Shown: piece by piece, positions 1 to 62,637 of the stretch | Position numbering within the stretch: the stretch's first letter is position 1 | How the letters are laid out: the number at the start of each line of letters is the position of its first letter | DNA from: Octopus sinensis | Taxonomy: Eukaryota | Length of the DNA stretch: 62,637 bases | Direction: 5' to 3' | Assembly: GCF_006345805.1 (NCBI RefSeq) | Contig: NW_021832978.1 | Coordinates: 1 to 62,637, forward strand | Translations under genes and position numbers: made by a program | The notes under the pieces: model-generated | The model's database searches: none | The model's input: the letters and a program-made list of their open reading frames with translations, nothing else | What the model was told of the DNA's origin: nothing

Positions 1-292
1 AAAAAACCTGTTGTTTATTCTATTGGTATCTTTTACTGAATCATTAAATTTCGGGAAAGTAAATATACCATCACCGGTTACCAAGCTGTAGCTGGGGCGG
101 GTGCACACACACAGACACACACACAGATATATACATACTTAAATACGACGGCTTTCTTTCGGTTTCTACATACTATTTCCACTTACAAGGTTTTGGTCGC
201 CCCAAGTGTATAATAGAGGACACTCACCAAAGTGCCATGCTATGGGACTGAACTAGAAAGTGTGTGGCTGTGGAGCAAGGTTACCATATATA
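1..292 (-). mobile_element. Degenerate tRNA-derived octopus-type SINE (OK/OR-like)
   Basis: Diverged match to the better-preserved copies at 10390-10799 and 31795-32205 (e.g. caaggttttggtcgccc, aagtgccatgc..gggactgaac). Confidence 0.65.
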
Positions 293-313
293 TATATATA
301 TATATATATATGT

Positions 314-358
<45 letters not shown>

Positions 359-847
359 TTTATACATATATACATATGTATATATAAAGACACACAAACA
401 TTTATATATATATATGCATTGTCTGGAGACTTTTATTTGCAGTTGAAGAAATAGCCATATTTTTGGCTGCTATTTCTGAAAAGTTCGGTGTGTGGTAAAG
501 TGAATTTTTTTGCTTTACCATATTTTTATAAATTAATACTTCAAATACACCGTAAATGGTCTTTACATACCGAATACTGCTTGGTCGAATTTATTAACAA
601 TTAATTAATTCTACCCCCTTTTTTGATGACAATATAATGCTTTTCTCTCCAAGAATTTGAACTACAGTTTTTACCTCTGTAGAATGTAATGCTCTATGAC
701 TCACGTGGGTGGACAGGGAGAATAATAGATCTCATTCGTATTTTTGGATTCGCTAGTACTGGGTGTCTGGCATAGTTTGTCCGATGTTACAGATAACGGA
801 CGGGTATGTTTGATTCTTAGTATTTTCAAATCTAAATAAGAAGAATC

Positions 848-909
848 TCTGAGCTGATGAAGGAAAAGTGGCGTTTTACCCACAAATCCAGAAACAGACT
901 GTCCTCGGG
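848..909 (+). ncRNA. Putative type I hammerhead ribozyme, copy 1
   Basis: Stem I TCTGAG/CTCGGG; core CTGATGA; stem II GGA..GTGG/CCAC..TCC; GAAA; stem III ACA-GAC-TGT; GTC cleavage triplet ending at 903. An extra A sits on each side of the base of stem II. Confidence 0.65.
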
Positions 910-1408
910 TATCGTATATGAATGTGATCTTTCATTGTTTTTCCTTATACCTATGTGAGTCATTTTCTGAGTATGCATTGTCTGGAGACTTTTATTTGCA
1001 GTTGAAGAAATAGCCATATTTTTGGCTGCTATTTCTGAAAAGTTCGGTGTGTGGTAAAGTGAATTTTTTTGCTTTACCATATTTTTATAAATTAATACTT
1101 CAAATACACCGTAAATGGTCTTTACATACCGAATACTGCTTGGTCGAATTTATTAACAATTAATTAATTCTACCCCCTTTTTTGATGACAATATAATGCT
1201 TTTCTCTCCAAGAATTTGAACTACAGTTTTTACCTCTGTAGAAATGTAATGCTCTATGACTCACGTGGGTGGACAGGGAGAATAATAGATCTCATTCGTA
1301 TTTTTGGATTCGCTAGTACTGGGTGTCTGGCATAGTTTGTCCGATGTTACAGATAACGGACGGGTATGTTTGATTCTTAGTATTTTCAAATCTAAATAAG
1401 AAGAAATC

Positions 1409-1470
1409 TCTGAGCTGATGAAGGAAAAGTGGCGTTTTACCCACAAATCCAGAAACAGACTGTCCTCGGG
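1409..1470 (+). ncRNA. Putative type I hammerhead ribozyme, copy 2
   Basis: Identical motif; predicted cleavage after 1464. Confidence 0.65.
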
Positions 1471-1969
1471 TATCGTATATGAATGTGATCTTTCATTGTT
1501 TTTTCCCTATACCTATGTGAGTCATTTTCTGAGTATGCATTGTCTGGAGACTTTTATTGCAGTTGAAGAAATAGCCATATTTTTGGCTGCTATTTCTGAA
1601 AAGTTCGGTGTGTGGTAAAGTGAATTTTTTTGCTTTACCATATTTTTATAAATTAATACTTCAAATACACCGTAAATGGTCTTTACATACCGAATACTGC
1701 TTGGTCGAATTTATTAACAATTAATTAATTCTACCCCCTTTTTTGATGACAATATAATGCTTTTCTCTCCAAGAATTTGAACTACAGTTTTTACCTCTGT
1801 AGAAATGTAATGCTCTATGACTCACGTGGGTGGACAGGGAGAATAATAGATCTCATTCGTATTTTTGGATTCGCTAGTACTGGGTGTCTGGCATAGTTTG
1901 TCCGATGTTACAGATAACGGACGGGTATGTTTGATTCTTAGTATTTTCAAATCTAAATAAGAAGAAATC

Positions 1970-2031
1970 TCTGAGCTGATGAAGGAAAAGTGGCGTTTTA
2001 CCCACAAATCCAGAAACAGACTGTCCTCGGG
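1970..2031 (+). ncRNA. Putative type I hammerhead ribozyme, copy 3
   Basis: Identical motif; predicted cleavage after 2025. Confidence 0.65.
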
Positions 2032-2528
2032 TATCGTATATGAATGTGATCTTTCATTGTTTTTCCCTTATACCTATGTGAGTCATTTTCTGAGTATGCA
2101 TTGTCTGGAGACTTTTATTTGCAGTTGAAGAAATAGCCATATTTTTGGCTGCTATTTCTGAAAAGTTCGGTGTGTGGTAAAGTGAATTTTTTTGCTTTAC
2201 CATATTTTTATAAATTAATACTTCAAATACACCGTAAATGGTCTTTACATACCGAATACTGCTTGGTCGAATTTATTACAATTAATTAATTCTACCCCCT
2301 TTTTTGATGACAATATAATGCTTTTCTCTCCAAGAATTTGAACTACAGTTTTTACCTCTGTAGAAATGTAATGCTCTATGACTCACGTGGTGGACAGGGA
2401 GAATAATAGATCTCATTCGTATTTTTGGATTCGCTAGTACTGGTGTCTGGCATAGTTTGTCCGATGTTACAGATAACGGACGGGTATGTTTGATTCTTAG
2501 TATTTTCAAATCTAAATAAGAAGAAATC

Positions 2529-2590
2529 TCTGAGCTGATGAAGGAAAAGTGGCGTTTTACCCACAAATCCAGAAACAGACTGTCCTCGGG
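2529..2590 (+). ncRNA. Putative type I hammerhead ribozyme, copy 4
   Basis: Identical motif; predicted cleavage after 2584. Confidence 0.65.
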
Positions 2591-2792
2591 TATCGTATAT
2601 GAATGTGATCTTTCATTGTTTTTCCCTTATACCTATGTGAGTCATTTTCTGAGTATGCATTGTCTGGAGACTTTTATTTGCAGTTGAAGAAATAGCCATA
2701 TTTTTGGCTGCTATTTCTGAAAAGTTCGGTGTGTGGTAAAGTGAATTTTTTTGCTTTACCATATTTTTATAAATTAATACTTTATATATATA

Positions 2793-3040
2793 TATTGCGT
2801 AGGTGCGTGATTATTGCGGCATCTTTCAACAAATTTTATTCAACAAAAACAATAACATGTAACAAAAACATCTTTAAATGATTATTCCGGAGCATATTCA
2901 CCATCTACTTCAATTACTGCTTCCGATTCGCTTGACAGACGGTCAGAACGTCATTAAAAATTTTTTTGTTTAATATTGTTATTGTTTTTGTTGAATAAAT
3001 GTTGCTGAAAAAAGTCGCAATAATTATGCACCTACCCAAT
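2793..3040 (-). mobile_element. Mariner-derived MITE (~245 bp)
   Basis: Long imperfect TIRs (tattgcgtaggtgcgtgattattgc ... gcaataattatgcacctacccaat). The interior encodes RLSSESEAVIEVDGEYAPE* on the minus strand, resembling a mariner transposase C-terminus. Confidence 0.85.
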
Positions 3041-3847
3041 GGGTGTGTATGTATGAATATATGTATATATGAATGTATGTATACGTGTGTGTGTGTGTAT
3101 GTACATATAGCCTTCTACTGCGTACGTAAATTTGTACATCTCTTGTATTACCTATTCTATGAATCAAAGGAATCGTATTATTGTTTAGTGACGTAAAGTT
3201 TGTTGATATTTTTAAAAAGTTGTAATTGTTATACTGGAACGGTTTCTGATGAAGTTTCGTTGTTGGATAAAATGAAACCCCATCACTGAATTTAGAGAGA
3301 AGAAAAATGAATTGAATGTTACAGTATTTATTAAGGATTTGTTAAATATTTTATTTTAGAATATTCACAATTATGCATAAAAGGCAAAATAATAATTTTC
3401 AGTCAGTGATGCACAGCACCTCAGAAGCAATATACATATGGGCATATATGAATATGGGGGAAAAATATGTGTGCATATCCCTTTCTATCTATCTTTAAAC
3501 TACTTGGTCAGGGTGCAGTACAAATAAAAGACCACTGAAACAAAAATATATCAATTTATTTGAAAGCTAGAAAAAGCAAAATGCTGTAATTAAAATGTTG
3601 GTAGAGGAGGGGTGTGAGAAAATAAATACAGAATGAAAGGAAGAAGATTAATTTCAGCCACGGCACAGGAAGTTATGAAATGGCAGCCATGGAAACAGCT
3701 TTATGGTGGTGACATCGAGCGGATAAATGGGTGCGTAGCAATGGGATTTGGGAAATAATCCCAGGCACTCATTTGTAACATTCATGGGTTGTTAAGGAAA
3801 GTATGAACCCACTCTCATATATGTATGTACGGGTGCGAGTGTATTTA

Positions 3848-3922
<75 letters not shown>

Positions 3923-4370
3923 TGTGTATAGAAATATGTAATGTGTGAATATAGACGTGTGCATGTGCACATATTTTTGTGTGTATATACACTTATGTTT
4001 AAATATATGTTTCTGCGCGCGTCTCGATGTGTACCAAAACTAAGAACGGACTTGAATATATCATCGTATCTGTCTCTCTATACATATGCATACATTGCTT
4101 TTAATTGCGTTAATCATTTGACTGTGACCAGACTGGAGCAACACTTTCAAGGTTTGACTGGAGCAAATCAATGTAACTACTTATTTTTAATCCTGGTTCT
4201 TATCCCCACGGTTCTGTTTTTACTAAACAGATTGGTACGGGGACGTAAACAAACTAACGTCGATGGCCAAGCAGTGGTGGAGGACAATGACACCTCCACA
4301 TATACAAAAGACAGTCTACTTTCAGATGGTGTCAACCAAATTCCTCTGAAATCATTAGCTTGGGTCCATA

Positions 4371-4529
4371 GGCGCAGGAGTGGCTGTGTGGTAAGTAGCT
4401 TGTTTACCAACCACATGGTTCCGGGTTTAGTCCCACTGCGTGGCAGCTTGGGAAGTGTCCACTACTATAGCCTCGGGCCGACCAAAACCTTATGACTGTA
4501 TTTGGTAGACGGAAGCTGAAAGAATCCTG

Positions 4530-4531
<2 letters not shown>
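4371..4531 (+). mobile_element. tRNA-derived SINE, 5' half
   Basis: ggcgcaggagtggctgtgtggtaag (A-box-like) ... ggttccgggtttagtccc (B-box-like), ending in a (TA)n run. Confidence 0.85.
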
Positions 4532-4575
<44 letters not shown>

Positions 4576-4583
4576 TCACACAC

Positions 4584-4614
<31 letters not shown>

Positions 4615-4649
4615 ATTATACATACATATATGTATGCATGTATATAGTT

Positions 4650-5400
4650 CAGACTCCTGCCTATAGAAGCCACTTGAACAATCCTCGGGCATCAGTTTTC
4701 TCAACCGGCGTCATTCCGGCATCATCGTACAATGTCGTTCTGCGTCGTCTTCGATTGCAGTGCATCAGCACTCACTTTTTCTCGGTGCTTCCAGAAATAT
4801 ATGAGTAGAGCAAAGGCAATGACCTGGGTTAGATATTTAGTTCTAAATGTGCCCCTGACGTCGACTTTTGACTCCACAATGTATCGGTCGTTTCTGCAAT
4901 TCACAACGGCGTCCACTTTGAAGATCTCATCAGAGAAATAACCCTAACCCTAACTTGTTCTTCTTGAGGCATGTGAAAATGTTTTTGCACCTTTCAAGTC
5001 TCCCGGGTTTCATAAGTTCTGTCCACATATTCCTCGGTTTTCTCGTGTAGGACTTGTGGCCCAAGTTATCATTCACAGTTATTCTGATGGTCTCGCGGTC
5101 CACATCAATTGCAGAAGCTAGCCTCCTCATGGTTGTGGTTGGGTCCGTTGAAATTTTGGACTGAAGGGTGTTGATGAAGTCTTGAGTACGCTTCATGTTG
5201 GCCCCACTGCTGCTAGACTTCTTCTCAATGTGGTTGCCTACGTCCCTTATCTTCTTGACGTTATAAAGCGTGCGTAAGGATACTCTATGTTTGTGATCCT
5301 CTTAGATCCGTCTTGAGCACGGACCAAATCACATACTCATTGGCCTTCGTCTTCCTGCGCAGGTATCATCTCCAATATTTCTGCAAAAAAATTCGCTTAT
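4650..5400 (-). mobile_element. Decayed Tc1/mariner-superfamily (maT/DD37D-like) transposase relic, copy 1
   Basis: HTH-like MRRLASAIDVDRETIRITVNDNLGHKSY, then a frameshift into FSDEIFKVDAVVNCRNDRY, the first catalytic D motif of maT-type transposases. Confidence 0.8.
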
Positions 5401-5541
5401 TATTAGCTAACACTGTATTGTTTGTTCTTCATTAGCTTTCATATCATTTGGTGTTGTGGTTGTTGTGAAATATTAGTGTAATTTTAATGCAAGTTCTGCT
5501 TCCTCACATGTTTTACGTGTGCTATGATTTCAAGCTGTGAA

Positions 5542-5870
5542 GGCGCGTGGCTCAGTGGTTAGAGCGTCGAGCTTACGATCGTGAGGTTGTGAGCTCGAAT
5601 CCCGGACCGGGCTGCGTGTTGTGTTCTTGAGCAAGACACTTTATTTCACATTGCTCCAGTTGACTCAGCTGTAGAAATGAGTTGCGACGTCACTGGTGCC
5701 AAGCTGTATCGACCTTTGCCTTTCCCTTGGATAACATCAGTGGCGTGCAGAGGGGGGGCGGTATGCATGGGCGACTGCTGGTCTTCCATAAACAACCTTG
5801 CCCAGACTTGTGCCTCAGAGAGTACCTCTCTAGGTGCAAACCCATGGTCAGTGTCTGACCGAAGGGGGTC
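5542..5870 (+). mobile_element. tRNA-derived SINE with CORE-like segment, copy 1
   Basis: A box TGGCTCAGTGG, B-box-like GAGCTCGAATCC, followed by gtgttgtgttcttgagcaagacacttt. Confidence 0.8.
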
Positions 5871-6250
5871 ACTATGTCACTATCACTATGATTCCAAGCT
5901 ATGATATTTGGTAATATATAAATATAAAAGGTATAACTTAAACTGGACCGGTTTTATGAAGCTTCGTTTTGGGATGAAATAAAATCACTTGACAGAATTT
6001 AGAGACAATAAAAAATGATTTGAATATTACGGGATTTATTTTTGATTTGTTAAATATTTTACTTTACAATATTCACCATTATTCGTAGAGGACAAAATAA
6101 TAATTTCCAATCATCTGATGGACAGCACTCCAGAAGTCGGAGGGCTAGGAAAACTCACCAAGAAAGGCTTAAATCTCAAAGAAAAAGCGAAAGGAGGTTG
6201 GTGTCTCAAGCCAATAGAAAAGGCAACGTATATATATATGTATATATATA

Positions 6251-6413
6251 GGCGCAGGAGTGGCTGTGTGGTAAGTAGCTTGCTAACCAACCACATGGTT
6301 CCGGGTTCAGTCCCACTGCGTGGCATCTTGGGCAAGTGTCTTCTGCTATAGCCCCGGGCCGACCAATGCCTTGTTAGTGGATTTGATAGACGGAAACTGA
6401 AAGAAGACCGTCG
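6251..6413 (+). mobile_element. tRNA-derived SINE, 5' half
   Basis: Well-preserved head ggcgcaggagtggctgtgtggtaagtagcttgctaaccaaccacatggttccgggttcagtccc. Confidence 0.85.
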
Positions 6414-6689
6414 TATATATGTATGTATATATATATATATATATATATATAACAAGGGAGTCAGAGAAAGGCAGAATGCCACTTAAATCTGAACACTACT
6501 ATAGAAATATTCTTTTAAAAAAACTTTTCTTCTAATTTTTCTAAATTTAATTATTTAATCGTTACAGTTGAAAAGGTCTCAAAATGACCGAAACCGGTAC
6601 TGAAATGTTCACTATAAAATTATTTTAGCATTTTCTATTTTTGACTTGTTTTTTCATATATATCAACTCGTGTGATCCTTTCCACCCTT

Positions 6690-6796
<107 letters not shown>

Positions 6797-7236
6797 GAAA
6801 TATGTAATGTGTGAATATAGACGTGTGCATGTGCACATATTTTTGTGTGTATATACACTTATGTTGAAATATATGTTTCTGCGCGCGTCTCGATGTGTAC
6901 CAAAACTAAGAACGGACTTGAATATATCATCGTATCTGTCTCTCTATACATATGCATACATTGCTTTTAATTGCGTTAATCATTTGACTGTGACCAGACT
7001 GGAGCAACACTTTCAAGGTTTGACTGGAGCAAATCAATGTAACTACTTATTTTTAATCCTGGTTCTTATCCCCACGGTTCTGTTTTTACTAAACAGATCG
7101 GTACGGGGACGTAAACAAACTAACGTCGATGGCCAAGCAGTGGTGGAGGACAATGACACCTCCACATATACAAAAGACAGTCTACTTTCAGATGGTGTCA
7201 ACCAAATTCCTCTGAAATCATTAGCTTGGGTCCATA

Positions 7237-7397
7237 GGCGCAGGAGTGGCTGTGTGGTAAGTAGCTTGTTTACCAACCACATGGTTCCGGGTTTAGTCCC
7301 ACTGCGTGGCAGCTTGGGAAGTGTCCACTACTATAGCCTCGGGCCGACCAAAACCTTATGACTGTATTTGGTAGACGGAAACTGAAAGAATCCTGTC
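7237..7397 (+). mobile_element. SINE 5' half (duplicate of 4371-4531)
   Basis: Part of the tandem duplication. Confidence 0.85.
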
Positions 7398-7504
7398 ATA
7401 TATATATATATATATTATATATACATATTCACACACACACCACACACACATACATATATATATATATATAATTATACATACATATATGTATGCATGTATA
7501 TAGT

Positions 7505-8255
7505 TCAGACTCCTGCCTATAGAAGCCACTTGAACAATCCTCGGGCATCAGTTTTCTCAACCGGCGTCATTCCGGCATCATCGTACAATGTCGTTCTGCG
7601 TCGTCTTCGATTGCAGTGCATCAGCACTCACTTTTTCTCGGTGCTTCCAGAAATATATGAGTAGAGCAAAGGCAATGACCTGGGTTAGATATTTAGTTCT
7701 AAATGTGCCCCTGACGTCGACTTTTGACTCCACAATGTATCGGTCGTTTCTGCAATTCACAACGGCGTCCACTTTGAAGATCTCATCAGAGAAATAACCC
7801 TAACCCTAACTTGTTCTTCTTGAGGCATGTGAAAATGTTTTTGCACCTTTCAAGTCTCCCGGGTTTCATAAGTTCTGTCCACATATTCCTCGGTTTTCTC
7901 GTGTAGGACTTGTGGCCCAAGTTATCATTCACAGTTATTCTGATGGTCTCGCGGTCCACATCAATTGCAGAAGCTAGCCTCCTCATGGTTGTGGTTGGGT
8001 CCGTTGAAATTTTGGACTGAAGGGTGTTGATGAAGTCTTGAGTACGCTTCATGTTGGCCCCACTGCTGCTAGACTTCTTCTCAATGTGGTTGCCTACGTC
8101 CCTTATCTTCTTGACGTTATAAAGCGTGCGTAAGGATACTCTATGTTTGTGATCCTCTTAGATCCGTCTTGAGCACGGACCAAATCACATACTCATTGGC
8201 CTTCGTCTTCCTGCGCAGGTATCATCTCCAATATTTCTGCAAAAAAATTCGCTTA
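7505..8255 (-). mobile_element. maT-like transposase relic, copy 2
   Basis: Duplicate of 4650-5400. Confidence 0.8.
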
Positions 8256-8397
8256 TTATTAGCTAACACTGTATTGTTTGTTCTTCATTAGCTTTCATAT
8301 CATTTGGTGTTGTGGTTGTTGTGAAATATTAGTGTAATTTTAATGCAAGTTCTGCTTCCTCACATGTTTTACGTGTGCTATGATTTCAAGCTGTGAA

Positions 8398-8725
8398 GGC
8401 GCGTGGCTCAGTGGTTAGAGCGTCGAGCTTACGATCGTGAGGTTGTGAGCTCGAATCCCGGACCGGGCTGCGTGTTGTGTTCTTGAGCAAGACACTTTAT
8501 TTCACATTGCTCCAGTTGACTCAGCTGTAGAATGAGTTGCGACGTCACTGGTGCCAAGCTGTATCGACCTTTGCCTTTCCCTTGGATAACATCAGTGGCG
8601 TGCAGAGGGGGGGCGGTATGCATGGGCGACTGCTGGTCTTCCATAAACAACCTTGCCCAGACTTGTGCCTCAGAGAGTACCTCTCTAGGTGCAAACCCAT
8701 GGTCAGTGTCTGACCGAAGGGGGTC
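8398..8725 (+). mobile_element. tRNA/CORE-like SINE, copy 2
   Basis: Duplicate of 5542-5870. Confidence 0.8.
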
Positions 8726-9102
8726 ACTATGTCACTATCACTATGATTCCAAGCTATGATATTGGTAATATATAAATATAAAAGGTATAACTTAAACTGG
8801 ACCGGTTTTATGAAGCTTCGTTTTGGGATGAAATAAAATCACTTGACAGAATTTAGAGACAATAAAAAATGATTTGAATATTACGGGATTTATTTTTGAT
8901 TTGTTAAATATTTTACTTTACAATATTCACCATTATTCGTAGAGGACAAAATAATAATTCCAATCATCTGATGGACAGCACTCCAGAAGTCGGAGGGCTA
9001 GGAAAACTCACCAAGAAAGGCTTAAATCTCAAAGAAAAAGCGAAAGGAGGTGGTGTCTCAAGCCAATAGAAAAGGCAACGTATATATATATGTATATATA
9101 TA

Positions 9103-9265
9103 GGCGCAGGAGTGGCTGTGTGGTAAGTAGCTTGCTAACCAACCACATGGTTCCGGGTTCAGTCCCACTGCGTGGCATCTTGGGCAAGTGTCTTCTGCTA
9201 TAGCCCCGGGCCGACCAATGCCTTGTTAGTGGATTTGATAGACGGAAACTGAAAGAAGACCGTCG
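9103..9265 (+). mobile_element. SINE 5' half (duplicate of 6251-6413)
   Basis: Part of the tandem duplication. Confidence 0.85.
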
Positions 9266-9549
9266 TATATATGTATGTATATATATATATATATATATAT
9301 ATAACAAGGGAGTCAGAGAAGGCAGAATGCCACTTAAATCTGAACACTACTATAGAAATATTCTTTTAAAAAAACTTTTCTTCTAATTTTTCTAAATTTA
9401 ATTATTTAATCGTTACAGTTGAAAAGGTCTCAAAATGACCGAAACCGGTACTGAAATGTTCACTATAAAATTATTTTAGCATTTTCTATTTTTGACTTGT
9501 TTTTTTCATATATATCAACTCGTGTGATCCTTTCCACCCTTATACATAT

Positions 9550-9640
<91 letters not shown>

Positions 9641-10053
9641 TTGTGTGTCTATGTTTGTCCCCCTAGCATTGCTTGACAACCGATGTTAGTGTGTTTACGT
9701 CCCCGTCTCTTAGCGGTTTATGTAAATGAAATCCTTGAAACTACTGAGTTGTTCCCCTTGCAACGTATCTATTTCTGAATGCTGAACACTAAAAAAAAAA
9801 TCACTCTTTTTGCTATAGCAACCACATCTTTATAGCTTGCGAATTTTAACCATCACGGGTCTCATCCTCACCACGCATTTAGTATCCCTGCCTATTTTCA
9901 GCTGGGTCCTAGCTTCGGTTTGGCCGCCATTAAACGTCAAAGCAAAATGTAAATACAATTTTCGTCCAAGGACAGTTTTATAGATATCGATTATAGTCCA
10001 TTGTTGTTATTATAGTATATTGCCGTGCCAACATATATATATATATGGGGGCG

Positions 10054-10320
10054 GGGGCATATGACCTAGTGGTTAGAGCAGGGGCCTCGTGCGGTAGAGG
10101 GATCGCGGGCTCGAATCTCAGACCGGGCGATGTGTGTGTTTATGAGCGAAGCACCTAAACCCCACGTGGCTCCGGCAGAAGGTGAGGGCGAACTTCTGCT
10201 GACTCTCTCGCCACCACGTTCTCTCACTCTTTCCTCCTGCTTCTAGCAACTCACCAGGTGGGGAACCTATTCGCCAATGAAACCGGGAAACCGGCCCTTA
10301 TCAAATGGAACAAACAATAA
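10054..10320 (+). mobile_element. tRNA-derived SINE (different family)
   Basis: A-box-like TGACCTAGTGG and B-box-like GGCTCGAATCT, followed by a non-tRNA body. Confidence 0.65.
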
Positions 10321-10351
10321 CAAGAGCATTTATATATATGTATATATATAT

Positions 10352-10384
<33 letters not shown>

Positions 10385-10389
10385 ATACT

Positions 10390-10799
10390 CTCTTTCTCTC
10401 TCTCTTTTACTCTCTTTTACTTGTTTCAGTCATTTGACTGCGGCCATGCTGGAGCACCACCTTTAGTCGAGCAAATCGACCCCAGGACTTATTCTTTGTA
10501 AGCCCAGTACTTATTCTATCGGTCTCTTTTGCCGAACCGCTATGTGACGGGGACGTAAACACACCAGCATCGGTTGTCAAGCAATGCTAGAAGGACAAAC
10601 ACAGGCACACACACACATACATATATATACATATATACGACATGCTTCTTTCAGTTTCCGTCTACCAAATCCACTCACAAGGCATTGGTCGGCCCGGGGC
10701 TATAGCAGAAGACACTTGCCCAAGATGCCACGCAGTGGGACTGAACCCGGAACCATGTGGCTGGTTAGCAAACTACTTACCACACAGCCACTCCTGCGC
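10390..10799 (-). mobile_element. Full-length octopus-type SINE (head + internal microsatellite + body + AAAGAG tail)
   Basis: Collinear with copies at 11004-11350, 30145-30572 and 31795-32205. Confidence 0.9.
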
Positions 10800-10916
10800 T
10801 ATATGTATATATATGTATATATATGTATATGTATATATATGTATATGTGTGTATATATATATATATGTATATATATATATGTTATATATATGTATATATA
10901 TGTATATGTATATATA

Positions 10917-11003
<87 letters not shown>

Positions 11004-11007
<4 letters not shown>

Positions 11008-11350
11008 TTTTACCTGTTTCAGTCATTTGACTGCGGCCATGCAGGAGCACCGCCTTTAGTCGAACAAATCTTCCCCAGGACTTATTCTTTGTAAGTCTGA
11101 TACTTATTCTATCGGTCTCCCTTGCCGAACCACTAAGTTACGGGGACGTAAACACACCAAGCGACACAAACACTCAGACACACACGCACACATTTGTATA
11201 TATTTCGGTTTCCGTCTACCCAATCCATTCACAAGGCGTTGGTCGGATCGAGGCTATAGTAGAAGACACTTTCCCAAACTGCCATGCAGAGGGACTGAAA
11301 CCTCAGCCACGTGGTTGGTAAGCAAGGTACTTACCACACAGCTACTCCTG
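11004..11350 (-). mobile_element. Octopus-type SINE
   Basis: Same body (gtcatttgactgcggccatgc..ggagcacc) and head as 10390-10799. Confidence 0.85.
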
Positions 11351-11574
11351 CATATATACACAAACGTGTGTGTCAATGCACTCATACACACACACATGCG
11401 CCTACACACACACAGACACACATGTACATGTATGTATGTATATATACTTAGATTATATAGGAAAGGACTTGAATGTGTGCGTGCGTGTGTGTGTGTGTGT
11501 GCGTGTGTGTGTATTGATACTTGTGTCTACATACACATGAATATATTCTTTGAATGTATTGATTACTTTTGTTA

Positions 11575-11755
11575 CTGGACTACGGCCAAACTGGAGCAAC
11601 ATTCTAAAGGGTTCAGAGCAGGAAATCGATGCATGTACTTATTCTTAAAGCTGGCTCTTATCCTATGGGTCCCTGTATTCTGAACATTTACATTATGAGG
11701 ACGTAAACATAAGACCATCGGTTGTCATTCTGTTGTGGATGACTAAGACACCACA

Positions 11756-11786
<31 letters not shown>

Positions 11787-11975
11787 CACCACACACACAC
11801 ACACACACACGCAAGCGCACCTAAACACACTCACAGACGACAGACGACTTTCAGTCATTTTCTATCGAATTCACTCATAAGTCATTAGTCCGTGACTATA
11901 GTAGAAGGCCCCCGTTCAAGTTACCACACTGTGGGATTGAACCTCGAACCATGTGCTTGTAAAGCAAACTTATTT
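11575..11975 (-). mobile_element. Degenerate octopus-type SINE
   Basis: Diverged body and head with an internal (CA)n. Confidence 0.55.
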
Positions 11976-12010
11976 TCACGTTTCCACACCATCACCTGCC
12001 TATTTGTCTG

Positions 12011-12066
<56 letters not shown>

Positions 12067-12067
12067 C

Positions 12068-12135
<68 letters not shown>
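12011..12135. repeat. (TATC)n microsatellite, left flank of LINE
   Basis: About 31 nearly perfect units. Confidence 0.97.
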
Positions 12136-13349
12136 GGTGTGGTCGCCCACAGTGGACAGGTGTGGTCACCGTTTGTGAGGCACGCTTTCCCGCAGCTCGT
12201 CTCCATGACCGAACTGCAGTCGTGGATCAAAAAGAGGCCGAGGAAGGGCGAATGGCACCGCGAGTGTCGTGTTGCTCTCAAGCAACTCTGCCGTCTCGGG
12301 TCGACCTTGAGTGACTCAAACACGACCCAAGCATTCTATAGGGGATTAGTGGAGGGGAGGAACGACGACGAGCTCGGGGCGAACTTGGACGTCGAAGAGG
12401 AATACCTGACCCGCCTGTCCAGGACGACTTTCAGGCCAGGGCCCATGGACAACTTCCAGAGATCCCTGGCCCGGCAGTGCTACCGAGAAGCGCTACCCGT
12501 TCAGGATAAGCTCTACAGACACGGCTCGAGAAACACGGGGCCGACCTGCCCGAGATGCGGTCAGAGCGACGAAACCGTTCTGCACGCACTCGTGCAGTGT
12601 CCAACAATTTCCGACCTGTGGGCTTATGTCGAACAACTGCTGTTACGTGTGGGACGAGTTGGTTTATCAGCTGAGTCTATTGTCAATATTGTCACGCCTC
12701 CTTCCTTCAAACGAGAAGGAAGAGCTATTTTCATCATCCTTGTGACTATGGCGAAAGAATGTATCTGGTGGACGCGTCTGAAAGGATTGGAGAGAAACAC
12801 TTTCCTCTCTGGTCAATCTCTCATCAACTTCTTCAAGTATCACTTGAAGAGGAAAGTGAGAGTAGAGAGGCAAGTTTTGTCTAGCGAATGTTTTAAAAAA
12901 AGATGGGTGAATGTAGAAAGGATGGCACGTATGAATGACGAAGCCACCTTGAGCATAATCCTATGAACCCAGAAATTGAAAACAGAGGATTACCCACTTG
13001 CAAACAAATGTGGTAACATATAACAATATTGACCGAGGTTACCGTTGTCTTTTTCCTAGGCTTTTCTTCCCACGGATAAACCTTATCTGCCTACCCCTTT
13101 ACACCGTACATCATGACACTGTGATACACGATCCCTATTGATCGTTTATGTTCCTCTTCCTCTTTTTCTTCTTCTTTCTTTTTTCTTTTCTTTTGTTTCT
13201 TTTCCCTTTTTTTCTTTTTTTCTTTTCTCCCTTTTACGATCCCATTTGATCGAAAACCTACGCCACTTTTTTTTTCATCCCCCAAAAGAAAAGCTCTGCC
13301 TTGTAATTTGTCCCATCTGTGTGCAGCCCTGTGTGGCTAATAAAGAAAC
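12136..13349 (+). mobile_element. 5'-truncated L1/Tx1-like non-LTR retrotransposon (ORF2 C-terminus + 3'UTR)
   Basis: Uninterrupted ORF to 12966 with a zf-RVT-like CCHC motif LPVQDKLYRHG...TCPRCGQSDETVLHALVQCP. The 3'UTR has AATAAA at 13339-13344. Confidence 0.85.
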
Positions 13350-13355
13350 TTATCT

Positions 13356-13439
<84 letters not shown>

Positions 13440-13440
13440 C
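13350..13440. repeat. (TATC)n microsatellite, right flank of LINE
   Basis: Seen directly. Confidence 0.97.
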
Positions 13441-13564
13441 ATATCTATTGATGTCGATCTCTCTCCGTCTCAGTCACTCTCTCTCCCTCTCCCCCCCTCT
13501 CTCTCTCTCTTTTCTCCCTTATTATATATATGTCGCTATATAACTCCGGCTTAATTGTTTATTG

Positions 13565-13787
13565 CTCACAAGGGGCTAAACATAGAGGGGACAAACAAGG
13601 ACAGACAAACGGATTAAGTCGATTTACATCGACCCCAGTGCGTAACTAGTACTTAATTTATCGACCCCGAAAGGATGAAAGGCAAAGTCGACCTCGCTGG
13701 AATTTGAACTCACAACATAAAGGCGGACGAAATGCCACAAAACATTTGGTCCGGCGTGCTAACGTTTCTGCCAGCTCGCCGCCTTCT
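13565..13787 (-). mobile_element. tRNA-derived SINE (aaggcggcgagctggcagaa head family)
   Basis: Minus strand reads gcgagctggcagaaacgttagcacgccgg...gagttcaaattcc; homologous copy at 45025-45230. Confidence 0.8.
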
Positions 13788-14199
13788 TATTGATTCTCTT
13801 ACCTCACACACTGTTTTCCTCACATCCGCTTTCTCCTCTCTCTCTCTCTCTCTCTCTTTCCTACCCACTCTCCCTCTCTCTCACCATCTCGTTACACATT
13901 CATTTCAATCTCTCCACCTCCCTTGCTACATCACTTACCTTATCCTCTCCCTCACTTGCCGCAACTCTGTCTCATACTCACACCCTCTCTTTCTCTGTTA
14001 CCCCCATGCATTAACCTATCACACCCCGTCCTCTCCCTTTTCCCACTCCCCCCACCGCATTAGACATTACCCTTTCCCTCTTCCTTTAATTTTATTTCTC
14101 AGACGCTTCTGTCCTTCTAATAAATTATATTTTCAGATTTGCCTTAAAATTGTTTTCTTGTTTACGTTGATTACTAACTAATTAATTATTTAACTAATT

Positions 14200-15657
14200 T
14201 AATGAAAATAGTTCAGTCATTGAAGGACAATTTAAGAAACCTTTATTAAAAGAATTGTCTTATAGAGGACTTCACATCATGCTAGAAATAACTGTCAAGT
14301 GCTCAGAAATGTGTGTTCTTTTTCATAGAGAACTGAAAGGTCTTAAAGAATCATAAATCTGCCCCCGTCAAAGTGGTCAGTATTGATGCTGAAAACACAA
14401 ACCAAGGGACTTTAAATTCCCTTTGTTTATCCTTTTTTATGTATGTAAGTGAAGGATAACTTCAGAAAACTTTATGAAGCAATCTGACCCCTATATTGTC
14501 TCGCATCATTCAAGAAAGACCAACGATGCTTCGTATTGTTCTACAGGTGGTCCGGTATCTGCTAGAAATAATAGCTCTTGTATCATTTCATGCACGACTG
14601 AAGGATACTTTAAAAAGCATCTGGAGAAATATTGTCCATCTGGTGGTCTTACGTGATGCTAGAAATAACAGCCACGTACGCTAAAATTTTGTATTGTTTT
14701 CCTATAAGAAATAAGGACACTTAAAAAACCCTCTACACACACACACATATCCTTCGCTGTGCTTCTCCAATTCTTTCACTCCCTCTCTCAACCGATACAC
14801 TCCCTCTCCCATCGTTGTCTCAGAGGAGACCTCCCTCACTCTCTCTCTCTCTCCCTCTTTACCACCTCATATATCATAATATCCCTCTACTTCTTTTGCT
14901 TTCTCGCCCACGTCAATCCCTCCCCCCTCAATTTCCAAACCTCTCTGTCGCCATCTCTCTCTCTCTCCCCCCACCTCATTATATGACTACGCCTTCTTTG
15001 CTTTTATCTCTTACCTCATACTTTCCCTCTTTTGCTAAGCTTATATATCCCTCTTTACTCCCTTTCTATCTCTCTCTCTATCAATCTCTCTCTCTCTATC
15101 ACTCTCTCCCTCTCTATCAGTCTCTCTCTCTCTCTCTCTCTCTGTCGCTTTGTCTGTCTCATTATTTGCCTCTCTCTTCTCACTCTCTTTTCTTACTCTC
15201 TCTCTCTCTCTCTATCTTCCAACCCCTGTCACTGTCACTCCCCCCTCTCTCTCTCTCTTACCTCATTATATATTAACTCTCCGCCTATTTTCTCCTTGTC
15301 TCTCAACTCCTACTCTCCCTCTCTATCAATTATGTTTTGTTCTAATCCTCTCTCTCTCTCTCTCTCCTTCTTACTCTCCATCTTTCTCCCTCTCATTCCG
15401 TCTCTCTCTTTTTCTCCCACTCACTCTCCCTCCTCCTCTCTTCAAAGAACGAAAGAATCACTTCGACTTCTTTATTTACTTCTTTCTTTTCCTTTCTTTT
15501 CTTTCTTATTTCTTTTCTTTCTTATTTCTTTCTTCCTTCTTTCTTTCCTGCTTTCTTTCTTTTCCTTTCTTTCTCTCTTTCCTTCTTCTTTCCTCTTTCT
15601 TTCTTCTTTCTTCTATCTTTCTTTCTTTCTTCTTTATTTCTTCTTTCCTTACTTCCT

Positions 15658-15709
<52 letters not shown>

Positions 15710-16656
15710 TCCTTCTTGTTTCTTTATCTTTTTGAGCCTTTGTTTCTTTTTTCTTCCTTTACATATTTCTTTCTTTCCCTGTTTTCTTGTTCTTTCTTTC
15801 TTTCTTTCTTTCCTTTTTCTTTTTATCCTTCTTTCTTTCTCACCTTTTTCCTTTCCTTCTTTTCATCTTTCTTTCTTTCTATTTGTCTCTAGCCTTGTTT
15901 CCTTCTTTCATTCTTCTTCTATCTACTATATTATCTTTCTCTCTCTCATTCTCTCTCTCTTTCTTCTCTCCTTTCTTTCTTTCTATTTGTCTCTAGCCAT
16001 GTTTCCTTCTTTATTCATTCTTTCTCTCTTATATCTTAATTCTCTCTCGCTCTTTCTCTCTTTTTTTCTTTCTTTCTTTCTTTATTTGTCTCTAGCCTTG
16101 TTTCTTTTCATTCATTCTTTCTAACTTACCATCTTCAATTCTCTCTCTATCTCTCTCTCTCTTTCTTTCATCTTCTATTTGTCTCTAGCCTCGTTCCTCT
16201 TTCATTCATTCTTCTCTATTACTATCTTCTATTCTCTCTCTAGCTCTTTCTCATTTTTTCTTTATTTCTTTCTTTCTATTTGTCTAGCCTTGTTTCATTC
16301 TTCATTCATTCTTTCTTTCTATCTCAATTATTCTCTTCATTCCTCTCTCTTTATTCTCTCTTCTTCTTTCTATTTGTCTCTAGCCTTGTTTCCTTCTTTC
16401 ATTCATTCTTTCTCTCTTACTATCTTCTATTATCTTTATCTCTCTCTCTCTTTCTTTCTCTCTTTCTTTCTTTCTATTTGTCTCTAGCCTTGTTTCCTTC
16501 TTTCATTCATTCTTTGTCTCTTACTATCTTCTATTCTCTCTCTCTTTCTCTCTTTCTCTCTTTCTTTCTTTCTTTCTTTCTTTCTATTTGTTCCTAACCT
16601 TGTTTCCTTCTTTCATTCATTCTTTGTCTCTTACTATCTTCTATTCTCTCTCTCTT

Positions 16657-16689
<33 letters not shown>

Positions 16690-17230
16690 CTATTTGTCTC
16701 TAGCCTTGTTTCCTTCTTTCATTCATTCATTCTCTCTTACTATCTTCTATTCTCTCTCTCTCCTTCCCCTCTTTCTCTCTCTCATTCTCATCTCGTTCTT
16801 TATTACAGAATCACTTCACGTTTTTTTCTTTCTTTCCATCTTTCTTCCTCACTTTCTTGTTCTGTTTCTTTTTCTTCCTTCGTTTCATTATTCCTTCCTT
16901 CCATCTTTTCTTTCTTTCTTTTTCCCTCCCATCCTTCCCTTCTTTCTTCTTTTCTCTCTTGATTTCCTTCTTTCTCGTTGTCTCTTCCTCCCTCTCTCCT
17001 TTCACTTTCTCTTTTGTCATCTCTGTAACCCCATCTCTCAATCCTTCCTGTCTCTCTCTCTTCTCTCTCTCCTTCAAACCCATCTCTTTGTCTCCCTCTT
17101 CTTCTCTCTCTTTAACTCTGACCCTTCCTCTATCTGACTGTCTGTCTGTCTACCTGTGTGTCTCTCTCCTTTTCTTTGCTTCTCTCTCTCTCTCTCTCAC
17201 CTCATTATTGATTACTCTACCATTCTGCCT
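14200..17230 (+). repeat. Modular element: ctagaaataacagcc blocks followed by ~2.5 kb of pyrimidine-rich (CT/CTTT) sequence
   Basis: Collinear with the reverse complement of 21560-24700 in several non-microsatellite anchors. Confidence 0.7.
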
Positions 17231-17239
17231 CTCTTCCCA

Positions 17240-19060
17240 TTTACAAGTCTGAAACCTATTTAGGGGTAATTTGGGGTCACTAAGTTTTAAAATTGCAATA
17301 TTTTTCTTTTCTATCACATCACGTGATTTTTCCCTACGGACTGGTCCATATTAACCGACCCATAGCTCCATCTTTCAGAAATTTCTCGATGTGTTTTTGG
17401 TATAGTAGCTTAGCAGTAAGAATCTCAGAGTCAGTTGAGCATTCAGTGAGTGAGGTTGTGACGCTCTGTTGGCCTCGTATACATACATGTATAGAAGTGT
17501 GTTTCCTAATATCTCTGTGCTTCAACGCTCGGTCGTCTCATTCTGCTTTGTTAATCTCTTCTTATTATGAACAAATGTACAAAAGACATCATCGTTAAAC
17601 ATTTCTGTTGAATATTTATTTTATCCAAGTATTTCGACATCTATTTAGACAAACCTAGATACATAAATATGCTCTTTGTTATTATCTCTCTTTTCACATT
17701 TATCTCCTGAAATAATGCAGAGGTTCAGTCGCATGGTGTCATTGCGAAGGAAATGCTTGAAATTCCCTGACACCTGTGGGTGTTTTACAGTATCAAGTCC
17801 AAGAATGAACATTGCTCAATTGACTTACCTGAAGATTAAGTTGGCAATCGGTATAAATCATGGGTCCCGCTCAATATATGTAAACCCGCTGCCGAAAAAT
17901 CTATGACAATCGACAAAGGACTCAAACAAACAACTAACTTTTGGCATTCCTATGGCATGGTGAGAACCGAAGAACCATATTAAAGATTGCTACTTTTGTC
18001 TCACAAATTCTTCTGGTTATAGCAAGAGATTGCGACAGAACAAATCTGGATTCATCAAATCGTCCAATGTTTCACCCAGAACCCAGTTTCAAGGATCTAC
18101 CGTCATTGCAAGATAAAACTGGTATATGTGAAGTAGATGTAAAACATGAAGATGACAGTGATACAGACTTTGTAGTAACATCGACCAAAGAACGTGAAAA
18201 CCAGGCAGAACTCAAGTATTTCGTTAGAGACCTAGGACTGTCACAAGAGTTATCGGAACTTATCTTCTAGGCTTAAAGAGAAGAATGTGTTGCAGAAACG
18301 TGACTTTTTATCAGAACAAAGAAAAAGTCCTCTTAGCATTCATTACAACTGAAAATTATTTTGTTTACTGTTGTGACGTGGCGGGACAGTTAAATGCGAT
18401 GGGTGGTGGATACTATGACCGTAGTGAGTTTATAGATAGCTGAAAGAAGTGTCTAAAATGTTTGTTAGTCCATAATTGAAACTTGTTTGCTGCGCTTCCT
18501 ATTGGTCACTCTGTGAACTTAAAAGAGAATTATGATCACATAAAAGTTGAATTAGATTTACCCAAATCTGATGAACACAAATGGGTCATATGTGTGGATC
18601 TAAAAATGCTCAACTTTTTACTTGGTCAACAAAGAGTTTACACAAAACATCCGTCTTTCCTGGGTTTATGCGATAACCAAACGAGAGACAATCATAGGGA
18701 GCCGGAAACTCTGGCAAGTAAGGAAAAGTTTGACTTCTGGAGAGAAGAATATCATACACGAAACACTTGTTGAGCGAGAGAAAATCATCTTCTCAACCCT
18801 TAATTTAAACTAGGACTAATGAAGTAATATATCGAAGCTCTTAATGTGGAGAGTAGCTGTTTCAAATTCATATGTTTAGCATTTCCTGTGTTATGATAAA
18901 ATAATGGATGGTGTTTTTTGATGGGTCACAAATCCGAAAGTTAATGAAATGCCAGACATTCTCGTGCTCGATGACTGACGTAGAAAAAAGAGCATGGGAT
19001 TCATTTGTGGCTGTTGTGAAAGGATTTGTAGCGAGTGAAAAGGCTGAGAACTACAATAAG
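17240..19060 (+). mobile_element. Decayed Chapaev3-like (CMC superfamily) DNA transposon
   Basis: Frameshifted translation: FGIPMAW*EPKNHIKDCYFC; PIGHSVNLKENY..WVICVDLKMLNFLLGQQ; GEKNIIHETLVEREKII; FDGSQIRKLMK..EKRAWDSFVAVVKGF. These motifs are characteristic of Chapaev3-type transposases. Confidence 0.75.
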
Positions 19061-19079
19061 GATTCATTATTTATTTGTC

Positions 19080-19232
19080 CTCATTTTGTTTGTTGTTCTC
19101 ATTCCTAAGGTATTTTTCGATGTTATTATTATTATTAAGGTCATTGCCTGGATTCGAACTCGGAATCTTGGGGTTATTATCCCGCATTCTTAACGACTAC
19201 GCCTGTGGGCAATTATGGAGTGAATTTTATGG
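19080..19232 (-). repeat. tRNA-like/Pol III module with (TAA)n, directly 3' of the Penelope-like ORF
   Basis: ttcactccataattgc.cac.ggc + gtcgttaag + gagttcgaatcc; inverted copy at 20179-20350. Confidence 0.7.
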
Positions 19233-20178
19233 GTTATAAACCTAATATTTCCCTATCCTTCCTTAATACCGGTTCCCATATGCTGCTCATATCTGCACTC
19301 GGTCTGCTTAGGAGGATGTTGTGTCTTTGCATATGTGCTGCTTCTTTTAGTTTTCCTATTTTCCAGTGGTGTTCTCTGTCTATTATTTTAACTTCATCCC
19401 ACCCGGATGAGGTGGTCTCCATTTTTCCATACATGATCACCTATACCCGTTTTATCAATATCTCCTCGTGTCACAGCTTTGCGATGTGCGTCTACCCTTG
19501 TTTAGAGGGGGTGGCATGTTTCGTCTTTGTATAACCTACGATAGCTGCATGGGATGGAGTACACGCAGTCTTTGGTCATATTCTCTTCTATTGGTGGTTT
19601 TACTCGAAGGAAATATTTGCGAAGTGTTGTATTACTCTTGAATGCTGTCCTGATGTCCTATGGGCCGCATATCTTTTGTATCTTTTCGGAGAAGCCTTTC
19701 ACATAGGGTAGACAGACTGTGGACAGTTTATTGGTTTCATCCTCTCTTTTCTTCATAATTAGAGTGGATTGTATATTTTGGGGTAGTTGTTACTTAATAG
19801 ATTGTTACTTAGCTTGATCATTTCTTCGTTGTGGGTATCACAATCGCTACTTATATTCTTTGCTCGAAGTTTTAGGCACTGAGCAATCCCTCTCTTTACA
19901 CTGTATGGATTGTAGGAATTGAAGTTGACGTATCGACCGGTGAAGGTCGGCTTGTAGTATACGGATGTCCTGAATCCATACTTGGTGCATGTTATTAATA
20001 CGTCCAGGAATGCCAGCTGATTGTATTTCTCCTTTTCCATTGTGAACTGTATGGATGGCTTTATTGAGTTCACATGATATAACAGCACTTGAGCATATTC
20101 CTGGTGGGGCCAGACTATAAACGTGTCATCAACATATCGCAGCCATAGGGTTGGTTTTAGTGGTGTTGATCCTAAGAT
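19232..20178 (-). mobile_element. 5'-truncated Penelope-like element (RT C-terminal half + GIY-YIG), decayed
   Basis: WLRYVDDTF, FLDVLI, YYKPTFTGRY, CLPYVKGFSEKIQKI, CVYSIPC (GIY-YIG) and WKIGKLKEAAHM. Confidence 0.9.
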
Positions 20179-20275
20179 TCACTCCATAATTGCACACGGG
20201 CATATGACGCAGTGGTTAAGAGCGCGGGCTACTAACCCCAAGATTCCGAGTTCGATTTTCGATTCCAGACAGGGA

Positions 20276-20316
<41 letters not shown>

Positions 20317-20350
20317 TAATAATAATAATAATAAAACATGGAAAATATGT
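20179..20350 (+). repeat. Inverted copy of the 19080-19232 tRNA-like module with (AAT)n
   Basis: attcactccataattgcacacgggcatatgacgcagtggttaagagc..ccaagattccgagttcga. Confidence 0.7.
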
Positions 20351-20771
20351 AGTACTCCTTGGAGTAGTCCGTCCGCTTTGGTCCTCCCGTGAATCTCACC
20401 TCTCACCTGTGGTTCATCAATGCTATCTGCATGCAACAGTATCCACACCAAGGCTCATGGCTTCCACAGGCTGGCTAAACCATGGAAAAGGTAGCAAACG
20501 GCCTTTAACCATTGGTGGACTAGGGCTAGTCTACCTAAGGATGTGAACCGGTTGAGTGTGCTGAGGAAACCACTAGACAGGCTCGACGGACCGGCAAACT
20601 TTGTGGAGGGCCAACTGCAACCTGTCTGTAGTTTTCTTGACTTCATCCTTCCACTGGAATCACAGAGGAAGGGACGAGAGAGTGAGTCAGATGCTATTGT
20701 GCAACCTTCCCTCACTTTAATCCATGTCACGCTCAATTCAAGATATCACACCATCCCAGGGTCAAGTAAGA

Positions 20772-21011
20772 ATGGGTTGGTGCATAATTATTTGCAGCTA
20801 TTTTTCAACAAATATTATTCGACAAAAACAATAAAAATATTTATCAAAAACATCTTTACATGATCGTCTATCAAGCGAATGGGAAGTAGTTATTGAAGTA
20901 GATGGTGAATGTGCTCCGGAATAATCATTTAAAGATGTTTTGTTACATGTTATTGTTTTTGTTGAATAAACTTTGTTGAAAAAGCCGCAATGATTATGCA
21001 CCAACCCAATA
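20772..21011 (+). mobile_element. Mariner-derived MITE, second copy
   Basis: TIRs gggttggtgcataattat / atgattatgcaccaaccc; interior encodes DRLSSEWEVVIEVDGECAPE*. Confidence 0.85.
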
Positions 21012-21014
21012 TAT

Positions 21015-21082
<68 letters not shown>

Positions 21083-21559
21083 GCACACACACACAAGTCG
21101 GACGGCGGATGGAACAACGGTTTGCCTATTGATGAGAGAATCGGATGTGAGGACATCTGGATGGAACTCCGCTTCAGAGAGCATCGTGCGGTGTGTGGAG
21201 GGAGAGAAAGGGACGGAGCGACGGCGAGTGATGCCTATTATTAAAAAGAGTGAGAATAATATAAAATAGTGTTTATAACACATTATCGATAAAGATCGAA
21301 CATTGATCAATGGAATTAGTACAGATTGCGACTCCACGTCGCTGATTCGTATTTTATTTCGCTTTTTCACATTTCCAATTCTTTTCTTTTCCTTTCACTC
21401 TGCCTGCAATCGCCACACAGGTTGCATGGTCGCTGGAGTGAAGTGGCTTAGAGGTTAGGGGTATTCGGCTTAGATTTGGGGGGATATATTAATATATGCT
21501 GAGGTGGGAGAGAGAGGATTTTCTAAGTTCCCTTAATTTTTATATGAGTGACAACACAT

Positions 21560-24500
21560 AACTTTGATATACTTGGCTGTTATTTCTAGCATCACGTAGG
21601 ATCACCAATTGGATAATATTCCTCCGGATGTTTCTTGAAGTCTCCTTCAATCTTTCATGAAAAACAATGCAGAATATAGTGTACTGAACTGTTATTTCTA
21701 CCATCTTACCCAACCACCTGTAGGACAATATGTTTGATAGACACTTCGTCAAGTGTCCTGCTTTTATAAATAAAAACTTTAGAAATTTCAAGGTGTTTGC
21801 TTGCTGTTTCGCGAATGATGCGAGACAATAGAGAGGTGAGATTCTTTTATAAAAGTCGAAATGGTTTTGGGAGGGAAACAATGAGATTAAGGGAAAGAAA
21901 GAGAGTGAGAGAGAGAGAGAGAGAGAGTAAAAAGAAGGAAAGAATGAAAGAGAGTGAGAGAGAGAGAGAGAAAGGAAGAAAAAAGAAAAAAAGAAGGAAT
22001 GAAAGAAAAGAGCAAGGAAGGAATAAAGTAACATGATTCTGTAATAATGCACGAAATGAGAGCGGAAAAAAAGAAGGAAAAAGAAAGAAAGAAGGAAGGA
22101 AGGAGGAAGGAAGGAAGGAAGGAAGGAAAAGAAGGGAAGGAATAAGGGGAAATAATGGAATGAAGGAAATAAGAAAGAAGTAAAAAGAAGGAAGGAAAGA
22201 AGCAGAGGAGGAGAGAATGGCAGAAGGAAAGAAAGAAAGAGAAGAAAGGAAAAGAAAGAAAGAAAGAAAGAAAGAAAGAAGGAAAAAAAAGGAAAGAAAG
22301 AAAGAAAGAAGAGAGAAAGAAAGGAAGAAAGGGAGGAAAGTAAGAAAGAAAGGGAAACAGAAAAGAAAGAGGTTAGAAGAAAAAAGGGAAGATAGAAAGA
22401 ATGAAGGGAAAAAAAAAAGAAAAAAAGAAAAAAGAAAGAAAGAAGGAAAAAAGAAGGAATGAAAGTGAGAAGGATAAGAGGAGGGTGAGAGGGAGAGAGA
22501 GAAAAAAAGGAGACAAGGAAGGAAACGAAGCAAATGGACAGAAAAAAGAAAGGAAGAAAAATGAAAGAGGTGAAGAAGGAAAGATGAGAGGAAGAAAGAA
22601 AAAAAGAATGAAGGGTAAGAAGAAGGAAATGAAAAACAGAAAGTAAACAAAGAAATAAGGAAAGTAAAAGAAGGAAAGAAAGAATGAATGAGAGAATGAG
22701 AGAAATGAAGGGAAAAAGAAAGAAAGAAAGAAGAAATGAGGAAGAAAGAAGAAAGAAAGAGAAAGAAAGAAAAAAAAAAAAGGAAAAAAAAAAAGAAAAA
22801 AAAAAAAAAAGAAAGGAAAAGGAAAGAAAGAAAGAAAATAAGAGTGAAAGAAAGAAAGAAAGGAGGAAAGAAAGAAAGACAGAAAGAATGAAAGAAAACA
22901 GAAAGAAAGAAAGAAAGAAAGGAAGATAGAAAGAATGAGAGAGAGAGAGAGGAAGGCGACGTAATTCTGTAAAAAATGATGAGGAGAAAGAGGGAGAGGG
23001 AAAGAGAGAGGGGGGGAGGAGGAGGGATTAGAGAAATAAATGTTAAGAAGAGAGGAGGAGTATGAGATGAGAGAGAAAGAGTAAAAAGGCGGAGCATTAA
23101 TATATAATAAGGTGATAGAGAGAGGGAGAGGGAGAGAGAAGGAGAAAGAGAGAGACAGACAAACAGAGACACGGAGACAGAGAGATAGACATAAGAAGCG
23201 AGAGGGAGAAAGAGAGAGACTGAAATAGAGAAATCAAGAGAGCAAAGAGAGAGAAAGACAGACATAGAGAAAGAGAGGGAGAGGGAAAGGGAGGAGAAAG
23301 GGAGGGAAAGAATGAGGTAAGAGAATGAGAGAATATTATGTAAGGAGGTGGAGGGAGAGAGATAATGATACATAGGTTTAGAAAGAGAGGGAGAGTGTGA
23401 CGTGGGCGGAGCGCAAAAGAGGTAGAGGGAGAGTATGAGATATGAGGTGGTAAAGAGGGAGGGAGAGAGAGACAAAAAGTGAGGGAGGGGGAAGGAAACA
23501 GAGATGATGTATGAGATATATGCTTTGTGAGGGAGGGAGAGTAAGAGTTGAGAGAAAACGAGGGATGAGGGAGGCGGGGTTAAACAATAACATAAATAAG
23601 TGACAGAGGGGGAGGGAGAGGAGTAGAGAAGGAGAGGGAATGATGTGTGTGATAAGAGAGGGAGTCTATCATGTATTAGAGAAAGGAAGAGGGGAAGGAT
23701 GAGGTATTAATACAGAATGAGGAAGGAGAGAGAAGAGTTTCGAAGTGTCCTTCATTTTCATATGAAACACAAAACCAAACTTTAACATACTTGGCTGTTA
23801 TTTCTAGCATCACATTTGATCCCCAACTGGACTATATTTCTCCAGAAGCTTCTTAAAGTGTCCTTCATGATAACAATGTAAAGTATAGCGTAATGGGCTG
23901 TTATTTCTAGCAAGATAACATACCACCAATACGTTTTATAGACGCTTATTCACTTGGTTTCTCTTTCGAGGAAGAAGTCTGACCAGATCCGGGAAAAAAG
24001 TTTTATAAATGCTTCTTAAATTGTCTTTCAATTTCGTATGAAAAACAAAGGAACTTTGAGTGTAGTGGGCTGTCATTTCTAGCAAGATACCAGACCACCA
24101 ATACGTTTCATAGACGGTTCTTCACTTGGTTTCTCTTTCGAGGAAGAAGTTTGACCAGGTCCGGGAAAAAGTTTTATAAATGCTTCTTAAATTGTCTTTC
24201 AATTTCGTATGAAAAACAAAGCAACTTTGAGTGTAGTGGGCTGTTATTTCTAGCAAGATACCAGACCACCAATACGTTTTATAGACGCTTCTTCACTTGG
24301 TTTCTCATTCGAGGAAGAACTCTGACCAGATCCTGGAAAAAGTTTTATAAATGCTTCTTAAATTGTCTTTCAATTTCGTATGAAAAACAAAGCAACTTTG
24401 AGTGTAGTGGGCTGTTATTTCTAGCATGATGACAGACAACCAATACGTTTTATAGACGCTTCTTCACTTGGTTTCTCATTCGAGGAAGAAGTCTGACCAG

Positions 24501-24700
24501 ATCCGGGAAAAAGTTTTATAAATGCTTCTTAAATTGTTTTTCAATTTCGTATGAAAAACAAAGCAACTTTGAGTGTAGTGGGCTGTTATTTCTAGCATGA
24601 TGTCAAACCAGGTGTAGGAGGATTCTTTGAATAAATGCTTCTTAAATTGTTCATCACTGTCTCGGCTATTTAAGTTGCTCAATAAGAACTACACAGTAAT
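21560..24700 (-). repeat. Inverted relative of the 14200-17230 modular element (purine-rich on + strand)
   Basis: Anchors such as ctctttaccacctcatat, gcccacgtca, ttattacagaatca and gtgatgctagaaataacagcc are shared in inverted order. Confidence 0.7.
23895..24600. repeat. 171-bp tandem repeat, ~4 copies
   Basis: gggctgt(t/c)atttctagc at 23895, 24067, 24238, 24409 and 24580. Confidence 0.95.
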
Positions 24701-24879
24701 TATGTAATTAATGGTTAGTTAAATAATTAGCTTCTGGTCAAATAATTAGCGAGAGAGAAATTTGAAGGTAAATCTGAAAATATAATTATTTGTAAGAAAG
24801 TAAGGTTTCTTAGGGATAAAGGGAGAGGAAGAGGGAGGGGTAAGATATAAGGAGGTGGGAGAGATAGAGAGAGAAAGAA

Positions 24880-24989
24880 AGAAGAAAGAGTGAGAGAGAG
24901 AAACCCTAGGGGAGGGGAGGGATATATTAATGTATGAGGAAGCAAGAGAAAGATGAGAGAGTGGGAGAGAGAGAGAGAGACAGAATGTG

Positions 24990-25027
<38 letters not shown>

Positions 25028-26340
25028 GGAAGAAGAGTGAGAGAGAGAAAACCCTAAGGAAGGGGATAGGGATTATTGTATGAGGAAGCAGGAGTGGGAG
25101 GAGAGTGGGAGGAGAGAGAGAGAGAGAGAGAATGCGTGAGAGAGAGAGAGAGAGAGAAAGGAAGAAAGGGAACGAGAGAGAGAAACCCTAGGGAAGGGGA
25201 GGGATATATTAATGTATGAGGAGGCAGAGAAAGAATGAGAGTGGGATAGAGAGAGAGACAGAATGCGTGAGAGAGAGAGAGAGAGAGAGATAGAAAGGAA
25301 GCAAGAGTGAGAGAGAGAAACCCTAGGGAAGGGGAGGGATATATTAATGTATGAGGAAGCAGAGAGTGGGAGTGAGAGTGGGAGAGAGAGAGAGAGAGAG
25401 AGAGAGAATGCGTGAGAGAGAGAGAGAGAGAGAAAGGAAGAAAGGGAACGAGAGAGAGAAACCCTAGGGAAGGGGAGGGATATATTAATGTATGAGGAGG
25501 CAGAGAAAGAATGAGAGTGGGAGAGAGAGAGACAGAATGCGTGAGAGAGAGAGACAGAGAGAGAAAGAAAGGAAGAAAGAGTGAGAGAGAGAAAGCCTAG
25601 GGAAGGGGAGGGGTATATTAATGTATGAGGAAGCAGAGAAAGAATGAGAGTGGGAGAGAGAGAGAGACAGAATGCGTGAGAGAGAGAGAGAGAGAGAAAG
25701 GAAGGAAGAAAGTGTGAGAGAGAGAAAGCCTAGGGAAGGGGAGGGATATATTAATGTATGAGGAAGCAGAGAAAGAATGAGAGTGGGAGAGAGAGACAGA
25801 GAGAAAGAAAGGAAGAAAGAGTGAGAGAGAGAAACCCTAGGGGAGGGGAGGGATATATTAATGTATGAGGAAGCAGAGAAAGAATGAGAGTGGGAGAGAG
25901 AGAGAGACAGAATGCGTGAGAGAGAGTGAGAGAGAGAAAGGAAGAAAGAGTGAGAGAGAGAAAGCCTAGGGAAGGGGAGGGGTATATTAATGTATGAGGA
26001 AGCAGAGAGTGGGAGAGAGAGTGGGAGAGAGAGAGAGACAGAATGCCTGAGAGAGAGAGAGAGAAAGGAAGAAAGAGTGAGAGAGAGAAACCCTAGGGAA
26101 GGGGAGGGGTATATTAATGTATGAGGAAGCAGAGAAAGAATGAGAGCGGGAGAGAGAGAGAGACAGAATGCGTGAGAGAGAGAGAGAGAGAGAAAGGAAG
26201 GAAGAAAGAGTGAGAGAGAGAAAGCCTAGGGAAGGGGAGGGATATATTAATGTATGAGGAAGCAGAGAAAGAATGAGAGTGGGTGAGAGAGAGAGAGACA
26301 GAATGCGTGAGAGAGAGAGAGAGAGACAGACAGACAGATA
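24880..26340. repeat. GA-rich minisatellite, ~110-150-bp unit, ~11 copies
   Basis: Recurrent (c/g)cctagggaaggggagggatatattaatgtatgaggaagc separated by variable (GA)n. Confidence 0.93.
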
Positions 26341-26604
26341 TACAGTTAGTGAGGGAGAGGAAGAGGTGAACGCTTTTCCAAGGGAGGTGGGCGGTGATTA
26401 AAATGAATATATAATGAGGTTCTGAGAGAAAGGAGACAAAGAGGGAGAAGTGGGAGGATATGTTTTGTAGGGGAGGGAGAAAGAGTATGAAAATGCATTA
26501 AGGGTTTAGTGAGGTACAGACAGAGGGAATTAAGAGTAAAAGCAAGGGAGAGGGAAGCATTGGGTAATATATGAGGAGGTGGGAGAGGGAGGCGAAGAGA
26601 AAGA

Positions 26605-26672
26605 GACGCGCTTATTGGACGATATATATTTAGTAATAGACGCGCTTATTGGACGATATATATTTAGTAATA
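26605..26672. repeat. ~34-bp direct tandem duplication
   Basis: gacgcgcttattggacgatatatatttagtaata occurs twice. Confidence 0.9.
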
Positions 26673-27830
26673 GGGGAAGGGTATGAGTTCATAAAGAAAG
26701 CAAAATGGGCGGAGTCAGTCTACATTATGCAAAGTGGTGGGAGGAGTCAACGTTGAAAGGGTAAGAACAATAACTCTTATTGAATCCCTTTTCGCTTTAA
26801 ATTCTATTTTTTTCTTGCGCAGAATTTGAAGATTTCCAAAAATGATTTAATGTAAATAATAGATCGAAGGGTTTAATATTGCAATTCTTAGCCCTTAATT
26901 TCCTCCTCGTAATCTTCACACTGCACCCTGCACCTATTGTGGAGGCAGCTGCTAGAAATAGCAGCCAAACATCGGATACTAAATGAAACCTCTTATTTCT
27001 TTAATTGCTTCAAAATTTTTTATTAAGTTGAGGAAAAAGTTCGTGCGTTTGGTCTTTATTTTGAAGAATATTTGTTGCTTTTGAATAAATTCTTGCATAA
27101 AACAATCATTATTTTAACACGACGCACGGACATTTCCCTCAATCTAATAGTTTCTTTTATAATTGGCATTTGGTCAGATAACTGCAAAGATTAGCCATTG
27201 ACTGTCCACTACAAAGAGAAGGGAGCAAGAATATGCAATGAAAGTGCAGTTTAGTGCAGCCGTGCACTGGTTGTCGTCCTATTTTAAGCTGCAAAAATGT
27301 GAAAGTAAACTTCGAGAAGGAAAGGGATCAGACCGGAAGTGATGAGAATAGAACAGGAAACAAGTGAATGCCATCATAGTGACGACGCCTCTACCACCGA
27401 AACATCTCGACACACTGTTTTTACTCATCGCAGGCCAGTCTCATGGATGTGTGACGGAGCTGTGTTGCAGGGAAACAGCTACGAGAACGGAAATCGACGG
27501 AAATTGACGCATCTCGACGGTTATGAAGGAGTTCAGTGTGAAGATATTAAATGCCTTTCGGTATTGCTTCAGATGTTTGACACCCGAATTTCCTGCCCCA
27601 GAGCTTCCAGACAATGGAGATTTTAAATTATATTTTCTAAAACTGAGCTTCTGATGCTGTAAATTGCGATTATATCGAAATATTTGATGAAAACATTTTT
27701 CCTACTTCGATGTGAGGAGTTTAGGAAAATTCACACAAGGCGTCTGGCTTTTGTCACAACTTTCAGAAAAATAGTAAATTTTTAATGGAATTTTCTATAA
27801 ATGCCTTTCAGAGTGTGTCGATTACAATTA

Positions 27831-29924
27831 TAAAATAATAAAAATAATGAAATTATTGTATACAGTGCTCAGGTGCACCACAACTTGTCAGAAAGTGCGT
27901 ATAAGGTGTATGCAGTAATGTACAAATGTCTGGAAAGCGAACAATGTATGAGTTAGATACATGCTTGTGTGTGTATGGAGGGGAGAAAATCAGGTGTAGT
28001 GTTGGCGAATCTCAGAAAGCATGGACGTTTTGAAGGATGCAGTGCTCAGACAATTAACAACTGATGCCGGCAGTTTGTTCCATGCTTGTGTGTGTATGGA
28101 GGGGAGAAAATCAGGTGTAGTGTTGGCGAATCTCAGAAAGCATGAAAGTTTTGAAGGATGCAGTGCTCAGACAATTAACAACTGATGCCGGCAGGCTGTT
28201 CCATGCTTGTGTGTGTATGGAGGGGAGAAAATCAGGTGTAGTGTTGGCGAATCTCAGAAAGCATGAAAGTTTTGAAGGATGCAGTGCTCAGACAATTAAC
28301 AACTGATGCCGGCAGTTTGTTCCATGCTTGCGTGTGTATGGAGGGGAGAAAATCAGGTGTAGTGTTGGCGAATCTCAGGAAGCATGGAAGTTTTGAAGGA
28401 TGCAGTGCTCAGACAATTAACAACTGATGCCGGCAGTTTGTTCCATGCTTGTGTGTGTATGGAGGGGAGAAAATCAGGTGTAGTGTTGGCGAATCTCAGA
28501 AAGCATGAAAGTTTTGAAGGATGCAGTGCTCAGACAATTAACAACTGATGCCGGCAGTTTGTTCCATGCTTGCGTGTGTATGGAGGGGAGGAAATCAGGT
28601 GTAGTGTTGCCGAATCTCAGGAAGCATGGAAGTTTTGAAGGATGCAGTGCTCAGACAATTAACAACTGATGCCGGCAGGTTGTTCCATGCTTGCGTGTGT
28701 ATGGAGGTGAGGAAATCAGGTGTAGTGTTGCCGAATCTCAGGAAGCATGGAAGTTTTGAAGGATGCAGTGCTCCGACAACTAACAGCTGATGCCGGCAGT
28801 TTGTTCCATGCTTGCGTGTGTATGGAGGGGAGGATATCAGGTGTAGTGTTGGCGAATCTCAGAAAGCATGAAAGTTTTGAAGGATGCAGTGCTCAGACAA
28901 TTAACAACTGATGCCGGCAGGTTGTTCCATGCTTGTGTGTGTATGGAGGGGAGAAAATCAGGTGTAGCGTTGGCGAATCTCAGAGAGCATGAAAGTTTTG
29001 AAGGATGCAGTGCTCAGACAATTAACAACTGATGCCAGCAGTTTGTTCCATGCTTGCGTGTGTATGGAGGTGAGGAAATCAGGTGTAGCGTTGGCGAATC
29101 TCAGAGAGCATGAAAGTTTTGAAGGATGCAGTGCTCAGACAATTAACAACTGATGCCGGCAGGTTGTTCCATGCTTGTGTGTGTATGGAGGGGAGAAAAT
29201 CAGGTGTAGCGTTGGCGAATCTCAGAGAGCATGAAAGTTTTGAAGGATGCAGTGCTCAGACAATTAACAACTGATGCCGGCAGTTTGTTCCATGCTTGTG
29301 TGTGTATGGAGGGGAGAAAATCAGGTGTAGTGTTGGCGAATCTCAGAAAGCATGAAAGTTTTGAAGGATGCAGTGCTCAGACAATTAGCAACTGATGCCG
29401 GCAGGTTGTTCCATGCTTGTGTGTGTATGGAGGGGAGAAAATCAGGTGTAGTGTTGGCGAATCTCAGAAAGCATGAAAGTTTTGAAGGATGCAGTGCTCA
29501 GACAATTAACAACTGATGCCGGCAGTTTGTTCCATGCTTGCGTGTGTATGGAGGTGAGGAAATCAGGTGTAGTGTTGGCGAATCTCAGAAAGCATGAAAG
29601 TTTTGAAGGATGCAGTGCTCAGACAATTAACAACTGATGCCGGCAGGTTGTTCCATGCTTGTGTGTGTATGGAGGGGAGAAAATCAGGTGTAGTGTTGGC
29701 GAATCTCAGAAAGCATGAAAGTTTTGAAGGATGCAGTGCTCAGACAATTAACAACTGATGCCGGCAGTTTGTTCCATGCTTGCGTGTGTATGGAGGTGAG
29801 GAAATCAGGTGTAGTGTTGGCGAATCTCAGAAAGCATGAAAGTTTTGAAGGATGCAGTGCTCAGACAATTAACAACTGATGCCGGCAGTTTGTTCCATGC
29901 TTCAGCAACTCTCAGCGTGAAAAA
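27831..29924 (-). mobile_element. 3' end of a CR1/L2-type LINE with internal tandem amplification
   Basis: Minus strand encodes FFTLRVAEAWNKLPASVVNCLSTASFKTFMLSEIRQHYT*, matching the RV..WN.LP..VV...S...FK ORF2 terminus. A 3'UTR and an ATT-rich tail follow. Confidence 0.85.
27960..29896. repeat. 121-bp satellite, 16 copies
   Basis: catgcttg recurs every 121 bp from 27960 to 29896 (16 x 121 = 1936). Confidence 0.98.
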
Positions 29925-30144
29925 TCATATAGGAAATGAATAAGAGAAAATTAATTTGGTGGATTATTACAAATACATAGTACAACAGGTCACATATCGA
30001 CAAAAGGAAACTTGAAATTTCGAAGGAAATTATGATGTGCGCCAGTGTGTGTGTGTGTGTGTGTGTTGTGTTCATTATTTTTTCTTTCCAAATTAAATTC
30101 CAATATATCGCATTTTACACACACTGTAACGTATTTCCCTTTTA

Positions 30145-30348
30145 CTCATTTACTTCTTTCAGTCATTAGACTGCGGCCATGCTAGAGCACCGCTTTTAAT
30201 CGAGCAACTCGATCCCGGGACTTATTCTTTTGTAAGCCCAAGCTTATTCTATCGGTGTCTTTTGCCGAAACGCTAAGGTAACGGGGACATAAACACACCA
30301 GCATTGGCTTGTCAAGCAATGCTAGGGGGACAAACACAAACACACACA

Positions 30349-30400
<52 letters not shown>

Positions 30401-30572
30401 ACATAAATATATACGAGGGCTTCTTTCAGTTTCCGTCTACCAAATCCACTCACAAGGCTTTGGCCGGCCCGAGGCTATAGTAGAAGAACACTTGCCCAAG
30501 GTGGCACGCAGTGGGATGAACCTGGAACCATGTGGTTGGTAAGCAAGATACCACACAGCCACTGTTGCGCCT
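30145..30572 (-). mobile_element. Full-length octopus-type SINE
   Basis: Collinear with 10390-10799. Confidence 0.88.
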
Positions 30573-31794
30573 GTAGAAAATTACGTTAGAAAATAACCCA
30601 TTTTTGTTAAGTTCTGAGCAACACAGACATTCGTGTGAATTTTACGAAACTCATCTTTCCGCCGACAGACAAATTTGTTTCGCTACAAATTCCGATATAA
30701 TCAGAATGATCACCATCTGAAGCGTATTTACAGAAAATTTAATCAAATAATGTCTGTTTGTCGGGGAGTTATGAGGAAACAAATTCGGTGCGTCGCACAC
30801 ATCTGTGAGAATGGCTGCCTTCTGCTGGAAATCGCTGTTCCAGTCGGAAAGCTTCTCGGATGTCGTCTCTCGCATCTGTGCGTGTCGGTAGGACATTACC
30901 GTCAAATCCAAGCACCATCTGAGTCGTCTCTTTTCCTCACTAACATTTCTCTCTCTCTCACTTTCTCTCTCTTTCTCTAATTCTTTCTTTCTTTCTCTCT
31001 CAGTGTTATGTTGCAGCCCTACCCAACCATCAGAATCATCCTCACCTGACCTAAGACCGACAATGACAGAGAAAGTAGCCGTCCATCTGCAGCTGACATG
31101 TACCCTAAGCCTCGACCCCTTGAAGAATCAACGGCTTAAAATGTGTAAGAAGCCGGTTCCCATTGTTAACAGCATGTAGGTCGACGGCAGAAATATCTGG
31201 TCGGTGGTGGAAGATTGAGACAGATGCACAGGTATCTCGACGAAATTCAGCTGCGGGGAAGTGGTATCCGTCTTTACGATCAACCATGTGTTTCATTTTT
31301 CTTGAATCTTTTATTTAAATAAGAAATTTCAGTGTTTTTCCCTTTTGTACAGACATATTACGTTTATTAAGTTGTCCAAAAATGTCTGACAAATAGAATA
31401 ATTTGTATAACGAATCTTCATTGTGAAACAAATCTGAATTTAATCCCAGCAGGAATATTATGTCTTCATTTTCTTAAAGTTCTAACAATTGCTTCAAAGC
31501 TTCTCCATTTCAGATTCATCACACTTGGATACCATTTCCTCACAGAAGAGGAAACTATTGAGAACAAGAATTTTAATAACGTTAATAATTTTAACCGCTT
31601 CTTGTAATATTGCAAAAGTATCTGGAAATATTTTCTGAGAAACAAACACCTCTCAGTGAAGATTGTCAATAAGTGACAGAAATAGGGTTTTTATCTTACA
31701 AATTTAACTTGAACCCCAATTTCCCTCCTTATCATAGCTCCTGCATCTTTATTACATACTACATTACATTTATACCATCCAAGGCATACTTCTA

Positions 31795-32205
31795 TCTCTC
31801 TTTTACTCTTTTACTTGTTTCAGTCATTTGACTGCGGCCATGCTGGAGCACCGCCTTCAATCGAGGAACTCGACCCCGGGACTTATTCTTCTGTAAGCCC
31901 AGTACTTATTCTATCGGTCTCTTTTGCCGAACCGCTAGGTGACGGGGACATAAACACACCAGCATCGGTTGCCAAGCAATGCTAGGGGGACAAACACAGA
32001 CTCACAAACATATACACACACATATATATATATACATATATACGACAGGCTTCTTTCAGTTTCCGTCAACCAAATCCACTCACAAGACATTGGTCGGCCC
32101 GGGGCTATGGCAGAAAACACTTGCCCAAGATGCCACGCAGTGGGACTGAACCCGGAACCATGTGGTTGGTAAGCAAGCTACTTACCACACAGCCACTCCT
32201 GCGCC
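31795..32205 (-). mobile_element. Full-length octopus-type SINE
   Basis: Collinear with 10390-10799; intact head ggcgcaggagtggctgtgtggtaag. Confidence 0.9.
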
Positions 32206-32569
32206 TATCGTCTACTTTTAGCTACAAAGTCCCCATCTAACGAACCAATCTTCCTGGACCCTATTCTATATTACTATAGTTTGTAATTTTACTTGCTTCA
32301 TCTAATTGAATTGCATGTTTAGAGACGTTGTTTAAAAACCTTCGCATAATTTACTCCAATTAATCATTATTCATTTCTGAAATACAAATACCAACATTAT
32401 CATTTCGCAGACGAACTTTGATTCATCTGCATGTTATTTCAATGAATAATTCCTGATGTTTTCATTGCTGCTGCTAATACAAGTTCTTCGCCGATGTGTT
32501 TGGGGTTTCTTTTATCTCTTGCAATTTAAATAAACAGCTTCAAAAGATGCCCTTCTACTATAACCTCTG

Positions 32570-32890
32570 CCCATCAGAATATCGTGAGTGTATTTGGTAG
32601 ATGGAAACGGAAAAAAGCCCGTCGTAACTATATACATACATACTTATGTGTTTGTGCTTGTATGTTTGTGCGCGTGTCTTTGTGTTTGCGTTCGAGAAGC
32701 CACCCCGCTTGACAACCAGTGTTTCTTTGTTTACGTCCTTGTGGTATAGCCGTTTGGCAAAAGACACCGTTACTAGAAGTAGTATGCATAATTATAAAAG
32801 AAAAATCTAGAGGGGTAATTCATGCGATTAAAATTCATCAAAACGGTGCCCCAGCATGGCCGCAGTCGAATTACTGAAACCAGTATAAAA
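32570..32890 (+). mobile_element. Degenerate, 5'-truncated octopus-type SINE
   Basis: gagtgtatttggtagatggaaac..., gcttgacaacc, ccagcatggccgcagtc. Confidence 0.65.
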
Positions 32891-33089
32891 TATAAGATTT
32901 AAATAAAACAATAGTTTCCTCTTCGCTAAACTTATTTGCCTTTTATAATCAGTTCGATCTCTTATTTCCATTCAATCATATTTGGCAGTTTTCTGAAGTC
33001 TTCGCAGAGACACAGATTCGCGTTACCCAACCGAAAGTAATTCAGTTGAAAAGAAGAACGGGGTTTAAGAAGAGGAATTATCTTTGGCC

Positions 33090-33870
33090 CGTCTGGGATA
33101 ATCTCTTCCTCTCATCCTTCTCTTTATTCATCATCACGTCCTATTTCTTTCAATCTCGTTCATTCCTTTTTTCCTTCCTTTTTTCTTTTATTCATTCATT
33201 CTTTTTTTCTGTTTCTTCCTTATATCTTTTAATATAAACTTGCTTTCTTCTTCTTCTTTCTTTCTTTCAGTTTATTGCTTTTCGTCCTTCTTTCCTTCCT
33301 TCTTTCTTTCTCTTTCTTTATTCTTTTTCTATTTTACATATCTATATTTCTATCTCTGTTATTTGTTTTCTCTTCCTTCTTTATGTCAGTTTTTCTTTAT
33401 TTAATTCTTTCTTATCTATCCTTCTTTCTTTTTTCTTTTTATTCTCTTATCTCTTCTTCTTTCTTCCTTCTTTACTTTCTCCCTTATTCCTTCCTTCTTC
33501 TTATATCTTTCTTTCTTTCATTCTCTGTCTCATTTGTTATCAATCTTATTTTCTCCTCGCAAAATAACTTCGCCGTTTGTTTATTCTCCTTTCTTTTTTC
33601 CACTCTTTCTTTATTCCTTCTTATTTCTTCTTTCTTTATTTTATTTCCTTCCTCATTTCATACTTCCTTTCTTTTCTTCTTTCTACTATTCTTTCCTCTT
33701 TCTTTCTTTCTTCCTTTGTTTCTGTGTTTTTCTTTCTTTCTTTCACTCTTTTAGTTTTCCTTTACGTACTCTTTTTTCTCTACCTTTCTATCTCTCTTTC
33801 TATCTCTCTTTCTTTCTCTCTTTCTTTCTCTCTCTCTCTTTTCTTTCCTCGTAAGTCGCGGTTTTCTCTT
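33090..33870. repeat. Pyrimidine-rich low-complexity tract
   Basis: CT/CTTT-rich composition. Confidence 0.9.
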
Positions 33871-34559
33871 TTCGTCTAGCGTCATTTGGGAAACATGACA
33901 ACAAAGCTATAAGACGGACACACCGAACAAAGCTAGCAGTCAGAAACTCACTGGAGAAAGGCGGTGAAACGGCCCTAGTTTCGGTTCAACTTCCAGGGAG
34001 ACTTAAACAGATAGACACACATGCTGACGTCATGAAACGAGAGGATGTATATTTTGGTGGTGGGATCCATCTTTGCCGGCACCGTTCAGTTTTGATCATT
34101 TGCCGAGTGATTCGTGTCGCCGATGTCGTCGGATACTTCTAAGTTCTTTACACCGAGCTACACTACACCTCGGATGCTGGTTCATGTCTTTCGAAAGACA
34201 CAGCGCATTGTAGTAGCTGTTCTCTAAAGCAAGTCTCTCTGAACAATATCACTAATCATAAACTAACGATGGTTTTCACCTCGTCCAATGAAAGGGTACC
34301 CGCAAGATTGTTTGTTTTTTATATCATCGGACAGCGATGGTAAGTGGAATGACAGCAGATCACCGCTTAAGTGGATCCTTTTTCTAACGTCTGGATACCA
34401 TTTCCAACGTCAGTCAGTTTATAGAGTGTTCTGATTGTGTTGATGTGGCACCAGTGAGGCTGAATGTTACATTGCACCAGCCTCCACGAGCGCACAAGAT
34501 TAGGTACGCTCAGCTTAAAAGAGATGCAGGGGACATGCCTATATGCAAGATCAACCACG

Positions 34560-35270
34560 ATTTTACTTCGCCTGACGTCTTTTCTCAAGCATAGCAAACC
34601 GTCCTGTGTCTCGGTCCTTGTCATCCCTTCTGTGAGACCCAACGTCTGAAGATCCTTTCTCCCCATTTTGTTCCACGTTTTCTTGGGCCTACTCCTTCCG
34701 CAGTGTTTCCTTCACAATTAGAGATCAGCAACTCTTGATGAGAGAGTTTTCATTCATACTCATTACATGATCATACCAGCGCAGTCTTCTCTCTTGCACA
34801 CTAGATCTAATGCCTTGTATACACAGTCCTTCTCTCAAATCACTTACAAACTGTTGTATACGCTCACTGATATTACTCATCCAGCGGAGCATACTGGCTT
34901 TATTTGTTTCAAGCCTTCGCATATCTTCACTAGTCACAGCCAATGTTTCACAATCATGTAGCGCAGCTGTTCGTACATAGGCATCATACAATCTGCATTT
35001 CACTCAGAGTGAGTGACCTATCGTCACTAACAGATGTAGTAGCTCTCAGAACTTTGCCCAGCCTATTCTTATTCAAGCAGTTATGCTTTTGGAACAACCT
35101 CACTCCACAACATTCAACTTGGCCACCTAAGCAAACAATCTGCTACTTCTAAGGGTCCTCCTGACTTTTGAGGGAGTCTATCTTTTGCGCGTTCCTAGTG
35201 TTTAAAGAACCTGGACATCTGCTACACGTAAAGACTACATTCTCATCTTAGGCTTCCAATGATACAAATA
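34560..35270 (-). mobile_element. RTE-clade LINE 3' fragment, decayed
   Basis: CRLYDAYVRTAALHDCETLAV..SMLRWM..VQERRLRWYDHVMSM, then a GRP.KTW-like motif and RKDLQTLGLTEGM. Confidence 0.85.
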
Positions 35271-35849
35271 GATGTTGAATAAATACAGCCCCAAGGCAGT
35301 CAGGACCGGCTTTAATTTCCTTGATTCCCTGATGAACTCAGTGTAGAGGGAAACCGGTGACCCCCCAGCTCAGCATAACTCCCTTATATAGAAACCTGTT
35401 TCTATAATTGTTATTCAGCAAAACGTTGGAGGGTCATTCAAACACAATGTCATACCAACTTGAAAGATGGAGATTTCCTATATTACTCAACCAATTCTCT
35501 TTCATCACCATCATCATAGTCATCAACATCATCCTAGGAATGTCCAGCTTCTCTCTTTCAGACTGGTGTAGGTGGGATGTTACGGACAGTAGGTCAGAGA
35601 GCTCTGTCCAACCAATCCCTGTTCTTGCCTTGCTTGAAACTGAGCCTCAGTAGTATTTCTCCTTGGCATAAAACAAAAGCTGCATCTCATCTACGCTAAT
35701 TCTCTGAATGAAGTTTAATATTTTGAAATGTATCGGAGCACTGACCCTTTTCAACCAATTTGAAGCGATTCAGTTTTCTGAAAAAAGGGATTTCAGCTAT
35801 AGGGCATAGAATTGGTTTCGAAACAGTAAATGTTGACCTTAAGAAGATT

Positions 35850-36010
35850 AATAACCCATGGTTGTGTGGTTCAAAAGCTTTCTTCCTAAGTATGTGGTCG
35901 CGAGTTCAGTCCCACTCCACGGTTACTTGGGCTATTATCTTCTCCTTTAGGCCAAAGGTTAACCAAAGGATTTGTATGTGGATTTAGTAACCGGAAACTG
36001 AAAGAAGCTC
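35850..36010 (+). mobile_element. Degenerate SINE 5' half
   Basis: ggttgtgtggt...gagttcagtcccact...ggatttagtaaccggaaactgaaagaagc. Confidence 0.6.
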
Positions 36011-36924
36011 ATCATGTGTGTACTTGATATCATGTGATGACTAAAAACGGCCTTACCCTCAATACAAGTGATGTCCGGCCGTCGGAAAATATTGGCGTGC
36101 TTGGGAACAGGTGAGAGTTGGAAGCAGCAATTGCGTCCAGCTATAGAAAATCTGCCTCAATAAATTCTGTCTGACCCATGCGAGCATGGAAAAGTAGACG
36201 TTAAATGATGACAAAGAGAATGGCATGGGCGATATGCGTACTTGTACATATGTATATATGTATGTACACACACACACACACACACGCATTTTTTAATCGA
36301 GACCCATTATGATCGGTGGGAACGTCTGAGATTCTAAGTTGGGTTTCTCTAATAGCCTGACCATAGTTTCTTACACAAACGAATCAAATTTAATCCTCTT
36401 TAGAACAAACACTGTGTATATATGTGTCGGTGTGTGTTTGTATGCCTGTGTATGTATGTTTGCGGATGTGTGTGTGTGTTTGTGTGCGTGCATCCGTAAA
36501 TGAACTTAATGTTGTTGTAAACATATTTCAGACAGGTGGCCAATACAATGCCTGATTCCATGCAGTCTCTACAAATTCTACCCACACAGCTTATATCGAT
36601 CTTGTCGAAATCTACAATGAAGATCTGTGGTAGTCCTTACCAAGTTCTTCTGTGTTGCCACTGAACATTTAGAACGGCTGCTCTTCATCGAAATTACAAC
36701 AAAATATCTGGAACAGATTCTCTCTGTGACAGGCTGAAATAGTATCAAAGATTTGTAAACTAGACCTATCAAACCCCATTAATATCAAAACAGTTTTTAA
36801 AAATAAGAAAATCAGGAAAACATCTTTGTTGAATAATATATTATTATTTACATTGGAGAATCACACAGCTCTATAACGTATGATGTAATATATATTTAGA
36901 ATATTCTGCCGTAGTTTACAATGT

Positions 36925-37290
36925 AACTACCAGTATCGCCCGGCGTTTCTCAGGTTTGTAGGTAAATACTATAAGCATTTTTAGAGAGTTATCCAAAAAA
37001 CAGCAAAAAGATGGAAAAAAATGATGTAAATTTTTTTTAGTTAAAAAGGTGGAGTGAGTCCCTAGACAGTTTGCAATTTGTGTTTCTGATTTCGACCCAT
37101 GTCGAATTTATCGATTTTTCAGAACTGGGGGAACTTTCAAATTTTCGCTGCGTTAGTTTTGAATTATACATTGGGCTATGTGTGTGTCAGTTTCATCAGA
37201 ATCGGTGAAGAGTGGTCAGGGTGAGGGTAACCTGACAGACACAAGACACAAGACACACGACAGACAAACTGCCGTTTATTAGAGAGAGAT
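36925..37290 (+). mobile_element. Non-autonomous Helitron/Helentron-like (HINE/DINE-1-type) element
   Basis: 5' aacta..agtatcgcccggcgtt..cagg subterminal motif; 3' (GACA)-type repeats then ccgtttattagagagagat. Confidence 0.6.
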
Positions 37291-37612
37291 ATATTTCGAG
37301 CATTGGTTTATGAATATAATTTGTGATTAATTCAAAAAACTTTCTAGATTAAGCATTATCTTTAAATTAGGGTTAAATATATAAAATATATTCAAATAAA
37401 GAAAAAAAACATTTGAAAGATTTGCTGAGAGGAAAGACGACAAGGTGAGAAAAGATAAGAATTTAAATGGAGATTTGTGTTTCTTTTATAAGATTGTTAA
37501 CATGTAAGAGTAACAATTTGAATCAGATAATGTCGTTATTGTGTGTGTGTGTGGATGGGGGGTGAAACGCTATTCCAGTGGAATACATACACTGTTTCTA
37601 GTTCATTAATAT

Positions 37613-37618
37613 TTTATT
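37613..37618 (-). promoter_or_regulatory. Candidate polyadenylation signal AATAAA for the minus-strand gene
   Basis: About 170 nt downstream of the stop at 37790. The region is AT-rich, so this may be chance. Confidence 0.3.
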
Positions 37619-37789
37619 ATCAATTAACTAATTAGGAATCATTATGGTAACTATCTTTGTTCGAGGATCCAGGTTAAAACCTACGTATTTTGTGTGACTA
37701 TTCCAGAAGCATCCCATCGAATAAAGAAATATAGTCAAAAGGCTGCTAATGCCAATTGCTCGTAACATATATTGATTCAATATAGGGCC

Positions 37790-38860
37790 TTATCTCTCAT
37801 AATAAAATAATCCATCAAAACGGTTGTCCAAATTTCCGTAAATCATGATGAAATAATCCGAAACATGTATGGCCTTGATGTGACAGACTTCAATTTCCTG
37901 AGAGCTGAGAAAGATTTCGCATTTGCTGTCTACAGATACTTGGTGGATATTGTTATTAAAATCTGATATGTAAATATTTTCGCCGTGGATGGTCAAGGAT
38001 TTGTTGAAAATGTTTGGAAATGGTTCCTCACCTTGAATCATTAGTTGTTGACTTCTTACCCAATTGTCTCTGTACCAACATACATCGTAATGATCTTCCT
38101 TGTACTTAAGAACGACAATGTCTTCATTCGATGTCACACCCATTGCTACAACCTTCCCCTCCTTCCCTAAATTCACTCGGCCCTTATACTCGTACATTTC
38201 ACCGCCAATGTGAAGTATGTCTGCGTATGTCACATATGGAATATTACTACATTCATTTGGAGCGTCTTCAAACACACATACCAGATTTTTGCCGTTCTTT
38301 TTGTACATTAAATTGTATGGTTTTTCAGTTGTGATCTTTTTTAAAAGACACAAATCTGTATCGAAGAACATCAGTTGTTTATCGTCACGAAAGAGGACTA
38401 CAAATGATTCATCGGTCCATTGACATATATCTTGAGCTTCTTTTTCAAATGTTTGACTGTAAAGCAGATGACCGTCTCCACTTGTGACCATGAGAGTACA
38501 TTTATGGAGGAGCACGACGATACTATTGTCTTGTAACATAATTAGCTTAAAAGCATTAAGAAAACAAAACATCGAATTTGAATCTAGTAAACCAGATAGA
38601 GAAAATGAAAGCGGGAACATTGCTGTTCTATGTGGCAGTCTTCTCACTGATATTTCATCAATTCCTAACATACTTTCCGCTATGTAATTACCACGTCTTA
38701 CTTCTATTCCCTTGATGTACTTCTTCTTTCTCCTCCATCGCCACCGTTTTTAAGTTTGTAAATAATTCATTACTGAACATTCCCTTGTTCTTCTGAGATG
38801 TAATGGAAGGGAAGTGAAGGCCAAAATCAAGATTTGATAACGACATAGATTCCAGAACCT
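37790..38860 (-). CDS. Terminal exon part 3: last NHL-like beta-propeller module (293-aa ORF plus a linker needing two homopolymer corrections)
   Basis: Blade-like motifs (LQDNSIVVLL..VTSGDGHLL..AQDICQWTDESFVVLF; VVAMGVTSNEDIVV). Same frame as the 38861-39655 ORF. Confidence 0.85.
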
Positions 38861-39773
38861 TCATTGGTCCCCATCAATTTTTATAGTATCACATTCAATC
38901 ATGTTGATATGTACACACCAGTAAATATTTCCCACTTTTCTCCATATTATACCATAAGGTACTCGACTTTCCCAAACTTTATATTTCTCCAAGTTTTGTG
39001 ACTTCAGTTGAAATATTTCTTGTCTGTTAGGGAGTGTAACCAAGATATTTCTTTCTCCTGTAAAACATACACCACCAACAAAACTTCCAAAATCTCTATA
39101 ACATAGCAGCTTCCCGTCTTCATCAAATAGTTTAACATTTCCACTATTGGCCATTTCGCACACAACTGTCTGTCCTTCATCAGAGATATCGATATCTTTT
39201 ACTTGAACAGGCCAATTGTTTGTTTGTAACCGTGAAACGGGGAATTTTTGCCGATTAATCTTGTACAAACCTTCAATATATAAGTACGAGTCATAGTTTG
39301 CAACAATCCTCGGGCCTTTACAGTTAATACTGTTGAAATCCAACGGACGTTTATAATGTCTTTCATTTAAGAATATTCTCTTGTATTCACCGTTCTGCAA
39401 CAATGAGACAATGCGATACTTTTTCGTGTTTTCATAGATGTTCTTCCGCCCAGTTATGTACAAATAAGTATCATCGGTTGCCATAGAAATGGGTCGGGAA
39501 TAAATACTGTGCTTAAATGAATATAAATATTGCCCGTTCGGGTTCAGAATAGTGATGAGCCTCTCGGTATTGACAATAATGTTGTCATTAGCAATAACTG
39601 AGATATGGGTGATATTATATCTGTAGCACATCCAAAATAAGTCTATTTCCCTCATAATACGGACAGCTGACTGTATTTCATCGATATATATATAAAACAG
39701 GCCGTTTTCAATTTCGGGTATGCAGGTACCACCACCAACATTACTGCTGCTACTACTACTACTACTACTACTA
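38861..39773 (-). CDS. Terminal exon part 2: NHL-like propeller repeats (264-aa ORF plus upstream extension)
   Basis: VKDIDISDEGQTVVCEMANSGNVKLFDEDGK..VGGVCFTGERNILVTLP. Joins part 1 if one base at 39776/39777 is removed. Confidence 0.88.
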
Positions 39774-39790
39774 CTAACTACTACTACTAC
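39750..39790. repeat. (AGT)n poly-serine coding microsatellite with a 1-bp interruption
   Basis: The plus strand reads ctactaacta at 39771-39780. Confidence 0.95.
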
Positions 39791-42613
39791 TGCTACACAC
39801 CAGTAGATTGTCGGATCGACAAGCGATACAATTGTATCTATTTTCCGTGTGGTAAGTTGCCAAGACCAATGGGAATTCCACTTTTAATGTCAGCAGTTGA
39901 TGGTTATTGGTCGTTATAACCAATGTGTTTGATCGCCAGCAACACATATGTCTAGGGACAACATTTAACTTGATAGAGTCAACGAGTTGACCATCAAAAG
40001 TTAATATCTTAATGTTTTCATTTGTGCTGTCATATAAAGCAACCAGGTTATTTTCTGTAATAACCAAACAACCAATCTCCACTGGATGTTTATCTCCAAA
40101 ACTTTGAGGGGCAACAACTTCATGAGCTTTATCATAAACTGTGAGATCTTGTAGATACAATCTAGAAGACAACATTTCACTGAGACTGATGTTTCTAGAA
40201 AATACATCTACTAGATCGATGAACATGTTAATTTGGCTTCTTGTGACATGATCTTTCACCAGCAAGTCATGCTCATTTACAGCAAACATGCGGCTGTTGT
40301 CTATCAAATGAACACACATTTTATCAATACGTCCACCATAGAGATTGGATTGTGTTTTCCCTTGCGACAGTAAAATATTGGGTATCATCTCAATGCTATA
40401 AGGACCACCGTCATAACCATAGAGATTGGAGGGTGTTTTCACTTCGGATGGTAAAACACTTCTTCCCCTCTTCCTGATGATCTTGTAGAAGAATACTGCT
40501 TTCTTACCAACAATCAATAGCTTTAGTGTTTCATTTTCTAACGATAATGATTTCATTACAAAAGGAATATTAATTTTATGAATTATTTGAACTCGATTAC
40601 AATTTTTAATGTTTAAAATATCTAAATGCGATGGTTTATCGCAATAACAAATAATATGACTTTCACCCAGCTTACACACCCGTACATAAGCCTGGTTTAA
40701 TGCTACACTTATAACTGCCTTTGATACGTTTCCGAAGACCCGTAATTGCTTCTCTAGAGGTAATGTGACGCCTATCTGATTATAATTCCATCGACATACA
40801 TCTGTAGCTGTAGACGGCAGAGATAATCTAGACACAATGTTCCCTTCGTTGGAAATGTATAACAAACAATCATTATATATGTCGGACAACACCAACTGTC
40901 CATTTGCCAGATGACATATTTCACCAATGAGAACTTGGTCATTCTCCTTTTCTTCGAGTCGAATATTTAGATTTTTATTATAAGGGTTTTGAAAGGTTAC
41001 ATGACAGTCTGACCAGTCATGGTACTTGTAAAGAAGAATCCGACTGAGCAGATCGTCCCGCACATAAGCTGTTCCTTGGAAAACAGCAGCGTGACAGCGA
41101 AAGTTTGAAGGAAGTTTCAACTGCCATTTCCTTTGTCCAGTTATATTGTAACAAGTCATCAAAGACTCTCTCCTGAAGATAACATAGAAGTATAATTTGT
41201 CTGTGAAAACATGATGAGGATAGCCATTGAACTCAATGTGTTTCTTGGAAAGCTCCTCACCAAAGCTTGAATAAAATAACAAGTTACGTTTCTTTCTGTC
41301 TACAACTACAAAATTAATTGGAGTAGCAGCAATGGCGACATTGTCATGGTCCAATGAAATTCTGTTTACAATGTCGACATGATCCTTTTTAATCAATAAA
41401 ATATGTACCTCCACTTTACCTTCATTGGTGGTCAGAGCCAAACACCTATTTGATACCATATGACACATTTGGATGTAATTGTTTTCGACGTCTATTAAAT
41501 CACCTTCAGTTAGTTGTGGACAGGTAATATACTGAAGTTTCCTGTCCTCACTAAAAAGGACAAGAAATGTGTTCGAATCCACTCTGCAGAAAACAGAAGG
41601 CTGGAGTTTAAAGGTTAAACATTTTCCACCAAACGGTTGCCCTTCGTCAGTAACTAATATAGCTTTTAGATCCCGATATATAATTACTACTGAAGAGGCT
41701 GACATAGGTAGAATCGTTGTAATGTTGGAGGGGTCATCAATATGGATTTGGTTTATCAGGCTCGGGACATGGTCTTGGTGATGGTAAGACAGCCGAGGCC
41801 AAAAATCTTTATTTGTCCTAATAATATGTACAAGACCAAAACGGTCAGTCAAGTAAATATTATTTGTTGCCACACAAATATATCGAGCTTTTATCCCAAT
41901 TTCTCTTTGGGACACAGCACCGTTTGCTGAAATCTTGTAAATTACATTTCCTTGCACAGCGTAAGAATAATTTCGATATACGGTGAGGTCGGTTGGAATA
42001 TCGATGGAATGGGTCCTCAACTGAAACAAGTGTCTGCCATCTATTGTGTAACAGCTAATTCTATTTATATTAGCTAAGGCTATTAAGATATGATACTGTG
42101 GACCAACTGCTATGTTTCCAACAATTTCTTGTACACTAAATTTTTCTTCAAATTTATTTTTATCCCAGTCTATGAGATATATTGTCTTACTAAACATTTC
42201 TGTCCCTACAAATGTAGAATGTTCGAAATAGGAAATTGTAAAGAAACTATAATCCAGAGATTTTATGTGGAAACTTGATGGATTAATGAAAACTATTTTC
42301 TTGCGGAAAGGAATTGTGGCTAGAACAGTGTGTTCACCAATTCTTGTCATGTCTGTGACATTAGAAGAACAATGAAAATCAAAATCACCGCCTGTTGTGG
42401 CACAACTTATTAACTTCAAATCTGGTGAATAGGTTACTATTCCATTGCAGATTTCAACGATTCTTGAAACTGTGACTAAGTTCTTGGAATCGTTATCGGA
42501 GTCTGTGAGCTGCAATATTTTGGACACAGCTGGGCAAAGGGGACGGAATTTGGATGAATGCGACTTCATAATACTTTTACAGTCAAAACGTGGTATCTGC
42601 ATGTAGTGATCAT
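39774..42613 (-). CDS. Terminal exon part 1: tandem NHL-like six-bladed beta-propeller modules
   Basis: 942-aa ORF extended by a canonical acceptor (tattcag|AT GAT CAC TAC ATG) at 42613, phase 1. It contains molluscan TRIM/NHL-type blades, e.g. IGEICHLANGQLVLSDIYNDCLLYISNEGNIVSRLSLPSTATDVCRWNYNQIGVTLP. Confidence 0.92.
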
Positions 42614-45024
42614 CTGAATAACAATAACAACAGAAATAAAATTATATTAAATTTTCAAAAGACATGAATGGGTAATAATAATTTGTAACAGCAACTTCCT
42701 ACGCAATTCGAGTCACAAAAAATATCAAATCTTCTCAATTTAACGAAAACATTGCACAACATTCCTACCACACCATTTTCAAGACACTTTCCATTTCATT
42801 TATTGTAGATAAACACGGAAATAGCAACATCAGTGGGGTTACAAGCTGAAAACACTGATATACACCAGCGGAGTTTGTTACTGAAGAGCGATATCCATGA
42901 TGATCTGGCTATGTATACCTTGACCACTTCAATTGTGGTTAATACTAGAAGGTCTACACATGTACAACCACATACTGTACAATGAGGAAATACTTTATTG
43001 CATCCCGACTGCTACCACACTCCACCCCACAAAACAAAACACTGTATTTTGTAAGTTAACTCTGTGATGTTTAACAAGATGAAAGAATGGAATATTTGAC
43101 GGGTTAGATCTGGGTGTTTTTTACGGAGGCTGTGACCAGCTGCGTATTGTTATATATATGTGTGTGTGTATATGAGTACTAAAGATGGCCTGAGTAGCTA
43201 TTACACAACCAATCGTAAGATTTATGATCTCTCTCTTTCTCTCTCTCTCTCCCTGACCCCATGTTAGACGTTAAAAATTAGATTAGCCCCAACAACAATT
43301 CTATCAATGAATTAGGTAAATAAAATTCGAATAAACAAAACAGAAATTGCCTTTTACCGATTTAGAGATAACGAATAATTATTGATAATTTATAGTCAAT
43401 AACTTTCTGCACTCCACTTCATTAATGCTGGGCTAATTCTAGATGCTCTGATTTAAAATACCAATTAGTGTTTTATAAATATACAGATATATATGTAAAT
43501 ATTCACAGAAATATATAACCCTGTAATTACCCATGTGATCTTTTAGTAATTACTAGTATTTATGGCAATCCAGAAAGCTGTAATTATCCATTATCTCAGT
43601 TGAGATTTGGTCAGTCTATCTCCTAATATAACATGTATAACTTTGATGTATTTGCAAGTAATTAGCATCCATCGCTACCTACCATCACTACCACTATCAT
43701 CATTTAACGTCGGTTCCCCATTCTGGCAGGGTTTGTACGTTTTGTCAGGGGCTGGCTAGGGAGAAGAATGCACCAGGCTTCACTGTCTCATTTGGCAGGA
43801 TTTTACAGCTTGATACTCTTCCCAACACCAACAACCTTACAGTGGGATCTGGATCCACAAGCACTGGTGGGGGTCACCAAAGAACTTGCAAGACAAAAAG
43901 CCTTTGAGAGGGAGAGCATTGGAGGAGGAGGTGGGCGTGTGTCAGGGGATGACAGGTTCGACTGTGACAGAGGGATTGGAACAGGTGTCTTATAGTAGAA
44001 GACATACATGATTACCCGGTGAGAGGAGGCGGGCAAGAGAAACAGTGAGAGTGAGCAACCAAGGAATGTTAATAAATAATTAAGCACTCTGGTACCTCAC
44101 ACACCGTTGTAACTCAGTCTCCATCATTTACTGTTGTCAGCCTCCACCGCTCCTTCGAATCACTTTTTTAATCCTTATTGTCTCGTATCTTTTAGTCTGC
44201 ATTCCGATTATTCTATAATCTCTTCTTCTCCCATCTTAAACATATCAGTGAACAAACACATCATAGAGTAGTGAGGACTAACTTTCTAATAATTTGGAAT
44301 GTGACTCAACCTCACTAATGTTGGTGCTATGATCAAATGCTCCCACTACACACTAGGAGGTGGTTGTTGGATGAGAGTTGACACCGTAAGTTTGAGAGGG
44401 AGGTTTAATCTTGCCGAGGACATGGCAATCTCTTGTAGTGTTTGTGCCACAATTATATTCACCCAGGACCCTTTGTAAAGTGGTTGGTGATAAGAAGGGC
44501 ATACCACCATGAAAAAGCTGGAATGGTTAATTGAGAGGTAATCCTCAAGCAATCATTATGGGTAGTTTACTGTTATGACATGGACAGTGACCACCCATCC
44601 AGTACATGGGAGCATAGAGAGCAGATGATAAAAGGGAGAGGATGATATCATTTACTGTATTGAAACTTGCAGATAGTGAAAGGGAGCGAGAAAGAGAGAG
44701 AGAGAAATAGAGAGAGAAAAAGAAAGACAGAGAGAGAGCTTGTCTGAGCTGCAAAGCAGCCTTCTACTTGAATAAAGGCAATATTGAATAGATGTAATGG
44801 TTGAATAGTGGACGTAATGACAGTGACAAAAAAACCAGGCTGTTCACTATTGGAACAAGTTTCACCATAACATCTGGTTAAGCAAAAGCGCCAACAACAA
44901 TAATCAATCAGTAAGCTTACTAAAAATGTAAAACGAACAAACACTTTGTCATTAAATCACCCGTTTACCTTTAAACAACAAAATCCTTTTAGTTCCTATT
45001 CTAAAGGACAATATCATTTTCTAC

Positions 45025-45230
45025 TCTAGGCACAAGGCCAGAATCCTTTGGCGACGGAGTCAGTCGATTAGATCGACCCCAGTACGCAACTGGTACTCAA
45101 TTTATCGGCCTCGAAAGGATGGAAGGCAAAATCGACCTCGGTGGAATTTGAACTTAGGATGTAAAGACAGATGAAGTAAAGCTAAGCATTTCGCCCGGCG
45201 TTCTAATGTTTCTGCCAGCTCACCACCTTC
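45025..45230 (-). mobile_element. Intronic tRNA-derived SINE
   Basis: Homologous to 13565-13787. Confidence 0.75.
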
Positions 45231-45760
45231 CCAAAGGACAATATTAACTCTATTCTGTTTTCTAAGTTAGCCATTTTGCCAACAGCGATAACCTTGGTGG
45301 ACATTTTATTAAATTTCAATAATAACAATATTTTAAAAAACAAATTGATGTGGTTACTTGACTGGGAACGAGAGGAGCTGCTGCTTGTTGTATACAAAGG
45401 GAGTGGAAGAGAGCGAAAAAGGGAGAGGACGAGAGAGACTAAAGTGAGATGACAGACGGTACTTATTCTCCTTAAAGGGACAGAACCGCTTAAGGGTTTA
45501 TATTTTATCTTTTGCATATTTCTCCTTATCTTGAGACGCCTTTTATTCTGAGTGGAAGAATATCTGATGCTTCCACTTTTCTATAAAATCCATTTCTTGG
45601 ATATTCCTGTAGTTGTACAAGAATAGAAAAAAAATGTGTAGCTAACCATTCGAAATAAATGTAGCAAAAGAACTTGTTCTCAGTCATTCTGTCAAACAAA
45701 GTTGCTCGGAAAATGGTAAAATTGATAGAAATCAATAAGGTATTGGCAATTTATACTCAC

Positions 45761-45811
45761 CAGCTGGCTCCACCTCTGTTTGGACTTCATTGTCAACAAG
45801 CGTTAAAGTAA
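45761..45811 (-). CDS. Microexon A, 51 nt, phase 1-1: (V)TLTLVDNEVQTEVEPA
   Basis: tttcag acceptor, gtgagtat donor, open frame continuous with the terminal exon. Confidence 0.8.
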
Positions 45812-46613
45812 CTGAAACAAAATTTTCTAAATTTTACACTTTACAGAAAAATGTCTTTATCTTAATTAATAATCTAAATTTTGTTATTCTGTGACATTCC
45901 TGTCATTGATGGTCAACTGGTGACCCGTACGGCTTGGGTCAACATTTTCATACTTCCTATAGGGATACCATGTAATAACTCAATATTCAGGTCCACTACT
46001 AAATAGACTAACCTTCATATATCTCCATATTAAGACATCCCACATAATCTAAGGATCACTCTATTAAGATATCTACATAATCTAATAATTATCTTATATA
46101 ATTATCACTTGATAACACGGATTATCTCTTAGTTTAATTTTCCCTTTCATCTATCGGAGCCCAATCTATGATATGGCATTGTTCTCTCACCTCCAGATTT
46201 CCCTAATGAACTCCCAGGAAGAATGGGACGAAATGGTGAGTAATGATCTTGAAATGTTGAGCCTAACAGTCACTTGGCAGTTTGCTGTGCTTGAGAACAA
46301 CCACCAACCTAAATAAAATAAAGGTCATAAGCGCCTGTTTGTCCCCCAACAATGCCTCCCCAACACATGTCGCATTCTCCTCCATTCTTCCTCATGTACC
46401 TACATGCACATATGATGCCCTACTGTTTCTCATCCCCAACCATATCCACAATTCCTCCTTCCTCTACTACTTTCCTTTCACAAACTTATAAACTAACCCT
46501 CCCTCCCAGATCACTCTCTGTCGTATTTCACCATTTTCTCTATCGACACATGAGGCAGCCATAGAAACAAAGGCAAAATAGACATTTGTGGGCTGCTGTT
46601 ATTTTATACTTAG

Positions 46614-46667
46614 CAACTGGCTCTGCTACCATCGTCTGCACTTATTTCCCTTCAAGCTTTAGATTCT
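46614..46667 (-). pseudogene. Dead microexon, 54 nt: NLKLEGK*VQTMVAEPV
   Basis: Homologous acceptor, in-frame TAA, donor mutated to ctaagt. Confidence 0.7.
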
Positions 46668-46976
46668 CTGAAATAAATATTATTTACACTAAAGTCATTT
46701 TATCATTATCAATAATCTATATTCTGTTATTGTGAGAGATCCCTACCATCAATGGTCTACAAGAGTTCACACAGGTTTCGGTCAATATTTATATACTTTC
46801 AACAGTGGGCCCATTATTTATGCCCTCCACAAAATTGATTGGCATTCCTAAATCTCCGCTCTCAATTAAGACATCTTACATATCTCATTTACTTCTCACG
46901 TATCCACCTTAATAAAGTAGATGAGGTAATGGCAAACTTGATAGAAATCAAAAAGGTAATGTTGATTTATACTCAC

Positions 46977-47027
46977 CAACTGGTTCTACTTCTGTTTGAA
47001 CTTCATTGTCAACAAGTGCTGGCGTCT
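46977..47027 (-). CDS. Microexon B, 51 nt, phase 1-1: (E)TPALVDNEVQTEVEPV
   Basis: Canonical AG/GT; paralogue of microexon A. Confidence 0.8.
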
Positions 47028-47712
47028 CTGAAATAAATATTCTAAATTTTACACTTCATAGAAAAACATCTTTATATTTCCTAATAATCAAAATATTATT
47101 CTTGTGAGGTATTCAGAAAATATTTGAAGATATTTCAATGTCATTAATCCTCCTTAATAAGCAGATATTTTCAGGTGAGCAATGATTGCTACTAAACAAG
47201 TGGAGCAGAAAGTGATATCAAGTATCCTAAAAACCTTGTACAAAACCTCATTAACTATACGTGTCATTTCATCCACATATTATTGCAAAGGAATTATATT
47301 TGGAATAGTACTGACTCTCAAGAATATATAAGCAAGACAGAGATATAAATCAAACTGGAAGCGCCAAATTTATTTTGCATTATGTTTTGATTTTAACTCC
47401 ATCACAGTTTGTGCCTTGATCCGATTGCCTCAAGACGTGTCTCTCAGCAAGCTACCGTACCATTGTCTTCAAGCTTTTGGCATGATTTCTCTTGCTATTT
47501 GTAACTTCACTTGTTTCTGCTGATCATTTACAAACGATACAAAGCACTACTTATTCGATTTAAACCACATTTTTGTCGAAATAATGTGTTAATCCAGTCT
47601 AACCAGAATTATTTGCATATCCTTCTGATCACACCTTAATATTATTATTAATCCATGAATGCCTCAAGTGAAGGTAAAATTGATAGAAATCAATTAGTGA
47701 CTTTATACTCAC

Positions 47713-47784
47713 CAACTTGCTGTGATGCATCTTTTGAAGTAAATGCCTCTGTCTGGACTTGCTTGTTCTGAGACTTGGGAAACC
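47713..47784 (-). CDS. Microexon C, 72 nt, phase 1-1: FPKSQNKQVQTEAFTSKDASQQV
   Basis: tatttatttcag acceptor, gtgagtat donor, open frame. Confidence 0.75.
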
Positions 47785-47894
47785 CTGAAATAAATATTTC
47801 AAGGTTTTTAAATTTTATTATAAAATATTTTAAATCTAGATATTAATAATATATATTTAATTATTGTGGGACTTTCTGATCATCAATGGGCAGC

Positions 47895-48080
47895 CTGTGT
47901 ATGAACAGCTGTGTATGCTACATAGTAGTGAAATGTATGTTGTGAACACAGAGGACGTGTAAAGGCTTGAACAAAATGGAACCAGCATGCTCCACTGGAT
48001 GGTCACTGTCAGTGTGCAGGTATAAAATGCTGACATGTTTTAAGATAAAAGTCGAGAGTTATCACGTGTATGTAGTACGC
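47895..48080 (+). mobile_element. Intronic RTE-clade LINE fragment
   Basis: NTEDV*RLEQNGTSMLHWM resembles TSEDMRRLETNKASMLRWM of the 34560-35270 copy. Confidence 0.55.
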
Positions 48081-51000
48081 AAGACAGACGACTGTGCCAG
48101 TATGACCATGTGATATGTATGAATAAGATCAGCTGTATAAAGAGCACCGATCTGTAAATGTGGAGAGAACCTCAAGAAAAATGGAAGGAAGTGTTGAGAA
48201 ATGAGCTTCAGATCTTGAACCTGAGAGTCAATCGGTAGAAAAGCGGGTATCTTTAAGAGACATATGTTCCTCAACCAATGGGAGTGGGTAGTATCTCAGA
48301 ATATGAAGTGTCTTGGGTAGAGGCCGCCCATCCAATGCATTTTAGAAAGAAAATCAGACGATAAATGATGAGGATGTATTCGATTGTATTGTAACATGCA
48401 GCTAGTATTTATCTTGAAAGAGAAAGAGACAATGGTTTTCTCAGCAGAAAACCAAAGTCATTACTTTGATAAAGACAATGCTTAGTGGATGGAACGATAA
48501 ATTCAATGTATCTAAGAAAAAGCAACAGCAAAAATAAAAGTTTTAAAACATTGTTAAAAGATATGAAGAGATAATATTTTTTAACAGCAACATCCGACAC
48601 AATTCGTGATATAACAACTCAAATCTTCCTAATTTAACCAAAATATTGCACACAGTTCATACAACACCATTTCCAAAACACTTCCGTCCCATTAATTGTC
48701 TATAAACACAGAAGTTGCTACACCAGTCGTCTCGCAAGCTGAAAACACTGATATACACCAGTGGAGCTTAGTACTATAGGGAGAAAGCCGTGATTTTCTG
48801 GCAATGTTTAACTTGACCATTACAAAAGTCGTTAACACTAGAAGGAGTTCAGATGTACAATTACAAACTGCACGGTGGAGAGATATCATATTCTACCCTG
48901 ACTGCTACCACAATCCGCCGTACACAAAACGCTGCATTTTAGCAGTTCCTTGTGTGATGATTAACAAAATGAAAGAATGGAATATCTGACGGGTTAGATC
49001 TGTATTTTTCACTGAGACTATGACCAGCTACCTCTGGTTATAGATCTATTAAAGGGCCGAGTAGAAATTAAACTACACATGGTAAGATTTCATGAGAGAG
49101 AGCTGTCTCCCACACATAATAGACACAATATATTGAGATAAGCCCGCCCCAGCACCAACTTTATCAGAGAATAAAATAAATAACAATCGAATAAACAAAA
49201 CAGAAACGACATTTTTACTATTTTAGATAAATCAATTAATTACTGCACACCAATTTCTAATTGCTGGACAAACTTCAAACAATCTGACACCGCGACAGCA
49301 GGTATCCTGAAACATTGTACACTTGCACAAAACCTTATTAACTACATTTAACTGGTCATCTACATACTATTGCATAAACATATCCGAAATGATACACAAT
49401 AACTGACAATTAAGCATATATAAACATGACGCAAATATAGATCAAACTGGAAGCATTGAATCTTACGTTTGCCAAGAAGTTTCGAATACTCTCATTCTTT
49501 TAATCCATTCCCATGTTTTCGTTTTCATCTTAATGCCCTTACAATTATTGGACAAAGAGGCAGCGCAACACTGTCCGAAACTTTTATAAGTTTTTCCCTA
49601 AACGTATGCATAGTTTCTCCTGCTACTTTGAACTTCACTTTGTTCTGCTGATCTTCCACAAATAACAGATTGTATTATTCATTTCCTTTAAGTCAAATTC
49701 TTGACAAAGTAATCAGTCCACCCAGGCTATCCAGAAATATTTGCATAACATTTTGGTCTCTACATAGTATTTTTATGTCATCCATGAATGTCTTGTCTGG
49801 TGCTTTCACTTGGGTCATTTCTTCTGAGCAGACTACTGATCTAAGTAACATCTCCAAACAAACTGAAGGATTAATATTGTGCACCCTACTCCAATTCCGA
49901 TGACATTCCCTGTAAAATGGTTTGTAATGAGCTGCCTTTTGAAATTGTTATAACAGCTCATCATCAGACCTTAAATTTTCCCCAGTATGTAAAAGAATTT
50001 CATTGATTTCATCAATAAAATTATATGGTACACAACCATATTCCTTAGAGCGATCAAGCCGTACAACATTCCAATTACTTCAATTCTTCTTTTTGTGTTG
50101 CTCCCAGTTTGACATTTCATGTCCTACAAACCAAGAAAGTCAGGGATTTCCAGTCCTCTGCACACTTTCCATCACATATCAATTATTTTGTAGGTGTATA
50201 GGTGATCTCGTAGCATGTACATCCACGTAAAGCTTGTCATTAAGGATTGAAACTAATTTCAATTGGCCAATTAATTGTGATTCAGATTCCTTTCATAAGT
50301 GAACTCTTTCTGCCTTATATCAGTCATAAATCCCTTCAATTTTATACCACAACCCCTTACTATTATATAATGCTTATATAATGCAGTTTTTGCTCTTGCC
50401 TCCCTTCTTGCTGCAATCTCTCAGATAAAAGTTTAATTCCTGACTTTCTTTGAGGTTTTATTAGAAAGACATCAACGTTTCTTTTGCTTGTACCACAATA
50501 AAATGCACCTAGGACACTTTATCAAATGGTTTGTTTTAGGAAATTATACCCTCATATAAAACCTAGAATGGTTAACTGAGATTTGTCTGCTATTTGATCA
50601 AGAGGTGGGAGCATGGAAATCAGACGATGAAGGATGAAGAGATTGTCAATTATTGTATAGTATCTTGCAACCAGTATCTGTTTTGAAGTAAGAAATATAG
50701 ACAACAACTATCACAGAAGTAAGTTGGATAAGGGCAATGTGTAGCGTATGTAATGAAATATCTGTGAAATAAATCAGACTGCTTATACTTGAAATACCTT
50801 TCAAAGTACTTTTTTAGAAATATCAGCCAAAATAACAACATTAATCTATCAGCAAACATAGTAGAAAATGTAAAACAAAGAGAAATGTCATTAACACGAA
50901 TGTTTATCGCTAAACAACTACAAATATTAGTTTTCTCTTCCAAAGTGAAGTATAAAATCTATTGTCTTCCAAGTTATCCATTTTACAAACCATGCTCACC

Positions 51001-51256
51001 ACATCGGATATTTTGTGAAATTACAATAATATCGATATGTTTTATTGGCTAAACTTGCAAAATGACCATTCCGAAATATAATAATATCTGTTTCAACACA
51101 CGACTTCACATAAAAAAATCTTGCACAACAAATATTTAATAGAATTATTATGCATCAAACTTTTCAAATGCAAAATGTGGATTGGAAGATGTTGTCAGTC
51201 ATTCAGTAAAGTTAAAATTTACAGTAATCGTTAAGGTAATGATATTTTATACTCAT

Positions 51257-51319
51257 GATCAAATGATTCTGTTTCAAGCATAGGAAAGATTGGAGACAGT
51301 ATTGTTTGCGACTGTGTGT
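51257..51319 (-). pseudogene. Probable dead microexon D, 63 nt: TQSQTILSPIFPMLETESFD
   Basis: Homologous flanks, but acceptor reads ccg and donor reads atgagt. Confidence 0.55.
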
Positions 51320-51450
51320 CGGAAAAATATATTTTCAAGTTTTACATTTTACACTATAATGTGATTATATCTATTAATCAAAAATATTCCATTACCGTAA
51401 GATATCTTTATTTTCAATGGTCAACGGCTGACCACTATGCTTTTGGTCAG

Positions 51451-52469
51451 CACGCTTTCAATATAACAAAACTCTATATTAAGAGCCACCAAAATATTAA
51501 CTAATTTCCTATCTATACTCTCTGTATTCAGACATCAAATATAATTTAACAATATTGTAATTATTTAATTTCATTGTCTCTTTATAACAATATTTTGCTT
51601 TTAGTTTTCTCTTTCCTTCCGTATTTCTCTGATTTTCAGGGAGTTTAAGGCACAGGTATAAATAGAGGATAACTCAACTACTGAAAACCATTGCTATAAA
51701 GAGATAATTACGTGAAGTATTTGCAATATTGTTCAATTATGTTGGATGTCACAGTACATTACATAGATATGTGAAAGTTGGTCTCAAAACGAAGCTGGAT
51801 TGGACCAATCGCATAAATCTCTTCAACGACACCGATTTACCTGCAATTTACAGCAGGTGTGAAAGCTGGTACACAACGAAGATGGAGGATGTGAGTCTGA
51901 TAATGGCCAAAATCACAATCGAAAAATCGAGGTTATGGAATGTTGCTAAATTTGCACATCAGGAGTGAGGCGATCATAGAGAAATCAGGTGTGAGAGACA
52001 TCATCACTAAAAACTTATGACAAAATTTCAGATGGGACAGGTAGCCAGCTCACTGAAATTATTTAGGGATGCACAGTTGTTGAGAGTTATATACGCGAGC
52101 AGAGGAGGTCACTGAGAGCGAATCCAAAAGTGAGTGTTTGACGAAATACGACATGCTACGTAGGTGAGAAGGTCAAGATGAAGACAGAAGTGGAGGATGC
52201 ACTGTGTTCTCTGGTGTCGTCAATACACTCAGTCAGTCGACCATGGTCAAGGTGGTATTTCTGTCACATCTATGACATAGCGTTTTCACCTCTACCGTAG
52301 TAAACCTCACGAACCAAACTTTTCGTTTTCTGCTCAACTCCAATGACAAGCAAGTTGATAACCATACATCTATCTACAAAAACTGGTCACACTACTTACC
52401 GTTAGACAGAAAGTACCTGCTCTCTCCGTGAAACATTGGTTTTGGTAATCTTTGATTTTAACTGCCCAC
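51451..52469. repeat. ~1.02-kb near-identical intronic duplicate, copy 1 (contains an RTE-like fragment)
   Basis: Matches 54963-55981 at a constant 3512-bp offset. INLFNDTDLPAIYSRCESW resembles the RTE LFNSTVLPA..YGCETW motif. Confidence 0.92.
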
Positions 52470-54755
52470 ATCAACCTGCGTATTTGTGACGCATCTATGA
52501 CATGGCGTTTTCACATCTACAGTAGAACTCACTAATCAAACATTCTTATAATTTTCTGCTCACTTCCAATGTCAACAAGGTTAATCATCAAATATCGATC
52601 TTCAAATACATTTCACACCACTTCATTTTAGACAACTAGCACCTACTCTCTGCGTGAAACATTGCTGCTGCTAATCTTTAAGTTTAACCGCTCTCACCAA
52701 CGTTCGCCAGAATGTCTTCTGATACAGAAGATGTGTGAAACATCCTTACAGAAACAGTTTTCTTTCCAGATGAGTAATAATTTATTCTACTAAGTTGTTG
52801 GCGAAATTGGTATCAGGTACCCCAAAAACTACACCGCCGTTTATCTACACATCATTGCATAAAATGCATCCGAAATGGTACATAATAGAACTGATTCTCA
52901 AAAATACATACGCAAGCCATGTCAGAAACATCATATACTATATTTACTTTGAGGTTTTCACAAATCTATTGCTTATAAACCATTATCGATTTTTACCATG
53001 ATCTCAATATCTCTATTCTTACTAGACAATAGGGAAGCCTACCAGCATACGAAATACTTACAAATTTGTCATTAAATTATGTCATGGTTTCTCTTGATAC
53101 GTTGTATATCACTTGTTTCTGCTGACCTTTGACAATTAAAAAACCGTATTATTTATTTGCATTAAGTCTTAATCTCGACCAAGGATTAAATCCATTCCGG
53201 TTGTCCAAAACTATTAGCATATTGTTTTGATCTCTTTCCCTTATTTGTATGTCATCGATGATGTTTCTTCAGCCATATCTGCTGAGCAGTCTGCTGATCT
53301 GAGTAACATCTCATTAACAAAGACTGACATTTTGCATCCTACTCTAGTTTCACGCCAATCCTACTCTCTGTATAATATGTGTGTAACGAATAGCATTTGG
53401 AAATTGTTAAACCAACTCTTCGTCATATTTTAAAATCCTCCTGTATGTAAACGAAGGCCATTGCTTTTCTCGATGGTTTATGTTGTTCACATCCCTAAGC
53501 ATTAGACTGATCCAACCATACAACATTCAAATCACTTCTATTTTTCTATGTGTGTTGGTCCCACTTTTACAAGGCATGTCCCAAACACTCAGGATGTCAA
53601 CGAATCCTTTTGCAGTCACACTTTCAGTCTCATTAAAGTTATTTTGTCGATGTGTAGTTGATCTCTGACCATGGAAATCTTAGCAATCATAATTGCAATC
53701 GGTGCCAACTTGCGAATTAGTTTCGCTTTAGCTTAAATTGTACGCAAAATCTTTCTCTCTTCCTCCAGCCATCAATCACACCAACTTTATACCCGAAAGC
53801 TCCACCATTATGTGATGCCTACAACAAAACCTTGTACAAGACTTGAAACTTTCTAATGTACAGCCTCACCTTACCTTATACCCAAAGATAACTACTTCTT
53901 TCCTGCTGCAATCCTCAAGCTCAAATTCTTCGTTCCTGATTTTGTTGGACATTTTCTTAGAGAGACGATAATATTTCACATGCTTTGCAACAATAAAATG
54001 CACCTAGAACCCTTTAGAAAGTGGTTGGTGTCAGGAATGGCATAGCACTACATGAAAGCAGTGATGTTTAAGTGAGATATGTTCCTCTACGAATGAAGAA
54101 GGGAAGTAGTTCTGAAGAAGAACTGACTTGGACAGCGACAACTCATCTAGTCCATAGGAGCCTGGAAATCTAACGATAAGTGTCGGGGTTGTTACCTGTG
54201 ATTCACTTGCATCGTGCAACCTGTATCTTTCATGAAGTAAGAAAGGCAGATACCGATTATCACAGTAGCAAAGAAATGTTTTCTATTCGGAAAAGACAAT
54301 GTGTAGTGGATTGTAATAATGAAATTACTACCAGGTAACATAACAGAGAGTTTACACTTGGAACGCATTTCATTGCAATTCTTCTAGATTATGAGAAGCA
54401 TCCGTTTAAATAGCAACAATAACAATAATAACCTTCAAGTAAACATGATAAAAAGTGTGACAAAAACGGCTGTCATTAACTCTAAATTTATATTCCTAAA
54501 CAAATTAGCTTAGTTCTCTCTTTCTCAAAACTATACAAAATATATTCCCGTTTCAATTTTCCATTTTACAAACCACTCTAACCTCGTTGGATATTTTGTG
54601 AACTTTCAGTAATATCGATATATTGAATAGAATTATTATACAACCTTTCGAATCTAATTAGGGATAGAATCTGTACTCAGTCGTTCTAACATACAAAAGC
54701 TCGAGATAAATTGAAATGTATAGAAATCAGTAACTTAATATTATTTCATACTTAC

Positions 54756-54842
54756 ATTCTTCCTCTGATTCATCTACTCCAGAAGATGATTGTAAACCGG
54801 AATCGGTACTGGCTCCGGGTACTATACTTGCTGTTGAATGTT
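54756..54842 (-). CDS. Microexon E, 87 nt, phase 1-1: (E)HSTASIVPGASTDSGLQSSSGVDESEEE
   Basis: tattcatttcag acceptor, gtaagtat donor, open frame. Confidence 0.75.
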
Positions 54843-54962
54843 CTGAAATGAATATTTTCAAGATTTGCGTTGTATAGCATGATGTGCTTATCTTTGTTAA
54901 TAATCTATATTTCACTATTGTGACTTATTTCTATTGTCAATGGTCAACGGCTGACCATTATG

Positions 54963-55981
54963 CACGCTTTCAATATAACAAAACTCTATATAAAGGGCCA
55001 CCAAAATATTAACTAATTTCCTCTCTTTACTCTCTGTATTCAGACATCAAATATAATTTAACAATATTGTAATTATTTAATTTCATTGTCTCTTTATAAC
55101 AATATTTTGCTTTTAGTTTTCTCTTTCCTTCCGTATTTCTCTGATTTTCAGGGAGTTTAAGGCACAGGTATAAAGAGAGGAAAACTTAACTACTGAAAAA
55201 CAGTGCTATAAAGGGATAATTACGTGAAGTAATTGCAATATTGTTCAATTATGTTGGATGTCACAGTACATTGCATAGATATGTGAAAGTTGGTCTCAAA
55301 ACGAAGCTGGATTGGACCAATCGCATAAATCTCTTCAACGACACCGATTTACCTGCAATTTACAGCAGGTGTGAAAGCTGTTACACAACGAAGATGGAGG
55401 ATGTGAGTCTGATAATGGCCCAAAGCACAATCGAAAAATCGAGGTTTGGGAGTGTTGCTAAATTTGCACATCAAGAGTGAGGCGATCATAGAGAAATCAG
55501 GTGTGAGAGACATCATCACTAAAAACTTATGGCAAAATTTCAGATGGGACAGGTAGCTAGCTCACTGAAATTATTTAGAGATGCACAGTTGTTGAGAGTT
55601 ATATACGCGAGCAGAGGAGGTCACTGAGAGCGAATCCAAAAGTGAGTGTTTGACGAAATACGACATGCTACGTAGGTGAGAAGGTCAAGATGAAGACAGA
55701 AGTGGAGGGTGCACTGTGATCTCTGGTGTCGTCAATACACTCAGTCAGTCGATCATGGTCAAAGTGGTATTTCTGTCACATCTATGACATAGCGTTTTCA
55801 CCTCTACCGTAGTAAACGTCACAAACCAAACTTTTCGTTTTCTGCTCAACTCCAATGACAAGCAAGTTGATAACCATACATCTATCTACAAAAACTGGTC
55901 ACACTACTTACCGTTAGACAGAAAGTACCTGCTCTCTCCGTGAAACATTGGATTTGGTAATCTTTAATTGTAACTGCCCAC
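54963..55981. repeat. ~1.02-kb near-identical intronic duplicate, copy 2
   Basis: See 51451-52469. Confidence 0.92.
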
Positions 55982-56222
55982 TTCTACGTACATCAGAATG
56001 TCATCTAATGTAGAAAATATTTGAAGACCCCTGAATGAAATAGATTTCATCCCAAGTGAGGAATAATTAATTCTACACAGGTGTAGGAGAAAGAAATATC
56101 AGATGTCCCCCAAAACTGTTACCACCTAATTTACTTCATATAAGTTCATGGTAAATTTACTATCAGTGAAATATGACAGAATCTTTATGGAAATCGATAA
56201 GGTAATATAAATTTAAACTCAC

Positions 56223-56273
56223 CATGAAGTTTTCTACTGAGTAGTCTCCTTCTGGCTAAATTTCTTCTATAAT
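56223..56273 (-). CDS. Microexon F, 51 nt, phase 1-1: (D)YRRNLARRRLLSRKLH
   Basis: tattcatttcag acceptor, gtgagttt donor, open frame; Arg-rich. Confidence 0.7.
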
Positions 56274-56784
56274 CTGAAATGAATATTTTCACGTATTACA
56301 TTTTATTGTATGAATTGGTTATATCTCTTAATCTATATTTTGATATTCTTCGACATTTATATCTTAAATGGTCAACGGGTGACCACTATATCTTTGGTGA
56401 GCGACTCATACTGTTTACCACAATATTTAGAGCCTTCAAAATATGCGCAAATTTCCTACATATCCCCTCTGTATTTAGATATCCAGCATAATTTATCAAG
56501 ATTGAAATTATTTAATTCAATTACCTCTTTATAACGGTATTCTTCATTTAGTTATGCCTTTCCTTTCGTATCTCCCTGCATTTGAGCGAGTTTAATGTAC
56601 AGATATAAGAGAGCAAAACTAAACTAATGAGAAACAGTGTTATAAAGAGATAATTACGTGAAGTAATTGCAATATTGTATAAATTATGTCGGATGTCGCA
56701 TTACAGTGCGGTGATATATATCCGTAATCAAGCGATCAGAGAGAATTCTGGTGAGAGCGACATCATCACCAAATGCAGAAGGAA

Positions 56785-57143
56785 GAAGTGTTGTATTACT
56801 CTTGAATAGTGTCCTGATGTCATATGGGCAGCATATCTTTTGTATCTTTTCGGAGAGGCCTTTCACATAGGGTAGACAGACTGTGGACAGTTCATTGGTT
56901 TCATCCTCTTTTTTCGTCATAATTGGAGGGGATTGTATGTTTTTGGGTAGTTGTTGCTTAATAGATTGTTAATTAGCTTGATCATTTCTTCGTGGTGGGT
57001 TTCACGATCGACACTTATATTCTTAGTCGATGTTTTAGGCACTGAGCAATCCCTCTCTTTACACTGTATGGATGGTAGGAAATGAAGTTGAAGTATCGTC
57101 CAGTAAAGGTCAGTTTGCGGTATACGGATGTCCTGAATCCATA
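56785..57143 (-). mobile_element. Intronic Penelope-like fragment
   Basis: Close match to 19621-19981 (LSTVCLPYVKG.SEKIQKI; HEEMIKL.NNLLSNNYPK). Confidence 0.88.
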
Positions 57144-58209
57144 ATTTATTGTATTGTATCTTGCAGCAAATATTTATCCTGAAGAGAGTGAGACAATGGT
57201 TGTCCCAGCAGGAAACCAAAGTCTTCTTCTTGGACAAAGACAACGTTTAGTGCAGGTAATGATAGATTTACTTTCAGTGAAAAAAGTATGTTCACAGTTG
57301 GAACAAATTTCATTGTGACTCTGCGAGATTATGAGAGACATCTGCCTAAACAACAACAACAATAACAATAACTGCCTCTCCATAAACAGTCATAATGAAA
57401 AACAAACAAAATCCTAATTCTCCTGCTTACACTTAACCCATGGCCTGCCATGAGCCCCATTTGAGGATCTGATAAAAATAGTTTCACTGCCGGTTGTTCG
57501 TTGTATTTTAAGTGAATTGCTTGCTTACATTGCATTTGTAGAGGTGTGTTTAACAATATTTAGTAATTAAATTTTGTCATTATTAACTCTGGCTAATTCT
57601 AGAGGACATTTATATCACAAATCGCAATTTTTGAACTACAAAAATATTGACTGTTTTGAAAAGTTCTTTTGTCTTTTCTTGCATTTCCCTTCTATATCAT
57701 TCATTGATATTTCATACACATTCGCATTTGATACTCTAGTTTCAGAAAAACTAAAATCTTTATTATTGCAATTGAATAGAAAAGGATAAATATGTTTTTT
57801 CTCAGCGATCCCCATTTGGGACTTATCGAAACAATTATCATAATTTCCAAAATAATTCACATATGAAGAAAATTTAAATGCTATATATGATTTTTAACTC
57901 CTGAGACATCAGGCAAAGCCAAAAAGTATAAATAAAAGTTTGAAACTTAAGGGTTAAACAGCATTATTAGTTTCATGATCAAATGACAAAATCAACTCTA
58001 TTGTGTCCTCTATTTTCAACCGTACTAACTTGGAGCGATATTTTATAAACTTTCAGCAATATCGATATCTTTAACAGAATTATTATACAGCTAATCTTTC
58101 AACTTGAAAGTAGGAGTGGAATCCATTTTCAGTTATTCTTTCAAACACAATACACCCAGGTAAATTAAATCTTATAGAAATCAATTGGGAACTCTTATTT
58201 TATATTCAC

Positions 58210-58263
58210 CACTTTGCTCGGATGTAGGCTCTAATAATTGTAAATCTGTTTGCACTCCCTTGT
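58210..58263 (-). CDS. Candidate microexon G, 54 nt via a cryptic acceptor: (D)KGVQTDLQLLEPTSEQS
   Basis: Donor gtgaat is intact. The homologous acceptor reads ctg, but a downstream caaag gives a frame-preserving exon. Confidence 0.45.
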
Positions 58264-59663
58264 CTTTGGAGATACAGAAATAAACATTTACAAGTTTTAC
58301 ATTTAATAATAAAATTTCTTTATCTTTATTTTTATTAAACTCTATCTTGTTATTGTGAGACATTCAATTCCTGTTGTTACTGGTCAACTGTTGACCATTA
58401 TGGTTTTGGTCAATATTTCTGTACTTTCTAAAGTGGTCCCATGTAATAGCCCAATATGTCCACAATAAAACAGACTAACATTCCTAAATCCACCCTCTCC
58501 CTCTCTTTCTCTCTCTCTCTCTCTCTCACACTCTCTCTCTCTAAAAACACATTAAATATTCTAACAATGTTGCAATTATCCCGTTTAATTAACACTTGAT
58601 AACAGTTTTCTCTTAGCTTTGTCTTTCTCTTCTTATAACTGTGCCAAACCTATGGCATGGCACTGTCCTCTCATCTCTAGAATTCACTAATCAACATTCC
58701 TCTCTAGTTAAGTAAAACTGAGGCCATAAAGATGTCCTTTATGTGTATACACTCCACTCCGCAACACTGTCTGTCCCCTAAAAACATCTCCACAAGCCAA
58801 ATTGCATACACACTTCCCCAACATGATCCCTAACAAGATATAAAATGTAAGGTAAGGGTACATGATGATGCTATGACAAAATTTGAACGCAACAATCAAG
58901 ACCAAAGGGTGAAACACTCAGAGAACTGTGCCTCTTTTAGCATTAATATCATCTAAAATCTAACAAGTGTGAGAAAAAGAATGACTATATGGATGGTAAA
59001 TGCTGTTCAAACAACGTAATAAGTGTATATTATATATAGTTACAAACAAGGATTTGTGAGATCAAGTCACACAGGGAACTCATATTTAATTCCTATCTTT
59101 ATATTTTATGTCAACGCCAATATTTTGTTTAAATGCAAACAGATGTTCACGGTTCAATACTAAATCTAACATTTAATAAAATTAAGTTCATGATGAATAT
59201 TCTTATACAGAGTTAATATTTAATTAGAATTTTCTAATTTGCAACTACAAAATGTATTCTAACCAGAGACATTCAGGGTACACATCCCCAGAAAATACAA
59301 AATATTACGACAGACATCTGGCTACATAACAACATCAAGAATAACCTATCAGAAAACTTACGAAAGATCTTAGTAGAAAAACAAACAACAATTTTATTAA
59401 TTCACGAGTTTACACCTAAAATAATAAATTATAGTTCCATAGAAGACAATATTAACTCTTTTGTGGCTTTTAATTTATCCATTTTACCAAACATGTTAAC
59501 CATGACTTTATGAAATTTCATATTTTTAATACAATTACTTTAGAGCTAACCTTTAAATGGAAATTAGAAATGGGATTTGTTCTCCACCATTCTAATACGC
59601 AAAATAACTGAGGTGGATGTACAATCTATAGAAATTAATTAAGATCTCTAATTTTAAACTCAT

Positions 59664-59714
59664 CAACTGTCTCTGCCACAGTCTGCACTACCTTCTCTTC
59701 AAACTTTGGACTCT
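59664..59714 (-). pseudogene. Probable dead microexon H, 51 nt: (E)SPKFEEKVVQTVAETV
   Basis: Canonical acceptor and open frame, but the donor reads atgagt. Confidence 0.55.
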
Positions 59715-60850
59715 CTGAAATATGTGTTTCCAAGTTTTATAGTTATTTATAGCACAATCTCTTTATATTTATTAATAATCTATATTTTATTAATGAGAAA
59801 CATTCATATCATCAATGGCCAACCAGCGATCATAATTGTTTTGGTCAATATTTTTATACTTTCAACAGTGGACCCATGTAATAGCCAATATTTAGCTCCA
59901 AAACGAACTCTAGTTGATCTTTGTAAATTTCCTCTCTCTGTTAAGATATCCTACATAATCTAACAATGCTGTAATTATATCACTTAATTATCACTTACTA
60001 ACAGTTTATCTGTAGGCTTTGGTTTCCTTGCTTATATCTATGCCAAATCTATTGCATTTTCAAAACCCTGATCTTCACTAACAACCTGTTTGATTCCAGT
60101 GTCAACAAATTTATTCATCAAAGATATAACAACAAACACATATCACAACCACTTCAAGAAGGGGAAACATACACCTAATCTCTTTGTTAAACATTGTTGC
60201 TGATAATCTTTAATTTTAACTTCACAGTTCAACAGAATGCCATCTTATTCAGGATATATTTGAAGGTTTCATGATCTGGTTGGAACGTGACACTTATGTC
60301 AGAACCAAAACCAAAATTTGAGAGACGAACAAAACTGTGTCTCTGTTAGCCTTGATATCACCCAAAGACCAACACAGCAACATGGAGTTGTGTGTTGAAG
60401 TCTCAAACACTGGTGACACAAACTTTTACTCCTTTAAAATATTCTACTGAATTTAATACTTTGCCAAAGATGACACTGATGTCCTTGTAAGTACTGTTGT
60501 ATTTAATTATCTTCTAATAACTCATAATTAATTATAGAGTTGATGGAGATTTATTAATACTTCAGTTACTCACTAATTATCTTGCAGAATCTTCCATTAT
60601 CTTTATGTTGCAGACTACAACCCTCTTGAAGTGTGACATGTTTCCTACTTGGATAAGGTCAATGTTTGGTGGATGTAGTGTGTGAGAGATATACTATTAC
60701 AGAGAACAGACACTAGGAACACCTTTTATCATAAATCTGCCAGATTATGGCAGACCTCTGTCTACATAACAACATGAAGTATATTATTCTACACAATAAG
60801 GGCAGTGGGACAAGCAGGACAAACAGACAGATCAGCAAAGATTTTCTTAC

Positions 60851-60990
60851 CATCTCCAGTTCTGCTCGTTACAGGTTTCCCGCACTTCAGACATCGTTGA
60901 AGAGAGATTCTCGAACATGTTTCACATGTGACAAAATGCCCGCATGGAAGAAATTTTATTGTGGCCGTTTTATTTCTGCACCACAAACAC
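60851..60990 (-). CDS. RING-HC (C3HC4) exon, Mind bomb/IAP-like E3 ligase domain; phase 2-1
   Basis: ttttgttccacag acceptor, gtaaga donor. CLWCRNKTATIKFLPCGHFVTCETCSRISLQRCLKCGKPVTSRTGD resembles MIB RING1 (PCGH..TC..CS....C..C...V.SRT). Confidence 0.88.
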
Positions 60991-62094
60991 CTGTGGAACA
61001 AAATACAAACATATCAAACCAATAACATTCATTTATAAGAAATATTAGAAAGATTACATTGTGTACATGTTTGTAGTAGGGAATATTATGAGACGCTCCA
61101 GTGACAAGCAAGAGTATATCAGAAATTCTTCTTTAAACAATTACATACATACAGAATTGTGTGTAGTTAAATGGCATGCTCACAAACACACACACATACA
61201 GACATACACACACATGCATACACACATTGATAAATGTTTGTCTTGGCCCTCATACATCATAGAAATTGGTTGACACACAGCGAACTACATATATTCCAGA
61301 AATATATTTCACTTCTAACATCGAACTCAATTCTTCTGAACAAATATATCTACACAGGTTTCTTTATATACACATACTTTATTATATACATCCCGTCTCC
61401 ACAGATTAGCAGATGAGGTGTCCAATACTGAGCAGTGGCAGGAATAGCCCGAAACCAGACATTGTCTGCTGGTCCTGTTGCTATAAGATGGTAGGGGTTC
61501 GATCCCCTGCTCGCAATTAATTGGATGCACCTCTGCATCGTTAATTAGCTAGAAGAGTTGTTCTCTTGGGGTTAAACATTCGCAGTAGAGTCCATTCGAA
61601 CATCTACTCATGTTGGCGTGCCTACGAATATTACTTATATATATTTTCGTCCAACCCGTGCTAGCGCGGAAAACGGATGTCAAACGATGATGATGATGAT
61701 GATATATCTATCATATATATATAAATATATATCTATAAATATATATATATATATATATGTATGTATATATATATATATATGCTTTAATACATTTGGGTGT
61801 AATGCTAAATGGAGCGGGGCCACGTGAGGTGAAATAATTTTGCCGTATTGTTGTTATGTGATGAGATTGTGATTTATTTTGTGGGCAGATAATACGGGGT
61901 CCAGGCCTTGGGTATATTTTAAACTGATGCCAACATCATTGGGCAATGCTGATGAGATATTTTCCACCATGATTTGGGAGGCTTTATTATATGCATCGTG
62001 CATGTAGTTCTAGTTTTCTGTCCTTATTTTGCCCTTTCCAATAATATCAGCTGCGCTCTGTAGACTTCTCTTCTTTTCTTCTTCTTTCTTCTTC

Positions 62095-62127
62095 TTATTA
62101 TTATTATTATTAATAATAATAATAATC

Positions 62128-62172
<45 letters not shown>
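62095..62172. repeat. (TTA)n/(ATA)n microsatellite
   Basis: Seen directly. Confidence 0.9.
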
Positions 62173-62637
62173 TAACAACAAAAAACAACATACACATAAA
62201 CGATTATTTGTAAAAGCAAATAAAATCTCTCTGAAGCTCGTCAATTGAATAAAGCAGAACAATATTTATACAGTCCAAAAATCAATATCTATAAACAATA
62301 TCTGAATTCAACAAGAAAGTTTTGTATATTCGCTGAGGGGGGAAATGTGTCTGCTTCTTAAGTAGCTAATACAGAGAGATTATGGCAAGAAATTGCCAAA
62401 TCTTATAAAATAAGGGAGTCAAAGGCGACTAAAGCACCTAGTAATGGTATATTGTTACTTGATTATTTACGTTTCCTGACAGCTTTTGTTTTCTATGAAG
62501 ATATGTGGCAATATTCCATCAGTATTTTCAGAAATATAATATATACACAGTTGGTGTGTGTTTGTAGGTTATTTTTTTCTATGAAATCATTCTAATATTG
62601 ACTGATTCGGACTTAGAAGAGTGAGAAAAAGATGTTG

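Follow-up and report, generated by a model that had tools for sequence, protein, structure and literature searches.

Results

RING exon and ankyrin-RING relatives

The DNA analysed, referred to below as the window, comprises 62,637 nucleotides of an unplaced scaffold of Octopus sinensis, with the gene on its minus strand. The RING exon (140 nt, 60990..60851, minus strand) is bounded by the acceptor ttccacag and the donor gtaaga. Its first base is the third base of a codon, and its end in phase 1, as claimed in an earlier note on this DNA, was borne out by both the sequence and the splice sites. The product, CLWCRNKTATIKFLPCGHFVTCETCSRISLQRCLKCGKPV, has eight of eight zinc ligands, and the only Pfam match of the exon was zf-C3HC4_3 (E=1.4e-9). 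The exon was 59-67% identical to the RINGs of octopus ankyrin-RING (ANK-RING) proteins annotated as MIB1-like or MIB2-like, which have ankyrin repeats upstream; the MIB-like RING of the earlier note is accordingly of the MIB/IAP type. That note also placed the 5' end of the gene beyond the window. Indeed, the orthologous sister locus of O. vulgaris, L001, has ankyrin exons and a RING upstream of the big terminal exon on the same strand, the nearer of its two ankyrin exons falling about 360 bp past the window edge. A C3HC4_3 RING preceded by ankyrin repeats, as in Mind bomb, is therefore found here with ankyrin exons located outside the window (in L001 and the paralogues).

The octopus ANK-RING paralogues form a small family and consist of ankyrin repeats, one MIB/IAP-type RING, a variable acidic linker made of phase-1 cassette microexons and, usually, a Death-like C-terminus, for which the Death domain match (PF00531, E=3.5e-4) was below the Pfam threshold. 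In seven of them (P0025, P0031, P0032, P0035, P0037, P0047, and P0050), Pfam detected only Ank, one RING, and the weak Death match, and none of the MIB/HERC2, ZZ, or REP domains; the 5' end of the window gene itself is beyond the window. A tblastn search with P0035, P0036, P0037, P0047, and P0050 revealed no Death-like exon in either the window or L001, and the parts shared with this MIB-like family are thus the RING and the microexons.

Positive selection on the RING exon was considered and rejected. Since dS was likewise very high (0.64), exon-sized gene conversion is the better reading.

Linker microexons

Downstream of the RING exon, six copies of a linker microexon, one of them dead, are spread over an 18-kb repeat-rich intron on the minus strand. 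The five open copies are 51-72 nt long and all of phase 1-1. The first (59714-59664, 51 nt, SPKFEEKVVQTVAETV) has a cag acceptor and is homologous to ESPKFEEKGVQTVAE of P0033 and to EAPKFEDRCVQTEA of P0031 and P0035. Its donor, ATGAGT, is a non-canonical AT site, so that the GT-AG splicing proposed throughout holds for the RING exon and most microexons but fails at this one. The second (58263-58210, 54 nt, KGVQTDLQLLEPTSEQS) has the donor GTGAAT, and reading through this donor gives ..GEYKIRVPN*, a C-terminus identical to that of the short isoform P0031. The third (47784-47713, 72 nt, FPKSQNKQVQTEAFTSKDASQQV) shows canonical cag and GTGAGT sites. The fourth (47027-46977, 51 nt, TPALVDNEVQTEVEPV) and the fifth (45811-45761, 51 nt, TLTLVDNEVQTEVEPA) also have canonical sites; three models (P0002, P0056, and P0076) splice an exon of the same type as the fourth onto the big exon, and the fifth matches VTLTLVDNKVQTEVEPV of model P0076. 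Between these two lies the dead copy (46667-46614), with an in-frame TAA and CT instead of GT at the donor.

Frame compatibility alone is weak evidence for such short exons, because 961 open phase-1 AG...GT intervals occur by chance in the 18-kb interval. The microexons are credible because they are homologous to linker exons of paralogous proteins, and the microexon linker described in the earlier note is on this ground a genuine feature of the octopus ANK-RING family. The hallmark of that family, a homologous RING exon that has a phase-1 donor and precedes cassette microexons of the type E[AS]PKFE..VQT.., was found in the window.

Terminal exon

The terminal exon is 4,824 nt long (42613..37790, minus strand, stop codon 37792..37790) and begins at a phase-1 acceptor following tattgttattcag. 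The two end coordinates given previously are therefore exact. The acceptor at 42613 is 100% conserved in four copies of the exon. The open frame starts only nine codons 5' of this strong polypyrimidine/CAG acceptor; family homology begins at the acceptor itself.

The exon as assembled reads as three pieces, 42641..39777, 39883..38864, and 38749..37793. The open 5' part (39777..42613, about 945 codons) contains modules 1-3 and the start of module 4. It is followed by an (AGT/AGC)n poly-serine microsatellite (39743..39794), whose length varies among copies by 27, 36, and 53 nt, and an extra T at about 39776 makes the first frame break. The 3' part (37790..39776) comprises the rest of module 4, modules 5-6, and the stop, and is readable only with frame corrections at 38863, 38759, and 38709. 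The frame breaks are due to four frame-shifting indels private to the scaffold, namely an (AGT)n run 53 nt shorter than in the copy L002 and 1-bp deletions at 38863, 38759, and 38709. All the spliced exons share phase 1, and the earlier note had joined them in one open frame. The RING exon does run in frame into the terminal exon, either directly or via the five microexons; it is the terminal exon itself that is broken, and the product of RING exon, five microexons, and terminal exon is open for 1,085 codons. As a separate observation, public gene models bridge the frame breaks with artificial introns.

Propeller modules and fold

When the family profile was aligned to itself, off-diagonal matches appeared with offsets of about 255-296, 520, and 780 residues (E from 4e-17 to 7e-7), indicating six modules. 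The repeated modules noticed earlier (5-6 of 270-300 aa) are thus real, their number being six and their length about 260 aa each, so that the six-module giant exon covers about 1,500 residues.

The fold was examined by structure prediction. Module 1, the sole module modelled alone, gave a model with pLDDT 85 and pTM 0.81, and among the 50 matches listed its highest query-normalised TM-scores were with the Brat NHL domain (0.71; rmsd 3.6-3.7) and with Pizza6, a six-bladed design (0.71/0.72). The module 1 model therefore has the six-bladed NHL-type propeller fold. An AlphaFold2 model of the 945 residues of the open 5' part was all-beta, and its Foldseek matches were tandem-propeller proteins. 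These results, obtained from predicted models, support the view that the propellers are NHL-like at the fold level and six in number, as the propeller assignment of the earlier note had anticipated.

At the sequence level, Pfam NHL (PF01436) had no match at E<=1 in the three open reading frame pieces of the exon, in which Pfam returned only noise. A sub-threshold NHL match was found in the paralogue P0068 (E=0.002, 18.5 bits versus the 20-bit cutoff), and the PDB NHL chains of TRIM71, TRIM2, and TRIM3 were among the few PDB sequence matches to the family profile (E about 0.4). No signal peptide or transmembrane region was recognisable in the proteins on inspection by eye.

Giant-exon family

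Homologues of the terminal exon scored E=0. The exon is a copy, truncated at its 5' end, of a giant exon restricted to octopods. Intact paralogues encode proteins of about 1660 aa without a RING, including LOC106873774 (P0004) and LOC106880634 (P0087) of O. bimaculoides and GAB1597371 of Argonauta hians. P0004 is an intact single-exon paralogue with its own start (1662 codons, 4,989-nt open reading frame). In P0013, the N-terminal domain is within the giant exon, after a small 5' exon. Compared with these proteins, the terminal exon has the same order of six modules in one giant exon, with 55% identity across modules 1-4 and about 40% across modules 5-6. It differs in starting at a splice acceptor, in its poly-serine microsatellite, in its interrupted frame, and in lacking the N-terminal helical region of about 170 aa, no remnant of which was found upstream of 42613.

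The lineage specificity suggested earlier was supported by a profile search of 1.84 billion representative proteins, which gave 30 matches at E<=0.001. The 23 of these that were checked by source name or cluster look-up were octopod, save three marginal matches. Orthologues in three Octopus species are more than 90% identical, and members also occur in Argonauta. Cluster look-ups gave no Logan or transcriptome-derived family member, and targeted literature searches found no published description of the family.

Sister copies, lesions, and selection

Five sister copies of the exon were found in O. sinensis and O. vulgaris, each with its own lesions, so that disruptions affect all six copies examined. 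Two nonsense codons occur in L001, one nonsense codon together with a 7-bp deletion in L002, and deletions of 14 and 26 bp in L003; L006, an unplaced O. sinensis copy, shows about eight frame changes at 97.5% identity. The nonsense substitutions of the O. vulgaris copies are AAA>TAA, TCA>TAA, and TTA>TAA, whereas the exon in the window has none. A majority consensus built from four copies gives an intact exon of 1616 codons.

Since the copies split, dN/dS has been 0.22-0.46 (about 0.3), and the observed non-synonymous fraction was below the neutral value, set at 0.76 without derivation (p=1e-6 to 0.04). The copies diverge by 1.2% in the exon versus 1.9-3.9% in the flanks. These sequence comparisons support purifying selection on the terminal exon since the split.

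Because of the four private indels and the different lesions in each sister copy, the copy in the window is either a duplicate that began to decay recently or a live gene whose assembly is riddled with indels, with the balance roughly even. That the gene is intact in the animal, the four frame breaks being errors of the long-read O. sinensis scaffold rather than mutations, is a strong contender which we place just short of an even chance. Three 1-bp deletions and a difference in microsatellite length are typical long-read indel errors, and L006, with so many frame changes at such high identity, looks like error rather than decay. The low dN/dS, an exon more conserved than its flanks, and the window's freedom from nonsense substitutions point the same way. 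Against this, lesions occur in every copy examined, and those of the O. vulgaris copies, including nonsense substitutions and the 7-bp deletion, are in an ONT-based assembly polished with Illumina reads; the two larger deletions of L003 also speak for mutation. Taken as assembled, the copy cannot make the full protein, since a stop would be reached in the serine run once about 3.4 propellers had been translated.

Gene models across the exon junctions

At five loci, five independent gene models have upstream phase-1 exons spliced to the acceptor at 42613. In P0025 and P0055, different RINGs are joined directly to the propeller exon (..DDHYMQIPRFDC), while in three models, P0002, P0056, and P0076, microexons are joined to it. 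These supporting models come from the O. vulgaris sister locus L001 and from paralogous loci, and they support each junction type separately; none of the models examined contained the RING, the microexons, and the propeller exon together. The NCBI model for the scaffold (P0003) begins with an ATG that lies four codons inside the big exon, skips 40472-38747, and has no RING. A search with the RING-plus-big-exon junction peptide gave one match, the 119-aa model P0076, and no transcript-derived protein.

These models leave room for two transcription units, which we regard as an unlikely arrangement, though not a negligible one. The upstream unit would be a small ANK-RING gene ending in the microexon array, and the big exon would be an independent single-exon gene or pseudogene. 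On this same, rather unlikely view, the RING-propeller joins of P0025 and P0055 would be merges of neighbours by gene prediction, the small gene ending for instance by the read-through at 58184 (..GEYKIRVPN*). The paralogue isoforms P0031, P0033, P0034, and P0044 end by read-through of a microexon donor, and for this reason the upstream gene could end at 58184 without the big exon. The absence of any upstream exon from P0003, the single exon and own start of P0004, and the N-terminal domain within the giant exon of P0013 are consistent with an independent big exon. In addition, the O. vulgaris models are not transcript proof, because that annotation combines ab initio predictions, protein alignments, and transcripts, and the 3' ends of P0001 and P0055 are visibly chimeric. 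On the other hand, an independent gene is hard to reconcile with a truncated exon that lacks the N-terminal domain of its family and whose open frame begins only just 5' of a strong acceptor, at the very point where family homology starts. Five models at five loci use exactly this acceptor, and all the exons are in the same phase.

A transposon- or virus-like origin of the 4.8-kb open reading frame, multiplied in the genome as a selfish or repeat-derived element, was rejected as highly improbable: although near-identical copies are multiple per genome, Pfam recognises no domain in it, and its surroundings are repeat-rich with a LINE fragment, the duplication was segmental, with units of at least 25 kb that span introns and flanks rather than the open reading frame alone, transposase, reverse transcriptase, and capsid domains were not found, orthologues are conserved across three Octopus species with members in Argonauta, and the beta-propeller fold is of a cellular type.

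Discussion

We consider it an even chance that the interval is the 3' part of a young gene of the O. vulgaris/sinensis lineage, or a duplicate of one, built by exon shuffling. Judged from the sequence, the exons would be spliced together in vivo, and the gene is a plausible exon-shuffled E3 ligase. The upstream component would come from the ANK-RING family, and the downstream component would be the truncated giant exon, whose helical region would have been lost by truncation, with a splice acceptor remaining exactly where homology starts; ankyrin repeats, RING, linker, and the six propellers can therefore be read through as a single protein. The fused product is predicted to be a RING E3 ubiquitin ligase with ligase activity and a substrate-binding role. 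The RING would recruit an E2, the flexible linker would tether the large propeller array, and substrates or ligands would be bound by the array, perhaps with a contribution from the ankyrin repeats. The chimeric ubiquitin ligase proposed in the earlier note is thus partly supported, as a putative lineage-specific combination of a RING with NHL-like propellers, but the frame of the exon is interrupted in the window and in each of the sister copies examined. For the immune-related or receptor role that was also raised, the only hint is the sub-threshold Death-like domain of the paralogues.

The proposed gene resembles the TRIM-NHL proteins (TRIM71/LIN-41, TRIM2, TRIM3, TRIM32/Thin, and Brat) in having a RING E3 upstream of a six-bladed NHL-type propeller as the binding domain, and module 1 superposes on the NHL domains of Brat (TM 0.71) and Thin (TM 0.65-0.66). 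However, the tripartite motif of that class (a TRIM-type RING, then a B-box, then a coiled coil) is absent. The octopus RING, which follows ankyrin repeats, is of the C3HC4_3 rather than the TRIM type, neither the open reading frame pieces of the window nor the 30 homologues showed a B-box, and there are six tandem propellers instead of one, without the sequence-recognisable NHL (PF01436) of TRIM-NHL proteins. With Mind bomb (MIB1/MIB2), the gene shares the order of ankyrin repeats and C3HC4_3 RING, and its octopus paralogues are named MIB1-like or MIB2-like by NCBI. Mind bomb has two or three RINGs at its C-terminus, whereas the octopus gene has one internal RING followed by linker exons and a further domain, and the full Mind bomb set (MIB/HERC2, ZZ, REP, and multiple C-terminal RINGs) is missing from the seven paralogues scanned.

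Also related are the small octopus proteins with ankyrin repeats, RING, linker, and Death-like domain (P0035, P0037, P0047, and P0050; 'MIB2-like' in RefSeq), which have a homologous RING exon, its phase-1 donor, and the microexons; the window gene differs from them in the six-propeller exon that takes the 3' position of the Death-like domain. Multi-propeller scaffolds such as DDB1, the YWTD arrays of LRP2/LRP4, IFT-A, and the WD40 tandems of UTP proteins have a similar beads-on-a-string layout, and the 945-residue model had scaffolds of these types as its best Foldseek matches (E about 1e-18). They show no detectable sequence relationship to it, however, have another blade type, and carry no RING in the chain.

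If the RING-linker-propeller transcript is real, its product would be a RING E3 ligase that carries six NHL-like propellers in tandem, and we know of no characterised protein with this combination. It would also represent a clean and recent case, within a gene expansion specific to cephalopods, of a domain swap by phase-compatible exon shuffling, in which a Death-like domain was replaced by a propeller array. The octopod-only family of about 1660 aa, which has no Pfam domain, gains a fold and a candidate role.

More speculatively, octopods may run a modular exon-shuffling E3 system consisting of a common ANK-RING chassis, phase-1 cassette microexons of variable copy number, and an interchangeable Death-like or six-propeller module, an idea that we hold to be improbable as it stands. 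Duplicated loci, RING exons swapped by gene conversion, and rapid birth and loss of copies would belong to the same conjecture, at the same low confidence. So, no less tentatively, would a fast-evolving innate-immune or surveillance family, of which the window might hold a live or recently dead member. Several ANK-RING family members lie on the same 12-Mb O. vulgaris contig as L001.

Exon structure of the proposed RING-propeller gene

The window is an unplaced Octopus sinensis scaffold that carries the gene on its minus strand. The RING exon was found at 60990..60851, in exact agreement with the earlier note: it follows the acceptor ttccacag, precedes the donor gtaaga, ends in phase 1, and matches Pfam zf-C3HC4_3 (E=1.4e-9). 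The 4.8-kb phase-1 terminal exon was also confirmed in extent (4,824 nt), starting at 42613 after a long pyrimidine tract and CAG and ending with the stop codon at 37792-37790. The RING exon can be joined directly to the terminal exon in frame (..TSRTGD-DDHYMQIPRF..), and five minus-strand microexons (59714-59664, 58263-58210, 47784-47713, 47027-46977, and 45811-45761) can be spliced between them with the frame kept; in silico splicing of all these exons gave 1,085 open codons. A sixth microexon copy (46667-46614) contains an in-frame TAA and lacks the GT donor. The exons had been described as joined in one frame by canonical GT-AG splicing; the frame compatibility held, but the canonical sites did not hold throughout, the donor of microexon 59714-59664 being ATGAGT. 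Frame compatibility taken alone is cheap evidence, because 961 open AG..GT phase-1 intervals occur by chance within the 18-kb interval.

The microexon linker and the ANK-RING family

In L001, a sister-copy locus of O. vulgaris, two ankyrin exons, the RING exon, a 44-kb intron, and the big (terminal) exon follow one another on a single strand. The nearer L001-type ankyrin exon lies approximately 360 bp past the window edge; therefore, the 5' end of the gene is outside the window, as had been stated. A homologue search with the ANK-RING part of L001 yielded small octopus proteins of 186-291 aa, named MIB1-like or MIB2-like, in which repeated units such as EAPKFEDRCVQTEAICQELGAASQAI or ESPKFEEKGVQTVAE come after the RING. 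Several of them have a C-terminal domain with a sub-threshold Pfam Death match (P0050, E=3.5e-4; P0035, E=0.03); searches of the window and of L001 found no Death-like exon. The window microexons were homologous to the linker units of this family and had the same conserved donor G/GTGAGTATAAA, which when read through gives 'GEYK..' C-termini, as in short isoforms. The linker proposed in the earlier note is therefore a real feature of the MIB-like family, and the microexons are no chance collection of AG..GT intervals.

The intron unit bearing the VDNEVQTEVEP microexon is tandemly amplified, with two good copies in the window (45.7-47.1 kb; approximately twofold at 45700-47114) and at least five in tandem in L001 (about 29-55 kb), so that the number of linker cassettes varies between loci or species. 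Between the RING exon itself (60851-60990) and that of L001 (14726-14871), 29 of the 120 coding bases aligned are different (dS 0.64, dN 0.22), with eight of eight zinc ligands retained, and the intron directly downstream is 95-100% identical. A paralogous MIB-like gene seems to have been the source of an exon-sized gene conversion or exon replacement, a reading favoured over positive selection on the exon.

The propeller family of the terminal exon

A word-indexed homologue search with the terminal exon found 30 proteins, none outside Octopus, and when 1.84 billion representative proteins were searched with a HMMER profile, only 30 matched at E<=0.001. The source was checked by name or cluster look-up for 23 of the latter, the other seven being mostly short fragments. 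The 23 came from O. sinensis, O. vulgaris, O. bimaculoides, and Argonauta hians, except for three marginal matches (E about 1e-4 to 9e-4): P0082, a RING/B-box protein of a bivalve; P0083, from NCBI, which combines NHL repeats with an FGE-sulfatase domain; and P0085, from ENA. The homologues thus sourced appear to be essentially confined to octopods, in agreement with the lineage-specific gene proposed earlier.

Intact members were about 1,660-1,925 aa in length, and no Pfam domain was found in them. P0004 of O. bimaculoides is encoded by one uninterrupted ORF of 4,989 nt, and P0064, P0086, and P0087 show >90% identity across three Octopus species. Canonical members have a helical N-terminal region of ~170 aa encoded within the giant exon itself; the window exon is without this region, no trace of which was found upstream of the 42613 acceptor. 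Self-alignment of a profile of 17 near-full-length members gave strong matches off the diagonal (E=4e-17 to 7e-7), offset by about 255-296, 520, and 780 residues, which means six homologous modules of ~260 aa at residues roughly 57-1620.

AlphaFold2 predicted an all-beta structure for the 945 open residues of the window (mean pLDDT 57, about 85 in module 1). The top 50 Foldseek matches listed for this model against the PDB were tandem- or multi-propeller proteins (E about 1e-18 to 1e-15), including IFT-A, UTPs, LRP2/4, Sevenless, and DDB1. When module 1 was modelled singly (pLDDT 85, pTM 0.81), the highest query-normalised TM scores among the 50 matches listed were those of the Brat NHL domain (0.71) and Pizza6 (0.71/0.72), a six-bladed design; Thin NHL scored 0.65-0.66, and the best E-values among the matches listed belonged to virginiamycin B lyase. 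At the sequence level, TRIM71, TRIM2, and TRIM3 scored E about 0.4, and Pfam NHL gave a sub-threshold match in one paralogue, so kinship with NHL is only hinted at. The earlier description of about five to six NHL-like propellers, for which structure modelling had been proposed as a check, is thus correct as a statement of fold; homology to NHL is unproven.

Evidence for and against a fused transcript

A transcript fusing the RING to the propellers seems somewhat the likelier reading. All exons share phase 1, and the open frame of the big exon begins just nine codons ahead of a strong acceptor, which coincides with the start of family homology and is identical in four copies, which are themselves ~98% identical overall. 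Models at other loci splice onto exactly the 42613-type acceptor: P0025 (the L001 model) and P0055, the latter on a different chromosome with a quite different RING, join the RING directly to DDHYMQIPRFDC, and in P0002, P0056, and P0076 it is preceded by one or two VDNEVQTEVEP microexons spliced onto it. Against fusion, none of the gene models combines RING, microexons, and propeller exon, and the NCBI model for the scaffold (LOC115229669, P0003; 1030 aa, 100% identical to the window) begins at ATG 42602. Moreover, the models of O. vulgaris were built with an EVM pipeline in which transcripts are mixed with protein alignments and ab initio predictions (PMC10700109). The ANK-RING paralogues also have read-through isoforms ending within the microexon array, so that the upstream gene can do without the big exon. 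Some models are visibly chimeric at the 3' end, for example P0055 with a kinase tail (AGC-kinase C-terminal domain) and P0001 with satellite-derived exons.

Frame breaks, sister copies, and selection

The terminal exon is not the single open frame described earlier but consists of three open pieces (42641..39777, 39883..38864, and 38749..37793). Four-way DNA alignment with the sister copies revealed four frame-shifting indels unique to the window scaffold: an (AGT)n serine run 53 nt shorter than in L002 (O. vulgaris), and 1-bp deletions at 38863, 38759, and 38709. The serine run is a coding microsatellite within propeller module 4 (39743-39794) with length differences of 27, 36, and 53 nt among the four copies; canonical paralogues such as P0004 are without it. 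As assembled, translation would end in this run after ~3.4 propellers. Under established rules, a stop in the last exon escapes nonsense-mediated decay, which suggests that such a transcript would evade it. P0003 spans the frame breaks with an artificial 'intron' (40472-38747), and P0025 bridges those of L001 likewise; these 'introns' delete hundreds of codons where paralogues have homologous coding sequence.

At least six copies of the segment were found, in the window, L003, and L006 of O. sinensis and in L001, L002, and the P0055 locus of O. vulgaris; those in L001, L002, and L006 were seen to be segmental duplications of at least 25 kb with introns and flanks. Each copy examined has its own lesions: two nonsense codons (AAA>TAA, TCA>TAA) and a +1 C insertion in L001; a TTA>TAA nonsense codon and a 7-bp deletion in L002; 14- and 26-bp deletions and two 1-bp deletions in L003; and about eight frame changes in L006 (VCDQ01005675.1 14474-18408). 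At 97.5% nucleotide identity, the frame changes of L006 suggest that indel errors abound in small unplaced contigs of O. sinensis, a point relevant to the frameshifts of the window itself.

Taken by majority over four copies, the consensus is an intact exon of 1616 codons (with GLFYYER before the stop), so their common ancestor was intact. Pairwise dN/dS was 0.22-0.46 at dS 0.018-0.043, and the non-synonymous fraction was below an assumed neutral value of 0.76, which was set and not derived from site counts (p=1e-6 to 0.04). Window and L001 diverged by 1.2% in the exon, 1.9% in the upstream intron, and 3.9% in the 3' flank. Constraint on the exon therefore persisted until recently. The window lesions resemble long-read assembly errors in kind. 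The O. vulgaris nonsense substitutions are harder to dismiss as errors, because that ONT assembly was Illumina-polished (PMC10700109). The chances that the window scaffold carries a recently decaying duplicate or a mis-assembled live gene are nearly even.

Proposed mechanism and comparison with known proteins

RING E3 ligases generally, and TRIM-NHL proteins especially, suggest by analogy that the RING would recruit an E2. The linker, which is acidic, Q/T/V-rich, and 0-93 residues long depending on the cassettes included, would serve as a flexible tether, and binding of substrates or ligands would fall to the propeller array, perhaps together with the ankyrin repeats. Paralogues carry a Death-like domain on the same ANK-RING chassis in place of propellers, which hints loosely at death-fold signalling; an immune role of the RING-propeller gene is speculation.

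As the earlier note held, neither known arrangement fits. The gene is not a TRIM-NHL protein, differing in RING type, in the absence of a B-box, and in having no NHL match by sequence; nor is it a Mind bomb orthologue, being without MIB/HERC2, ZZ, and REP domains and having a single, internal RING. Instead, two octopus-specific families are joined in it, on which targeted literature searches found no paper. RING E3s whose binding domain is a propeller are a known kind; to our knowledge, no characterised protein has been described in which a RING is followed by six tandem NHL-like propellers.

Other elements in the window

An ORF of 337 aa on the plus strand (11953-12966) matches zf-RVT (E=1.6e-6) and is a fragment of a non-LTR retrotransposon. 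Two near-identical 184-aa ORFs (3941-4495 and 6807-7361, plus strand) lie 2,866 bp apart, indicating a direct duplication of about 2.9 kb; a Pfam scan of the 3941-4495 ORF gave no match. Repeat arrays occupy 15468-16788, 21893-22950, 23890-24601, 24857-26326, and 27960-29902. They include (TTCT)n/CT-rich and (GAAA)n/GA-rich arrays, which stand in opposite orientation and produce extreme strand skews, a 171-bp satellite (x4.2), a GA-rich repeat of about 130 bp, and a 121-bp satellite (x16, 96% identical).

What the first reader, a model, noticed from the sequence alone, without database searches (positions are those of the whole stretch)
45761..59714. Battery of duplicated symmetric (phase 1-1) microexons encoding LC8/DYNLL-type xVQT motifs, with live and dead copies
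Seen: nine homologous exon cassettes of 51-87 nt (all multiples of 3) share an aatatt(t/c)atttcag-like acceptor, a gt(g/a)agt-like donor and conserved flanking intron blocks. Six carry VQT: DNEVQTE x2, NKQVQTE, DKGVQTD, EKVVQTV and GK*VQTM. Three or four have broken splice sites or a stop. Established: the LC8 dimerisation hub binds [DS]Kx[TVI]Q[TV][DE] motifs, often multivalently in disordered linkers. Inference: exon birth-and-death plus skipping could tune LC8 valency, and hence RING dimerisation, without changing frame.
Basis: partly seen in the sequence, partly recalled or inferred. Interest (0 to 1): 0.8.

Follow-up and report, generated by a model that had tools for sequence, protein, structure and literature searches.

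The report
Spliceable LC8-motif microexon array in octopus
Behind the RING-finger exon of an octopus ubiquitin-ligase gene lies a row of nine duplicated mini-exons, several still usable and several dead, most encoding a near-perfect docking motif for the dimerising hub protein LC8; related octopus genes use such mini-exons in different numbers in their annotated isoforms, so splicing could set how many LC8 dimers the protein binds.

Summary
The window is a whole 62.6-kb Octopus sinensis scaffold. On its minus strand a RING exon (60851-60990) is followed by exactly nine homologous cassette units (45761-59714), then a large exon encoding tandem beta-propellers (from 42613). All the joins are phase 1.

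Cassette status:
- C1, C5 and C8 are dead. They carry the same lesions in every related locus and appear in no annotated protein.
- C3, C4, C6, C7 and C9 have intact splice sites.
- C2 has lost its ancestral acceptor but has an in-frame cryptic one.

C2, C6, C7 and C9 encode DKGVQTD, NKQVQTE and DNEVQTE. On a matrix I built from 79 validated LC8 binders they score at or near the binders' median. They are 4 of only 5 such hits in 83,448 six-frame octamers.

The cassettes belong to an Octopus-specific "MIB2-like" family: ankyrin repeats, RING, cassette linker, Death domain. In that family:
- Homologous cassettes are annotated exons, some carrying canonical KETQT.
- Isoforms in three species differ by whole cassettes.
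- The array is predicted to be disordered.

LC8 binding is untested. Inclusion of this locus's own cassettes is not shown: the two models that join a RING to this large exon skip them. This is a new variant of known kinds, namely multivalent LC8 clients and spliced linear motifs.

The parts
60851..60990 (-). RING-finger exon (C3HC4, all eight zinc ligands). Acceptor phase 2, donor phase 1.
   Evidence: Pfam zf-C3HC4_3 E=1.2e-9. Boundaries read. 92% identical to the RING of P0011 and 82% to that of P0020.
59664..59714 (-). Cassette C1, 51 nt, SPKFEEKVVQTVAETV. Pseudoexon: donor is ATGAGT.
   Evidence: The same dead donor is present in L001, L003 and L005, and the cassette is absent from every annotated protein. 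LC8 matrix score 3.7.
58210..58274 (-). Cassette C2. The ancestral acceptor is mutated (CAG>CTG) and 7 nt are deleted. A cryptic AG gives a 54-nt in-frame exon (58210-58263) encoding (D)KGVQTDLQLLEPTSEQS.
   Evidence: The intact 72-nt paralogs in L003 and L005 are exons of P0013 and P0018 (ASPKFADKGVQTDLQLLEPTSEQS). Matrix score 16.9-17.4.
56223..56273 (-). Cassette C3, 51 nt, YRRNLARRRLLSRKLH. Splice sites intact, no LC8 motif.
   Evidence: A C3-type exon is used in P0012 (YGRDFAKRTQLSSKQY). The exon is 67% identical to L001 while its flanks are 92-93% identical.
54756..54842 (-). Cassette C4, 87 nt, HSTASIVPGASTDSGLQSSSGVDESEEE (acidic, Ser-rich). Splice sites intact. It ends in T, so joining it to C7 or C8 makes a TAG stop.
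   Evidence: The peptide is 100% identical over 30 aa to an exon of P0012.
51257..51319 (-). Cassette C5, 63 nt. Pseudoexon: acceptor CCG, donor AT. Keeps an SQT anchor.
   Evidence: The same lesions are present in L001 and L004, which also carry a TAG stop in this exon.
50564..50611 (-). Non-cassette segment matching the exon 'LPPLDRSADESQLTIL' that model P0011 places between the RING exon and the large exon.
   Evidence: tblastn, 81% over 16 aa. Weak; splice sites in the window were not verified.
47713..47784 (-). Cassette C6, 72 nt, FPKSQNKQVQTEAFTSKDASQQV. Splice sites intact. LC8-type motif QNKQVQTE.
   Evidence: Matrix score 15.3. The O. vulgaris copy is intact, with E>V at position +2.
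46977..47027 (-). Cassette C7, 51 nt, TPALVDNEVQTEVEPV. Splice sites intact. LC8-type motif VDNEVQTE.
   Evidence: Score 13.2. O. vulgaris has five intact tandem copies. The C7-type copy in L002 is an internal exon of P0002.
46614..46667 (-). Cassette C8, 54 nt, NLKLEGK*VQTMVAEPV. Pseudoexon: in-frame stop and donor CT.
   Evidence: Identical in L001; dead in L002 as well (donor AT).
45761..45811 (-). Cassette C9, 51 nt, TLTLVDNEVQTEVEPA. Splice sites intact. LC8-type motif VDNEVQTE. Last cassette before the large exon.
   Evidence: Score 13.2. Intact in L001, with A>V.
39774..42613 (-). Large exon with a phase-1 acceptor (cag|AT GAT CAC = DDHYMQIPRF...). About 42 residues predicted disordered, then tandem beta-propellers. 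The open frame ends at a 1-nt shift inside an (AGT)n microsatellite.
   Evidence: The acceptor is used by models P0001, P0002, P0009 and P0011. AlphaFold2 all-beta model and Foldseek hits to tandem propellers. Frameshift seen.

Best explanation
The region is the modular linker of a member of an Octopus-specific family of small E3 ubiquitin ligases that NCBI names 'MIB2-like'. The family plan is ankyrin repeats, one C-terminal-type RING, a variable linker, and usually a Death domain.

The linker is built from tandemly duplicated phase-1/1 microexons. Each encodes one 16-29-residue disordered unit. Most units carry one LC8/DYNLL recognition motif of the form [D/N/E][K/N/R]x[V/T]QT[D/E/V/L].

Because every unit is symmetric, any subset can be spliced in without changing frame. 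Isoforms would therefore carry different numbers of LC8 sites: 0 to 4 in annotated paralogs, and up to 3 or 4 at this locus.

Inferred mechanism: LC8 dimers bind two chains in parallel and zip the linkers into a ladder. This would hold two RING domains, and the downstream domains, in register. Valency would set how stable that dimer is.

Tandem duplication adds units. Splice-site, stop and anchor mutations retire them.

This locus is an unusual, partly decayed member:
- C1, C5 and C8 are old pseudoexons.
- C2 is damaged but possibly rescued by a cryptic acceptor.
- C3 and C4 are usable spacers without a motif.
- C6, C7 and C9 are usable motif exons.
- The array feeds a tandem beta-propeller exon from an unrelated octopus family, not a Death domain.

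Shown: the anatomy, the homology, the splice-site states, the use of homologous cassettes as exons and in alternative annotated isoforms elsewhere, the motif fit, and the predicted disorder. Inferred: LC8 binding, dimerisation, and use of this locus's own cassettes.
For: Anatomy and phases.

Family membership:
- The linker-only search returns Ank-RING-linker proteins named MIB2-like.
- A profile search finds 70 proteins, all from Octopus, several with precomputed Pfam Death PF00531.
- An exhaustive HMMER search adds O. bimaculoides members.

Cassettes are exons elsewhere:
- P0002 = exon 1 + C7-type cassette + large exon, using exactly the predicted AG and GT.
- P0013 and P0018 contain the C2-type cassette.
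- P0012 contains C3-, C4- and C6-type cassettes, with the C4 peptide 100% identical to the window's.

Isoforms differ by cassettes:
- P0015 has three; P0014, P0016 and P0019 have one each.
- P0031 has two KETQT units; P0040 has none.
- P0067 versus P0077.
- O. bimaculoides P0214, P0088 and P0215 carry 4, 3 and 2 VQT motifs.
- P0216, P0091 and P0217.

Dead copies are consistently dead across loci and are never annotated as exons.

Motif fit:
- The consensus [D/S]-4 K-3 x-2 [T/V/I]-1 Q0 [T/V]+1 [D/E]+2 is given in PMC3078936. Flank preferences are given in PMC6607443.
- I built a scoring matrix from that paper's 79 validated binders. Their leave-one-out median is 14.3. C2 scores 16.9-17.4, C6 15.3, C7 and C9 13.2.
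- Only 5 of 83,448 six-frame octamers in the window reach 13, and 4 of them are these cassettes in the predicted frame.
- Across the first batch of family proteins (P0011-P0083) there are 0 hits among 8,191 pre-RING and RING octamers, against 37 among 4,839 post-RING octamers.
- Canonical KETQT occurs in paralog cassettes.

Disorder: in the AlphaFold2 model of P0021 the array (residues 160-270) has pLDDT 23-33 and no secondary structure, between confident Ank and helical C-terminal domains.

Birth: O. vulgaris has five tandem intact C7 copies.
Against: - No binding data and no transcript reads were available.
- At this locus the annotated protein P0003 starts inside the large exon. This is explained by the scaffold ending about 0.4 kb short of the preceding ankyrin exon, but it means there is no direct model here.
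- P0009 and P0011 join a RING exon to this large exon and skip every cassette.
- The one C7-type cassette present in a model (P0002) has VET instead of VQT.
- O. vulgaris C6 has E>V at +2, and O. vulgaris C2 reads VQI with a dead donor.
- The four substitutions I read in the C1, C6, C7 and C9 cassettes between the window and L001 are all non-synonymous. For C1, C2 and C5-C9 exon identity equals intron identity, so no constraint is detectable at this depth.
- Roughly a third of annotated family cassettes have degenerate anchors (VQA, VKT, VKK). Some paralogs (P0086, P0090) keep five- or six-unit arrays with no good anchor at all.
- My matrix separates validated binders from anchor-containing non-binders only moderately: non-binder median 8.6, maximum 16.2.
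- The beta-propeller reading frame is interrupted in the window, L001 and L002.
Confidence: 0.6

Rival explanations
1. At this particular locus the array is a relic. A rearrangement placed the RING and cassettes upstream of a beta-propeller gene and removed the Death-domain exons. Since then all nine cassettes are skipped or untranscribed and drift neutrally. The LC8-like motifs are inherited, not maintained. This is compatible with the family-level function being real.
For: - P0009 and P0011 splice a RING exon to the large exon without any cassette.
- C2 and C3 are degraded relative to paralogs.
- The substitutions I read in the motif cassettes versus O. vulgaris are all non-synonymous, and exon identity equals flank identity.
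- There is no Death-domain exon in the window or in L001.
- The propeller reading frame is interrupted in all three copies.
Against: - C3, C4, C6, C7 and C9 keep AG/GT sites and open frames in both species.
- C7 has been amplified to five intact copies in O. vulgaris.
- A C7-type cassette is an exon in P0002.
- The window's frameshift sits inside an (AGT)n microsatellite and could be an assembly error.
Confidence: 0.3
2. The cassettes are real alternative exons, but the xQT core serves something other than LC8. They might act as a flexible spacer that sets the RING-to-Death-domain distance, or as a beta-strand motif for another partner. The resemblance to the LC8 motif would be coincidental.
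For: - Arrays persist in paralogs whose units all read VQA or VKT (P0086, P0090).
- About a third of annotated units have degenerate anchors.
- The published work notes that many TQT-containing peptides do not bind LC8 (PMC6607443).
- The whole unit is moderately conserved, not only the anchor (consensus xPKxE[DE]KxVQTxAEPV).
Against: - The match covers five of the eight motif positions: D at -4, K at -3, V/T at -1, Q at 0, T at +1, D/E at +2.
- Canonical KETQT and KDKETQTQ occur in paralogs.
- ADKGVQTD nearly equals the validated binder ZFPM1 SDKGVQTP.
- The TRAF2 and TRAF6 consensus motifs, recalled from memory, do not fit.
Confidence: 0.2
3. The units are copies of a transposable element or an assembly artefact that merely resemble exons.
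For: - The flanks carry a palindrome (TGGTCAnCnGTTGACCA).
- The intervening DNA is rich in repeats.
Against: - There is no copy outside the 14-kb array in the window.
- All copies lie in the gene's orientation.
- Copies occur only in loci of this gene family, always after a RING exon.
- The same arrangement is seen in an independent O. vulgaris assembly.
- Copies are used as exons in annotated proteins.
Confidence: 0.02

Closest known systems
Multivalent LC8 (DYNLL) clients such as ASCIZ/ATMIN (7-11 TQT motifs), Nup159, RSP3, Chica/FAM83D and GKAP
   Same: Several LC8-type motifs are strung along a disordered segment at short, regular spacing. Here the period would be 17 residues between adjacent C7 and C9, or 26 residues in the P0021-type paralogs. 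LC8 dimers are expected to ladder two chains together. Motif strength varies along the array (PMC5963919 and PMC10046861, abstracts seen; binder list).
   Different: Here each motif is its own symmetric microexon. Copy number therefore changes by tandem exon duplication and by splicing. The anchor is mostly VQT rather than TQT. The host protein is a RING E3. No binding has been measured.
LC8 sites that depend on alternative splicing: Bim (BimEL and BimL bind DYNLL1) and myosin Va exon B
   Same: Presence or absence of an LC8 site is decided by which exons are included. BimEL/BimL binding to DYNLL1 is stated in PMC4695108. The lack of the site in BimS, and the role of myosin Va exon B, are from my own knowledge.
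   Different: Those are single on/off sites. Here the annotated isoforms span 0 to 4 sites drawn from a battery of near-identical cassettes.
Symmetric (1-1) exons encoding disordered segments and linear motifs, as a general route of modular evolution and splice-variant rewiring
   Same: Phase-1/1 short exons, predicted disorder, a linear motif per exon, duplication and skipping. Based on the abstracts of PMC3632108 and PMC3424572.
   Different: Those are genome-wide statistical trends. This is one concrete battery with visible live, dead and newly amplified copies across paralogs and species.
RING E3s with a dimerising element between the RING and a beta-propeller (COP1, TRAF7, TRIM-NHL proteins)
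   Same: If the RING-to-large-exon transcript is real, the order is RING, then a dimerising segment, then beta-propeller(s). The comparison proteins are recalled from memory.
   Different: In those proteins the dimeriser is a built-in coiled coil. Here it would be an external hub protein recruited by spliceable motifs. No homology is implied.
Vertebrate MIB1 and MIB2
   Same: Ankyrin repeats followed by a zf-C3HC4_3 RING. This is why NCBI names the octopus proteins MIB2-like.
   Different: The octopus proteins are about 300-550 aa. The Pfam scan found no domains in them other than ankyrin repeats, the single RING and a weak Death match, so no MIB/HERC2 or ZZ domains. They carry one RING and add the cassette linker and a Death domain. 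The domain plan of vertebrate MIB1/MIB2 is from my own knowledge.

Membership tests
LC8/DYNLL-binding linear motif | Anchor triplet [T/V/I]-Q-[T/V] at positions -1, 0, +1 | tested here: met
   VQT in C1, C2, C6, C7, C8 and C9; SQT in C5. VQT anchors occur in 3 of the 79 validated binders: ZFPM1, SON and MAST1.
LC8/DYNLL-binding linear motif | Favourable flanks: H-bonding residue (often D) at -4, K/R at -3, D/E/P at +2, no pre-anchor proline or bulky residue at -2 | tested here: met
   C2 is D-K-G-VQT-D. C6 is N-K-Q-VQT-E. C7 and C9 are D-N-E-VQT-E. Scores of 13.2-17.4 compare with a validated-binder median of 14.3. C1 (V at -2) scores only 3.7. The matrix is my own, not LC8Pred.
LC8/DYNLL-binding linear motif | Motif lies in an intrinsically disordered region | tested here: met
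   In the AlphaFold2 model of paralog P0021 the cassette array has pLDDT 23-33 and no secondary structure. The first 42 residues of the window's large exon are also low-confidence. This was tested on a paralog's array, not on the window's own spliced linker.
LC8/DYNLL-binding linear motif | Direct binding in the LC8 dimer groove | not testable with these tools
   Needs ITC, NMR, pull-down or a multimer structure prediction.
Alternatively spliced cassette exons | Functional AG acceptor with polypyrimidine tract, GT donor, length a multiple of 3, open frame | tested here: met
   Met for C3, C4, C6, C7 and C9. Not met for C1, C5 and C8. C2 meets it only through a cryptic AG.
Alternatively spliced cassette exons | Both inclusion and skipping observed in transcripts | tested here: inconclusive
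   Only annotation-level evidence exists, and only in paralogs. Isoform sets differ by whole cassettes in three Octopus species, and a C7-type exon is in P0002. For this locus only skipping models exist (P0009, P0011). No reads were available.
Octopus 'MIB2-like' Ank-RING-linker-Death family | zf-C3HC4_3 RING directly upstream of the cassette linker, with a phase-1 donor | tested here: met
Octopus 'MIB2-like' Ank-RING-linker-Death family | Ankyrin repeats N-terminal to the RING | tested here: inconclusive
   The scaffold ends 1.6 kb upstream of the RING exon. In the colinear O. vulgaris locus the ankyrin exon lies about 0.4 kb beyond the point matching the scaffold end.
Octopus 'MIB2-like' Ank-RING-linker-Death family | C-terminal Death domain after the linker | tested here: not met
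   tblastn with the Death-domain parts of P0015, P0018 and P0020 finds nothing in the window or in L001. The array is followed by a beta-propeller exon instead.
Dscam-type mutually exclusive exon arrays | Docking and selector RNA pairings that enforce choice of one exon | tested here: not met
   Annotated isoforms include several cassettes at once (P0015, P0021, P0214). The only conserved intronic structure found is a local hairpin. It is present beside dead C5 and absent beside live C7.

The most novel reading that the evidence does not exclude
Octopuses may have evolved a genome-encoded 'valency dial'. A large, fast-evolving family of Ank-RING-Death ligases, which by its Death domain looks like an innate-immune or cell-death signalling family, would set each protein's LC8-driven dimerisation and activity through the number of one-motif microexons spliced in. 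That number would itself turn over quickly by tandem exon birth and death, and by swapping of the downstream effector domain (Death domain versus beta-propellers).
Probability: 0.3. Interest if true: 0.8.

Novelty: new variant of a known kind. Interest (0 to 1): 0.62.

Why it matters
Multivalent LC8 clients are known, and so is splicing that adds or removes a linear motif. What I did not find described is the arrangement seen here: one motif per symmetric microexon, amplified in tandem, with annotated isoforms carrying 0 to 4 copies and a visible record of new, live and dead units across paralogs and three species. Four literature searches, one of them aimed at this gene family, turned up no description of it.

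If LC8 binding is confirmed, this gives three things:
- A natural series for testing how motif number and spacing control LC8 ladder assembly and RING E3 activity.
- An example of how disordered linkers evolve by exon duplication.
- A first functional handle on an uncharacterised, octopus-specific ligase family of at least 70 annotated proteins.

Tried and rejected
1. Transposon or dispersed repeat: rejected. There are nine copies in one strand and one 14-kb block, and none elsewhere. Copies occur only in loci of this family.

2. Death-domain exon hidden in the window: not found.

3. Transcript-derived proteins in the large protein collection. Both linker searches returned only proteins deposited in public annotation sets (NCBI, UniRef, EukProt), so there is no independent transcript evidence.

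4. Fetching the loci of P0015, P0017 and P0011: not on record. The strict O. vulgaris ortholog carrying the window's RING subtype could therefore not be compared.

5. Exon-versus-intron constraint test against the O. vulgaris locus: uninformative. Identity is 94-100% in both exon and flanks for C1, C2 and C5-C9. For the RING exon, C3 and C4 the test is confounded by exon-subtype differences.

6. Codon-position argument for the VQT codons (synonymous variation GTG/GTC/GTT, CAA/CAG, ACT/ACA/ACG): set aside as circular, because the cassettes were chosen for having VQT.

7. Regulatory RNA structure. A hairpin about 110 nt upstream of most cassettes is real in sequence but does not track live versus dead status.

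8. TRAF-binding or caspase-site readings of the motif: the consensus motifs, recalled from memory, do not fit.

9. tRNA scan of the window: nothing found.

10. An early error: my BLAST and nhmmer tables mixed loci L001 and L002, because both sit in one file. They were redone per locus.

Full report
**What the window is.** The best protein hit, P0003 (LOC115229669, Octopus sinensis), is 100% identical and sits on a contig of exactly 62,637 bp. The window is therefore a complete small scaffold of the O. sinensis assembly. The gene of interest is on the minus strand.

**Checking the observation.** Reading the minus strand and aligning the units shows nine homologous units. They share an acceptor block (aatatttatttcag), a donor block (gtgagtataaaataaca...ttgatttctat) and about 135 nt of upstream intron.

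A profile of the unit finds exactly these nine in the whole window. All are on one strand, within 45705-59847, with E-values of 1e-37 to 1e-50 (nhmmer; sequence-only covariance model).

- C1: 51 nt, EEKVVQTV, donor AT.
- C2: DKGVQTD.
- C3: 51 nt, no motif.
- C4: 87 nt, Ser/Glu-rich.
- C5: 63 nt, acceptor CCG and donor AT.
- C6: 72 nt, NKQVQTE.
- C7: 51 nt, DNEVQTE.
- C8: 54 nt, stop codon and donor CT.
- C9: 51 nt, DNEVQTE.

C2 needs a caveat. At the aligned acceptor position it has CTG, and it carries a 7-nt deletion relative to intact paralogs. From that position it is 65 nt and out of frame.

**Gene context.**
- Upstream lies a RING exon (60851-60990; Pfam zf-C3HC4_3, E=1.2e-9) with a phase-1 donor.
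- Downstream lies a large exon starting at 42613 with a phase-1 acceptor.
- Every join is therefore phase 1, and every junction codon except those after C4 and C5 gives D, E, G or V.
- C4 ends in T, so C4>C7 or C4>C8 would create a TAG stop.
- The scaffold ends 1.6 kb upstream of the RING exon. In the colinear O. vulgaris locus the preceding ankyrin exon lies about 0.4 kb beyond the point matching the scaffold end. This explains why the NCBI model for this scaffold starts at an internal Met of the large exon.

**What the cassettes are.** A search with the linker alone and a profile search recover a family of at least 70 annotated proteins. All are from Octopus and most are named 'E3 ubiquitin-protein ligase MIB2-like' or 'MIB1-like'.

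The family architecture is ankyrin repeats, RING, a linker made of cassette-sized repeats, and a C-terminal Death domain. The Death domain is supported by precomputed PF00531 on several members, a weak direct hit on P0018, and a confident helical C-terminal domain in the AlphaFold2 model.

I fetched five related loci and scanned them with the cassette model. This finds 14 units in the colinear O. vulgaris locus L001, 2 in L002, 5 in L003, 11 in L004 and 3 in L005.

Aligning all 44 units gives a consistent picture:
- The C1 type has the dead donor ATGAGT in all four loci that have it.
- The C5 type has CCG/AT everywhere, plus a TAG stop in the other loci.
- The C8 type keeps its stop and a dead donor in all three loci.
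- None of these three types appears in any annotated protein.
- The C2 type is intact (72 nt) in L003 and L005 and is an exon of P0013 and P0018 (ASPKFADKGVQTDLQLLEPTSEQS).
- The C3, C4 and C6 types are exons of P0012. The window's C4 peptide is 100% identical to one of them.
- A C7-type cassette in L002 is the middle exon of P0002, spliced at exactly the predicted AG and GT.
- One unit in L005 is the first Death-domain exon with the same intron flanks. The cassettes and that exon probably share an origin.

**Alternative use.** Annotated isoform sets differ by whole cassettes:

| Gene / species | Isoforms | Cassette content |
|---|---|---|
| O. sinensis | P0015 vs P0014, P0016, P0019 | three cassettes vs one each |
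| O. sinensis | P0021, P0023, P0024, P0028 | different subsets |
| O. sinensis | P0031 vs P0040 | two KETQT units vs none |
| O. sinensis | P0067 vs P0077 | one vs none |
| O. sinensis | P0216, P0091, P0217 | VQA+VQT, VQT only, VQA only |
| O. bimaculoides | P0214, P0088, P0215 | 4, 3 and 2 VQT motifs |
| O. bimaculoides | P0096 vs P0218 | differ by one non-motif unit; both keep their single VQT |

This is annotation-level evidence. I had no reads.

**Fit to LC8.** The published loose consensus is [D/S]-4 K-3 x-2 [T/V/I]-1 Q0 [T/V]+1 [D/E]+2 (PMC3078936 abstract). Jespersen et al. describe an 8-residue motif in disordered regions. Its features are a buried -1/+1 pair, D favoured at -4, a large positive residue at -3, and P/D/E at +2. 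They also stress that many TQT peptides do not bind (PMC6607443).

Their Table S4 lists 79 validated binders, three of them with VQT anchors (ZFPM1 SDKGVQTP, SON RCVSVQTD, MAST1 RHQSVQTE), and 32 non-binders. I built a log-odds matrix from the binders. It is my own matrix, not LC8Pred.
- Leave-one-out binder median is 14.3. Non-binder median is 8.6, with a maximum of 16.2.
- C2 scores 16.9-17.4, C6 15.3, C7 and C9 13.2, C1 3.7.
- Across all 83,448 stop-free octamers of the six-frame translation of the window, five reach 13. Four of those are these cassettes in the predicted frame.
- In the first batch of family proteins (P0011-P0083), 0 of 8,191 octamers up to the end of the RING reach 11, against 37 of 4,839 after it, with one to four hits per protein.
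- This undercounts, because EVKETQTL, the textbook KETQT motif, scores only 8.5 on my matrix.

The AlphaFold2 model of P0021 places the four-cassette array (residues 160-270) at pLDDT 23-33 with no secondary structure. This meets the disorder criterion by proxy.

**Evidence that tempers the claim.**
- Between the window and L001, exon identity equals flank identity for C1, C2 and C5-C9.
- The four substitutions I read in the C1, C6, C7 and C9 cassettes are all non-synonymous: C1 V>G, C6 E>V at +2, one C7 copy E>G, C9 A>V.
- L002's expressed cassette reads VET.
- O. vulgaris C2 reads VQI and has a dead donor.
- A rough census of anchor triplets in annotated family cassettes gives VQT 52, TQT 5, VQA 9, VKT 9, VKK 5 and others (isoforms are double-counted).
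- Two paralogs keep five- or six-unit arrays with no good anchor.
- The two models that link a RING exon to this large exon (P0009 directly, P0011 through an unrelated small exon) skip all cassettes.

The family-level reading is therefore much better supported than current use of this locus's cassettes.

**Birth and death.** O. vulgaris carries five intact C7 copies in 4-6.5-kb tandem units that are 95-98% alike, where the window has one. This could also reflect collapse of the repeat in the older O. sinensis assembly. The dead types are old and shared.

**The downstream domain.** The large exon has no Pfam match. With nine family sequences as the alignment, AlphaFold2 gives an all-beta model with pLDDT above 80 for residues 45-265 and 290-500. 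The first 42 residues are low-confidence.

Foldseek's best PDB matches are all tandem beta-propeller proteins, such as IFT-A WD40 subunits, LRP YWTD propellers, Utp21 and DDB1, with E-values down to 6e-19. Whole-chain TM-scores are low, because the arrangement of the domains is not trusted.

Relatives (P0004-P0008, 50-61% identical, 1,160-1,850 aa) lack the RING and the cassettes. The window gene therefore looks like a fusion of an Ank-RING-cassette 5' part with a propeller gene. Its reading frame is broken by one base inside an (AGT)n tract. L001 and L002 carry different breaks. I cannot tell real decay from assembly error.

**Mechanism.**
- Shown: symmetric cassette anatomy, exon use and isoform variation in paralogs, motif fit, predicted disorder.
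- Inferred from established LC8 biology: LC8 is a dimer that binds two strands and promotes parallel dimerisation of clients. LC8 would ladder two linkers together, with stability rising with the number of included motifs.
- Further inferred, and weakest: this aligns two RINGs and raises ligase activity, or pre-organises the Death domains or propellers.

**Comparison with known systems.**
- The array works like the multivalent LC8 clients (ASCIZ, Nup159, RSP3).
- Its splicing dependence resembles Bim and myosin Va exon B.
- It is an instance of the general rule that symmetric exons encode disordered motif-bearing segments (PMC3632108, PMC3424572).
- It is not a Dscam-type mutually exclusive array.
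- This locus fails the Death-domain criterion of its own family.

**Verdict.**
- Novelty: a new variant of known kinds.
- Interest: about 0.6.

Noticed in passing
window 60851-60990, 56223-56273, 54756-54842 vs L001 14726-14865, ~21420-21470, ~23080-23170: Between the window and the colinear O. vulgaris locus, the RING exon (74% identity), C3 (67%) and C4 (76%) are far more diverged than their own flanking introns (83-98%). Two RING subtypes and two C4 subtypes circulate among paralogs, and both C4 subtypes sit side by side in L004. This looks like exon-subtype swapping or differential loss inside homogenised introns, not simple orthology. Diversifying selection is not excluded.
   Followed up: partly
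about 110 nt upstream of each cassette, e.g. window 45905-45925, 54935-54955, 58385-58405: A palindrome, AUGGUCAnCnGUUGACCAU, folds as a 7-9-bp hairpin upstream of most cassettes (z-scores down to -3). It is intact beside dead C5 and missing beside live C7, so it shows no link to exon usability.
   Followed up: partly
L005 63683-63911: The first Death-domain exon of paralog P0018 (GFQKLDERYLLKLACQLGGNWWKV) has the same intron flanks as the cassettes and is hit by the cassette model. The cassettes and this exon seem to share an origin.
   Followed up: no
L001 27700-54450 (O. vulgaris) vs window 46804-47608: O. vulgaris carries five intact C7 cassettes in tandem 4-6.5-kb units that are 95-98% alike, where the O. 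sinensis scaffold has one. This is either recent exon amplification or a collapsed repeat in the older assembly.
   Followed up: partly
window 37790-42613 (minus strand): The large downstream coding region encodes tandem beta-propellers of an octopus-only family with no Pfam match. Relatives are 1,160-1,850 aa, and two of them end in long (ESEDQISE)n repeats. Its frame is broken by a single extra base inside an (AGT)n microsatellite at about 39775-39790. L001 and L002 have different frame breaks. This is either a pseudogene or assembly error.
   Followed up: partly
window 54756 (last base of C4) with 47027 / 46667: C4 ends in T while all other usable cassettes end in G. Splicing C4 directly to C7 or C8 (which start AG) makes an in-frame TAG. 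C4>C6 gives TGG, C4>C9 gives TTT and C4>large exon gives TAT. Including C4 would therefore constrain which exon can follow it.
   Followed up: yes
paralog proteins P0013, P0041, P0057, P0068 (C-termini): Several annotated proteins end in 'GEYKIT...' or 'GEYEIT...'. This is the translation of the conserved cassette donor GTGAGTATAAAATAAC read through into the intron. It indicates either truncated models at scaffold ends or intron-retention isoforms.
   Followed up: no
window 50564-50611 (minus strand): This short segment matches the extra exon (LPPLDRSADESQLTIL) that model P0011 inserts between the RING exon and the large exon. It lies in a sequence repeated a few times in the intron, so it may be an exonised repeat. 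In the window no AG directly precedes the matching segment.
   Followed up: no
window 3941-4495 and 6807-7361; 14000-17600 and 21800-24000: There is a ~2.87-kb tandem duplication with near-identical 184-codon open frames. There are also long strand-asymmetric low-complexity blocks, CT-rich then AG-rich with GC skew of -0.58 and +0.72, in inverted orientation. Neither is related to the finding.
   Followed up: no
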